NCBI GenBank assembly: GCA_964016885.1
Contig: OZ024745.1
Location: 31,744,001-31,808,000 of the forward strand
Direction of reading: 5' to 3'
DNA: 64,000 nt
From: Eledone cirrhosa
Lineage: Eukaryota
Under the pieces are notes generated by a model. That model worked only from the letters and a program-made list of their open reading frames with translations, ran no database searches and was not told where the DNA came from. A program made the translations under genes and the position numbers. This document shows positions 1 to 64,000 of this stretch, one piece after another; positions within the stretch are counted from its first letter, which is position 1; every line of letters starts with the position of its first letter.

Positions 1-1192
<1,192 letters not shown>

Positions 1193-1833
1193 TGGTGGCT
1201 GCCAACTCGTTTTCGAGTACGGCCACTACTTTACATCCATGTAGGATAACCCCTACCGAAGCGCTGAACGAGTGTGACTTTTTAGTCCAGCCAGCGACTT
1301 GAAACCTCTGGTACAAACACTACACCTGTGACAATCATTGACACATAGTGCTAGGCCCATGGTAGGACAATTATTGACACATAGTGCTGGGCCCATGTGA
1401 GGACAAGTGCAGAGAGATCTCCAGATATAAAGCAATGCCTGTGCCGTGAAGCTTTTATAGTGAGCAAAGGCACTGCACAAGGCCAGTCCCACTCTCTTAA
1501 CCAAGATGATATTTACCAAAAAGAAGAACAAGTCAACATCATTGGATACCATCAGGGTTGCAGGTGTTATATCAGAGTTTTCCTTCTCCTAGAATTCTGC
1601 CTTGACAAAGGCTAAGGGGTGATCTCTCCCAGTGATTTTGGATGGCCATTGACTCTTAAGAGCTCCTTTGGCCTTTGACAGGTTTTGTTTTTAGTCCTGC
1701 AGGATGTCCAAAGTCACCCTCCTCACCAAGAAACCTTGGTGGGGTTGCTAGTTATGTCAGGTCACCAGTTGGTGCTACTGGTAACATGTATCCCAGTTCA
1801 ACCTGTCTCATGGTCGGGTCGTTGGCGACTAAA
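1193..1833 (-). mobile_element. 5'-truncated non-LTR retroelement 3' end (RTE-like C-terminal C2H2 finger, 3' stem-loop, TA tail)
   Basis: Minus ORF ends [25 protein letters not shown]. The short 3' UTR has an ACTCG-AAAA-CGAGT hairpin and runs into (TA)n. Three more copies lie at 5592-6640. Confidence 0.6.
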
Positions 1834-1968
1834 CATATATATATACATACATACATATATACATATATATATACATACATGCATATACACATACATACAT
1901 ACATACATACATATATACATATATATATACATATATATATACATATATATATACATATATATATATAT

Positions 1969-2001
<33 letters not shown>

Positions 2002-2058
2002 TATATATATACATATATATATATATACATATATATATACATATATATATATATACAT

Positions 2059-3230
2059 ATCATCATCATCATCATCATCATCAGGTTTAGCGTCCGTGTT
2101 CCACGCTTGCATGGGTTTGGACGGGGGTTTTCCCACTTGAGGCAAGAGTGGTTGTCTTGCTCGCATAGGACTGTCTGGCGGGTTTTCTACAGTTGGATGC
2201 CCTTCCTAACACCAACCACATTTACAGTGTGGGGCTGGGAGGTTTTTACCGTGTTGCCTAGACGGCCACATTACAGCGTGGACTGTCTGGCGGGTTTTCT
2301 ACAGCTGGATGCCCTTCCTAACACCAACCACATTTACAGTGTGGGGCTGGGAGGTTTTTACCGTGTTGCCTACACGGCCACATTTACAGCGTGGACTGTG
2401 TGTTTTTTGTCGTGACACCTACACGATCTCATTTGTTTCGGCCTGGATGTTGTGGGACCAACATAACTTTACATTGAAAGGGGCGGTGTGGGTGGGTGGA
2501 GGTGGTGGGACGGGGGTGTGTTTTGATAGAGGTGCCTACTGACTGTAGTAGGTTTTTACTTTGTATTTAGGTAAGGCGGGTCTTCTCTATTACTGAGTAC
2601 CGCCAAAGGTCTCGGTCCAGTGACATTGTCTTGGAGAGGTGTAAGCGTGTGAGGTCGGAATTTATCAGCTCGTCCCATGTTTTTCTGGGTCTGCCTACTC
2701 CGTGGCTACCGTCTATCTTTATTGCCCTGCACTTTGTTATACAGCTGTCGTCTTTCATGCGCAGCACGTGACCGTACCAACGTAGCCTTCTCTCGAGTAA
2801 ACAACATCTGATCCCTCTTATTTCTAATTTTTTCCTTAGTTCGTTTATGCTTTGCCGTTCACGTATATTACTATTGCACATCCAGCGGAGCATGCAAGCT
2901 TCGTTCCTCTCTAGTCTGCGTATATCCTCTGCACACAATGCCCAGGTCTCACTGCCATGCAGCATTGCTGTTCGTATGCAGGCATCGTATAACCTGCCTT
3001 TCATTTTTAGGGAGAACCCTCTAGCGGCTAATAGTGGTATAAGCTCTCTGAACTTTTTCCATCCAGTTCTGACTCTAGCTACTGTACTTTCAGAGCACCC
3101 TCCCCCACTGCTGATTTTGTCACCCAGATAACGGAAGCTGTCCACTATTTCTATAGAACCCTCTGCGCAGTTGAAGGAGCTAGTATTTTGTGGGCACTTG
3201 CTGTTACTTATTGCACCAGAGCACCGGCCA
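2059..3230 (-). mobile_element. RTE-clade LINE, 5'-truncated 3' fragment
   Basis: RT C-terminus (FRYLGDKI...MLHGSETW...RLRWYGHV...GRPRKTW) nearly identical to the 10336-11661 ORF. The 3' UTR has an internal duplication and a (GAT)n tail, and is flanked by TA microsatellites. Confidence 0.93.
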
Positions 3231-3617
3231 CATATATACATATATATATATATATACATATATATACATATATATATATATACATATATATATACATACA
3301 TATATATATACATATACATATACATACATATATATATACATATACATATATATATACATATATATATACATATACATATATATATACATATACATATATA
3401 TATACATATATATATATACATATATATATACATATACATATATATATATACATATATATATACATATACATATATATATACATATACATATATATATATA
3501 CATATATATATACATATACATATATATATATACATATATATATATACATATATATATACATATATATATACATATATATATATACATATACATATATATA
3601 TACATATATATATATAC

Positions 3618-3665
<48 letters not shown>

Positions 3666-3747
3666 ATGCATATATATATACATATATATATACATATACA
3701 TATATATATACATATACATATATATATACATATACATATATATATAC

Positions 3748-3787
<40 letters not shown>

Positions 3788-3805
3788 CTATATATATATA
3801 TATAC
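3231..3805. repeat. (TA)n/(TACA)n microsatellite
   Basis: Low-complexity TA repeats. Confidence 0.97.
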
Positions 3806-3926
3806 AGTATTTACGTATCGAGAAAGAGAAAAAAAGAGGAGGATAGGTGATACATATAGTTATTTGCTGTTTTAAATAAACATGTTTTAACGGTCTATTC
3901 TCCGATTTTTTACTTTTATTTTATAC

Positions 3927-3958
<32 letters not shown>

Positions 3959-4074
3959 ATATATACATGTATATATATATATATATATAAATATATATAT
4001 ATAAATGTTTGTATATGTATAATAAAGCCAAAACAATGCAGGTATGGACATAGAATAAAGAATGCAAATGCAAA

Positions 4075-4450
4075 AGATATTGTTGACAATTAGTCCTTTA
4101 CCTTAGATTTATTTAAATGTCCTTAATTTTCGAGATAATATCTCTTCTTCGGAGGGAAGTAAAGCGGTTAAACCAGTGTTCTAAATAGCTTGCCAAGTCA
4201 TGCTGACAGGAAATGGTATAGAGTATCTGTTCTATCTCTAATGTCAAAGAGCTTCCTGTCAGCATGACTTGGCAAGCTATTTAGAACACTGGTTTAACTG
4301 CTTTACTTCCCTCCGAAGAAGAGATATTATCTCAAAAATTAAGGTCATTTAAATAAATCTAAGGTAAAAGACTAATTGTCAACAATATCTAGAAGAAAAT
4401 TAAGAGGCTAATAAAATAAAATATTTTATTAGCCTCTTAATTTTCTTCTA
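4075..4450. repeat. Two adjacent fold-back inverted repeats (~138-bp arms 4075-4212/4253-4390; 29-bp arms 4390-4450)
   Basis: Arms are near-perfect reverse complements, e.g. GCTTGCCAAGTCATGCTGACAGGAA / TTCCTGTCAGCATGACTTGGCAAGC. Confidence 0.92.
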
Positions 4451-4737
4451 GTCTAATAGGTTTATTGGAGCCTGTAAGCTTTATGCACTCATTGAGGGAT
4501 TTTCTAAGGTGCTTCTACGGGACCCCAAGTCTTTTAGTTTAATGTTGATGTGTAAATTATATATTTTTGTCTAATTTTTAAACTTCAATCCCTGACCCCG
4601 ACAACTAATATAAAAGAGCCCCCCTTAGAATATTGACCCCAACTATACAAGCGGAGTTGCTGATGTATACAACAATTTCAAACTGCTAGCCTTGAGTGAT
4701 ACGTTGATGTAAACAATGATCTTGCAATCACGTTATA

Positions 4738-4784
4738 TGCCTTGATAAGTCCCACCATGGGGTCGGACGAAACGGCTGTCGGCA
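4738..4784 (+). ncRNA. Type I hammerhead ribozyme motif, U3-A8 core variant
   Basis: TGCC-TTGATAA-GTCC..GGAC-GAA-ACGGCTGT-C-GGCA followed by AATAAA. Stems I, II and III all pair, with a GUC cleavage triplet. Confidence 0.75.
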
Positions 4785-4995
4785 ATAAACTTGTTATAAT
4801 GTCATAATAGTTCCTTTGTTCTTTTTCACTAATATTTCTGCTCTGCGTATACGCATAGAGCTTAACTAGCTACTGTCACATATTTGGTAAGTCAGACGTG
4901 ATCATCGCGATTCACATACGACCTACCATACATCTTACATATATATATATATATACTTATATATATACATACATATATATATATATATACTTATA

Positions 4996-5445
4996 TCACT
5001 GGACCGAGACCTTTGGCGGTACTCAGTAACAGAGAAGACCCGCCTTACCTAAATATATAGTAAAACCTACTCCAGCCAGTAGGCATCTCTAACAAAATAC
5101 ACCCCGTCCCACCACCCCCACCCGATCCACACCACCCCGTTCTATGTAAAGTTATGTTGGTGCCGCGCCATCGAGGCCGAAACAAATGAGATCGTGTAGG
5201 TGTCACGACAAAAAAACACACAGTCCACGCTGTAATGTGGCCGTGTAGGCAACACGGTAAAAACCTCCCAGACCCACACTGTAAATGTGGTTGGTGTTAG
5301 GAAGGGCATCCAACTGTAGAAAACCTGCCAGACAGTCCTATGCGAGCAAGACAATCACTCTTGCCTCAAGTGGGACTACCCCCGTCCAAACCCATGCAAG
5401 CGTGGAACACGGACGTTAAACGTTGATGATGATGATGATGATGAT
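4996..5445 (+). mobile_element. RTE LINE 3' end fragment
   Basis: Matches 11605-12043 and ends in (GAT)n followed by (TA)n. Confidence 0.92.
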
Positions 5446-5591
5446 ATATATATATACTTATATATATACATACATATATATATATACACATATATATATA
5501 TATATACTTATATATATACATACATATATACATATATACATATACATATATATATATACACGTATATATATATATATATATACTTATATAT

Positions 5592-6640
5592 ATGGTGGCT
5601 GCCAACTCGTTTTCGAGTACAGCCACTACTTTATATCCATGTAGGTGAACCCCTAGCGATGCGCTGAACGAGTGTGACTTTTTAGTCCAGCCAGCGACAT
5701 GAAAACTCTGGTACAAACACTACACTTGTGACAATTATTGACACATAGTGCTGGGCCCATGGTACCATGTGACGACAAGTGCAGAGAGATCTCCAGATAT
5801 AAATACATACATACATACATACATGCATACATGGTGGCTGCCAACTCATTTTCAAGTACGGCCACTACTTTATATCCATATAGGAGAACCCCTACCGATG
5901 CGCTGAACGAGTGTGACTTTTTAGTCCAGCCAGCGACTTGAATACTCTGGTACAAACACTACACTTGTGACAATTATTGACACATAGTGCTGGGCCCATG
6001 GTACCATGTGACGACAAGAGCAGAGAGATCTCCAGATATAAAGCAATGCCTGTGCCGTGAAGCTTTTATAGTGAGAAAAGGCACTGCACAGAGCCAGTCC
6101 CACTCTCTTAACCAAGATGATATTTACCAAAAACAAGAACAAGTCAACATCATTGGATACCATCAGAGTTGCAGGTGTTATATATATGGTGGCTGCCAAC
6201 TCGTTTTCGAGTACGGCCACTACTTTATATCCATGTAGGAGAACCCCTACCGAAGCGCTGCATGAGTGTGACTTTTTAGTCCAGCCAGCGACTTGAAAAC
6301 TCTGGTACAAACACTACACTTGTGACAATTATTGACACATAGTGCTGGGCCCATGGTACCATGTGAGGACAAGTGCAGAGAGATCTCCAGATATAAAGCA
6401 ATGCCTGTGCCGTGAAGCTTTTATAGTGAGCAAAGGCACTGCACAAAGCCAGTCCCACTCTCTTAACCAAGATGATATTTACCAAAAAGAAGAACAAGTC
6501 AACATCATTGGATACCATCAAGGTTGCAGGTGTTATATCAGAGTTTTCCTTCTCCTAGAATTCTGCCTTGACAAAGGCTAAGGGGTCATCTCTCCCGGTG
6601 ATTTTGGATGGCCATTGACTCTTAAGAGCTCCTTTGCCCT
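5592..6640 (-). mobile_element. Three head-to-tail 5'-truncated copies of the 1193-1833 element
   Basis: ATGGTGGCTGCCAACTC starts at ~5592, ~5831 and ~6186. Copies are ~210, ~350 and ~455 bp, separated by short TA/TACA. Confidence 0.85.
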
Positions 6641-6663
6641 ACATACATATATACATACATATA

Positions 6664-6695
<32 letters not shown>

Positions 6696-6701
6696 CATAT
6701 A

Positions 6702-6733
<32 letters not shown>

Positions 6734-6965
6734 CATACATATATACATATATATATATACATACATATATACATACATATATATATATACATATATATAT
6801 ATACATACATATATATATATACATATATATATATACATATATATATATACATACATATATATACATATATATATATACATATATATATATACATACATAT
6901 ATATACATATATATATATACATATATATATATACATACATATATATACATATATATATATACATA

Positions 6966-7034
<69 letters not shown>

Positions 7035-7206
7035 ACATATATATACATATATATATATACATATATATACATATATATATATACATATATATACATACAT
7101 ATATATACATATACATATATATACATATACATATATATACATACATATATATACATATACATATATATACATACATATATATACATATACATATATATAC
7201 ATATAC

Positions 7207-7260
<54 letters not shown>

Positions 7261-7400
7261 ACATATATATACATACATATATATATATATATACATATAT
7301 ATATACATACATATATATATATATATACATATATATATACATATATATATATATATACATATATATATACATATATATATACATATATATATACATATAT
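6641..7400. repeat. (TA)n/(TACA)n microsatellite
   Basis: Low-complexity TA repeats. Confidence 0.97.
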
Positions 7401-9958
7401 ATCATCATCATGATTATCCTCGTTTAACGTGTACTTTCCACGCTAGCATGGGTTAGACGGGAGTTGTCCCACTTGGGGCAAGGTTGGTCGGGTGACCGTG
7501 TCTCGCTCATATAGGACTATCTGGCAGGTTTTCTACGGCTGGATGCCCTTCCTAACACCAACCACATTTACAGTGTGGAACTGGGAACTTTTTACTGTGC
7601 TACCTACACAGCCACATTACAGCGTGGACTATGTGTTTTTTTTCTCGTGACACCTACACGATCTCAATCTCATCTCATTTATTTGGACTGGATGTTGTGG
7701 TACCAAGTTTATAGTTGGTGTTGGTGGGAGGATAGGGTAAGGGTAGTGGATTGGTGTGTATATTTGGTTAAGAGGTGCCTACTGACTGTAGGTTTCGCTT
7801 TGTACATAGGCAAGGCGGGTCTTCTGTATTACTGCGTAGCGCCAAAGATCTCGGTCCAGTGACATTGTCTTAGAGAGGTGCAAGTGTGTAAGGTCGGAAT
7901 TTATCAGATCGTCCCAGGTTTTTCTGGGTCTACCTACTCCGTAACTACCATCAATTTTGATCACCCTGCACTTTTTTATACAGCTGTCGTCTTTCATGCG
8001 CATCACGTGGCCATACCAACATAGTCTTCTCTCGAGTAAACAGCATCTGATCGCTCTTATTCCTAATTTCTCACTTAGTTCATTTATGCTTTTCCGTTCA
8101 CGTATATTACTATTACACATCCAACGGAGCATGCATGCTTCGTTCCTTTCCAGTCTATGCAGATCCTCTGCACGCAATGCCCATGTCTCACTGCCATGTA
8201 GCATTGCTGTTCGTATACAGGTATCATACAATCTGCCTTTCATTTTTAGAGAGAAACCGGTATAAGCTCTCTGAACTTTTTCCATCCCGTTCTGACTGGC
8301 TACTGTACTTTCAGAGCACCCTCCACCACTGCTGATTTTGTCACCCAGGTAACGGAAAGTGTCTACTATTTCTATAGAACCATCTGGGCAATAGAAGGGG
8401 CTAGTATCCTGTGGACACTTGTTACTTATCGCACCTGACCATCGGCCACATATAAAGTCTACGTTCTTAGATAGTTTACCTGTGATCCCACTACATCTTT
8501 TATGTACCCATACTTTGCATTTGGGACATAAAATTGAATTTCTGCCTACTCCTTTCCTACACACTGAGCAAGGCCATTTCTCGGAGGGTACCTGTGCCTT
8601 ATTTTCCTTTCTACAAACTAGGACTTTAGTCTTAGACAAGTTAACTTTAAGGCCTTTTGATTCTAGGCCATGCTTCCATGTTTGGAATTTCTTTTCTAGT
8701 TCAGCCATTGATTCAGCTATGAGCGTTAGATCCTCTGCGTATAGGAGTTCCCATGGGCAGCCGGTCTTGAACTCCTCTGTTATAGCCTGAAGGGCAATAA
8801 TAAATAGGAGGGGGCTAAGGACAGAGCCTTGGTGAACAACTTTTACACTAAATTCTTCACAATATTCATTGTTAATTCTAACCTTACTGACTGTTTCATT
8901 ATACATAGCTTGTATAGCTCTCACAAGCCATTCATCTACACCTAGTTTTTTAAGAGCCCACCAGATAATGGAGCGGGGGGACTCTGTCAAAGGCTTTTTC
9001 CAGATCTACAAAAGCTAAGTAGAGGGGTTTACTTTTAGCTAGGTATTCTCTTGTAGTTGTCGTACAAGGAAAAGAGCGTCTGTGGTACTTTTACCTGACA
9101 CAAACCCAAACTGCATTTCATCTAGATCAATTCGCTCTCTGATTAGTTGTGCTATAACTCTTTCTGTGACCTTCATGACCTGGTCAATTAACTTAATGCC
9201 TCTATAGTTTCCTCTATCTAGAGCATCTCCTTTACCCTTGTAGCAGTTAATGATGATGCTGCTACGCCAGTCTTTTGGTATGACCCCATTCTGTATTACT
9301 TGGTTAACTATACGGGTGACCATAGTATGTCCCACCATTCCAGATGTCCTCAACATCTCAGCAACTATCTCCGAAGGCCCAGCTGCTTTGCCTGTCTTCA
9401 TATCTTTGATTGCCTTACTTATTATACTACCTTTAACTTGCACCGCTGGTCCTTCTATTGGATCGATTTGGAGCAGACTATCTTTTTCCCACTTATTCTC
9501 CTCATTTAATAGTCTCTCGTAGTGACACTTCCAGTCTATCTTCTTATCAGCATCAGTGAGTGCAAGTACACGGTTATCATTACGTACACACTTCTCTCCG
9601 ACAATATCACGGTTTTCCTTGACACATTGTCTAGCAATCCTGAACACCTCGCGTTTTTGGTCTCCTAGCTACTTGATAGTGCTCTCTACTTCCCCCATCC
9701 TGCCAAACTTTCCAAGCCTGCTTTTTGGCCTTGATTGTCTCTTCTACCTTACTGTTCTACCACCAAGTTACTCTCCTCCTGCCAATAGGTCAGCTCCAGC
9801 CACAGATTTCATCCGTTGCTTTCAGCAGGTTTACTTTCAAGATTTGCCACTGTTCCTCTATGTCGCACGTCTCTAATTGCTCTTCCTTATTGCCAAAGGC
9901 ATCAAGTAATAAGCTTTTAAATTTGTCACTGGCTATGGGGTCCTTCAATTTCTTTCTA
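7401..9958 (-). mobile_element. RTE-clade LINE, degenerate (frameshifted RT, YADD changed to YAED)
   Basis: ORFs 9039-9647 (GNYRGIKL, QFGF) and 7779-8990 (QGSVLSPLLF, LLYAEDL) plus a 3' UTR and (GAT)n tail. More diverged from the other copies. Confidence 0.93.
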
Positions 9959-10194
9959 TATATATATATATATATATATACATACATATATACATATACA
10001 TATAAGGCTGGAACAGGTAAAAGAGTATATATACATATACACCTATATATATATATATTAGAAAGTTAGGTTTTTTTTACAAAATGAAAAATAACCGAGG
10101 TGTCCTACACAAGTAAAAGTATAAAGAAAAAAAGATGAAATCGAAAATGCAACTGGAGTCTTATTTTTTAAAAAAATATACTTATTTATTTGGT

Positions 10195-10235
10195 TCCTTT
10201 ACCGGTTTCGCAGTTCTTCTGCTTTTCAACAGTAG
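10195..10235 (-). ncRNA. Degenerate hammerhead motif (U3-A8 core, stem I poor)
   Basis: Minus strand reads TTGAAAA-GCAG-AAGAA-CTGC-GAA-ACCGGT-A with a palindromic stem III. No good stem I is visible. Confidence 0.45.
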
Positions 10236-10280
10236 AGTTGAGATGGAGGGTCTGTGGTTTTTCTCGCATCTCTCTCTCTC

Positions 10281-12043
10281 TGTCACGGAAAAAGTAATAG
10301 CGCAACTAATCAGAGAGTGAATTGATCTAGATGAAATGCAGTTCGGGTTTGTGTCAGGAAAAAGTACCACAGACGCTCTTTTCATTGTACGACAACTACA
10401 GGAGAAGTACCTAGCTAAAAGTAAACCCCTATACTTAGCTTTCGTCGACTTGGAGAAGGCCTTTGACAGAGTCCCCCGTTCCATTATTTGGTGGGCTCTT
10501 AGAAAACTAGGTGTCGATGAATGGCTTGTACAAGCCATGTATAAAGAAACAGTCAGCAAGGTTAGAATTAACAACGAATATAGTGAAGAGTTTAGTGTAA
10601 AAGTTGGTGTTCATCAGGGCTCTGTTCTTAGCCCCCTACTATTTATTATTGCCCTCCAGGCTATAACAGTGGAGTTCAAGACCGGCTGCCCATGGGAACT
10701 CCTATACGCAGATGATCTAACGCTCATAGCTGAATCAATGGCCGAGCTAGAGAAGAAATTCCAAACATGGAAGCACGGGCTAGAATCAAAAGGCCTTAAA
10801 ATTAACCTGGCTAAGACTAAAGTTCTAGTTTGTAAGAAAGAAAATAAGGCGGCGGTCCCCTCCGGGAAGTGGCCATGCCCAGAGTGTAGGAAAGGCGTAG
10901 GTAGAAATTCCATTTTGTGTCCCAAATGCAAAGTTTGGGTTCATAAAAGATGTAGTGGGATCACAGGTAAGCTAACTAAGAACATAGATTTTACATGTGG
11001 CCGGTGTTCTGGGGCAATAAGTAGCAGCAAGTGCCCACAAAATACTAGCTCTTTCAACTGCGCAGAGGGTTCTATAGAAATAGTGGACAGCTTCCGTTAC
11101 CTGGGTGACAAAATCAGCAGTGGGGGAGGGTGCTCTGAAAGTACAGTAGCTAGAGTCAGAACTGGGTGGAAAAAGTTGAGAGAGCTTATACCACTATTAG
11201 CCGCTAAAGGGTTCTCCCTAAAAATGAAAGGCAGGTTTTACGATGCCTGCATACGAACAACAATGTTGCATGGCAGTGAGACCTGGGCATTGTGTGCAGA
11301 GGATATACGCAGACTAGAGAGAAACGAAGCTTGCATGCTCCGCTGGATGTGTAATAGTAATATACGTGAACAACAAAGCATAAACGAACTAAGGAAAAAA
11401 TTAGAAATAAGAGGGATCAGATGTTGTTTACTCGAGAGAAGGCTACGTTGGTATGGTCACGTGATGCGCATGAAGGACGATAGCTGTATAACAAAGTGCA
11501 GGGCAATAAAGATAGACGGTAGCCACGGAATAGGCAGACCCAGAAAAACCTGGGACGAGCTGATAAACTCCGACCTCACACACTTACACCTCACCAAGAC
11601 AATGTCACTGGACCGAGACCTTTGGCGGTACTCAGTAATAGAGAAGACCCGCCTTACCTAAATACAAAGTAAAACCTACTACAGTCAGTAGGCATCTCTA
11701 ACAAAATACACCCCCGTCCCACCACCCCCACCCCATCCACACCGCCCCCCCTTCTATGTAAAGTTATGTTGGTGCCACACCATCCAGGCCGAAACAAATG
11801 AGATCGTGTAGGTGTCACGACAAAAAAACACACAGTCCACGCTGTAATGTGGCCGTGTAGGCAACACGGTAAAAACCTCCCAGACCCACACTGTAAATGT
11901 GGTTGGTGTTAGGAAGGGCATCCAACTGTAGAAAACCTGCCAGACAGTCCTATGCGAGCAAGACAATCACTCTTGCCTCAAGTGGGAAAACCCCCGTCCA
12001 AACCCATGCAAGCGTGGAACACGGACGTTAAACGATGATGATG
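10281..12043 (+). mobile_element. RTE-clade LINE, 5'-truncated
   Basis: RT ORF, ~380-nt 3' UTR and (GAT)n tail. Confidence 0.95.
10336..11661 (+). CDS. Partial RTE reverse transcriptase with an inserted Cys/His (PHD-like) finger
   Basis: Motifs DLEKAFD, QGSVLSP, YADD and YLG. CPEC..C..C..WVH..C..C..C lies between YADD and YLG. Confidence 0.88.
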   Translation: MQFGFVSGKSTTDALFIVRQLQEKYLAKSKPLYLAFVDLEKAFDRVPRSIIWWALRKLGVDEWLVQAMYKETVSKVRINNEYSEEFSVKVGVHQGSVLSPLLFIIALQAITVEFKTGCPWELLYADDLTLIAESMAELEKKFQTWKHGLESKGLKINLAKTKVLVCKKENKAAVPSGKWPCPECRKGVGRNSILCPKCKVWVHKRCSGITGKLTKNIDFTCGRCSGAISSSKCPQNTSSFNCAEGSIEIVDSFRYLGDKISSGGGCSESTVARVRTGWKKLRELIPLLAAKGFSLKMKGRFYDACIRTTMLHGSETWALCAEDIRRLERNEACMLRWMCNSNIREQQSINELRKKLEIRGIRCCLLERRLRWYGHVMRMKDDSCITKCRAIKIDGSHGIGRPRKTWDELINSDLTHLHLTKTMSLDRDLWRYSVIEKTRLT

Positions 12044-12302
12044 ACGGAAAAAATGAAACAAAATTTCATTTTTCACTCTTAGTACGGCTGTTACTTAAAT
12101 ATATGTATACGTACATACATATATGTATACAGACGCACAGTAGTATGTATATATATACATACATGCACACATATATATATGTACGTATGGATTCGCCGAA
12201 CATTTATTATAATGCTCGGTGTGCTTGTAAACAAACATCCCGAATTAAGCCGTACAGTGTCTAGCAACCATCGTTGCCCTTTTGTTCAACACTGACAAAG
12301 GA

Positions 12303-12345
12303 ACGATGTACTAGTTTCAAGCTTATTAGCTATCGTCAGCACCGT
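12303..12345 (-). ncRNA. Minimal type I hammerhead ribozyme motif
   Basis: Minus strand: ACGGTG-CTGACGA-TAGCT.AATA.AGCTT-GAA-ACTAGT-A-CATCGT. Confidence 0.8.
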
Positions 12346-12630
12346 ATACCTTCCTGCCAGATGATTGAACGTCTGAAAGTATATACTTTCCTTATGCATA
12401 TTAACGGCTGAGCAGCCTAATTTGCATATGTATGTACGTATACATATTTATATTTAAGTAACAGCCGTACTAAGAGTGAGAAATGAAATTTCGTTTCATT
12501 TTTTCCGTTTATAGTTTTCGGTGCGCCCGGCTGATTAACTCACTTGATATGCAAATTAGGCTGCTCAGCCGTTAATATGCATAAGGAAAGTATATACTTT
12601 CAGACGTTCAATCATCTGGCAGGAAGGTAT

Positions 12631-12673
12631 ACGGTGCTGATGATAGCTAATAAGCTTGAAACTAGTACATCGT
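12631..12673 (+). ncRNA. Minimal type I hammerhead ribozyme motif
   Basis: ACGGTG-CTGATGA-TAGCT.AATA.AGCTT-GAA-ACTAGT-A-CATCGT, with palindromic stem III. Confidence 0.82.
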
Positions 12674-12791
12674 TCCTTTGTCAGTGTTGAACAAAAGAGC
12701 AACGATGGTTGCTAAACACTGTACGGCTTAATTCGGGATGTTTGTTTACAAACACACCGAACATTATAATAAATGTTCGGTGAATCCATAC

Positions 12792-12842
<51 letters not shown>

Positions 12843-13109
12843 TGCATGTATGTATATACATACTACTGTACGTCTGTATACATATATGTATGTACGTATA
12901 CATACTTATATATATATATATACATATAGATAAGAAACAAAGCAAGAATAAGATTTAATAATGTCATTTTGATTTGTTACATTACAAAAAATGTTTTCCA
13001 ATTTTTCATGCATTACATTTTACATTGAGTAATATTGAAATGCAGAGTTTTTCTCCATAAATTATATCACTGATTTAAAATCAATCATCATTTTCTTACA
13101 AAAACAAAA

Positions 13110-13145
13110 TGGGTGAAATGCAGCAAGGCGCGGGTAATTTGGCTA

Positions 13146-13148
<3 letters not shown>
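13110..13148 (+). mobile_element. Possible Helitron 3' terminus
   Basis: GC-rich GCAAGGCGCGGG about 8 nt upstream of CTAG|T. The hairpin is imperfect. Confidence 0.3.
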
Positions 13149-13186
<38 letters not shown>

Positions 13187-15289
13187 CCATGTATATCTGA
13201 CTTAGAATAGGTAAACTGCATCTGTGTGTCGTAAGAAGCAACGAAGAATTGGTGTCAGAAAGGGCATCCAGTTGCAAAACATTGCCTCAAAAAGTCTGAT
13301 CAAACCCATGCCAACATGAAAGTCAATGTAAAAATGAGAGAGATTTTCTGATGACTGTCTAACGTACGAAATGTCGTTTTTCATACATATCGTTGCATTG
13401 TAATGTTCTCCTGAGTGTGTGTGTGTGTATTTTTCCTTGGTGAATTATCGTGTATGTGTATATATAGAGAGAGAGAGAGACATACACACACGCACACACA
13501 CATATATATATGTCTGTATGCATGGGTGCTTGAATAGATAGATGCATGCTTGAGAGAAATGTACACTCCACCTATAATTATATCATTTCATATCGAACCA
13601 ATGAGAGTGCTTCTACGTAGTTGCACGAACTGCTAGAAATAGCAACAAAATGTTCTTTAAATTAGACCTGCCATCTTAGAAAAAGAAAAGACATGTTTGA
13701 TAATGTAGTCTTCGGTTGACTATACTTTAAAAAATAAAAACTCACAAACACTTGTAAGGTGAAGAATGCGAAGATACATTCGATCATTAGATTTGTCCAA
13801 TCATGTCTGCTCTAAACATCTTTTCATTTTCAGAAATTTAATTTCTAAGCTATTTTCGTTGCAGCAGCACTGCTTATATATACTGCTTATATTTTAGAAG
13901 AGCCACTTAACTGAAACTAGATCCAAGTTAAGGTATACGTTCATTCAAGTATGTGCGCGTGAGTGTGAGATATCAAACAGGTGATTGGAAAGTCAACAAG
14001 ATTATTTGTTTTACTGTAATTATCGAAATACCGTAAAGAAACAATTACGGCCAGTATTGGATTGAATTTCCAATAGATATATTCTAGACAATAAATTTCA
14101 GAAATAAAATCTAACGTGTAAATTCCAGGAAGGATGGAACAAAACAGTTCATAATGTACTTCTAACTCATTAATAAATGTGGCTTTTGTCAGAGCTGTTG
14201 AAGCAAATCCAAAAACCTAGTTAGCACTTCGTGGGAGACTATGTAAACAGTTATATTTTCAGTAATAATATTAATAATGAATGAATACAAACTCCTTTGT
14301 TTTCTTTTTTAAACCTTTAATCGAATATGAATATATACTAAATGCATTAAGCGATCTTTCCTACTACAATGTACAGTCAATGTAAAATCCCTATTCTAAT
14401 ACGTTAATGTATTAATTAGAGAGATTATTTGAAGCATTTTTGGTTTTGTTTTCTTTTTTGGATGTTGTATAATTCTTTTTTTAATCTGGTGACTTTATAT
14501 TTAAGAAATCACAATTATACGATACTTTGTAAAAAAAAAAATGCAATGTTTGTTATTGAAGCAGTAAATTAGTTTTAAGAATAACTATTACAGTATAAGA
14601 AGAGTCAAAATATCTTCCTATGTTGAGATTAGAAGTGAAATACGAAAAACCAAATAGGAAACAGAATTTGAAAAGAGCGAAATGAAAAAAAAAATATTTA
14701 TAGTGTAAATTTGTTATAGTATCATTATCAACATTGTCGAAGATGGGTGTAAGAAATATAAAATTGTAAGCTAATCTTTCTAAAACAAATAGATACGCTG
14801 AATCACAGTTCAGATAATAATAGAGGACATTCGAAAATTGGACACTTTACAAATTATATCTAAATAAGGAAAAATGTATGAAATAAATAATAGAAACTTA
14901 CCATAAAATAGCGTCTGTTTCCGCAGGAAGTAAAGTTTCTAATTCAAGGGCAGTAACTCTTAATACTACTTCCTTTTCGTCGCCAACTAGTATTTAATTA
15001 AGTTTTTTTTATTATTATTGTATTTTTTCGATTTAATCGACTTTCCCTTCTCCGCAAAAAATTGCTGGCCATTCATTATTTTAATGGTTTCAATCACTGG
15101 ACGGCGACAATGCTAAGGCATCACCTTCAAATGCTTAATCGATTATATCAGTATTTAATAGCATTTATTTAATACTTATTGTATCGATTCTATTATTGAA
15201 GTACTGCATTACGGAAGATAAACGGACTCCCACATAACACCGGTTTTAGATCGGTGCAAATATAAACAGAGACACAAAATACACACTTA

Positions 15290-15597
15290 CTTGCCTAGGC
15301 TTTGTGGTTGGGGTATTCGACTCACGATCGTAAGGTCGTGAGTTCGATTCCAGGCGTCGCGCTGTGTCCTTGAGCTAGATACTCTATTTCACGTTGTTCT
15401 ACTTCACTCAGCTGGCAAAAGTAAGTTGTACCTGTAATTCGAAGGGCCAGCCTTGTCACATTCTATGTCACGTCGAATCTTCCTGAGAACTACGTTAAGG
15501 GTTCACGTATTTGTGGAATGCTCAGCCACTTGCATGTTAATTTCATGAGCAGGCTGTTTAGTTGATCGGATCAACTGGAACGCACCGACGGAGTGCC
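15290..15597 (+). mobile_element. tRNA-derived SINE with CORE-like domain
   Basis: B-box GAGTTCGATTCC followed by TGTGTCCTTGAGC.AGA.ACT. Related copies lie at ~36470-36600 (-) and ~42700-42940 (-). Confidence 0.7.
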
Positions 15598-15612
15598 CTA
15601 TATATATATATA

Positions 15613-15810
15613 TAGGAAAATGTATGACCCCGACGGCAGAGCTCAAGCCGTTTCAACGGCTATTTTTGGAGTCTAGAAATAGCTGTCAAAACGGCTTGAG
15701 CTCTGCCGTTGGGGTCATACATTTTCCTATTATCCACTCTACTACCCTAAGTATTGAGTACTCTGGTGCGTTATGGTCCATCTGGTTCCTTACCACAACT
15801 CCTTCGTTAT
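15613..15810. repeat. Short element with terminal fold-back; second copy at 28850-28990
   Basis: TAGGAAAATGTATGACCCCGACGGCAGAGCTCAAGCCGTTT...AAACGGCTTGAGCTCTGCCGTTGGGGTCATACATTTTCCTA, flanked by TA. Confidence 0.8.
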
Positions 15811-16427
15811 ATATACAAATATTAATAAAATAGATGTTCTTTTGATCAATTACATTTTATTATACATATTTCGGATGTACAACAGTAGATCCTCATCAGA
15901 CAAAATATAATGATACATGACATACCCTGAGATGTTAAATGGTTAAGATTTAATCAAGGTAGTGATTAACATAAGAGAAAGTTTAACATTTATACCCTAA
16001 TAATGAGAAAATTCGAAAACGTAATAAATTCAATAGAGAATGTGTGAGTAGGAAAAACGTTGCTTAATGTAACAGTTATAGAGATTTTAAAATGTATGAT
16101 ACTACAATTTATCTGGGAAAACAGTCAATGAGAGCCGCTGGGATAGGATATATAGAGAGGGAAAGATAAGGGGTAATATATGGAGAAGGAGATTTTCCGA
16201 AAGTTAAACGGTTAAGTTTGAAAATATTTAATTTATGCTATTTTAGGGTGAAGAATCAAGATTTTAGATTTTTTTTTTAAATTGCTGGTTATTATATTTA
16301 TTAGTTTTGTAAATTCTATAAGTGTTTTAACATTTCTAAACTGATGAGGACGTACTGTTGTACATCCAAAATATGTATAATAAAATGTAATTGATCAAAA
16401 GAACATCTATTTTATTAATATTTGTAT
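15810..16427. repeat. Inverted repeat (~90-bp arms) carrying hammerhead motifs
   Basis: 15810-15899 is the reverse complement of 16341-16427. Confidence 0.85.
15853..15907 (-). ncRNA. Type I hammerhead ribozyme motif
   Basis: Minus strand: TATTTTGT-CTGATGA-GGAT..ATCC-GAA-ATATGTAT-A-ATAAAATG, with an 8-bp stem I. The partner at ~16341 has GAAA changed to AAAA. Confidence 0.78.
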
Positions 16428-16525
16428 TTTAATATTAATAACTCTGGAAAATTCTTTACCACAGAGTGCTTCCAATCTACTGTAAAACTCATTCTTTGAT
16501 ATACTCATTGAATCTTATTTAACTC

Positions 16526-16577
<52 letters not shown>

Positions 16578-16635
16578 GTTTATGTATTTGTTTTGCAAGA
16601 TTTCTTATCTGCAAACGTATTGAAACAAATATTGT

Positions 16636-16968
16636 TATACTTTGGGAGGGTCATGCTGCCAATTAAACACACCCACCTGTGGATTTTCACTTCAATTTAT
16701 TACGAATCTCCAGTTGGTTGGTTTAATAACCGGATAGTTGTTTATTTATTGTCAAAACTCTTTCGTCACATTCTGTGACCTCCTCAGTGAATAATTTATT
16801 TTGTGTCTTTCCTATGTTCTGTCCCACAGAATGTGTGACGAAAGAGCTTTGACAATAAATAAATAACCATCTGGTTACTAAACCAATCAACCGAAATTTG
16901 TAATAAATTGAAGTGAAAACCAACAGGTGCGTGTGTTTTTATTGGCAGCATGACCCTCCCAAGGTATA
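16636..16968. repeat. Diverged inverted repeat (~140-bp arms)
   Basis: GGGAGGGTCATGCTGCCAAT...ATTGGCAGCATGACCCTCCC. Confidence 0.88.
16746..16794 (-). ncRNA. Hammerhead ribozyme motif (one extra nucleotide after the core)
   Basis: Minus strand: TTATTCA-CTGAGGA-G-GTCAC.AGAAT.GTGAC-GAA-AGAGTT-T-TGACAATAA. Confidence 0.6.
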
Positions 16969-19900
16969 TAATAGGCACTACCATTGTTACTGTCGCACTA
17001 TTTCTCGCCAAGGGACTTAGATACTAGAGCCGAATGTTACCATTCTATTGTAGAGCGATAGGAGACTGATATTTTAATAACCGTTTTTCACTTGTTTGTT
17101 AATTTGTTTTTGAGATACAACCGGCACTGGCAGTGAAACCCATGCTAGTCTCGTCAACTTATTATTATATAGATTTTGGGCGGATCACTATCTTGTATGG
17201 ACAGAGGTGAAACTGTGAAACTGGTTGTTAGGAAAAGATTTACATCAAACAACACAAAACGATTGAATGTTGTCAAACCTCGAAAATCTGTATCATTTCG
17301 TAAAGCTTTTTCTAATTCACTACCTCATAGTTCATGACTGACTTCAAACAAAATGTTTATGCCACCTCTGCTGATATTCGGAGGATGGTGAGGGAGACAC
17401 GTTGGAAGAGCCATTCCAACTCGCGAAACTCACACCGGCGGGTAACCAACTCTGTGCCGTTGGTGGTGAGTAGGGAGGTGGCTCTAGGGCCAAGTACACC
17501 AGAAATCTCCACTGCTACGGTCTCTGCAAACATGTCAGAGAGCGACCAATATTTGGAGAGTTTACCTCCTCGGTCTGAAATGGAGCAGAGCCTGGATTAG
17601 TCGCAGACTGCACCAGGTTACCGCTGGAGAAAGTGCTGCTGCCTGTGGCATCCCAGATGTGGGGGTTACCACTGTGGACAGGAATATGGTCATGTCGTCT
17701 GGACTTTTGCCGTTCCCTCGGTCCAGCTCCGCCGGCTCGAGCTGGGTGAGGAAGCCCGCAGCATCCAAGCCATGCTTTAATTATGGCGGTAAAATCGACC
17801 CCAGTGCATTACGTAAAAGGCCGTAACTCTATGTGGCAAGGCATATTGTCCGACGCTCTACCGATACGGCCAATCCACGGCCCTCTTCCAATAATAAGAC
17901 TTAGAATGTATTTCTGAAATCCACTATATAATGATAATCCTTCCATTGGTAGCATTATTAGAACTATTTTACACGCGCACTGTGTCTAATATCTTCAGTG
18001 TAGGGATACAATATAGCCTTTTCGCTTTTAGCTTCGGCTCGCTAACAGCTAACTTGTGTGTATACATATCTCTACTGTGATAGGAAAACTACTACCGTCT
18101 CGATTATCAATCAATTGGATATTATTGTAGAACACCCTCATCGATTTCAGTAGGAAAACATTTTTTCGTGTACTATCAACTAATCTAACCTACGAGATAC
18201 TCGCAATCGACAATTTTTGCAAGAAAACAGACGGGTGAGATTATCCGGAAAAAAAGAACGAGGAAAAAATTTATTTCCCACTGAAATCGAGAGGTAGGGG
18301 TTATAATATAAACTTACCATCAATTGCTTTGATCAAGAAAGAATTGGAGAACAACCAACGAGAGTCTAAGACAGTAATAACATAAATACATGAATAACTT
18401 GATACCTTGAAACGTTTCTCTCCGTGATTTCGCTATTGGAAGAAACGTTTATTGAGAAAGACAACATAGCAAATAATAAGCATAAAATATGATATATCCC
18501 AGCGGATATCAAGAACTATTAAGATAACGTAGCAAATAAACTGTGCTACGACTCACACCTTCGCCTTGCTGACATCATAAGTCGTACGAAGCTCTCCTTA
18601 GCTGGAAATGTGAAATGTCACAATGAACCTGGTGGCAGAGTTCTTTTCTGGAAACCTGATGTGTGCAGACGAGCTGGGGAACCAGCCACCTCGCTGAAAA
18701 ATGTTCTTGAAGATGTCACCGAGTTGGAGGCAGGGGAACTGGACAGGGTGAGCTGGAGTAGAAACTTTGTCATGACACCAATAATGGATGTATAGAAGAT
18801 AATCAGACTTGAACAAAATTGGAAAACATTCTTGTGTGTGTGTGTCCGCGTGCGTGCGTAAATAAGTTTGCATGTATATTTTTAATAAACATATTTGTCC
18901 TTGCTGCATAAATATATACTATGTAGCAATAATTTGATCTCTCAGTAAAGTAGGTCAGGTCTCCACATATACTGACCCCTCAACAAAATGTGCATTTATC
19001 TTTGTGTTCAAAACCACACCATCGCCTGGACGTTGGCTATGATAAGAGAAAGTATCGTAATAAAGTCCAGTAATACACTGGGATAATTGCTGGCCTTGTG
19101 CCAAAAGTAGAATCAATTATAAAGACGAACTGTATTTTTATCAAATACTCTTCTCAAAACAGAAAATCGTTTTTGTAAAAAAATAATTCACCAACACTGA
19201 ATTTTTTTTATTGGAATTGAGACGATGAGAATTTGAAGACCTCTAAAGATTGAACCATTCTGTAGGATAGATAACACTATAATGAAACTATGAAGTTATC
19301 GTCTTTTTGGCACCTTTTACAGTCTCATAAATATGGTATTTTGCTTTATTGTTACTCAGAGGAATAACCATAAGATGTTCGCTGCCACTCTTCATAACAG
19401 TTTCTATAATTTCCCTGTTAGCTTCTATAATATCTTCTCCAATTGAATTTGGAATTATTTTGTCATTGTTAAAATGATATATTATAAGAGGTCTTCATTT
19501 ATCTATTAAGAAAGGGCATTAAAGCTGGATGGTTTCTAAATCCTTCATTTGTTTATCGTTTTACTTATTTGTATGCTTCATCTCAAAGTGGCCTTGAAGG
19601 CTTCATTGCATCATTTCCCATTGACTTTTCACATAACACATATTTCAAATATTTCTGTGAATGTTGTTGACATTTTTGCAATATTTGGACGTATTGGTTT
19701 CCTCTCGGTACACCGGTTTTCACATATTATAAGAACAGTTTTATTCCCATGGGTCGTTTCCCCCCGCCCAACACTCCAGCCTCTACACATTTAAAATGGC
19801 AAAAGTAGATGGCGAATTGGTATGCATGGTACCGTTACTCCTGATCGGGTTGCAGGAGCACTGTATTGACATACAGCGTTTCTTGGACATTTTAAAACCT

Positions 19901-19994
19901 GGTGGAGCCCGATCCTCTCCAGGTCTAAATATAACAGAGTTCTTTCCGAGAATGATAGAAAGTGAAAAGAAGGAAGTGGGAAAGAGATATAGAG

Positions 19995-21050
19995 GAAGAA
20001 TCGACCCCAGTACGTGATTGGTACTTGGTTTGTTGACTTCGAATCGATGAAAGACAATGTTGAAAAGTGGGATTTTAATTCAGAAAGCAAATGCCGCAAA
20101 GTATTCTATCCGACGTTCAAACGACTCTGTCAATTTTCTGTCCGTCAGTACTTTACTGGTACATTATTTCCTTGACACTGGCAAGATGAAAAGCAAAATT
20201 GACTTCGGCGGGATTTGAACTCAGAACGTAGAAAGGCGTGACTAAATACTACAAAGCATTTTATCCAACGCCCTACCAATACTGCCAACCCACTTTCCCT
20301 TTTCCCAAATTGGCAGAATCAGTAGAGTGTCAGACACCATGCTTTACAGTATAGAGTTATGGCCCTTTACGTTCTGAGTTCAAATCCCACCGAGGTTAAC
20401 TTTGCCTTTCATCCTTATGGGGTTGATAAAATAAAGTACCAGTAATACACTGAGATAATTTCTGGCCTTGAGCCAAAAGTAGAAACAATTATTTAAGAAA
20501 TGTTTGCCGACCATGTCATTTTTCAGCGCAGTGACAATAACATGACATGGCCTATTCGATAGTGCTTTGCACTATCAAAGCTACAGCCCTTTACCTTTTG
20601 AGTTCAAATCTCGCTGAAGTCAACTTTGCCTTTTATGTTTCCGGGGTTGACAGTATAAAATATAAGTCAAGTACTAGGGTTAATGTAACTGATGTTCCCC
20701 CATCCCTCAAATTTGTGGCTTCATGCCTAAATTCAAAAATCAATATTTTATATTTGCTAAATTTGTATCCTTTAAAAACCATCAGAGTTTCCATGCCAGA
20801 TACTTCATACTATTATTTTGCTATGCGTTGCTGCTTGTAGTTTCTTATTCTTAGTCCTTACCTATACATAAATATTGATTTCTATTTCAGACACAGCTCC
20901 AGTAAATTTGTGGTGAAGAACAAAGTTGATTAAATCAACCCCAGTACTTGACTGTTAGTTGACCTCAGTGGGTTTTGAAATCAGAATGTAAAGAACCAGA
21001 ACAAACACTCCAATGACATTTTATACGACACTCTACCAATTCTGCCAATA
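19995..21050. mobile_element. Cluster of tRNA-derived SINEs with Nin-like central domain, both orientations
   Basis: Repeated CTGAGTTCAAATCCC..CGAGGT.AACTTTGCCTTTCATCC...GGGG.TGATAAA motif, e.g. 20309-20492 (+), 20150-20290 (-), 20570-20750 (+). Confidence 0.8.
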
Positions 21051-22953
21051 CACCACCCTATGCATAATTATATACCAATATAATTGCTATATACAAATAC
21101 AGACGTGCGTAAGTAATCTAGAATCGGGTTTCAAACAGAAAAAGACATTAAATATACTAGGAGAAACACTCCCTCCTTCATATGATAATTTTACAGAGGG
21201 CAGTGTTTCTACTAGTAGTAGTAATAAGAATCTAAATAGTGAGCTAAAATTAATCTTTCGTATCCAATGATATTTTATATCTGATATCTTATATCTTGAA
21301 ATTTAATTAATTCATTTCTTCTACAATTTAATTTTCCTGTATCAAAACCTCATGAATTATTATATTGCAAACTTTAGCTGAACAAATTTTATAATTTTCT
21401 TTTCAGATGAAAATTCCTTTATTATTTTAATGTTAAATTATTATTTTTGTTTTTTCTTTAACAACATTTTCATCGTGCAGATAGACTATCAATAAGAATT
21501 CAATCTACATACTATTTTTCCATATCAGATGAAGTATTGATATAATGCTTTTGCCATTGTTAATCCCACCTGGATAGCAATGCGTTTGTTCCCTTTGTTC
21601 AACTAGATTTCGGTGAGAAATCTACAGCAGGTTCTATAGGAAATTCAAATTATTTGCTTGGTGTTAAATGAAGTATGATTATAACAAAGATAAAGAATAT
21701 TTCCCCAAAGCTAATACTATCAATCTTGAAATATTGCAGCAGATTGAATTAGTGCCAAAGAAATCAATAGACTCTTCTTTGATTACACTCCTACAAGAGC
21801 AATCTTACTTCTGATATTCTCTTGAGAAGATCAAATCTTTTTTGTAGCATTTCCAACTGACTTTGAAGTTATAGTTATAGAAACATGCATTGTATAATTC
21901 TGGAACTAACAATCTCTAGTCGGAATGGTAATTTCCTAAAATTCAATCAACCAGTCATTTTATTTCCTTAACTCAGGCCTCAATTGAATATGAAATCAAA
22001 CATATTTTTATTATTTTAAATAAAAGATATCTTTGACTCACGAATTTGAAAAAGGTTTTGATTATAGATTGGGGCTAGAATAGTAATAGTGATGGTAATA
22101 ATAGAATAGTAATAAGATGATGGAAAGAAGGATTCCAGCTCTAAAGAACTGCATGTGTATATATCATCACCATCATTATCATAATCATCATTTAACGTCC
22201 GCTTTTCCTGCTGGCAAGAGTTGGACGGGTCTTGAGTGTATAATATCGCAACTCTCTCCCTCTCTCATGCACGCTGTAAATACGACCAGCTCGATGAATA
22301 AAAGAAATAAGTGTAATTTGAAATGGAGAATCTGATGAACTGACGTTTTAATAACAATAAATATACTATTGTAACATGATTTACTGAAATTTACAATTTA
22401 CGAGATTATTTGCTGAAACAATTGTAAAAAATAAAATTATATCATTTTACCTTCCCTGATTTTTTTTTATCGTTACTATATACACATATGTATACATATA
22501 TATATATATTTGTGTGTGTGTCTGTGTGCGTGTGTGTGTGCGAATAGTATTTTATGTGTGTATAGTAATGTGAGTGTGTGTGGAGCAATATCCGTAGATG
22601 GAAAAAAGGAAAACAGTGCTCAATTGGAAGAGAGCAGAAATATTCTATTATGTATTATGTTCCTACACGGAAGAAAGGTGCTAAGGTCGAAATTTGACCA
22701 TACCTCCAGAAAACAAGGGACATCAAAATAGTGACCTTTCTTCAGGTGCTAATACTAGTTTATAAGATCACTATTTTGATGCCATTTCGGGCTTGAAACA
22801 TTGGTTAGCGCTTTTGTTCCATGTATGAACATAAATAAATAATATAATATAATTAAATAGCTCTGTTCTATATATAGAGCACTCCTTTTTTCCTTTCCTT
22901 TTCCTTTTGAATTACCTAACACATAATATGATATATATATATATATATATACA

Positions 22954-23078
22954 CAGTGAAATTCCGTTATAACGAAAAATTCTTTATAACGAGATCGACT
23001 TTACACATCGAGCGTGTGGCCGGGGACTGAAAAAAATATTGTTATATCGAAAAATTCGTTATAACAGAATTTCATCTG
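22954..23078. mobile_element. pogo/Tigger-type MITE
   Basis: TIRs CAGTGAAATTCCGTTATAACGAA / TTCGTTATAACAGAATTTCATCTG, located within a TA tract. Confidence 0.7.
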
Positions 23079-23159
23079 CACATATATATATATATATATA
23101 CATACACACACATCTATATATATATATATATATATAGATGTGTGTGTATGTGTATATAG

Positions 23160-23382
23160 ACAACTTTGGTACGCTTTCATCAGATAAAATACAAAGTGTG
23201 TTTTATAAATAGAGATAAACCCATGAAAATCATACCTTATCAGTTAGAAATTCACTGGATAGTGAATTAGTGAATTCACTATCCAGTGAATTTCTAACCG
23301 ATAAGGTATGATGTTCATGGGTTTATCTCTATTTATACAACAAACTTTGTATTTTATCTGATGAAAGCATACCAATGTTGTC
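23160..23382. repeat. Near-spacerless fold-back inverted repeat (~110-bp arms)
   Basis: Centre ~23270: AGAAATTCACTGGATAGTGAATT / AATTCACTATCCAGTGAATTTCT. Confidence 0.9.
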
Positions 23383-23414
23383 TTGATTGCCCTTGAAATA
23401 TATATAATAAAATA
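23350..23414 (+). ncRNA. Type I hammerhead ribozyme motif
   Basis: TATTTTAT-CTGATGA-AAG..CTT-GAA-ATATATAT-A-ATAAAATA, with a perfect 8-bp stem I and palindromic stem III. Confidence 0.75.
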
Positions 23415-23575
23415 AATATGGTTTTATAAATATAGTTTCCATTTATTTAATATCTTTGACTATTTACTCCAGTTACTGTTGAGTGCTCTAAATCAGTTAT
23501 AAACATTTATGTTTGTCGGACTTCCAACAAATTAAATACAACTTCTACTTATATATATATATATATATATATATA

Positions 23576-23992
23576 TTTAAGAGTGAAAAATGAAATTTTG
23601 TTTCATTCTTTTCTATTTATCGTTTTCGGTTGCCTAGCCGACTAACTCACTCGATATGCAAATTAGGCTGCTCAGTCGTTAATATGCATAAGGAAAGTAC
23701 ATACTTTCAAACATTCAATAATCTGACAGAAAGGTATACGATGCTGACGATAGCTAATAAGCTTGAAACTAGTACATCGTTCCTGTGTCAGTGTTGAACA
23801 AAAGGGCGACGATGGTTGCTGAGCACTGTATGGCATAATTCGGGCTGTTTGTTTACAAACACGCCGAGCATTATAATAAATGTTCGGTAAACCCATACCT
23901 ACATATATATGTGTGTGCATGTATGTATATATATATATATATACATACTACTGTACGTCTGTACACATATATGTATGTACGTATACATACTT
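23576..23992 (+). mobile_element. Third copy of the hammerhead-bearing monomer (HHR 23738-23780)
   Basis: Homologous to 12470-12907. HHR reads ACGATG-CTGACGA-...-GAA-ACTAGT-A-CATCGT with fully Watson-Crick stem I. Confidence 0.82.
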
Positions 23993-24048
23993 ATATATAT
24001 ATATATATGTAGGTATGTTTTGAAACAGTGAGCAGGTTTGAAATTAGA

Positions 24049-24243
24049 AAATAGAATAGCTTTCACCGTATTTTTGACTAAAGAAATTTTAGCCTGATAA
24101 TGGGGTTTAGAACCCTCAGATAAATGGAAAAAATGAGTATTGACGTACATGGGAGTCGAACCCACATCTTAGGTTATCCAGACCACTGTGCCAACACATC
24201 ACCCGGGTGATGTGTTGGTACGGTGAAAGCTATTCTATTTTCT
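24049..24243 (-). repeat. tRNA-like (B-box) fragment inside nested inverted repeats
   Basis: Minus-strand GGTTCGACTCC, a 28-bp palindrome at 24191-24218, and outer arms AGAAAATAGAATAGCTTTCACCGTA / TACGGTGAAAGCTATTCTATTTTCT. Confidence 0.55.
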
Positions 24244-24307
24244 TATATATATATATACATATATATACACATATATATATATACACACATATATATATAC
24301 ACATATA

Positions 24308-24546
24308 CAAGGTGTCCCCAAAAGTTTGCATCATTTGAGATGTGAATATCTGAGTAACTACATGTTCTAGGCAAAAGAAATTAAAATAGGTTTCATGTTG
24401 AACATTTCTTGAAAAAAAAAAAGGAAAATATTTAACATTAAACTTGATTAGTTTTTACATATTTTGTTAAACTTTGATATCATTTGAGCGAGAATTGGTT
24501 ATGTTATTAGCCAACGAAACAATGTCAATTTTTGGGGAACATCCTG
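24308..24546. mobile_element. Tc1/mariner-type MITE
   Basis: TA|CAAGGTGTCCCCAAAA ... TTTTGGGGAACATCCTG|TA. Confidence 0.7.
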
Positions 24547-24883
24547 TATATATATATATATATCTGGGCTTAACAAAGAGCAGATGAACTCCACAGTCAA
24601 CAGTCATTTACTGCAGCTATGAGTTCATTAGCCTCACCAACCTGTAATAGGCCAAGCGTGGTGAATACGGCTTCACCACTGGAGAGGTTAAACTCCATGA
24701 CAATAACACGTGATCCTCATAACTGTCCTGTTATCTCGCCTTGGCTTGTCACTCAACCCATAGATGCGGTGATGGGGTGGATGCTATGTGTGTCGCAAAA
24801 GCTCGTAACATTGCCATCTTTATGTGAAGATATTTCTTCACAAGATGGAGGAGTGGCAGCGTGTGCAGACTCGACGCGTTAGA

Positions 24884-27800
24884 ACAGTGACTCTCAACCA
24901 GTGTGCCACGAAATTTTGAACGGCACACTAAGAAAATGCGAAAGTAAGTTCATAGCTGTGTGTTTCTTTATTTAGTTTGAGTAATTCTATGTGTCTATGA
25001 CTAGTCTGTGTCTACGGTTGTATGCTGTCTATGACTAGTCTGTGTCTATGACTAGTCTGTGTCTACGGTTGTATGCTGTCTATGACTAGTCTGTGTCTAC
25101 GGTTGTATGCTGTCTATGACTAGTCTGTGTCTACGGTTGTATGCTGTCTATGACTAGTCTGTGTCTACGGTTGTATGCCGTCTATGACTAGTCTGTGTCT
25201 ATGACTAGTCTGTGTCTACGGTTGTATGCCGTCTATGACTAGTCTGTGTCTATGACTAGTCTGTGTCTACGGTTGTATGCTGTCTATGACTAGTCTGTGT
25301 CTACGGTTGTATGCTGTCTATGACTAGTCTATGTCTACGGTTATATGCTGTCTATGACTAGTCTGTGTCTACGGTTGTATGCTGTCTATGACTAGTCTGT
25401 GTCTACGGTTGTATGCTGTCTATGACTAGTCTGGGTCTACGGTTGTATGCTGTCTATGACTAGTCTGTGTCTACGGTTGTATGCCGTCTATGACTAGTCT
25501 GTGTCTATGACTAGTCTGTGTCTACGGTTGTATGCCGTCTATGACTAGTCTGTGTCTATGACTAGTCTGTGTCTATGACTAGTCTGTGTCTACGGTTGTA
25601 TGCTGTCTATGACTAGTCTGTGTCTATGACTAGTCTGTGTCTACGGTTGTATGCTGTCTATGACTAGTCTGTGTCTATGACTAGTCTGTGTCTATGGTCG
25701 TATGCCGTCTATGACTAGTCTGTGTCTATGACTAGTCTGTGTCTATGACTAGTCTGTGTCTACGGTTGTATGCTGTCTATGACTAGTCTGTGTCTATGAC
25801 TAGTCTGTGTCTACGGTTGTATGCTGTCTATGACTAGTCTGTGTCTACGGTTGTATGCTGTCTATGACTAGTCTGTGTCTATGACTAGTCTATGTCTACG
25901 GTTGTATGCTGTCTATGACTAGTCTGTGTCTACGGTTGTATGCTGTCTATGACTAGTCTGTGTCTACGGTTGTATGCTGTCTATGACTAGTCTATGTCTA
26001 CGGTTGTATGCTGTCTATGACTAGTCTGTGTCTACGGTTGTATGCTGTCTATGACTAGTCTGTGTCTACGGTTGTATGCTGTCTATGACTAGTCTGTGTC
26101 TACGGTTGTATGCTGTCTATGACTAGTCTGTGTCTACGGTTGTATGCTGTCTATGACTAGTCTGTGTCTATGACTAGTCTATGTCTACGGTTGTATGCTG
26201 TCTATGACTAGTCTGTGTCTACGGTTGTATGCTGTCTATGACTAGTCTATGTCTACGGTTGTATGCTGTCTATGACTAGTCTGTGTCTACGGTTGTATGC
26301 TGTCTATGACTAGTCTGTGTCTACGGTTGTATGCTGTCTATGACTAGTCTGTGTCTACGGTTGTATGCTGTCTATGACTAGTCTATGTCTACGGTTGTAT
26401 GCTGTCTATGACTAGTCTGTGTCTACGGTTGTATGCTGTCTATGACTAGTCTGTGTCTACGGTTATATGCTGTCTATGACTAGTCTGTGTCTACGGTTGT
26501 ATGCTGTCTATGACTAGTCTATGTCTACGGTTGTATGCTGTCTATGACTAGTCTGTGTCTACGGTTGTATGCTGTCTATGACTAGTCCGTGTCTACGGTT
26601 GTATGCTGTCTATGACTAGTCTGTGTCTACGGTTGTATGCTGTCTATGACTAGTCTGTGTCTATGACTAGTCTATGTCTACGGTTGTATGCTGTCTATGA
26701 CTAGTCTGTGTCTACGGTTGTATGCTGTCTATGACTAGTCTGTGTCTACGGTTGTATGCTGTCTATGACTAGTCTGTGTCTACGGTTATATGCTGTCTAT
26801 GACTAGTCTGTGTCTACGGTTGTATGCTGTCTATGACTAGTCTGTGTCTACGGTTGTATGCTGTCTATGACTAGTCTGTGTCTACGGTTGTATGCTGTCT
26901 ATGACTAGTCTGTGTCTATGACTAGTCTGTGTCTACGGTTGTATGCTGTCTATGACTAGTCTGTGTCTATGACTAGTCTATGTCTACGGTTGTATGCTGT
27001 CTATGACTAGTCTGTGTCTATGACTAGTCTGTGTCTATGGTTGTATGCTGTCTATGACTAGTCTGTGTCTATGACTAGTCTGTGTCTACAGTTGTATGCT
27101 GTCTATGACTAGTCTGTGTCTACGGTTGTATGCTGTCTATGACTAGTCTGTGTCTATGACTAGTCTGTGTCTACGGTTGTATGCTGTCTATGACTAGTCT
27201 GTGTCTATGACTAGTCTGTGTCTACGGTTGTATGCTGTCTATGACTTGTCTGTGTCTATGACTAGTCTGTGTCTACGGTTGTATGCTGTCTATGACTAGT
27301 CTGTGTCTATGACTAGTCTATGTCTACGGTTGTATGCTGTCTATGACTAGTCTGTGTCTATGACTAGTCTGTGTCTACGGTTGTATGCTGTCTATGACTA
27401 GTCTGTGTCTACGGTTGTATGCTGTCTAAGACTAGTCTGTGTCTATGACTAGTCTGTGTCTATGGTTGTATGCTGTCTATGACTAGTCTGTGTCTATGAC
27501 TAGTCTGTGTCTACGGTTGTATGCTGTCTATGACTAGTCTGTGTCTATGACTAGTCTGTGTCTACGGTTGTATGCCGTCTATGACTAGTCTGTGTCTACG
27601 GTTGTATGCTGTCTATGACTAGTCTGTGTCTATGACTAGTCTGTGTCTACGGTTGTATGCCGTCTATGACTAGTCTGTGTCTACGGTTGTATGCTGTCTA
27701 TGACTAGTCTGTGTCTACGGTTGTATGCTGTCTATGACTAGTCTGTGTCTACGGTTGTATGCTGTCTATGACTAGTCTGTGTCTACGGTTGTATGCCGTC

Positions 27801-28335
27801 TATGACTAGTCTGTGTCTACGGTTGTATGCTGTCTATGACTAGTCTGTGTCTATGACTAGTCTGTGTCTACGGTTGTATGCCGTCTATGACTAGTCTGTT
27901 TCTACGGTTGTATGCCGTCTATGACTAGTCTGTGTCTACGGTTGTATGCCGTCTATGACTAGTCTGTGTCTACGGTTGTATGCTGTCTATGACTAGTCTG
28001 TGTCTACGGTTGTATGCCGTCTATGACTAGTCTGTGTCTACGGTTGTATGCTGTCTATGACTAGTCTGTGTCTATGACTAGTCTGTGTCTACGGTTGTAT
28101 GCCGTCTATGACTAGTCTGTGTCTACGGTTGTATGCTGTCTATGACTAGTCTGTGTCTACGGTTGTATGCTGTCTATGACTAGTCTGTGTCTACGGTTGT
28201 ATGCCGTCTATGACTTGCCTTGTTTTTATTTTGTAATATTCAAATATTTTTCATATATATTTAGCCAGGTGTGCTACTATTTTTCCATGTGTTCCAAGGT
28301 GTGCCGCTGGCAAAAAAAAAAATGTTCGATGTGTT
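24884..28335. mobile_element. Probable hAT-type MITE hosting a minisatellite
   Basis: The left end reads CAGTGACTCTCAACC..GTGTGCCACG and the right side has GTGTGCCG..AAAAA. The right TIR is degenerate. Confidence 0.4.
24993..28215. repeat. Minisatellite of two 17-bp monomers, A (GTCTATGACTAGTCTGT) and B (GTCTACGGTTGTATGCT)
   Basis: About 3.2 kb (roughly 190 17-mers) arranged as AB, AAB and AAAB. Confidence 0.96.
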
Positions 28336-29235
28336 CTTCCTTAACCGGCATACGTGTCTGAAATAGGCATGTGTGAAGTGGTTATTGTAATCAGACTGCT
28401 TCTATTATTTACCTGTGTTTTTTTTTTCTTGTTGATTATAATGTCCTCTTTGATCCTTAAATTGCCTTTATTCCTTCCGTCGCCTCCATGGTGACCTCTG
28501 TGTCTTGGCTGCGACATCTCACAATGTTTTAATAGAAGCTCTCATCATGTGCAGCATCCTATTGAAACGCGTGTAGATTGGAATAAATTGAGTAATAATT
28601 TCCCATTAGCAACAAATCTGTAGAAAATAAGTAGGCATTAAACTAGTCATACATAGCTATGTTTATTGAGAAATGTATCTATTGTTGGCTATGCTTCTCA
28701 ATTCCAGTCTTCTTGGAATTGTATCTTCCAATAACAATGCTTGTATAACGGATTCTTTGAACATAATATTGTGTCATTGATACAAAAAATGATTTTACAA
28801 AAGTACTCACCATATTCCGCTATCTTCGAACAATAAAGAAGCCATATATATATAACGAAGGAATTGTGGTGAGGAACCAGATGGACCATAACGCACCAAA
28901 GTACTCAATACTTAGGGTAGTAGAGTGGGTAATAGGAACAAGTATGACCCCGACGGCAGAGCTCAACCGTCGGGGTCATACTTGTTCCTATACATACATA
29001 CATACATACATACATACACACACACATATATATAATCAATGAAAAAAGATGTGTCCAGTTAGTTTGTCTACCAGCATATCAGGAAAAAAATAAATATTTT
29101 GTCTGAGAACATGTTTTGCTTTATAGAATTTTGCATCTTCGAAATATATATAACGAAATAAATAGAGATGATATAAAATGTATATTTTTCGTTTATTAAT
29201 AATATTCTTATATATATATATAATATATGTGTAAT

Positions 29236-30023
29236 AAACCCCACACACTATTAGCGTGTTGAATTGATCCATTATACAAGTATTGTTATTGGAAGGAAAG
29301 GGTTTACAAGATACGATACATATAGTTGAGAGAGCGGGCCGGGGGAGGAATTTGTTGATGGACGAGACAAATCCACTTTCTTTGTGTGTTCAAAGGTAGA
29401 GTGAGTCCATTCTATAACACTCCACAGATATGAGATGGAAAAATTACTAATTAAATCGATATAGTAAGAAACCATAGAGATTTAACGTTAAGTATGAAGG
29501 GGAGTTTCCGTACACAATCACAGGATTTCTGAATAAACTTTAATATAAGGGAGAAAACTAAGAATAGAATGAGTGAAAGAGTTTTTCCCCTTACATCAGG
29601 GTAAGGTTTCCCGCGAAAGATTTTTACAGTTCACTGTACACACACACATGTATTATATATATGTAAGGGGAAAAACTCTTTCACTCATTCTTTTCTTAGT
29701 TTTCTCCCTTATATTAAAGTTTATTCAGAAATCCTGTGATTGTGTACGGAAACTCCCCTTCATACTTAACGTTAAATCTCTACGGTTTCTTACTATATCG
29801 ATTTAATTAGTAATTTTTCCATCTCATATCTGTGGAGTGTTATAGAATGGACTCACTCTACCTTTGAACACACAAAGAAAGTGGATTTGTCTCGTCCATC
29901 AATAAATTCTTCCCCCGGCCCGCTCTCTCTCAACTATATGTATCGTATCTTGTAAACCCTTTCCTTCCAATAACAATACTTGTATAATGGATCAATTCAA
30001 CACGCTAATAGTGTGTGGGGTTT
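29236..30023. repeat. Long, young inverted repeat (~360-bp arms, ~65-bp spacer)
   Basis: 29236-29595 is the reverse complement of 29661-30023 with few mismatches. It is followed by CTGAAGA-GCTC, a partial hammerhead-like core. Confidence 0.93.
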
Positions 30024-30769
30024 CTGTTCTGAAGAGCTCCTGCTGTCCAGCTCTCCTGAGAGTTTCTTGCCACCGTGTCATTGATATAAAGAATTATACT
30101 TTTACAAAAGTATCCACCACTTAATTCAACATTTATTAATACATCCAAACCAAACACAACATACTGTTTACTATGTTTACGTAAGCTATTCTTGTTATTT
30201 AAAACCGTTTTAACCCATGATATTTATTGTTGCATTAATTTCTGTTTATATCCCTTTATTATGGTTATATTGATTGTGACTATATCTACGCTACATCTCA
30301 TTCGTCATCTTTCTTTTTCTGAATTATGGCAACTAAAGAAAACAAACCTTTGACCCCTTTTGATTTCGGAAGCAAATCAAATTTCTTTTTATACCGTCCC
30401 ACCCTTGCAAGCAGGGAAAAAGCAGACGTAAAATGATGATGATGATCTTAAATCTTACAAAACAAAAAATAGCGATGAACATAATGTACCAACTCCATAA
30501 CCCATTGGGTTGTTGAAGGAATCATTAGAAATTGATTCAAGAGAACACAGATATATCTAATGTTTTTCTCTCTCGATCTGTGGGTGATTTCTGAGATCTA
30601 CCAATACAAACTAACGGTGAACGTCAAGTACGATATAAAGAGCTTCGCAGCCTCCGCATTGGATGTGCGATCAATACTCCACTTGGTGCAGATAAAAATC
30701 AAAGTAAGACGTTCTCATCCTCGGTTTGCCACTCGCTCCATCCTCAGGGCCAGCTCAAAACTCAGCCAT

Positions 30770-31110
30770 TAGTTCCCTTTCTCCCATTGAGATGTGCAAC
30801 GCGCATTTGGGGGCTTGACCCAGACTTCTACGAACGCATTCTCTCTTTTCCACATAACGTGCACGGATGTCGCTATTCATGTGGCACATACTGTTCGACC
30901 TGTCCTATTCGAGGCGACATGTACCAGAACATCGGCTCCGGTGGTGAAATATCTCCTCTCCGCCATAGCTATGTCGGTGCAATCGTATCTCTTCACAATC
31001 CAATTTCCACTCGGCCTGTACGCCGCTCTGGAAGTGGCTCACATTCCAGCCATCAAACAGCTTCAGCACTTTCGAGCGAAATGCCGTGCTGTTATCCATC
31101 AACAGAGCCC
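30770..31110 (-). pseudogene. Gypsy-like LTR retrotransposon integrase relic
   Basis: Frameshifted translation MDNSTAFRS...WNVSHF/RAAYRPSGNWIVKR...AMAER and EVWVKPPNARCTSQWEKG. Confidence 0.65.
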
Positions 31111-31179
31111 CGCTCCAAAAATATCTCTTTCAGCGTTTTTTGCATTTGGAGCTGTACAGGCCGGTTCAGATTAAGAGTA

Positions 31180-31550
31180 AATTAAAGCTTTCGCTCCAAT
31201 ATAACTGTATACATATAAGTATGTGAATTTCGTATATATCTGACGATATGCGGTACATACAAATGAGGCTAATCAGCCGATTTACATAGGTGAAAAAATA
31301 TAATTTTTTCGCCTGTTTCAAATTCCAGTGGAGAGCAGGGGAAGCACTGTCCTGTTGATGGTCAGAGCCAGAAACGCGTTGGCAAGTGTCCCCTGCTACT
31401 TCTGCTAGACAGCGCTGGCGGTCAGCTTTTCAATACTCATAGCTTGAAGGCTTTCCAAATGTTTATTCGTAAAGATACCGCATGTCATTAGCTATACGAA
31501 ATTCACATACTTATATGTATACAGCAATGTCGGAGTGAAAACTCTAATTC
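31180..31550. repeat. Diverged inverted repeat enclosing a hammerhead relic (31345-31388, +)
   Basis: Arms CTGTATACACATAAGTATGTGAATTTCGTATA / TATACGAAATTCACATACTTATATGTATACAG. Inside: CACTGTC-CTGTTGA-TGG..CCA-GAA-ACGCGT-T-GGCAAGTG (A6 changed to U). Confidence 0.7.
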
Positions 31551-31777
31551 TAAATATATAATATACTAAATAAATAAAAAGGAACAATTATACCAAAAAG
31601 GGATAATTATATTAAAAATAGACATTGGTATATCTCAACCATAAGCGAGAGTGTATAACGTAAAGTATAAGGTTATTAAATATATAATGCAAACAAAAAT
31701 AATTTATTATCTGTTCAGTAATGTGTCTGGTAATATTACTAGTGGCAATAATGCAAGATAAATAGAAACACCTTTTC

Positions 31778-31813
<36 letters not shown>

Positions 31814-32402
31814 AAAGCAAAAATAAGTTATTGACAATATTTTATTTTAAACATTCTTCAGTTGGTAAGCAATTACCTTATAAATGCAAAGAAAGCAATG
31901 AGTAAGATAGCATGAAGAAAGATCTTTTCCCAATAGACACAACATGGAGCATAATATCAACATGATGAAACTAAAAGTGTACCATTTAATTATTAATGGA
32001 CTTATTGGAAATAAATACTTGGCTTGTAAATTATATCAATACAGCTTTATTAACTCTTAATCACTTGGAATTATTTAGAAAATATATATAAAAAAAAAAA
32101 CAGGTTTGACAATTCAAATATTTATAGTATCTTTACTAATGGACAGATCATTAAGTGAAACTAATAATTCCAAATTTAAACTGAGTGTACTGAATGTGGC
32201 ATATATTATTTATTACCTTCTAAACTGTTCAGTTCAATTAAATTAGTAAATACTGTTTTGAACAAGGCTCCAGAGCACAAGATATGAAAGGAGGCAGCCA
32301 ACTTTTAGCAAACGTTGACATCAATAATAATGTTCAATGAGAAAATCAATGGAAAGAATGCGTTACAAATGGCAACCTATTTGATGATATTAAGTAATCT
32401 TT

Positions 32403-32614
32403 TTACGCTGGCCGTCCTCTACCTCTGCCTCCACTAGCATCAGGTGCTTCAGATTTAGGATTTTTGATAGTTTCATCAACAGACAACAATAAACACGTAG
32501 CTTCTACAGCTGCTTGAAGAGCATTAGATTTGACAACAGCAGGTTCCCAGATACAGGCCTCAAAATTATCTGTAATATCTTCTTCCATCACATCAACTCC
32601 GTACCACATACCAC
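32403..32614 (-). CDS. CCT7: CCT7 exon 12 (last coding exon)
   Basis: GMWYGVD...[33 protein letters not shown]...GRGRGRPA*, preceded by a tag acceptor. Confidence 0.96.
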
Positions 32615-32971
32615 CTACAACAATCAGAAAGATATAATGTTAATGAATTTCTAATTTGGTATAGAAGTAGACTGTCTATAATCTTCCCCCCAAGCAAGTA
32701 ACATTTTGTTTATAATCAAAATCTGAAATAATACATATAGAATCAACTCATAAATAAACCTGAAGACTATTCAAGACACTTAAATTGATATTTGCATTAA
32801 AAATTCTAAGTTAGAATTTAAAAAAAAAAGTAAAATTAATTTTATATTAAAATTTTAAAGTAAATAATTTACTTCAGGTTAAATTCACTTGATTTAGAAC
32901 ATTTACTTAAATGTGAAATATATCTATGACCGATTTCATAGATTATATACTAAAAAATTTCTTTAACTTAC

Positions 32972-33160
32972 CTTGAGCATGTTTTTGTCTTAATTTATTG
33001 AGGATGTTGGTAGAATCAAATCCAGCATTATCACTCAGCTGACGTGGAATAATTTCTAAAGCCTTTGCTATGGCACCAATAAGTAATTGGTCTTTTCCAG
33101 CAATTGTTCGAGAATATTCTCTTAAGTAACGACTCAATTCTATTTCTATAGCACCACCAC
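32972..33160 (-). CDS. CCT7: CCT7 exon 11
   Basis: [27 protein letters not shown]...[29 protein letters not shown] boundaries. Confidence 0.96.
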
Positions 33161-33289
33161 CTAAAAACAAAGTTATCATACAACTGAAACTAAATAAATA
33201 CAAACACATCTTTTTTAAAATAAATTTCTCTCATTAACAACATATCTTGACAACCATTTTAGTTCAACTTCAAGCTGTACCTTGAAATC

Positions 33290-34162
33290 AAAAGGACTGA
33301 TCCTGAAATCTACAACTCTTTCCTACAATCAGACCTGGACACAATGCAGCAATGGATCACAGACTCGCAACTGAAGCTGGCTGTGGACAAGTGTACCACC
33401 ATGCATTTTGGGAGGAAAAATCCAGCATCCACATACTCCCTCCACAACACTGATATCAAGAAGTCCTCTTGTGAACGTGACCTGGGCATTACTGTCAGCA
33501 GCGATTTGCGTTGGACAAAGCATGTCTCTAAGATTGTCAAGAAGGCCGAAGGTGTTTTGGCATCACTCAGCAAGACTTTTGTTAGCCGCTCTCCAGCCAT
33601 CTATTTAAAGCTGTATACAGCTATGGTACACATCATCAGTCTGGAACCCCTATCTTGCTCAGAACATTGACCTCCTGGAAACTGTTCAGAGACCAAGCGC
33701 ATACCCTCCATCAGCCACCTACCATACTCTGAACGTCTGGCAATGGACTTGGTAAACACCCACAAAGTTATTAACCATCTCGCCAACAACAACCCTGAGC
33801 ACCTTTTTGATCTCCATGTGTCTAACACACGTGGACATGTCTACAAAATCAGAAAACAGCACAGCTCCCATGACTTTTGGAAACATTTTTTCACTCTCCG
33901 AGTTGCTGAAGCATGGAACAAACTGCCTGCCTCAGTTGTTAGCTGCCGAGACACTGCATCCTTTAAAACCTTCAGGCTTCCCGAAATTTGCCAAAACTAC
34001 ACCTGATGTACCCCTTCCATACACATGCAAACATGTGTATATCATGACTCATGCACTGTTCATTTTCCTGACGTTTGTACATTACCCTATGTACTATATA
34101 CACTTTTTGATGAGTTGTAGTGCACCTGAGCACTGTACACAATATTTCATTATTATTATTAT
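33290..34162 (+). mobile_element. CR1/L2-group LINE 3' fragment in CCT7 intron 10
   Basis: LQSDLDTMQQW...ERDLGI..SDLRW...HFFTLRVAEAWNKLP, with an (ATT)n tail. Confidence 0.85.
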
Positions 34163-35378
34163 AAAACATAATCCATTATAATAGAAATACCGTATTTGCT
34201 GGCCTATTGGACACTCCTTAGTATAAGACGCCCTCTGGTTTTACAAGGACATTTTCAGAAGAAAAAAAAATCTTAGTATATTTCTTCATAAATTTATTAA
34301 AAAGTATTTCATTGTTATCTCAGAAACTCGTGATATCAAAAGTAATACAAACCATGATTGCCCTCACCCTTCGTTCAGCCTCCCATCGGTGATGGGTATG
34401 GTACATTATATTAACAAACAATATCAGTAACTTTTAGTGCACAATTTATTGAAAGAGGTTATTAAGAATGCACTACATTTCCATACATTTTTCAAAGATA
34501 ATGTTTTACATATGGTTCCAAAGACAAGCTTGAAGGTTTACTCACAGGATACTAAATATACCAAGAGAAATAAAAGAAAAAAAATTGTAGTGATAAGTGC
34601 CTGGCATGTCTGGGAAATCAGTAGACACCGCTTCAGTACTGATTTGGTCTATGTAAACCTATCCAACCCTTGCTAACAGGGAAAGTGGCCATTAAAACGA
34701 TGATAATGATGCTGCTTTACTATAATTTCAGAATCCAGAAAAAATTTAGAAAGAGATAAGCTAAAAATATATTGTTCATTTATATTCCCTTGCAGTATAC
34801 TCAGTTGTGAAAAGACATCTCTCCAGGATAAGAAAATATGTAAAAGTTGTTCAAATGGCAATGTTGAGTCAGTTACTGGTTTTAACACTGATTAGATAAA
34901 TATATTTAGAGAAGTGTTATCATGCCACTATTCAGATATATGCACGGAGGGGGGGGGGGGGGGAATGAATGAATAGGTAATTGTATAGTGTACATTCAGA
35001 AATATGAGATTTAGTGTAATCTTTTTTTTTGTCATGTTTTTTTAAATGTAAAATAAAATTAAAATTATTATTAGATTCTCCAGCTGCCGTATCAATATGA
35101 ATCATTTGCAATAAAATTTCACCAGAGATAGATTAACAAAATTTAATAAGCAGCAAGGGAAGAGGGCAGTTATTCAAGACCTGAGAGTATGTAACATCAA
35201 GTGGAGATAAATACAAGACAACTGCAAATTAGTTAAAGAAAATATATAATAGATGTTTTCTTCTTTCTTTGGCATTTCACAATCCTTGCAGAATAAGCTC
35301 TCATGTCATATCATTGATAAACAAACAAAAATAAATAAAAGAACAGAAAATTAGGACAAGAAAATATGTATATCTTAC

Positions 35379-35530
35379 CAGCGACAACAGCATCATTTTT
35401 CAAAGCTCTCCTCACAATCATAATAGCATCATGGAGAGATCTTTCTGTCTCTTCAATAAATTGCTCAGCACCACCTCTCAGAATCATTGTGCAGGTTTTT
35501 GCTTGAGGACATCCAGTAAAAATATTATAC
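35379..35530 (-). CDS. CCT7: CCT7 exon 10
   Basis: [54 protein letters not shown] boundaries. Confidence 0.96.
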
Positions 35531-35667
35531 CTAATGTCAAATACATTAATAGGAAAACATTAGATTCACCAACAACAGAAAGTTATCCAACATAAAAATT
35601 CATAAAATTAAACACAGATTATTTTCAACTTTAGTAATACCAAAACAGAGGAATAGATTAATAGAGG

Positions 35668-35804
35668 GAATGTAGGTTTCAATTATCAAGTTCTATCAGA
35701 TAATTTCGATAGAACAACTCTCGTGCAACCAGATTAGTTTTAATATTCCACAAACGCAATACTGTATGACAATATCAGACATCCAGTTGTCATAAACTGT
35801 GGTT
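35668..35804 (-). ncRNA. Intronic H/ACA snoRNA, short U19-related paralogue (copy A1)
   Basis: Hairpin CCACA..TGTGG, H box ATATTA, hairpin GGTTGCA..TGAAACC, then ACA + 3 nt. Sense to CCT7. Confidence 0.7.
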
Positions 35805-36067
35805 AATCTCAAACAAACATTACACTATACAATATTTCAAGAGAAAATGTTACAAATGATGGTCGTCATAACAAAGATAAATTGGTAAGATGGTTAGTAA
35901 TTAAAATATCTATTAAATATAGCAAGTATGACATTGAGTTTGTAACAATGACATACATATATCTAGAATTATTACAAGATCAAAGCTGCAAAACATCATA
36001 ACATAGTAGATAATGTTCAGCTTTAGTTGTATATATCTATTCCATGAATGTGACAGAATAAATCTAC

Positions 36068-36247
36068 AGATGTTGGTTTCAAATACTAAATTCTATCAGA
36101 TAAATTTGACAGAATAACTCTCATGAAACCAGGAGTAACATCAAAGTAAAACCAGAACAGTTCAACATGATGATACCATAATTTTAATATTCCACAAATG
36201 TAACACTGTATGACAACATCAGGCATACAGTTGACTAGAATGTGGTA
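36068..36247 (-). ncRNA. Intronic H/ACA snoRNA, U19/SNORA74/snR191-like (copy B1)
   Basis: Two pocketed hairpins plus an extra middle segment, H box ATATTA and ACA-tct. Pockets AGTCA/GTTAC and GAGAGT/TAGT are complementary to LSU H69 GUAAC(U)AUGACU and ACUA(U)GACUCUC. Confidence 0.82.
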
Positions 36248-37029
36248 TTCCATAGAAATCATTTTCATTCCATCATCATTTCATATTTGCGCCTGCTTTT
36301 TCCCTGCTTGCAAGGGTGGGACGGGAACTGATTCTGGCTTGATTTCTACAGCTGGATGCCCTTCCTAACACCAACCTCATTTACAGTGAGTGCTGGGTGC
36401 TTTTTTGCTGTGGCACCTCCACGACCACTTTGCAGTGGAATGATATGAACTCCAGTCCCTATCATCTCATTTCTACAGATGAGTAAACTGGAGCAATGTA
36501 AAATAAAGTGTCTTGCTCAAGGAACAACACATCACCCGGTCTGAGAATTGAACTCACAACCTTTCGATTGCAAGGCCAATGCTCTAACCACTAAGCCATG
36601 TAAATATCTTTTGTAAATAGTTATAAACTAGTCTTGTTGTCAACAAAGAACATATTCATAGCAGTGAAGCTGACAATTACAATTCATAGACAAGTATTAC
36701 ATTGCTATTAAAATGTAGTTTATTGGCAAAACTGCTAGAGGGTTGGACAAAATACTTTGTGGTATCTAGCTGATTTTCTGTTTCAGTCCAAATCTTGCTG
36801 AAATCAAACTTGTCTTTCACCCTTCCAAGGTTGTTAATCAAATTACCTACCTCCCAAATTTGCTGGGCTTGTGCGAAAATTAGAAACAAAATTTAGTGTA
36901 CACAAAACTCCTAGCCAAACTAATCATGTATAAATAAATTTCGAATATAAGTACACATTGCAATTAATTATTCGTTTTTTATGAGAGACAGAGTGAGATG
37001 TTTTAATAACTATCATTTAATATAAACAA

Positions 37030-37653
37030 AAATGGCTTAAGAAAATGAAAATGAAACGTTTTTTGAAGGCTTTACTGAAATTGATTTAGTTGAAGCACAA
37101 AAGAAATACAATTCTTTTATTGAAAATGAACAGAATTTATTAGACATTGATTTAATGTCAGAACCTAACTATGATGATGATATATTAATGAATTCAAGTG
37201 AAAAAATGAAGACTCACGGAGTGAGCGATTTTCTGAAATCAATGATATATTCAGAGGAAACTCTGGACCAGTAAATATTTTGGATGCTGAGAAGAACTAG
37301 ATTTTTTTTTCTTTCAAATATTTAATAAGGATTTGTTCAATATGCTGGCAATTGAAACAAACAAATATGCTAAAACAAAAGCCCCTGATCAGAAATGGTG
37401 AAGCAACTGCTTCGGAAATAAGGGCCTATATTGTCTCAAATACAAGGACATGTATTTTTTAAAGGATAATTTATTTCAGTCAACAGGGATCAGAGAATTG
37501 ATAAGGGACAAACTGAACCAGTATTTCCATATTGCAGATGTCCCACAGAATCCAGCACATGGCCACCACAACCAAGACAAACTTGCCCATGTTCAGCCAT
37601 TTATTGAAAATATGTGCGAGAACTTGAAGCCACAGTACAACCTCCTTAGATGA
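37030..37653 (+). pseudogene. piggyBac-like transposase relic
   Basis: Acidic N-terminus and LNQYFHIAD...DKLAHVQPFIE, with many stops and frameshifts. Confidence 0.55.
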
Positions 37654-37743
37654 TTAAATCAGTAAAACAGAAACTCAAAATTAAACACAGATTATTTTCA
37701 ACTTTAATAATACCGAAACAGAGGAATAGATTATTAATAGAGG

Positions 37744-37880
37744 GAATGTAAGTTTCAGTTATCAAGTTCTATCACATAATTTCGATAGAACAACTCTCGT
37801 GAAACCAGATTAGATTTAATATTCCACAAACGCAATACTGTATGACATTATCAGACATCCAGTTGTCATAAACTGTGGTT
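37744..37880 (-). ncRNA. Intronic H/ACA snoRNA, short paralogue (copy A2)
   Basis: Near-identical to 35668-35804, with boxes and stems retained. Confidence 0.68.
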
Positions 37881-38650
37881 AATCCAAAACATTATTTGTT
37901 ATAATGTTACATACACAAAATTACTAACCAAACCAAGAATTATAATATTGTATCAATGTGCAAGTTTTATAAATTACAACCAGATAGAATTTTGATTAGT
38001 TCAAAGCATTCATTCTACATTTTAAAAACTGAGCAATTAGGAAGTTGTTACTATTATAATTATTAGAAATTCATAATTTTAGGAATGGAGAAAGATAGTA
38101 CTCCACCCTACCTTTAGTATCACATTTATTGTAAAACAAGGCCAACAGGAAATGACTGAGATACTTAGTGAATTAACCTTTTTGATATCAACTTGATGCT
38201 AGACCTTGTTTTAAAGTAGTCATAGTTAAATTAAAATCCTCCATCATAGTTTACAGTAAAAATCCTTTACTAAATTGTTCTAAACACCAGTTTACAGTAA
38301 AAGACAATTTACTAACACCCCATTGCAATTCATTATTTTCTTAATTATCTGAAACCAAGCAGATTGTTTCAATAGAAATATGCTCAATGACAGGATCATG
38401 AATGGTAAAATTCCTTGCTGTCACTACTTTATAACCTGCATTGTTTTAACAAAGATAAATTGGTAAGATGGTTAGTATTTAAAATATTATTAAATATAGC
38501 AGGTATGGCATTGAGTTTGTAACAACGACATACATATATCTAGAATCATTACAAGATCAAAGCTGCAAAACACTAACATCATAAAATAGTAGATAATGTT
38601 CAGCTTTAGTTGTATATATCTATTCCATGAATGTGACAGAATAAATCTAC

Positions 38651-38830
38651 AGATGTTGGTTTCAAATACTAAATTCTATCAGATAAATTTGACAGAATAA
38701 CTCTCATGAAACCAGGAGTAACATCAAAGTAAAACCAGAACAGTTCAACATGATGATACCATAGTTTTAATATTCCACAAATGTAACACTGTATGACAAC
38801 ATCAGACATACAGTTGACTAGAATGTGGCA
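38651..38830 (-). ncRNA. Intronic H/ACA snoRNA, U19/SNORA74-like (copy B2)
   Basis: Near-identical to 36068-36247. Confidence 0.8.
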
Positions 38831-39143
38831 TTCCATAGAAATATCTTTTGTAAATAGTTATACACTAGTTTAGTTATTAGTAAAGAGCAATCAACACATG
38901 TGGAAGTTGACAACTTATATTAGGTTTGATTTAACTCCAAACAACTGTCAGTCTCAAGAAAAAAAAAAACACGAAAATCATTAGATATTTCTTCAAAATG
39001 GACTGGATGATTCAGATATATTTTTGTCTTCAAAAAAGCTGGTAGCTCAGAGTGAAGTCAAACTTAATATAAATACACATGTATAAAATATACTAATTCT
39101 GAGGGAAAGTGAGGCTTGGAAAATAGAACAGTTAGCCAATTAC

Positions 39144-39296
39144 CTGTCTCCTCCAATTTGCTGCTCTTCAAAATGTTCACATTTTCCAAGATTCTTTTCA
39201 GTCATATTTTGAACTGATGTCAAGATGGCACCACCACAAGCTTTCATTGTTCGCTGAAGATCATCCTCAACCACACGGCCAGCACAAAACATATCT
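39144..39296 (-). CDS. CCT7: CCT7 exon 9
   Basis: [29 protein letters not shown]...[10 protein letters not shown]. Confidence 0.96.
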
Positions 39297-40353
39297 CTAT
39301 AAAAAATAAATAAAATAAAATAAAAGACGTAATTAGAGAAAAAAACTTTCACACCAGATCATTTTGTTCAGTTCTATATATAAAAGATAAAAATTAAAGA
39401 AAAGCGAAGGACAGAGGAAAAGCAACAGCAAACTCTACATCCCAGGCTAAGCAGAATATCTCAACTGTGCCACTAAGTAAATAGCAAAGGCATTGCTGCA
39501 AACACCCGTTGCATTAGCCACTCCATCTCAGCTCATTCCTCAGGTGGAATACACTCCTTCCAATTTTGCAGAGAAAAACAGTAGTTCAGGGACTGAGGAC
39601 AATAGAAGTCTCAAGAGCAACCAGCATTAAAAGGAAGCTGCCAATCAAGTCCTAGTATTTGGGTATTTTCCTCTCCTTCGCATTACAGGCAGCAGGGCCT
39701 GGTACAACCGTAACTTAAGAAAAAATGGCACTATATACTACCATGATCCTACTTCCCCATATTTAACTCCTATCATGAATAACTCTAATATTCATTACTT
39801 TTCATTCTATTTAAATATCATTACAATACTAAATACTTTCTCCAAACAAATTTCTTTAAAACTGCAGAAATTATTTTATAAATATCAATCCACAGCAGTT
39901 TTATAGATTTCTTTATCTGAACACATCAAACACGACTCAGTTAAAAATAGCCACACCCCAACTATATCAGTCAAAGGTGTCATATTCTTTGTAGCTGTAA
40001 TATGAGCAGCATTGAATGTGTGTAAATCTGATAAGTGTCACAAAATTTATAAATTGGTAAAAAAAAAAAAATAAATCTTCATAGAAAAAATACACTGTAT
40101 ATAAACCAAGGATATGCTACCTCCACCCTCCCCAGGGCAAGATGGAGGGGGGGGGGGGGGCTTATAAACGTTAGCTAAACAATGTGTCTCTTCAGCCCAT
40201 TTCTCATACAAAATAATGGAGTTGCCTTATATTCAAGTATATACCACACACACATTAACAAAACACCGTTTCTCCCTCATCACATAAACATCTCAAGTTG
40301 CAGATGATGACCACAATATCTTTATCAATATCTGAGTTTATAGGAAGACATAC

Positions 40354-40487
40354 CTATCAGCAAAATACTGTGTTGCTACATCTCCAATTGGTAATTTAGA
40401 CAAAACTACGTTGGCTCCACTTTTATGAATAGCATCCAGTTTATCATAGAGAATAGACCACTCTGCATCCACAATAGATTGATATTC
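40354..40487 (-). CDS. CCT7: CCT7 exon 8
   Basis: [17 protein letters not shown]...[19 protein letters not shown]. Confidence 0.96.
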
Positions 40488-40718
40488 CTGAATAGAGGAA
40501 ATTAAAAAATAAGTTGAAAACCACACCAAATAAAATAACATTACAAGTCTCATTGACTTCAAATATGAGCTGAGATTGTAATAAATGGAAAGAGTTTAGA
40601 ATCAAAATAAACTGAACACAGAAGAAACTTCTTAACTATTGATTTACATCCAGAAAATGAATAAGTTAAAAATATCTTTGAATTATAAACTAAGAAAAAC
40701 ATTTGTTAAATGGTTTGT

Positions 40719-41964
40719 TTAACCCTTTAGCATCCGCATTAACTTTCAAACGTTATGCTTATCTGTTCGCATTATTTTGAGGGCGGTGGATTGGCAGTAT
40801 CGGTAGAGGGTCGGACGCCATGCTTTCCAGCATAGTTACGTCCCTTTACGGTCTGAGTTCAAATTCCGCCGAGGTTAACTTTGCCTTTCATCCTTACGGG
40901 GTCGATAAAATAAAGTACCAGTAATGTACTGGGTAATTGATGGCCTTATGCCAAAAGTAGAAACAATTATTTTGAGTTAATCATACTCAAGAGGGTTATC
41001 AATTTATTTGTTTGTAATTTTCTTAATTTTCTATGTGCAGGCTTGAAATTTTGTAGATGTTTAAATATGAATAATTTACAATTATATAATTTTACCTGAT
41101 TTTTTTGGTCAAATTTGACTTTTATGGGCAGGTGAAATTAATAGGGGCATTTGAAGTATCAACCAAGTGCAAATACTGGTTTAAATATGTTGTTTTCGGC
41201 ATAATACTTGATATATAAGAATCACTAAACCTTATATCAGTGTTCCAGTAATTCCAGTCTTGGAAATTATTTTATACCGAACATAATATTTACGGTAAAA
41301 AATGCTTGCATTTCCGCAGCATCTGTCGGTCGCCAAATAGATCGGGTTTTCCTCGATTTGAAATCTGTGTTGGGCATATCGATTAATCTCTTCTGCCACA
41401 ACTTCGAAGATAGTTTGTGGTAAAAACAAAAAGAAATAATCCAGTGCTTTAGCATCGAGAGTTAATGTGTGTTGTGGACCAGTATTTTGAATAAAATTGG
41501 GAACATATATTAGTGTGGTATTTTTCAACCAAATATTTTCAATGGCGTCCTGGAGATCTTCGTTTTCACTTTTAAAACAATCATTGTCGAACGAAATTTC
41601 AGAAATATAAACATCAGATTCATTTGAAGATAAATCACTAATATTATCGTTTGTTTCTTGTTTATTCTGAATGTTGCTGTGTAAAACCTTCAAAGTCGGT
41701 ATCGCTACTTTCATAAGCCATGTTGATACAAAAAAATTTTTTCTTGTACTTTCAAAGTAAAAAAAAACACTTGTTTTAATTTGTTTCACTATATTAAGTG
41801 TTGATTTTCGCGGTAAGGGCCTAATCTCGCAGTAATCTCGAATTGACGAGATTTTGATGATGATTTGTTTATTTTTAGAACGATATTTTAGTGTGGGTGT
41901 TATCGGGCGATTTCAACAAATGAAGGGAAAATAATTTTGGGCGATTTGAACACTAAAGGGTTAA
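40719..41964 (-). mobile_element. Internally deleted piggyBac element with nested SINE
   Basis: TTAA|CCCTTTAG ... CTAAAGGG|TTAA ends. ORF 41232-41789 contains TGPQHTL..ALDYFFLFLP..IFEVVAEEINRYA. Confidence 0.85.
40781..40977 (+). mobile_element. tRNA-derived SINE (Nin-like domain) with TSD
   Basis: A/B boxes present, flanked by the duplicated ATTATTTTGAG. Confidence 0.85.
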
Positions 41965-42089
41965 ATGTACAATACTATGCCTGTGACATTTTTCACCAAT
42001 TCTTACATAAAAATTTTTCTTGATTATAAACACTGGGTAATTAACTAATATAACCAAGGAATTTATAATATAAAGCTAATAATTACCAA

Positions 42090-42124
<35 letters not shown>

Positions 42125-42151
42125 AAAATCAACTTTAAAATATTTAATTAC

Positions 42152-42316
42152 CTCTACATTATCAACTCTCACTTCAGCATTTTCTTTCTCAGCCTTCAAT
42201 TCAAGTTCAATATTTAGTAAAGCAATCTTTGGATTTTCATAACTTTTCCGTTGCATTTCAAATCCAGCATAACTGAAGGTTTTTTTAAATGCTACTCCAG
42301 CAAATAATTTAGAATC
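42152..42316 (-). CDS. CCT7: CCT7 exon 7
   Basis: [22 protein letters not shown]...[26 protein letters not shown]. Confidence 0.96.
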
Positions 42317-42996
42317 CTACAAAGAAAAGATCAATATATAATTTCAAATATCTTCAATGGAAACCAGGCTCCAGATTTGCTTTGCAGATAACTAACTGCT
42401 ATTGTACTGTAACCTGTCCTGACAAAAAAGACATTTTAAAGGTTACCATTTTGTTACCAAATTTCTATGAAATTTGCTCTCTATTTCAATTAATTAATGA
42501 ATAATTGTGAGGGATTTACAAAAATTATTATATTAAAATATTAACATACTGTCTTTATATAAAATTGTCAGAAGATTTCAATTTAAAGAGGAACCCTTTA
42601 AAATGGATCGTTTTGTATCATAGAAGCAGCCAGTTTCAGGCTGGTTGGTATCAATTGTTAAAAAACTGTAAATATCTACTTAACAAATTAACTATTCAAA
42701 TATATCAGCATTTTTCATATACATAAGCTCCTCCTTGGTCATAACCGACCATGTGTTTGCACCTGGAAAGTTTTCCAAGTATTCCCCCTCCATGGCACCA
42801 ATGTTGTCCAAGAGAAAAGTATAAACTGATACAGCTTGACACAAGTGTTGTTAGAACAACATGAAAATAAAGAGTCTTGCTCAAAGATGCATGCAGCCTG
42901 GCAACCGAATCTATGGGTGTGAAACAAACACTAACTGCTAAGCAACATACCTTAGCCCCTTTCTCATATAACAAAACTAAAACTGTAAATATTTAC

Positions 42997-43168
42997 CTCA
43001 AGTGCTCCACCAGGCACCTTCTTTTTCCCAATCATGTTCAAAGGTAGTAAATCATCAAGCAACATAACAGCATCTACAACCATCTTAGCGAAGAATTCCT
43101 TCTGGTGGGCAACAAGTTTGGAGCTAAGAGAGGTGGCAGCACATTTTTCCAATAAATTGCGGAGTTCC
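42997..43168 (-). CDS. CCT7: CCT7 exon 6
   Basis: [19 protein letters not shown]...[33 protein letters not shown]. Confidence 0.96.
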
Positions 43169-44361
43169 CTTAAAAGATATAAAATAGCAACTGACAATCA
43201 ATTACCATCCATAACTCAGTGGAACAGCAATCTATGTACAAGCATAGGTACTAATAATAAGGAATCCTGTACAATTTCAAGTATAAATTCACATATTTTA
43301 ATATTTAAATCACTTTCTATATATAGATATACATACATATACACGCATGGACATCACCAATGAAAACATATCTGCCCATTTCCTTGTCTTTAGATTGGAT
43401 TACTTCAGAAACGTAACCTCATTACATAAGATACTGTCTGATGTGCGACTGGTTGCATGTTTAAACCATCACGTACATAGAATTACCACTAAAATATGTA
43501 CTACAGCTTTTAATAAAGGATTTTTAAACACCTACAATTAACTTTGCATTTCCCCTCTCCCTATATATACACACACACACTCAAGTAGCCGTGTAGGTGT
43601 CGTGACAAAAAACACCCAGTACACACTGTAAAGGTACAAAGTTTGCCAAACAAAAGACTGAAAGGACCCTTCAGTTGCGTGAAAGACAGGACAACTTCTC
43701 CTGTGCCCTCAGTAGAACGCGAGGTCATACATAAGTGTGATGTAGACACTCCAGCTTACCTGGAAAGTCAGTAGCACCACTGCAGTACTGACTTGGTCTG
43801 TGAAGAACTATCCAACCCTTGTTAGCAGAGAAAGCAGACGTTAAACAACAGTTATGATGATGCAGTTAATTTCATAGTAACTAGTGGAACTACATCATAT
43901 ATTGTTCTTTACTAACTACACCTTACTTTGGTTTAAATAATGAAATTTCTATCTAAATTTAAAATTAAGGAAAATTAAATCGCCAAATTAAATTTTGCTT
44001 ACCAAACCATTCACTGTAGCATTCAATATCTTTAATTAAAAACAAATCTTAACCCCCAAAAGCTATTGCTTTTAAGCATATGGTGATTTGAAATAATTAC
44101 ATGAATTATTCAATGTCAAAGGTTAAATCACATTCTAAAGCATAATTAACATCTAGAATCAAATTTAAAATTTTCGCAGTTTTTTTTTTTAATTTATTAC
44201 AAATTTGTAAACAATCATTTTTCCTTGCTATTGACAACAATGAAGTTTTGTCAAAGCTGAATAACCTTAATACTAACTAAACTAAAAAGTAGATATGGAA
44301 CTTATTGAGACATCACAAATGCTTAGTTGTGATACCTAGTGTTATACCCAATCATCACTGT

Positions 44362-46867
44362 TTAACCTCTTCGTTACCAAACCGGCCAAAGCCGATCGAA
44401 AAAAAATTTTGGTTCATGTGACCAAGCCGTCCAAAACCGCCCGTACTCACACATTCATATTTAAATGAGAATATCAGAGCAAATCTCATTAATACATTCG
44501 TGAAAACACGTGATTATACTGCGTAAACAATTGAGCTACAGTTTTGGACAACGATCGACGCGTTATTTTAATTCTGTGAATTTTGGGAGATTTTTTTCCA
44601 AATTTGTTCCTGTTAGGTTTTGAAAATTTGTAATTCTGACAAAAAATGGATACCAATTTCATTGTCAAGCAGTGAGTCAGAATTCGAAGGATTTCTTCTG
44701 AAGATCTTGAAAAATCTAACTCTAACTGAAAAAAAAAAAAGCACGTGGTATTTGATAATGAATCCGATGTTTCATTTTCCGAAAGTGAAAACTGAATCCA
44801 AGAGCTCCGATGACAGCGATAAAGAAAATGAATTGGCACCTGAATGGAGTAAAAATTTAAAAACTGTTTCTTTCAGTGATTTTTGTGAAGAAACTGGACC
44901 AAGTCACAGTCTATCCCAGGAGAGCAAAGCTTTAGACTATTTCCTTTTACTTTTTCCTATGAGCTTGTTTGAAATCATTACGGCGGAAACAAACTGTTAC
45001 GTTGAAAGTAAACAAAGCGAAAAAAAAGGATAGTTTGTGGTTTCCCACAAGCTTAAATGAAATTAGAGCTTATTTTGCCATAAATATTATTATGGGCATT
45101 AGAAAGCTACCCAGAATTACAAATTACTGGAGTAGCGATGAACCCTTTGGAGACGAATATGTCTCAAGTATAATGACGAGGACACGGTTTTTAAAATTGA
45201 CGCAATATTTACATGTAAGAGACACGAGCAGTACACCAGTACGTGGAGAACCAAACTATGATCCCTTATTTAAAATAAGACCCCTCATTGACTGTGTTCA
45301 AAACACATATTTATCTATCGATGAGGGTATGGTGGGCTATAAAGGCCGAGTGCATTTTCGACAATATATGCCAGGAAAGCCCACAAAATGGGGGATCAAA
45401 GTTTGGAAGATTTGCGAATCGAATACTGCTCTGGATTTGAATTTTATACTGGCAAAAGAGACAATTATGGCCTAGGGTATGATGTGGTTTGGAATTTATC
45501 ACTTCCATACCATAACCAGGGCCGTATATTATCTTTTTACCGGTTTTTCAGTTCGGTCAAACTTGTGGAGAATTTAGATACTGTGGCAACACATACATGT
45601 GCTACAGTGATCGCTAATAGAAAAGGACTGCCGTTGGATATAAAAAAAAAAAAAAAAAAAAAAAAAGTGAATCCTACAGCAGAAAGGAAATTTGCTAGTG
45701 ACCACATACAGAGATAGGAGGCAGATCAATTTTCTGTCTACCTGTGCACGGCCACATGTGGATGAAAATGGCACCCCATTTGTGAATCTCGATTATAATA
45801 GGTACATGGGTGGTGTAGATCGGATGAATCAGATGATGTCTTATTATCCAGTTGGCAGACCGGAGAATAAATGGTGGCGATACCTGGTTTGGTATATAGT
45901 AAATATGAGTATTACTAATGCGTTTATACTATATACCAAATCAGGACCGGCTCGAAAGCGATGCGACCATCTGCAGTTCCAAGCAGATATAGCAACACGA
46001 TTAAGAGCTGGTTATTCCTAAAAAAAAAAATAACTGTAGGGAGAAAAAACAAAGCCTGCCAGAGGGATATCCCTCTGAATTCAGCTGATCTCCATAAATT
46101 AGAAAAAAAAAATATCGAAGGTCGCAAATGCCTTCATCAAAAAAGGAAAGCTCCTAGTGGAAGGTCCGTTGAAACAACTTTCCAATGTGCATTCTGCAAG
46201 GTTGCATTATGTAGAGCAGGGTGCTTTACAAGTTTTCATGATAGGAATATTGTTTGATTTGTGTGATTTGATTTTCTTAATATTTTCAGAATTACTTCGT
46301 TTTTCTTTTTCTTTATGTGTAATTTTAATTTACCTGTAAGGTGAGTGACGAGTTTTGATTAATTTCTTTTGTAAATCATTATTGTATATTTCTGCGTATC
46401 TATGTATGTGGAAGAGCTTATTTAATCTAGTTGATGGTATGTGTATTTTGTTTTCTAGTTTTCTTCAGACAAATTCCACTCTTTCGTTTTATTTATACCT
46501 TTATGATACACCTGTCTTTTGTGTGTTTAAATTCACCTGATAAATCCAGTAATGTGCACAACTCTTCTATAGTAAAATTTTGTTGTATACCCAATTGAAT
46601 ATTAGCTAATAACCCATTTTCTATAGCTATGTTTGAACAAAATTTAAATAATTTCATATTTTGTTGAATTTACCTGTATTTACCTGTAATTAGAGTCACT
46701 TTGAGACAAAAATTATGGAATAGAATTGGTTGAGGACCTTTCGTTAAATTTTCTTCCAAAAATCACATTAATATGTTGATAAATAAAAAATTTATGATTA
46801 TATTAGAAATTAATTGAAACACATAAGGGGTGTATTTTGGTTAGAAATATGGTAACGAAAGGGTTAA
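44362..46867 (+). mobile_element. Near full-length piggyBac (PGBD4-like) transposon with inactivated transposase
   Basis: TTAA TSDs and TIRs CCTCTTCGTTACCA / TGGTAACGAAAGGG. Motifs SIDEGMV..KGR..QYMP.KP.KWGIK and YNRYMGGVD, plus a Cys-rich C-terminus. Several frameshifts. Confidence 0.94.
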
Positions 46868-47101
46868 TGCCCATTTTTCCACGCTGGCATGAGTTAGATA
46901 AGTTGTTCCATCGCGTGACCGTGTCCTGGTCATACAGAAATGTTTCTGGCTTGGATACCCTTCCTAACCACAAACACTATATCTCAACTCTCCTATCTTT
47001 ACAGTTAGTGAAAATATTTTTTTTTTAATTCATCAATTTACATCAACAGCGAAAGCCAACGACAAAAGAAATTTCATGAAAGGCATAATTGAAATTCTTA
47101 C

Positions 47102-47154
47102 TTTTGATCATCTTTCTTTACTTTCACTGCAATTTCTTTACATTTAGCAACAGC
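47102..47154 (-). CDS. CCT7: CCT7 exon 5
   Basis: AVAKCKEIAVKVKKDDQ, 53 bp with phases matching its neighbours. Confidence 0.9.
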
Positions 47155-48147
47155 CTAAAACAAAAGTAGAAAAATTCTATAATATTCAACATTTTTATAT
47201 TTTTATCGTTAAATTATCAAAATCAATGCATTTAAATAAATTAATTTCAATCATCAGCAATATATTACAGTATAGAATTTTATTTTAAGTGGTGTTTAAA
47301 ACTAAACTAGTTTGCCATGATTTAGTCATGAAGAACTTTATATCTTAAGCAGGCATCACGTGCATACTCAACCAGTAAACAGTATCAATTTAGTTAACTG
47401 CATTAAGCTCAAAATTCTTACAGTAAACCTGGGAGTCAAATCTCTTCAAATTAGGAATAATATTCATCAAAGGAAACCCCCTTTTCGGAAAATATGATCA
47501 CAACAAAGATAAGATGGCTATCCCAGCAAAAATGACAAAAAATTACATAAAACCTGTAGTAATATTATTTCTCCTCTTGATCACATTTGGCTTAAAAAAC
47601 AGTAGAGAGAAAGTGTCATGTATTAAACACCAAAATGATTGGTATTAGGAAGGGTATCCAGCCATAGAAATCATGCCAAAAATGAACCTATGAGTAAGAC
47701 AGGATCCTCCAGCCCATGAGAGCAGAACTTAAACAGATCATGACAACCCAGTCAACTCATGCCAGCATGAAAGGCAAATGTAAAAAAGATGATACAGTTT
47801 ATGAAGATATAATTTTCAAACTGGTATGCTATGTCAAAAGCTATATATTATTTGTAATCAAACTCGGGTTTCACATCACAAAAGAAAAAATAAATAAAAC
47901 ATCCCTTTCACAATGTATATTATGTAAGCTAATAATATTTTCTTCACTGGCTTTTACTGAACTTTTTTTAATCCTTACTTTCAAGTACATTTTTTTTTAA
48001 TTTTCTTTTACTAAAATACAGCCATGCTGGTACTTGTTTCATCAATCTATATTGAATAGCCAAATCTACCTAGGTGTAAACCAGACTAAATATCCTTTGT
48101 TATTTTGGTTCGATATGCTGAGTTATCGACAATCCTTTGATCACCAC

Positions 48148-48194
<47 letters not shown>

Positions 48195-48480
48195 CATGCT
48201 TCTCTACACATTTTCCAATTGGAGACTATGGTGTTGAAGATACTTGCACAAGAAGCCACACAGTATGACCAAATCCAAAACCACATGGTTACAAAGTAAA
48301 CTTTTTAAAGACAAGATCTCCTGAGTTTATTACTACTGTTTTGAATAAAAACATTCATTTCGTAGAGCCAGAAATGAAATATCTTACTGAAATTATAACT
48401 TCAAATGAGTTTTAAGCTTAGATATTTGTTTAAATGAAAGTGTGGGCCAAATGCATGTCATGTAAGAAAATGATACTCAC

Positions 48481-48606
48481 CATATTAGCTGCTTTCTTAA
48501 AAGCACTAATGATAATACGTGGGTGAACTCCATCTTCAATAAATGGTTTGGCTTGTTTAAGGAATTCTGCAGTCAGAAGAACAACACTAGTTGTACCATC
48601 ACCAAC
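48481..48606 (-). CDS. CCT7: CCT7 exon 4
   Basis: [11 protein letters not shown] (chaperonin GDGTT P-loop). Confidence 0.97.
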
Positions 48607-49010
48607 CTGAAGGAAAAAAATAATAACCATGGTTATTTCTAAAGATGACAAACTAAAATGTATTTTTACTTAAAAATCATCAAATGGTGTTATTTCAATA
48701 AATAACATTTTAAACATATTGTATAGAAAACCACGCTAAAAGAGATTTTGACAATACATTAATAAACACTTAACATCCTGTACCACATGAAACCATGTTA
48801 GCAAAACATTTTCGAAAAATACAAAACATCACTATGACTGCATGAAATTAAAAATTAAAGTCTTTAATTTAGTCTAATTTTTCACAACAATATCTGTCAG
48901 TAAAGATACTATTAGCATTTGAATTAATGAACCCATTTTTAGTTAATTTCTGCTAAATCATTACAAGATGTTAAGCTAGCAATTTGTTAAAATAAATGCA
49001 CTGAACAAAC

Positions 49011-49117
49011 CTCAGCATCTTGAGATTTAGCAATATCAACCAGCATTTTAGCAGCAGGGTGAATAATGTCCAATAATTTGACAATAGTAGCGCCATCATT
49101 AGATATTGTAGCTTTTC
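49011..49117 (-). CDS. CCT7: CCT7 exon 3
   Basis: [35 protein letters not shown]. Confidence 0.97.
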
Positions 49118-50992
49118 CTGAAAATAAAATACAAAGTGAAAACCATTATAACAGCATTAAACATACAATCTTTATTAAGGTGTTCAGAGATTTTCATTCA
49201 TGGCTTCTCCAAATACCATAATTGTAATTTGGTGAAAGAGAATTACATTTAGAGATATCATATTTAACATCTGCTTACTGTCTAACCCATGCTAGCGTGG
49301 AAGATGGACGTTAAATGATGATGATGATTTCCCTGCTAGCAAAGGTTGGATGGGTCTTCATAGACCGAGTCAGAATTGAAGTGGGACCACTGGCCTCTTA
49401 GACAGGGTGGAGGTGAGGGTCTGTATCTTGCTTACATACGGTTCCATGTTCGACTGAATGCATTTTATCATGGCATCAGCTCAAGAGAAGTCATATACTT
49501 CCATGTCAGACACTAACAATACACAAGGACATGAGAATGAAAACTACAAACCCATATTTAAAATATGACCTCTTCTGCAGAGCCTCCAGAAAACAAACAA
49601 AAAATTCACTGATGAAGAGATGGTGGAGCATAAAGGTCAGATACATTTTTGACAAGACAGAAAATGACAGCTGCATAAAGAAATGCTGATTGCTTTAAGT
49701 GAATGGAAGATGTGGAAGACATAGACAAAGTGATTAACAATTACTGGTGGCCTGCTGTGCTGATGATGATACACATGCCAGTTCAAGCACAATGGTGTGG
49801 TTTGCAAAATTAAATGTGGTGAGTGAGGGTGGTTAGGATTTACTTACAATCTTCTGCCCTATGACTGTTATGGTGTCCACTACACTATGCTAACAGATGA
49901 TGGAAGGGGCACCTAACTAGTTACTACCCAATCCCTTTATCATTTCCCATTACTTATCACTGCCATTTTCTTTCTTTCACCATCACTCCTTATCTTGAGA
50001 TTGGATCTGACCAGGTCATGACTTCTTCCATAAGTAACCTTCAACAGCTGACCTCTACCATTCTCTATTCTTTTGTGTTACTCATCACTAACACCATCAT
50101 ACCATGACATCCATATTGGTATCTCAACATGTTGCTTATGCTACCTCCTTACTCAACAAAACTTCCTACCTACCAAACTTCTACCTCTTACATATTCAAT
50201 TCAAACTATCTCCTCTTTGTTTAGTTTACCTTAAAAAAAAAGACCAAATGATGTAGAGGGGCCTTTAGTCTTGCTGTGGATAAGACAACCTTCCTCATAT
50301 TGGTGACAAGATAAATTCACTCAGTACAATGGTTAGCAATGAAATCAAGTCAACAAAGTAGATAGGGTTCTTTAGTCTTGTCAGGGACGTGATAACCTGT
50401 CTGATGTTAGTGCAACATTAAAATGCACACTACACACTAAAGTGGTTGACAACGGGAGACTACAGAGAGTAGAGGAGACTCTTTACTATTGTGAAGAACA
50501 TGACCTTTTTAGTGCTGGTGCCACAATAAAATGCACCCAGTACACACTGTAAAGTTGATGTTAGGAAGGGCATCCAACTGTAGAAACAATGCCATGTATG
50601 TGCATGAAGTGGCGTTCTAACCCATCAAGGAGGGCAGTAATTCTGAATGAGAACTCAGACCATGACAATGAATGTCATCAAAGAAAGCAAATATAAAATA
50701 ATGAGGATATTCAAAAGAAATAAGGTACAAAGTAGAAAATTTGTTTAACTGAAGATGCGAGATTAAATCTCTGAATTCAAGAAGTTAATAAAAAATCTCC
50801 TTGCCAAAATTCTTCAAACCTGTATTTTTGTATTGGTTTTAAGGTTCAGTCTAACAGGCTTGACAATTTTTGATGAGAGATTTGTGTAACTCTTTTAATT
50901 ACACAAGCATAAATTCTTTTTAATAATTTGTGCATAAAATTACTTTTGGAAGTATAAAAGCATAAATTATATTTTAATATTATATAACTTAC

Positions 50993-51146
50993 CTTGGGAA
51001 TCCACAATTAATTTATCCATTCCTCGGGGCCCAAGAGTAGTACGAACAGCATCTGCCACAACTTGACAGGCCATGATGTTACTAAGGATTTGGGGCTTCC
51101 CTTGAGAGGAATCCGTGCCCTCCTTTAATAAAATGATTGGTGTTTG
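50993..51146 (-). CDS. CCT7: CCT7 exon 2
   Basis: [51 protein letters not shown]. Confidence 0.97.
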
Positions 51147-51634
51147 CTGAAATAAACAAGAGGTAACAACAAAAATGAATTCAAATAATCAAATATTTAA
51201 AATATAATTCAATGAACACACCTGTATCATATCAAAAGTTTACAAATCTTGTTAATGAAATTACACAAAACAGAAACCATACATTGATATCATAGTATCA
51301 GCTTCACCAAGCACCAGTTCACACTGTGAAGTGGCCGTGTTGGAGCCACGATAAAAAGCATTCAATCCACACTGTAAAGTGATCGTGTTGGTGCCACAAT
51401 AAAAAGCATCCGGTTATAGAAACCAAGCCAGAAATGGTTCTGTGTGAGCAAGACATGGTCATCCGATCTGACTTCTCTTACAACGGGACAACCCTTTCTC
51501 TAACCCATGCTAACATGGAAAATGGACGTTAAACGAAGATGATCCAAGATCATGAAAATAACACTAGCTTCCCTTAGGTATCAAGGTTTTTACGTAAAAT
51601 AAGATTACATCACTGTGATGGCATATTAAAATTA

Positions 51635-51802
51635 CCATATTTCCCGGCGTCAAAGACGCTACTGTTTTTATAAAATAAGTCTCAAAAATCCACCATGCGT
51701 CCTGGAGGCTGAAGGTTAACTATTTTTTTCCAAATTTTTTAGTTGTCAAAATTAGGGTGCGTCCTCGAGGACGAAGTGTCTTCGACGCCGAGAAATACAG
51801 TA
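51635..51802. mobile_element. Tc1/mariner/pogo-type MITE
   Basis: TA|CCATATTTCCCGGCGTCAAAGAC ... GTCTTCGACGCCGAGAAATACAG|TA. Confidence 0.7.
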
Positions 51803-54786
51803 CATTAATGGTACAGACGTTTGTGGAATGCTCAGCCACTGACACAATTAAAGGAATAGGCTGTTCAGTTGGTCAAACAACTGTAACTCATTGGAACCAA
51901 GGTAGGCCAAACTACATCACTAGCAAATGTTATATTTTTAAAACACTTCATTCATTTTCACAAGATGTATTTAGATGGAGATAATAATCAATAGATCCAT
52001 TGTACGAAAATGTTTTACTGCCTCTTCACATATTCTAGAAATACTATCTGAGGATACAATAATATTTAGAAAACTATAATTAATAACAGAAAGCACAAGA
52101 TCCCAATTTTGATGGTCTTGTTCTATAATTAAAAGCTCAATACTATACAGCAGTGAGTAAACAAGATGTGGATAGGGCTTTCTCGGTGTTGAGAAGGAAA
52201 TCCATTCTATTGTAGAAAGTAATTAGTTATAGAGAGGCACCTACATGCAGAAAAAAAATGAATGGTCATAGTTAAAATCCCTTTGATAGTAGGCTTGGTC
52301 AATCATTAAGTTTTAAAAAAAACAATGCCTTATTCTGGTACAAATAATGCAAGATGAGCTGTAGATGTACAGGCGTTTGTTACCTCTATAGACAACAAAA
52401 GGTTTCTCTCACTTGGCAGTCAGTATGAGGCATGTATAGAAGATAAGATTTAATTAAGCACCAGTTGAATTGAAATATATTGGATATGAAAGATTGACTT
52501 GAATGGAAATCAGAATAGAACATATCTAATATCTACAAGGCAACTACATTAAGAATATGTAATGAATCATTGATCAGATATAGAAACATTATGTGATCAG
52601 CTAAGACAGTTGACAATTCTTTGTAATATCTTCGTAGTTTGAAACATAAATATAAACTTAAAACAGTTATAGACCTGCTGCTGAATTATAGGATATTTTC
52701 AAAAATACAGCACTAATATAAAGATCAAATTTTGGGGTTACATAACAAAAATCTAAGATTCAAGAATCCCAACTCATACTTGGCACCCTAAAATAATATA
52801 TCTAGCAACACGTCTGGGTTTTTTTCAGTAGCAGAAATGTAAATTAAAACGATATTTTTGTGATCTTTCCTCTCAGATTTTACGACATTATATATATATA
52901 TATATATATAACTGTTTCTACTTTTGGCACAAGGCCAGCAATTACTCAGTGCATTACTGGTACTTTATTTTATATATATATAACGTTCCATGTTTATATG
53001 CTGCCATTTTGTGAAAATATAATTTTTACAGATTTACACAAACTAGGTGTAGAATTTTATACATTTTAGGCAAATAGTTTACCCCCCCCCCCCCCCCCCA
53101 TATCACACCCATCTGTTGCCTCGTAAATATATATATATATATATAGCAATCTTCGAAGATTACAATTATGTTAATGAGAAGTTTGTTTTTTAATTTAATT
53201 ATCTTTTTTCGCAATTCTCACGAGTAATGACATCCTGATTGAAACTAGTTTGTTATCAATATAAAATCGGAAAGCATATTGAAAAAAAATTTCAGAATTT
53301 GCGTTTCGACACTAGAAATAAAGATCAAAAGTATTCAAAAAATTAAAGCATTAACGAATGGAAGTACACAATGATTTCTTTATTAAATAATGAAAGTCCC
53401 AAAAATGTTTTTTTAAATATCCTAATGTACATCTTCCAAAAAATTCATCAACATAATCGTAATCTACATCTTCAAAAAAACCTATCCCAGCAAAAGTTAA
53501 AATTCTGAAACTCACATCTAAAATGTGAGTCATTTAGCATCGTCGCACTGCAGTTTCATAAAATTTAGCTTTTAACAAAAGACAAGATGAATTTTTTTTA
53601 CTCTTTTTATTGATACCATTAATAATGGTTTCTTATATAGGCACAAGGCAAGCAATTTTGGGGGAGGGGAAGTCGCTTAAATCAACCCCAGTGCGTGACT
53701 GGTACTTTATTTATCGACCCCGTAAGGATGAAAGGCAAAGTTGAAAGCATTAAAGGACATTTTCAAGTAAAACCGACAAATTGCAACAGAAATTATTTTT
53801 TACTGATTGTAAAGCTATACAGTTAACTCTGGACTTCGTCTTTAATCTCTCACCATAAATAATATAAATACTATTAATTCCCCGTCAAAAATTTATCTTC
53901 CTGTTGAGGATTTTAAAGTCTTATTTTAGTAGGCTGTATTTAAACAGTTACATTAGTTTTAATAAATTTAATGATTTCAATACCTAGAAATAATTATGCG
54001 GGTAAGAAAAAATATTAGTCAATGACTAAGCTTTTCATTTTTCTGGCAAACATAATATTGATACTGTATTTTTGACAAGCTGTTTCTTCCTCCCTTCTAT
54101 GTTTAAAAAAGTGAATGTAGACAAAAAGCAAACACGGTTTCATGTAAATCGGATTAAAACTATATCTATACAGCTCATCACAATATTCAGGTTAAAATAA
54201 GTTACGAAAGGGGGGGATGTACCGACTTTTATAGAGTCCCAACCATCTATGGAGATAAGACATTTTAAAATGAGTTTCGAAGGATGTTGTACAAAAAAAA
54301 ACTACTTTCGATTCCCAACATATTTTTTTAAATTGTCACTGATTATGTCATTTGTGTCTAAAATAAAAGATTAAATTGCATATAAAATTCGCACATCAAA
54401 TACATTTCCAGTTACGAATTACACAATAGAAATTACTAGAATCCATGTGACAAACTATTTTATAGAGAAACATTTAAGCAAATCATTTTAAATGTCATTG
54501 TCTTGGGTTATTTAGAATATTTTTCTTACAAGAAATAAAAATCACAAAAAATTATTTGTACGATTAAAAAGACTAGAAAAAGCACATGTCACAAGGAATT
54601 TGGATTCAGCGAAGCTTCGAGAAGACAATGCAGAATATGCGACTAACATCATTTTATATCATCATAATGAACACTAAAATAATTATATTTAGGCAATACG
54701 ACAATAAAACACTCAAATTAAATTAATAAAAGCAACTCTAACCGCTGACATGTCACAGGATTATAACGATTAAAATAAAATCTTAC

Positions 54787-54789
54787 CAT
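54787..54789 (-). CDS. CCT7: CCT7 exon 1 coding part (ATG only)
   Basis: ATG|GTAAGA donor in phase 0 with exon 2. It completes a 1620-nt ORF and lies just downstream of promoter-like motifs. Confidence 0.75.
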
Positions 54790-54874
54790 ATTTGTTAACT
54801 ATCAGTAAATTGCCGGCTTATCTGTAAAATTAACAAAATGGATTCGGTAGTGATCATGGGAGAGTATTCATACT

Positions 54875-54900
54875 AGCTTCCGGTGCAACTACTTCCGTTG
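54875..54900 (-). promoter_or_regulatory. Putative CCT7 proximal promoter with tandem ETS-like motifs
   Basis: Minus strand ACGGAAGT..CCGGAAGC about 90-110 bp upstream of the ATG. Confidence 0.5.
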
Positions 54901-55051
54901 TAAGTATCACCATGACTACAGGGTTTGTTATTTCGGCCATGAACTCTGGGCTGTTTTCATTTCCTTCGAACATTTTATTAAAAAAAATTGTTTACATTTT
55001 ATTAAAAGGTGATGGCTGTTTTTCTATTCGGTATCATTATGATAGCGATGA

Positions 55052-55580
55052 TAACGGTGGATTGGCAGTATCGGTAGAGAGTCGGACGCCATGCTTTCCA
55101 GCATAGTTACGTCCCTTTACGGTCTGAGTTCAAATCCCACCGAGGTTCACTTTGCCTTTCATCCTTACGGGGTCAATAAAATAAAGTACCAGTAATGTAC
55201 TGGGTAATTGCTAGCCTTGTGCCAAAAGTAGAAACAATTATGATAGCGATGATTGATTATTCTTTCTCATATTTTTATTGTGCTCTTACACACACACCAT
55301 ATACATACCTTTTTAATGTACTTTCTCGTTACCTTCCTAGTGGAACATTGTTGTATTATTCTGACTGTGAATAGGGCGGTGGATTGGCAGAATCGGTAGA
55401 GTGTCAGACACCATGCTTTGTAGCATAGAGTTACAGCCCTTTGCGGTCTGAGTTCACATCGCGCTGAGGTTAGCTTTGCCTTTCATCCTTACGAAGTCGA
55501 TAAAATAAAGTAGAAATAATGCACTAGGGTTGATTTAATTGACTTTCCCCTCCCCCGACATCGCTGGCCTTGTGCCTATA
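55052..55580 (+). mobile_element. Two tRNA-derived SINEs (55052-55250; 55375-55580)
   Basis: Same family as 40781. The first is flanked by the duplicated ATTATGATAGCGATGAT. Confidence 0.85.
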
Positions 55581-56924
55581 TTATTCTGACTATAAATACA
55601 AAGAAGGGTAAATTTATAGAATGATACCCGCTGGGGTTCGCTAAGAAATGTTCGTGTTTTCAACTAATCTGACCTCCGACATGCTCTAAATCTACTTTTT
55701 TTCAAAAACGAATTGAGAAGGAACCCAGCCTCGTAGTTTTCTTCGGTAGAATTTTTTTTTTCTAGGTTTTTTTCGTTTGTTTTCAAGCGATCTAACATCC
55801 GACTCACTCGCAAACGACACCTATTTCTGAAAACGGAGGCAGGGAGAGAGGGGGACCCTCGCAGTCACAGATAAGCATCTCTCAGCAGTTTAAACTTATA
55901 GAAGAGTACCCGCTAAGAAAATTTTTTTCTCCTAGATTTTATCGTGTTTTCAACTCATTTAACCTCCGACATGTTCACAGTCGATTTTTTAAATGAGGAA
56001 GGGAGACTACTCCATGTAAGAGTTGTTTCCATTAAGTGCGCGTGTATTTAGTGGGTTGTCAAGTATGGAATTTGTAGAGATTTGTAAAAGAAAAACAAAT
56101 TTTTACAAATTTCATACTTGATCCAATATATATATAACTTTGATAGGTTTCGGCCATGTCTAACTTAATAGTACCATCTGGCGAAGTCTTTCAAATCATG
56201 ATTCGGACACCATGGCCATCAAGTAGAGAGTTATTTTTTACGGAAACATATCCGTGTGGAAGAGGTTTAACCGGGATTTCTTGGAGGAATTTGTCTAAAG
56301 ACTTTTTGAATTTTATGGGATTTGTTTCTGATTTTATGTGTTTTGATGTGATGGACCAGTTGAGGTGAAAGAATTGGTCCGTAATGTTGTGAACACTCTG
56401 CTATCCAAGATCCCAGATGAACCCACAGCATGGAATGAAGGTAAACCTAAGGGCAGCAACAACGAACTCCCTCCTAAATCAATGGCCATCCAACGCAAGC
56501 TGGATATAGAAAGTGAAGCAAAAATGGCTGAAGCAGGTAAAGGAGTAAACTGACATAGATCTTAGAGCATAAGGCGAAATGCATTGCAGTATTTCCCCTT
56601 ACGCTTTCAGTTCACATCCTACCAAGATGAATTTTACCTCACATCATTTCGGGTACGATTAAATCAAGTACTAGTCCATGATGGTGAGCTGGTAGAAATG
56701 TTAAGCATTAAAAGAGATGCCTTGTGGTATATTGGTTTCCATATGTTTATGGTGGGGCCGATAATGTTGTTGGAACTCAATGTGGTCTTAATGAAATGGT
56801 TTCAGCGGGATTAGGCGGTGAGTGCTATAGTTTTTGTGGTAGGTGCTTATCGCGTAAGGTTTCTTCGAATAATCAACTCAAGTTACAGAGTCCTTTTTAT
56901 ATATAGGTGTGTGTGTGTGTTGAT

Positions 56925-57369
56925 CAATGAAAATAAAACAAAAGTCGGAGATAAGTAGTTAATTAGTTCATTGTTTTACGATCGTTTCGGGGGTTTGATT
57001 GATCATGGTAGATTGATATATCAACTATCAAGTAATGGTAACGTCACCACCTGTTTCTTGTCGCGAAATCTTTGATCAATCTCACCGCCTTCTTCAGAAA
57101 CGATTTCTGAGGAAGTGTAAATTTATAGAAAGACACCCGCTAGGGTTCGCTAAGAAACTTTTTTTCTATGTTTTTTCGTGAGTTTTCAGAAACCATTTCT
57201 GAGAAAGACGGTGAGATTGACCAGAGATTTCGAGACTAGAAACGAGTAACGAAGTAAGAACTACCTGCTGTCAATATATCGATCTACCATGATCAATCAA
57301 CCTTCTGAAACGGTCGTAAAACTAAGAACAAATTAACCAACTATCTCCGACTTATATTTTATTTTCATT
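56925..57369. repeat. Diverged inverted repeat (~185-bp arms) with long-stem-II hammerhead motifs
   Basis: 56925-57110 versus 57186-57369. Minus 56973-57101 reads GTTT-CTGAAGA-[~100 nt closed by GATTGATCA/TGATCAATC]-GAA-ACGATCGT-A-AAAC. Confidence 0.75.
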
Positions 57370-57410
57370 GTTCGGCTCACGTACACCCACGCACGCACAC
57401 ATACACACAC

Positions 57411-57518
57411 AAAATGTTTGGAGGTATCAGAATACATCTGTATCCATGGTCGACCCGGTTTTTTTTAATAACGAGTCGACCATGAATGCAAATGTGTTCT
57501 TATACCTCCAAACATTTT
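57411..57518. repeat. Fold-back hairpin (~45-bp arms)
   Basis: AAAATGTTTGGAGGTAT...CATGGTCGAC / GTCGACCATG...ATACCTCCAAACATTTT. Confidence 0.8.
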
Positions 57519-57630
57519 TCTTAAAGAATAAACGTTTCATGAATGTGAAGCACGCTATGCTTCGGCTAAAGGGATCTAATATATTATATCATAGTTCATT
57601 CTCCTCTATTCTTATGATATATGTCTCTTA

Positions 57631-57682
<52 letters not shown>

Positions 57683-57778
57683 CAATGGCGGACTGGGTCT
57701 AAAAATATCGGGTGCCAGGAGATGAAGGGGGGGGGGGACACACACACACCTACATATAGAATCCTATCATTTAATTTT

Positions 57779-58390
57779 AATTTTGAAAGTAGGTTTATTA
57801 TTATAAACTTTCATTATACTCTTGTAGCTGTCTCGGCGGCCTATTTGGAGGAATTATAGACTGTAGTGATCCTGGTCGGGAGTAGGGTTCCCGGTAAACC
57901 TTTTCAGTCTTTTTTCTGTGGGATGTAAAATAAAAACTGAAAGACATTACATGTACCTTTTGACCAGGATTGAACCCAAGTCCAGGATCTCCACCGTCTC
58001 TAGAACCTTCCGCTAGGCCACTGAGACAACTACGAAAATCTTATGAAAATTCATACTTATAAACCTACTTTCAAAATGTTCAAACCTAAAGTAAAGGCCA
58101 CGAACGACACCACATCTTTTTAACTTTGATTTTGAAAGTAGGTTTATAATTATTAATTTTCATTATACTTGTGTAGCTGTCTCGGCAGCCGAGTTGGAGG
58201 AATCATAGACGGTGGTAACCCTGGTCTGAAGTTCGATCCTGGACGGGCGTAGGGTACCCGGTAAGCCTTTCCAGTTTTTATTTTACATCCCATAGAAAAA
58301 AAAAAGATTACATGTATCTCTTGACCAGGATTGAACCCAAAGCCACGATCTCCACCGTCTCTAGTACCTACCGTTAAGCCACTGAGACAA
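57779..58390. mobile_element. Two tandem fold-back elements with tRNA-like (Pol III A/B box) arms
   Basis: Copy 1 (57779-58077) has termini TTTGAAAGTAGGTTTAT / ATAAACCTACTTTCAAA, and copy 2 starts at ~58131. B boxes are GTTCGATCC (+) and GGTTCAATCC (-). Confidence 0.6.
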
Positions 58391-61300
58391 CCCAAGGCCA
58401 TGATATCCACCGTCTCTAGTACCTACCGTTAAGTCACTGAGACAACCCAAGGCCACGATCTCCACCGTCTCTAGTACCTACCGTTAAGTCACTGAGACAA
58501 CCCAAGGCCACGATATCCACCGTCTCTAGTACCTACCGTTAAGTCACTGAGACAACCGAAGGCCACGATATCCACCGTCTCTAGTACCTACCGTTAAGCT
58601 ACTGAGACAACCCAAGGCCAGGATCTCCACCGTCTCTAGTACCTACCGTTAAGTCACTGAGACAACCCAAGGCCACGATATCCACCGTCTCTAGTACCTA
58701 CCGTTAAGTCACTGAGACAACCCAAGGCCACGATATCCACCGTCTCTAGTACCTACCGTTAAGTCACTGAGACAACCCAAGGCCAGGATCTCCACCGTCT
58801 CTAGTACCTACCGTTAAGCTACTGAGACAACCCAAGGCCAGGATCTCCACCGTCTCTAGTACCTACCGTTAAGTCACTGAAACAACCCAAGGCCACGATA
58901 TCCACCGTCTCTAGTACCTACCGTTAAGTCACTGAGACAACCCAAGGCCAGGATCTCCACCGTCTCTAGTACCTACCGTTAAGTCACTGAGACAACCCAA
59001 GGCCACGATATCCACCGTCTCTAGTACCTACCGTTAAGTCACTGAGACAACCCAAGGCCAGGATCTCCACCGTCTCTAGTACCTACCGTTAAGTCACTGA
59101 GACAACCCAAGGCCACGATATCCACCGTCTCTAGTACCTACCGTTAAGTCACTGAGACAACCCAAGGCCAGGATCTCCACCGTCTCTAGTACCTACCGTT
59201 AAGTCACTGAGACAACCCAAGGCCACGATATCCACCGTCTCTAGTACCTACCGTTAAGTCACTGAGACAACCCAAGGCCACGATATCCACCGTCTCTAGT
59301 ACCTACCGTTAAGCTACTGAGACAACCCAAGGCCAGGATCTCCACCGTCTCTAGTACCTACCGTTAAGTCACTGAGACAACCCAAGGCCACGATCTCCAC
59401 CGTCTCTAGTACATACCGTTAAGTCACTGAGACAACCCAAGGCCACGATATCCACCGTCTCTAGTACCTACCGTTAAGTCACTGAGACAACCCAAGGCTA
59501 GGATCTCCACCGTCTCTAGTACCTACCGTTAAGTCACTGAGACAACCCAAGGCTAGGATATCCACCGTCTCTAGTACCTACCGTTAGGCCACTGAGACAA
59601 CCCAAGGCTAGGATCTCCACCGTCTCTAGTACCTACCGTTAAGCCACTGAGACAACCCAAGGCTAGGATCTCCACCGTCTCTAGTACCTACCGTTAAGTC
59701 ACTGAGACAACCCAAGGCCAGGATATCCACCGTCTCTAGTACCTACCGTTAGGCCACTGAGACAACCCAAGGCCACGATCTCCACCGTCTCTAGTACCTA
59801 CCGTTAAGCCACTGAGACAACCCAAGGCCAGGATATCCACCGTCTCTAGTACCTACCGTTAGGCCACTGAGACAACCCAAGGCCACGATATCCACCGTCT
59901 CTAGTACCTACCGTTAAGCCACTGAGACAACCCAAGGCCACGATATCCACCGTCTCTAGTACCTACCGTTAAGTCACTGAGACAACCCAAGGCCACGATA
60001 TCCACCGTCTCTAGTACCTACCGTTAAGTCACTGAGACAACCCAAGGCCACGATATCCACCGTCTCTAGTACCTACTGTTAAGTCACTGAGACAACCCAA
60101 GGCCAGGATATCCACCGTCTCTAGTACCTACCGTTAAGCCACTGAGACAACCCAAGGCCACGATATCCACCGTCTCTAGTACCTACCGTTAAGTCACTGA
60201 GACAACCCAAGGCCACGATATCCACCGTCTCTAGCACCCACCGTTAGGCCACTGAGACAACCCAAGGCCACGATATCCACCGTCTCTAGTACCTACCGTT
60301 AAGCCACTGAGACAACCCAAGGCCACGATATCCACCGTCTCTAGTACCTACCGTTAAGTCACTGAGACAACCCAAGGCCAGGATCTCCACCGTCTCTAGT
60401 ACTTACCGTTAAGCCACTGAGACAACCCAAGGCTAGGATCTCCACCGTCTCTAGTACCTACCGTTAGGCCACTGAGACAACCCAAGGCCAGGATCTCCAC
60501 CGTCTCTAGTACCTACCGTTAGGCCACTGAGACAACCCAAGGCCAGGATCTCCACCGTCTCTAGTACCTACCGTTAAGTCACTGAGACAACTCAAGGCCA
60601 CGATCTCCACCGTCTCTAGTACCTACCGTTAGGCCACTGAGACAACCCAAGGCCAGGATCTCCACCGTCTCTAGTACCTACCGTTAAGTCACTGAGACAA
60701 CCCAAGGCCAGGATCTCCACCGTCTCTAGTACCTACCGTTAAGTCACTGAGACAACCCAAGGCCACGATATCCACCGTCTCTAGTACCTACCGTTAAGTC
60801 ACTGAGACAACCCAAGGCCACGATCTCCACCGTCTCTAGTACCTACCGTTAAGTCACTGAGACAACCCAAGGCCACGATCTCCACCGTCTCTAGTACCTA
60901 CCGTTAAGTCACTGAGACAACCCAAGGCCACGATATCCACCGTCTCAAGTACCTACCGTTAGGCCACTGAGACAACCCAAGGCTAGGATCTCCACCGTCT
61001 CTAGTACCTACCGTTAAGTCACTGAGACAACCCAAGGCCAGGATCTCCACCGTCTCTAGTACCTACCGTTAAGTCACTGAGACAACCCAAGGCCAGGATC
61101 TCCACCGTCTCTAGTACCTACCGTTAGGCCACTGAGACAACCCAAGGCCACGATCTCCACCGTCTCTAGTACCTACCGTTAAGCCACTGAGACAAACCAA
61201 GGCCACGATATCCACCGTTTCTAGTACCTGCCGTTAAGTCACTGAGACAACCCAAGGCCACGATCTCCACCGTCTCTAGTACCTACCGTTAAGCCACTGA

Positions 61301-64000
61301 GACAACCCAAGGCCAGGATCTCCACCGTCTCTAGTACCTACCGTTAAGTCACTGAGACAACCCAAGGCCAGTATATCCACCGTCTCTAATACCTACCGTT
61401 AAGCCACTGAGACAACCCAAGGCCAGGATATCCACCGTCTCTAGTACCTACCGTTAAGTCACTGAGACAACCCAAGGCCAGGATATCCACCGTCTCTAGT
61501 ACCTACCGTTAAGCCACTGAGACAACCCAAGGCCAGGATATCCACCGTCTCTAGTACCTACCGTTAAGTCACTGAGACAACCCAAGGCCAGGATATCCAC
61601 CGTCTCTAGTACCTACCGTTAAGTCACTGAGACAACCCAAGGCCAGGATATCCACCGTCTCTAGTACCTACCGTTAGGCCACTGAGACAACCCAAGGCCA
61701 GGATATCCACCGTCTCTAGTACCTACCGTTAAGTCACTGAGACAACCCAAGGCCAGGATATCCACCGTCTCTAGTACCTACCGTTAAGCCACTGAGACAA
61801 CCCAAGGCCAGGATATCCACCGTCTCTAGTACCTACCGTTAAGTCACTGAGACAACCCAAGGCCAGGATATCCACCGTCTCTAGTACCTACCGTTAGGCC
61901 ACTGAGACAACCCAAGGCCAGGATATCCACCGTCTCTAGTACCTACCGTTAAGTCACTGAGACAACCCAAGGCCAGGATATCCACCGTCTCTAGTACCTA
62001 CCGTTAAGTCACTGAGACAACCCAAGGCTAGGATCTCCACCGTCTCTAGTACCTACCGTTAAGTCACTGAGACAACCCAAGGCCAGGATATCCACCGTCT
62101 CTAGTACCTACCGTTAAGTCACTGAGACAACCCAAGGCCAGGATATCCACCGTCTCTAGTACCTACCGTTAAGCCACTGAGACAACCCAAAGCCACGATC
62201 TCCACCGTCTCTAGTACCTACCGTTAAGCCACTGAGACAACCCAAGGCCACGATCTCCACCGTCTCTAGTACCTACCGTTAAGTCACTGAGACAACCCAA
62301 GGCCACGATCTCCACCGTCTCTAGTACCTACCGTTAAGCCACTGAGACAACCCAAAGCCACGATCTCCACCGTCTCTAGTACCTACCGTTAAGCCACTGA
62401 GACAACCCAAGGCCACGATCTCCACCGTCTCTAGTACCTACCGTTAAGTCACTGAGACAACCCAAGGCCACGATCTCCACCGTCTCTAGTACCTACCGTT
62501 AAGCCACTGAGACAACCCAAGGCCTCGATATCCACCGTCTCTAGTACCTACCGTTAAGTCACTGAGACAACCCAAGGCCATGATATCCACCGTCTCTAGT
62601 ACCTACCGTTAAGTCACTGAGACAACCCAAGGCCACGATCTCCACCGTCTCTAGTACCTACCGTTAAGTCACTGAGACAACCCAAGGCCACGATATCCAC
62701 CGTCTCTAGTACCTACCGTTAAGTCACTGAGACAACCCAAGGCCACGATATCCACCGTCTCTAGTACCTACCGTTAAGCTACTGAGACAACCCAAGGCCA
62801 GGATCTCCACCGTCTCTAGTACCTACCGTTAAGCTACTGAGACAACCCAAGGCCAGGATCTCCACCGTCTCTAGTACCTACCGTTAAGTCACTGAGACAA
62901 CCCAAGGCCACGATATCCACCGTCTCTAGGACCTACCGTTAAGTCACTGAGACAACCCAAGGCCACGATATCCACCGTCTCTAGTACCTACCGTTAAGTC
63001 ACTGAGACAACCCAAGGCCAGGATCTCCACCGTCTCTAGTACCTACCGTTAAGCTACTGAGACAACCCAAGGCCAGGATCTCCACCGTCTCTAGTACCTA
63101 CCGTTAAGTCACTGAGACAAACCAAGGCCACGATATCCACCGTCTCTAGTACCTACCGTTAAGTCACTGAGACAACCCAAGGCCAGGATCTCCACCGTCT
63201 CTAGTACCTACCGTTAAGTCACTGAGACAACCCAAGGCCACGATATCCACCGTCTCTAGTACCTACCGTTAAGTCACTGAGACAACCCAAGGCCAGGATC
63301 TCCACCGTCTCTAGTACCTACCGTTAAGTCACTGAGACAACCCAAGGCCACGATATCCACCGTCTCTAGTACCTACCGTTAAGTCACTGAGACAACCCAA
63401 GGCCAGGATCTCCACCGTCTCTAGTACCTACCGTTAAGTCACTGAGACAACCCAAGGCCACGATATCCACCGTCTCTAGTACCTACCGTTAAGTCACTGA
63501 GACAACCCAAGGCCACGATATCCACCGTCTCTAGTACCTACCGTTAAGCTACTGAGACAACCCAAGGCCAGGATCTCCACCGTCTCTAGTACCTACCGTT
63601 AAGTCACTGAGACAACCCAAGGCCACGATCTCCACCGTCCCTAGTACCTACCGTTAAGTCACTGAGACAACCCAAGGCCACGATATCCACCGTCTCTAGT
63701 ACCTACCGTTAAGTCACTGAGACAACCCAAGGCTAGGATCTCCACCGTCTCTAGTACCTACCGTTAAGTCACTGAGACAACCCAAGGCCACGATATCCAC
63801 CGTCTCAAGTACCTACCGTTAGGCCACTGAGACAACCCAAGGCTAGGATCTCCACCGTCTCTAGTACCTACCGTTAAGCCACTGAGACAACCCAAGGCTA
63901 GGATCTCCACCGTCTCTAGTACCTACCGTTAAGTCACTGAGACAACCCAAGGCCAGGATATCCACCGTCTCTAGTACCTACCGTTAGGCCACTGAGACAA
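58336..64000. repeat. 55-bp tandem satellite, 103 units, running off the window end
   Basis: Unit CCCAAGGCCACGATATCCACCGTCTCTAGTACCTACCGTTAAGTCACTGAGACAA. 5665 bp = 103 x 55, so phase is preserved. Confidence 0.98.

Follow-up and report, generated by a model that had tools for sequence, protein, structure and literature searches.

The window analysed here is a stretch of 64,000 nucleotides from Eledone cirrhosa (contig OZ024745.1, positions 31,744,001 to 31,808,000). It contains hammerhead ribozyme motifs of nine families, named A to I, six of which form 3' ends of Penelope-like elements (PLEs). By position in the window the features are:

4075..4390: fold-back of family I, in which two 3' ends of a CCHH-type PLE are arranged head to head (89% inverted self-match)
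4121..4156, minus: family I hammerhead, core CCGAAGA (U4C), 4-nt stem III AAUU, site UUA
4309-4344, plus: partner of the family I hammerhead, GAAA changed to AAAA
4389-4451: small 5' hairpin of the family C copy
4398..4939, plus: family C, Hydra-type PLE 3' end that stops at a TA tract (4940)
4738..4784, plus: family C hammerhead, intact, U3-A8 core, stem III ACGGCUGU, site GUC; AATAAA follows stem I
10196..10233, minus: family H hammerhead, U3-A8, ACCGGU, GUA
12044..12932: family A insertion, inverted pair of a non-coding 430-470-nt unit with internal (TA)n
12185-12429 and 12547-12791: inverted arms of family A
12303..12345, minus: family A hammerhead, intact, ACUAGU, GUA
12631..12673, plus: family A hammerhead, intact
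15813..16530: family D insertion, Hydra-type PLE 3' end (minus) with a truncated, inverted copy that begins at 16341; the insertion stops at TA18 (16531)
15853..15907, minus: family D hammerhead, intact, AUAUGUAU, AUA
16341..16387, plus: family D hammerhead, dead, with AAAA for GAAA and 5'-truncated so that it starts at the core
16636..16968: fold-back of family F, formed by Neptune-type PLE 3' ends, the right arm beginning within stem II
16746..16794, minus: family F hammerhead, weakened (weak stems I and III), AGAGUU, UUU
23160..23550: family E insertion, Hydra-type PLE 3' end (plus), TA tracts on both sides
23160-23264: short inverted copy of family E, core only
23350..23414, plus: family E hammerhead, intact, AUAUAUAU, AUA
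23738..23780, plus: family A hammerhead, intact, in copy 23578-24010
31180-31255: inverted tail piece of family G
31345..31388, plus: family G hammerhead, decayed, core CUGUUGA (A6U), ACGCGU, old family
56922..57373: family B fold-back, old family
56973..57101, minus: family B hammerhead, 102-nt rod-like stem II, ACGAUCGU, GUA, weakened base
57199, plus: partner hammerhead of family B, G8A

The family I fold-back shares 97-98% identity with the downstream flank of a GIY-YIG ORF at two other loci of the genome (L032, L213). The family H copy (10229, minus), the 3' end of a Neptune-type PLE, lies inside an RTE LINE and runs into TA at 10044-10057; its stem I is broken by one base relative to its family. 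Family A copy 23578-24010, which is without an inverted partner, begins at the TA tract that closes family E.

A type I descriptor with a strict CUGANGA core finds seven matches in the window, of which five have a palindromic stem III; 200 block-wise dinucleotide shuffles average 0.04 (maximum 2). Allowing 3-8 covariants yields nine matches (six palindromic) against 0.68 (0.05). A second descriptor also admits U4C and a stem III of 4 nt; with a threshold fixed after the window had been inspected, it returns seven intact motifs (4152-, 4742+, 12339-, 12637+, 15899-, 23358+ and 23744+; fewer than 0.1 expected in shuffles). The earlier note had listed 11 motifs from many families, with palindromic stems III, and had set an excess over shuffled sequence as a check. 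That picture stands: all 11 fall in genuine type I minimal-hammerhead families of the PLE type, and their coordinates agree with the motif ends. Six of the seven intact motifs are on that list, which omits 4152-, while the other five entries (10229-, 16341+, 16787-, 31352+ and 57097-) are damaged and were assigned to families by homology. The 11 represent eight families, and the unlisted motif at 4121-4156 a ninth. Judged by core or core covariants and by stems I and II, the seven intact motifs of the window are type I minimal hammerheads. Five matches (57107+, a strict one, and 22294+, 24133+, 31433-, 48045-) were set aside as likely chance hits, having weak stems and lacking a palindrome. 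Rfam at E values up to 1 detects none of the hammerhead families in the window, and at gathering scores it detects none in five hammerhead-rich loci.

Evenly spaced genome samples totalling 600 kb contain 43 intact motifs against 0.55 in shuffles. Extrapolation gives a likely genome-wide total of about 2x10^5 intact motifs (95% interval 1.2-3.2x10^5), and in hammerhead content the window is typical of its genome. Eight of the 43 have a stem II of 46-102 nt. These counts bear on the suggestion that the motifs arise by chance in AT-rich palindromic repeats and that the fold-backs come from assembly errors or from DNA foldback transposons. The genome is TA-rich (37% GC), and two fold-backs (29236-30023 and 20145-20453) lack a convincing hammerhead, as do fold-backs 57411-57518 and 57770-58300 and the hairpin at 15615-15815. 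Against this, the fold-back arms diverge by 2-25% and are unequally truncated, and the 3' polarity is fixed. Together with the ORF links described below, the shuffle statistics rule this reading out, and we give it practically no credence.

The ORFs that the earlier note proposed to look for, encoding a Penelope reverse transcriptase (RT) and a GIY-YIG nuclease, are present for six of the nine families: 4152 (I), 4742 (C), 10229 (H), 15899 (D), 16787 (F) and 23358 (E) are PLE 3' ends (pLTRs) with RT and GIY-YIG ORFs. With clade names that stand for motifs from one paper and not for a tree, three are Hydra-type (C, D, E), two Neptune-type (F, H) and one is of a CCHH type (I). The PLE ORF matches RVT_1, and its homologues carry PF00078, PF26215 and PF01541. 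Among loci mostly selected by similarity to the window, the family C hammerhead lies just upstream in 18 of 20 with an ORF start, and two (L340 and L341) hold tandem pLTR-ORF-UTR-pLTR arrays of 5.3-5.9 kb, in which partial tandems form the pLTR. Family I has a same-strand ORF upstream in 10/30 loci; of the 11 family H loci examined (out of 20), six have the GIY-YIG upstream in the same orientation and five have it inverted. Family F is 87% identical to a locus (L052) 170-200 nt past a Neptune-type ORF, family E 95% identical to L223 and L235/L317, and family D 95% identical to L315, with L313 also linked (2/8 extended loci). Family C shows all Hydra features (CCHH absent, CxCX5C linker, DKT and RWR motifs, (TA)n targets), D and E are assigned by their nuclease motifs, and F and H show the CX2-5CxxC linker and CCHH of Neptune. 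A linked upstream ORF was found neither for family A (30 loci) nor for G (25 loci) nor for B (30 + 14 loci, 3 extended); these families account for five of the 11 listed motifs.

The description of the population as mostly non-autonomous is not supported, given that six of nine families are continuous with RT and GIY-YIG ORFs elsewhere in the genome. The short window copies are therefore 5'-truncated ends of autonomous PLEs and not separate non-autonomous families. On a rival account, close to that of the earlier note, the population would consist mainly of independent, non-autonomous retrozymes that propagate as small RNA circles. Family A (ACTAGT, three motifs) alone looks like such an element, a retrozyme-like tandem unit of 430-470 nt: it is non-coding, with one hammerhead per unit and its own tail upstream in 29 of 40 copies at a tandem spacing of 423-472 nt. 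The lengths of stem I (6 bp) and stem II (4 bp) in its hammerhead fit the canonical form with contacts between loops 1 and 2; no loop 1 contacts were recognised. Locus L119 holds a 311-nt tandem array of another family, which, like the unlinked families B and G, favours the same account. Families C, D, E, F and H, however, have few or no tandem partners within 700 nt (0-3 copies each), and the ORF links of six families rule out retrozymes as the majority; we consider that account quite improbable. Family A itself is probably a non-autonomous passenger of the PLE machinery, though it may have an autonomous master outside the loci covered. DNA contigs of four runs contained family A variants only.

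As had been proposed, the copies favour TA microsatellites: 237/315 have (TA)n at the 3' end (175/246 excluding family A) and 37/186 at the 5' end, against a background of 8.5%. The preference is not peculiar to ribozyme elements and is shared by RTE LINEs, whose 3' ends adjoin (TA)n in 29 of 49 cases. Inverted pLTR-like partners and a downstream AATAAA were also borne out, the latter against the genome background. A head-to-head inverted partner accompanies 112/316 copies (RTE 0/50, SINE 7/129), and eight of ten window insertions have such a partner or a hairpin, the exceptions being 10229 and 23744. The 3' ends are fixed 120-215 nt past the cleavage site, and 5' ends are scattered. Because the 5' ends are not clustered at the cleavage site (4/203 within 1 nt), the DNA bears no trace of in vivo cleavage.

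Folding predictions give an unstable stem III hairpin (+2.4 to +6.0 kcal/mol) and a self-duplex of -2.2 to -10.0 kcal/mol in eight of ten stems; the duplex is unstable by itself for 4152 (AAUU, +2.2) and 16787 (+1.2). On this basis the palindromic stem III would require a dimer for a minimal hammerhead, and the fold-back insertions may form double-stranded RNA hairpins. Stem covariation in families A and E reaches a score attained by 0/500 shuffles, a signal of one or two pairs that counts copies and not events. For family B it does not exceed shuffles (300/500), and RNAalifold gave no useful consensus.

The hammerheads might be vestigial or attenuated passengers, with PLE retrotransposition here proceeding without need of cleavage. 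Family I, young and ORF-linked, has a stem III of 4 nt and, in 42/45 copies, C at position 4, a change (U4C) that reduces activity in vitro (PMC3088659); the lack of 5' ends at the cleavage site, the spread of Naiads without canonical hammerheads (PMC8557442) and the poor in vitro cleavage described for minimal hammerheads (PMC4209133) agree with this. On the other hand, 66 stem III/stem I types occur overall, the core, three stems and palindrome are kept by about 25 mutually unrelated sequence types in the evenly spaced sample, and there are U3-A8 covariation and compensated pairs; together these imply that the fold was under selection in master copies. We regard this view as possible but on balance unlikely. 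It concerns function only and is compatible with the explanation that follows.

It is highly probable that the minimal hammerheads belong to PLE 3' ends and that the short window pieces stem from target-primed reverse transcription at (TA)n that stopped early, often with an inverted second piece. The GIY-YIG nuclease would nick TA tracts, where reverse transcription would begin and soon halt, leaving 5'-truncated pieces, and a second piece would often be added in inverted orientation. Since copies extend through the cleavage site, the template was presumably uncleaved or religated. For cleavage, a single RNA would have to contain two sense hammerheads, joined via the palindromic stem III; tandem pLTR-ORF-pLTR arrays and tandem family A units are candidates for such RNAs. 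The fold-back partner is antisense and is therefore predicted to sequester the ribozyme rather than to complete it. With two sense copies needed, most solo and fold-back copies are thus likely inert.

PLE tails with minimal hammerheads have already been described (Cervera & De la Pena 2014; Craig et al. 2021), so this is known biology whose scale in this genome may be new. Novelty may lie in the number of motifs, in stems II that reach 102 nt and in the U4C core of a young family. It is conceivable, if doubtful, that this is one of the densest and most varied hammerhead repertoires on record (about 2x10^5 intact motifs in dozens of families), with long stems II, a young ORF-bearing PLE family that spread with U4C and a 4-nt stem III and, in family A, a minimal-hammerhead retrozyme spreading by RNA circles (some 10^4 copies, own (TA)n). 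Craig et al. (2021, PMC8557442) still call the role of PLE hammerheads unclear. Young families with canonical, U3-A8, U4C and long-stem-II cores in one genome, and the intact tandem arrays L340 and L341, are ready material for testing it; if the above holds, comparing these families directly tests whether PLE hammerheads must cleave. Fold-back copies would contribute RNA hairpins if transcribed. The words 'ribozyme' and 'hammerhead' occur nowhere in the main text of a 2026 octopus repeat annotation, and Rfam misses the motifs, which may lead to short PLE ends being listed as SINEs or as repeats of unknown kind.

Compared with the minimal hammerheads described in metazoan pLTRs by Cervera & De la Pena (2014, PMC4209133), the motifs share type I topology, a short stem I, a palindromic stem III, an unpaired base at the 5' end of stem II, the U3-A8 variant, many heterogeneous families per genome with mostly single truncated copies, and opposite-strand pairs 100-700 bp apart. 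They differ in estimated number (about 2x10^5 against 2,000-9,000 per genome, with different descriptors) and apparently in the 46-102-nt stems II and the U4C master. With the Hydra clade of EN+ PLEs (PMC8557442), families C, D and E share a C-terminal GIY-YIG without CCHH, the CxCX5C linker, the hammerhead, (TA)n insertion and tandem and inverted copies, and family C also the RWR and DKT motifs; units of family C are nevertheless about 5-6 kb (3' UTRs of 1-3 kb) against the reported <3 kb. Relative to Neptune and Penelope/Poseidon/Nematis PLEs in the same account, F and H share CX2-5CxxC and CCHH, family I has CCHH with a reduced linker, and an inverted 5'-truncated copy next to the pLTR and a TA bias recur. 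Family A resembles non-LTR retrozymes as described by Cervera & De la Pena (2020, PMC7229834) and Li, Clavereau & Pollet (2026, 10.64898/2026.07.22.740005) in its non-coding 430-470-nt tandem unit with one type I hammerhead each, mostly as monomers, and differs in having an apparently minimal rather than canonical hammerhead, an internal (TA)n and frequent inverted pairs.

A strict type I hammerhead descriptor matches the window seven times, against an average of 0.04 matches in 200 block shuffles, and with 3-8 covariants it gives six palindromic matches against 0.05. A second descriptor, tuned only after the window had been inspected, finds seven intact motifs: six of the eleven listed in the earlier note, plus 4152 (minus strand), absent from that list. 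The remaining five are damaged members of real families; all of the roughly ten hammerheads claimed belong to such families, but not all are intact. The listed motifs do not each stand for a family of their own: the eleven fall into eight families, or nine (A-I) once 4152 is included. An inverted partner or hairpin is present at 8 of 10 window insertions, in line with the proposed position in or beside inverted duplications. An Rfam search detected no hammerhead motif in the window. The hammerhead observation itself is real and has a good explanation, and it belongs to a kind already known.

Most families can be tied to open reading frames (ORFs) of Penelope-like elements (PLEs). The family I copy at 4075-4390 matches, at 97-98% identity, sequence following a GIY-YIG ORF, which lies upstream on the same strand in 10 of 30 family I loci; its 551-aa frame contains RVT_1 and has homologues with RT, PF26215 and GIY-YIG. 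In family C (4742) the hammerhead sits directly upstream of the ORF start in 18 of the 20 loci where such a start was found, and two loci elsewhere in the genome (L340, L341) are tandem pLTR-ORF-UTR-pLTR arrays, the pLTR being the hammerhead-bearing end. Clade names being motif matches to Craig et al. 2021 without a tree, family F (16787) shows 87% identity to a 3' UTR, 170-200 nt beyond a Neptune-type ORF, and family E (23358) 95% identity to ends 1.0-1.5 kb beyond Hydra-type ORFs. Two of 8 extended loci place family D (15899) 1.5-1.6 kb beyond Hydra-type ORFs. For family H (10229), checked at 11 of 20 loci, a Neptune-type nuclease is upstream on the same strand in six and inverted in five. 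The closest named relative of one PLE protein is from Octopus bimaculoides (59%), which makes a cephalopod host a reasonable assumption. A mostly non-autonomous population, as suggested before, does not agree with these six families continuing into PLE ORFs. Inspection of 30 loci revealed no continuous ORF for family A (stem III ACUAGU). Its tandem copies are spaced 423-472 nt apart, and 29 of 40 copies are preceded by their own tail. Families B and G, at about 80% identity, are old, and the ORF search gave no link for either.

In three independent copies (L315:6117-, L314:6283-, L310:765+) the family D hammerhead is preceded, some 530 nt upstream and on the other strand, by a further hammerhead-like motif with stem III AUAU and a stem II of 46-52 nt; this motif may be an antisense ribozyme or an old nested insertion. 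An octamer-like ATGCAAAT at 12549-12556, a possible promoter element, precedes a family A hammerhead; the family E UTR carries the reverse form, which at L235 is found some 170 nt before the cleavage site.

Stem III is predicted to form no stable hairpin. The proposed dimerisation through palindromic stems III fits the self-duplex predicted in 8 of 10 cases, but not AAUU (family I) or AGAGUU (16787). Signs of covariation within families come from one or two stem pairs in A and E. One stem I pair of family A occurs in four forms (GU 23, UG 8, AU 6, CG 1) and an E-group stem II pair in three (AU 42, GC 7, GU 4; 62 of 63 copies aligned); counting copies rather than events, neither score was reached in 500 shuffles. 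The same family A positions vary in independent DNA contigs. The 102-nt stem II of family B is a predicted rod (median z -2.7, 86% of cells paired) without covariation above shuffles, as would be expected from neutral decay of one master. Family I, whose query itself had C at position 4, has C there in 42 of 45 copies. Unrelated families at L101:8140+, L109:7095-, L144:6683- and L171:1098+ combine a ACAAUUGU stem III with a stem II of 73-97 nt.

The 3.0-Gb animal genome has a GC content of 37% and abundant (TA)n. An even sample of 60 stretches of 10 kb at regular positions holds 43 intact motifs, spread over 20 of the stretches, where 20 shuffles average 0.55; this extrapolates to 2.1x10^5 intact motifs genome-wide (bootstrap 1.2-3.2x10^5). 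The window, with 7 motifs in its 64 kb, does not stand out from the rest of the genome. These 43 motifs represent about 25 sequence types, and stem II exceeds 45 nt in eight. AATAAA lies within 25 nt of the site in 16 of 43 (background 2%), which bears out the noted frequency of this signal downstream. Among 279 loci, the majority chosen by window similarity and 28 overlapping ones removed, 309 motifs fall into 66 stem III/stem I types. Initial counts, as lower bounds, give at least 528-2,487 candidates per family. At L119:8630-9683 a 311-nt unit is repeated in tandem, each with an intact ACGCGU hammerhead, together with one inverted copy; this array is retrozyme-like.

Insertions are polar: 3' ends are grouped 120-215 nt beyond the cleavage site and 5' ends are dispersed. 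Of 203 truncated bystander copies, 18 begin no more than 12 nt from the site and four no more than 1 nt from it. The reported position near TA tracts is confirmed: 237 of 315 copies are followed at their 3' end by (TA)5 (175 of 246 excluding family A, whose tract is internal) and 37 of 186 have it before their 5' end, against 8.5% of random 60-mers that contain one. For the even-sample motifs, (TA)5 lies within 350 nt downstream of 34 of 43 and upstream of 17, with a background of 23% (43% within the same stretches). RTE 3' ends likewise adjoin TA (29/49), whereas a SINE does not (14/129). Head-to-head partners accompany 112 of 316 copies, versus 0 of 50 for RTE and 7 of 129 for the SINE. Other features of the window are:

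7779-11661, 2567-3231, 44963-45717 (LINEs in both orientations): broken RTE-type LINE copies, with RVT_1, and a piggyBac-like DDE_Tnp_1_7 fragment
24990-28215: satellite array, 34 bp, 95 copies
58334-64000: satellite array, 55 bp, at least 103 copies
36069-36246, 38652-38829 (minus): two SNORA74-like matches that fall short of the gathering score (E 2e-7), within a duplicated stretch

The SNORA74-like pair may mark a snoRNA host gene. An abundant repeat at 15615-15815 and 28847-28991 adjoins (TA)n with its 3' end in 36 of 48 cases and has a hairpin-forming 5' end; the part present contains no hammerhead. The repeat at 1194-1674 and 5594-6640 adjoins TA tracts and is arranged in partial tandems, 239 and 355 nt long, a PLE-like layout; a hammerhead was sought there and none found. 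At 29236-30023 lies a 790-nt near-perfect fold-back (arms 99%) with no copy among the 279 loci and no convincing hammerhead.

Linkage, polarity, TA adjacency and inversion are observed. From PLE biology, the GIY-YIG domain would nick (TA)n, and reverse transcription would begin at the RNA 3' end and halt early, after which an inverted second piece would often be deposited. Because copies span the cleavage site, the template would be uncleaved or religated. Cleavage as a dimer would require a pair of sense motifs, such as tandem arrays provide. In fold-back copies the partner is antisense and folding pairs 72-94% of bases; they are therefore predicted to have no ribozyme activity and to form hairpins if they are transcribed.

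The points of interest are the hammerhead abundance and the variant cores. Our literature search on hammerheads with Penelope in octopus or mollusc found no cephalopod survey. Penelope is described as abundant in octopus (PMC13282606, PMC8967140), the accessible sections of PMC13282606 making no mention of ribozymes. As far as the available portions of these sources go, minimal hammerheads in pLTRs, the U3-A8 core, opposite-strand pairs, mostly truncated PLEs and weak dimer cleavage are known from PMC4209133, and inverted 5'-truncated copies, (TA)n targets and the Hydra clade from PMC8557442; PMC6765202 adds further known work. Excerpts of PMC7229834 and 10.64898/2026.07.22.740005 treat non-LTR retrozymes, a section title of the former giving up to 120,000 for axolotl, and according to the accessible part of PMC3088659 the U4C core is weak in vitro yet sufficient in a viroid.
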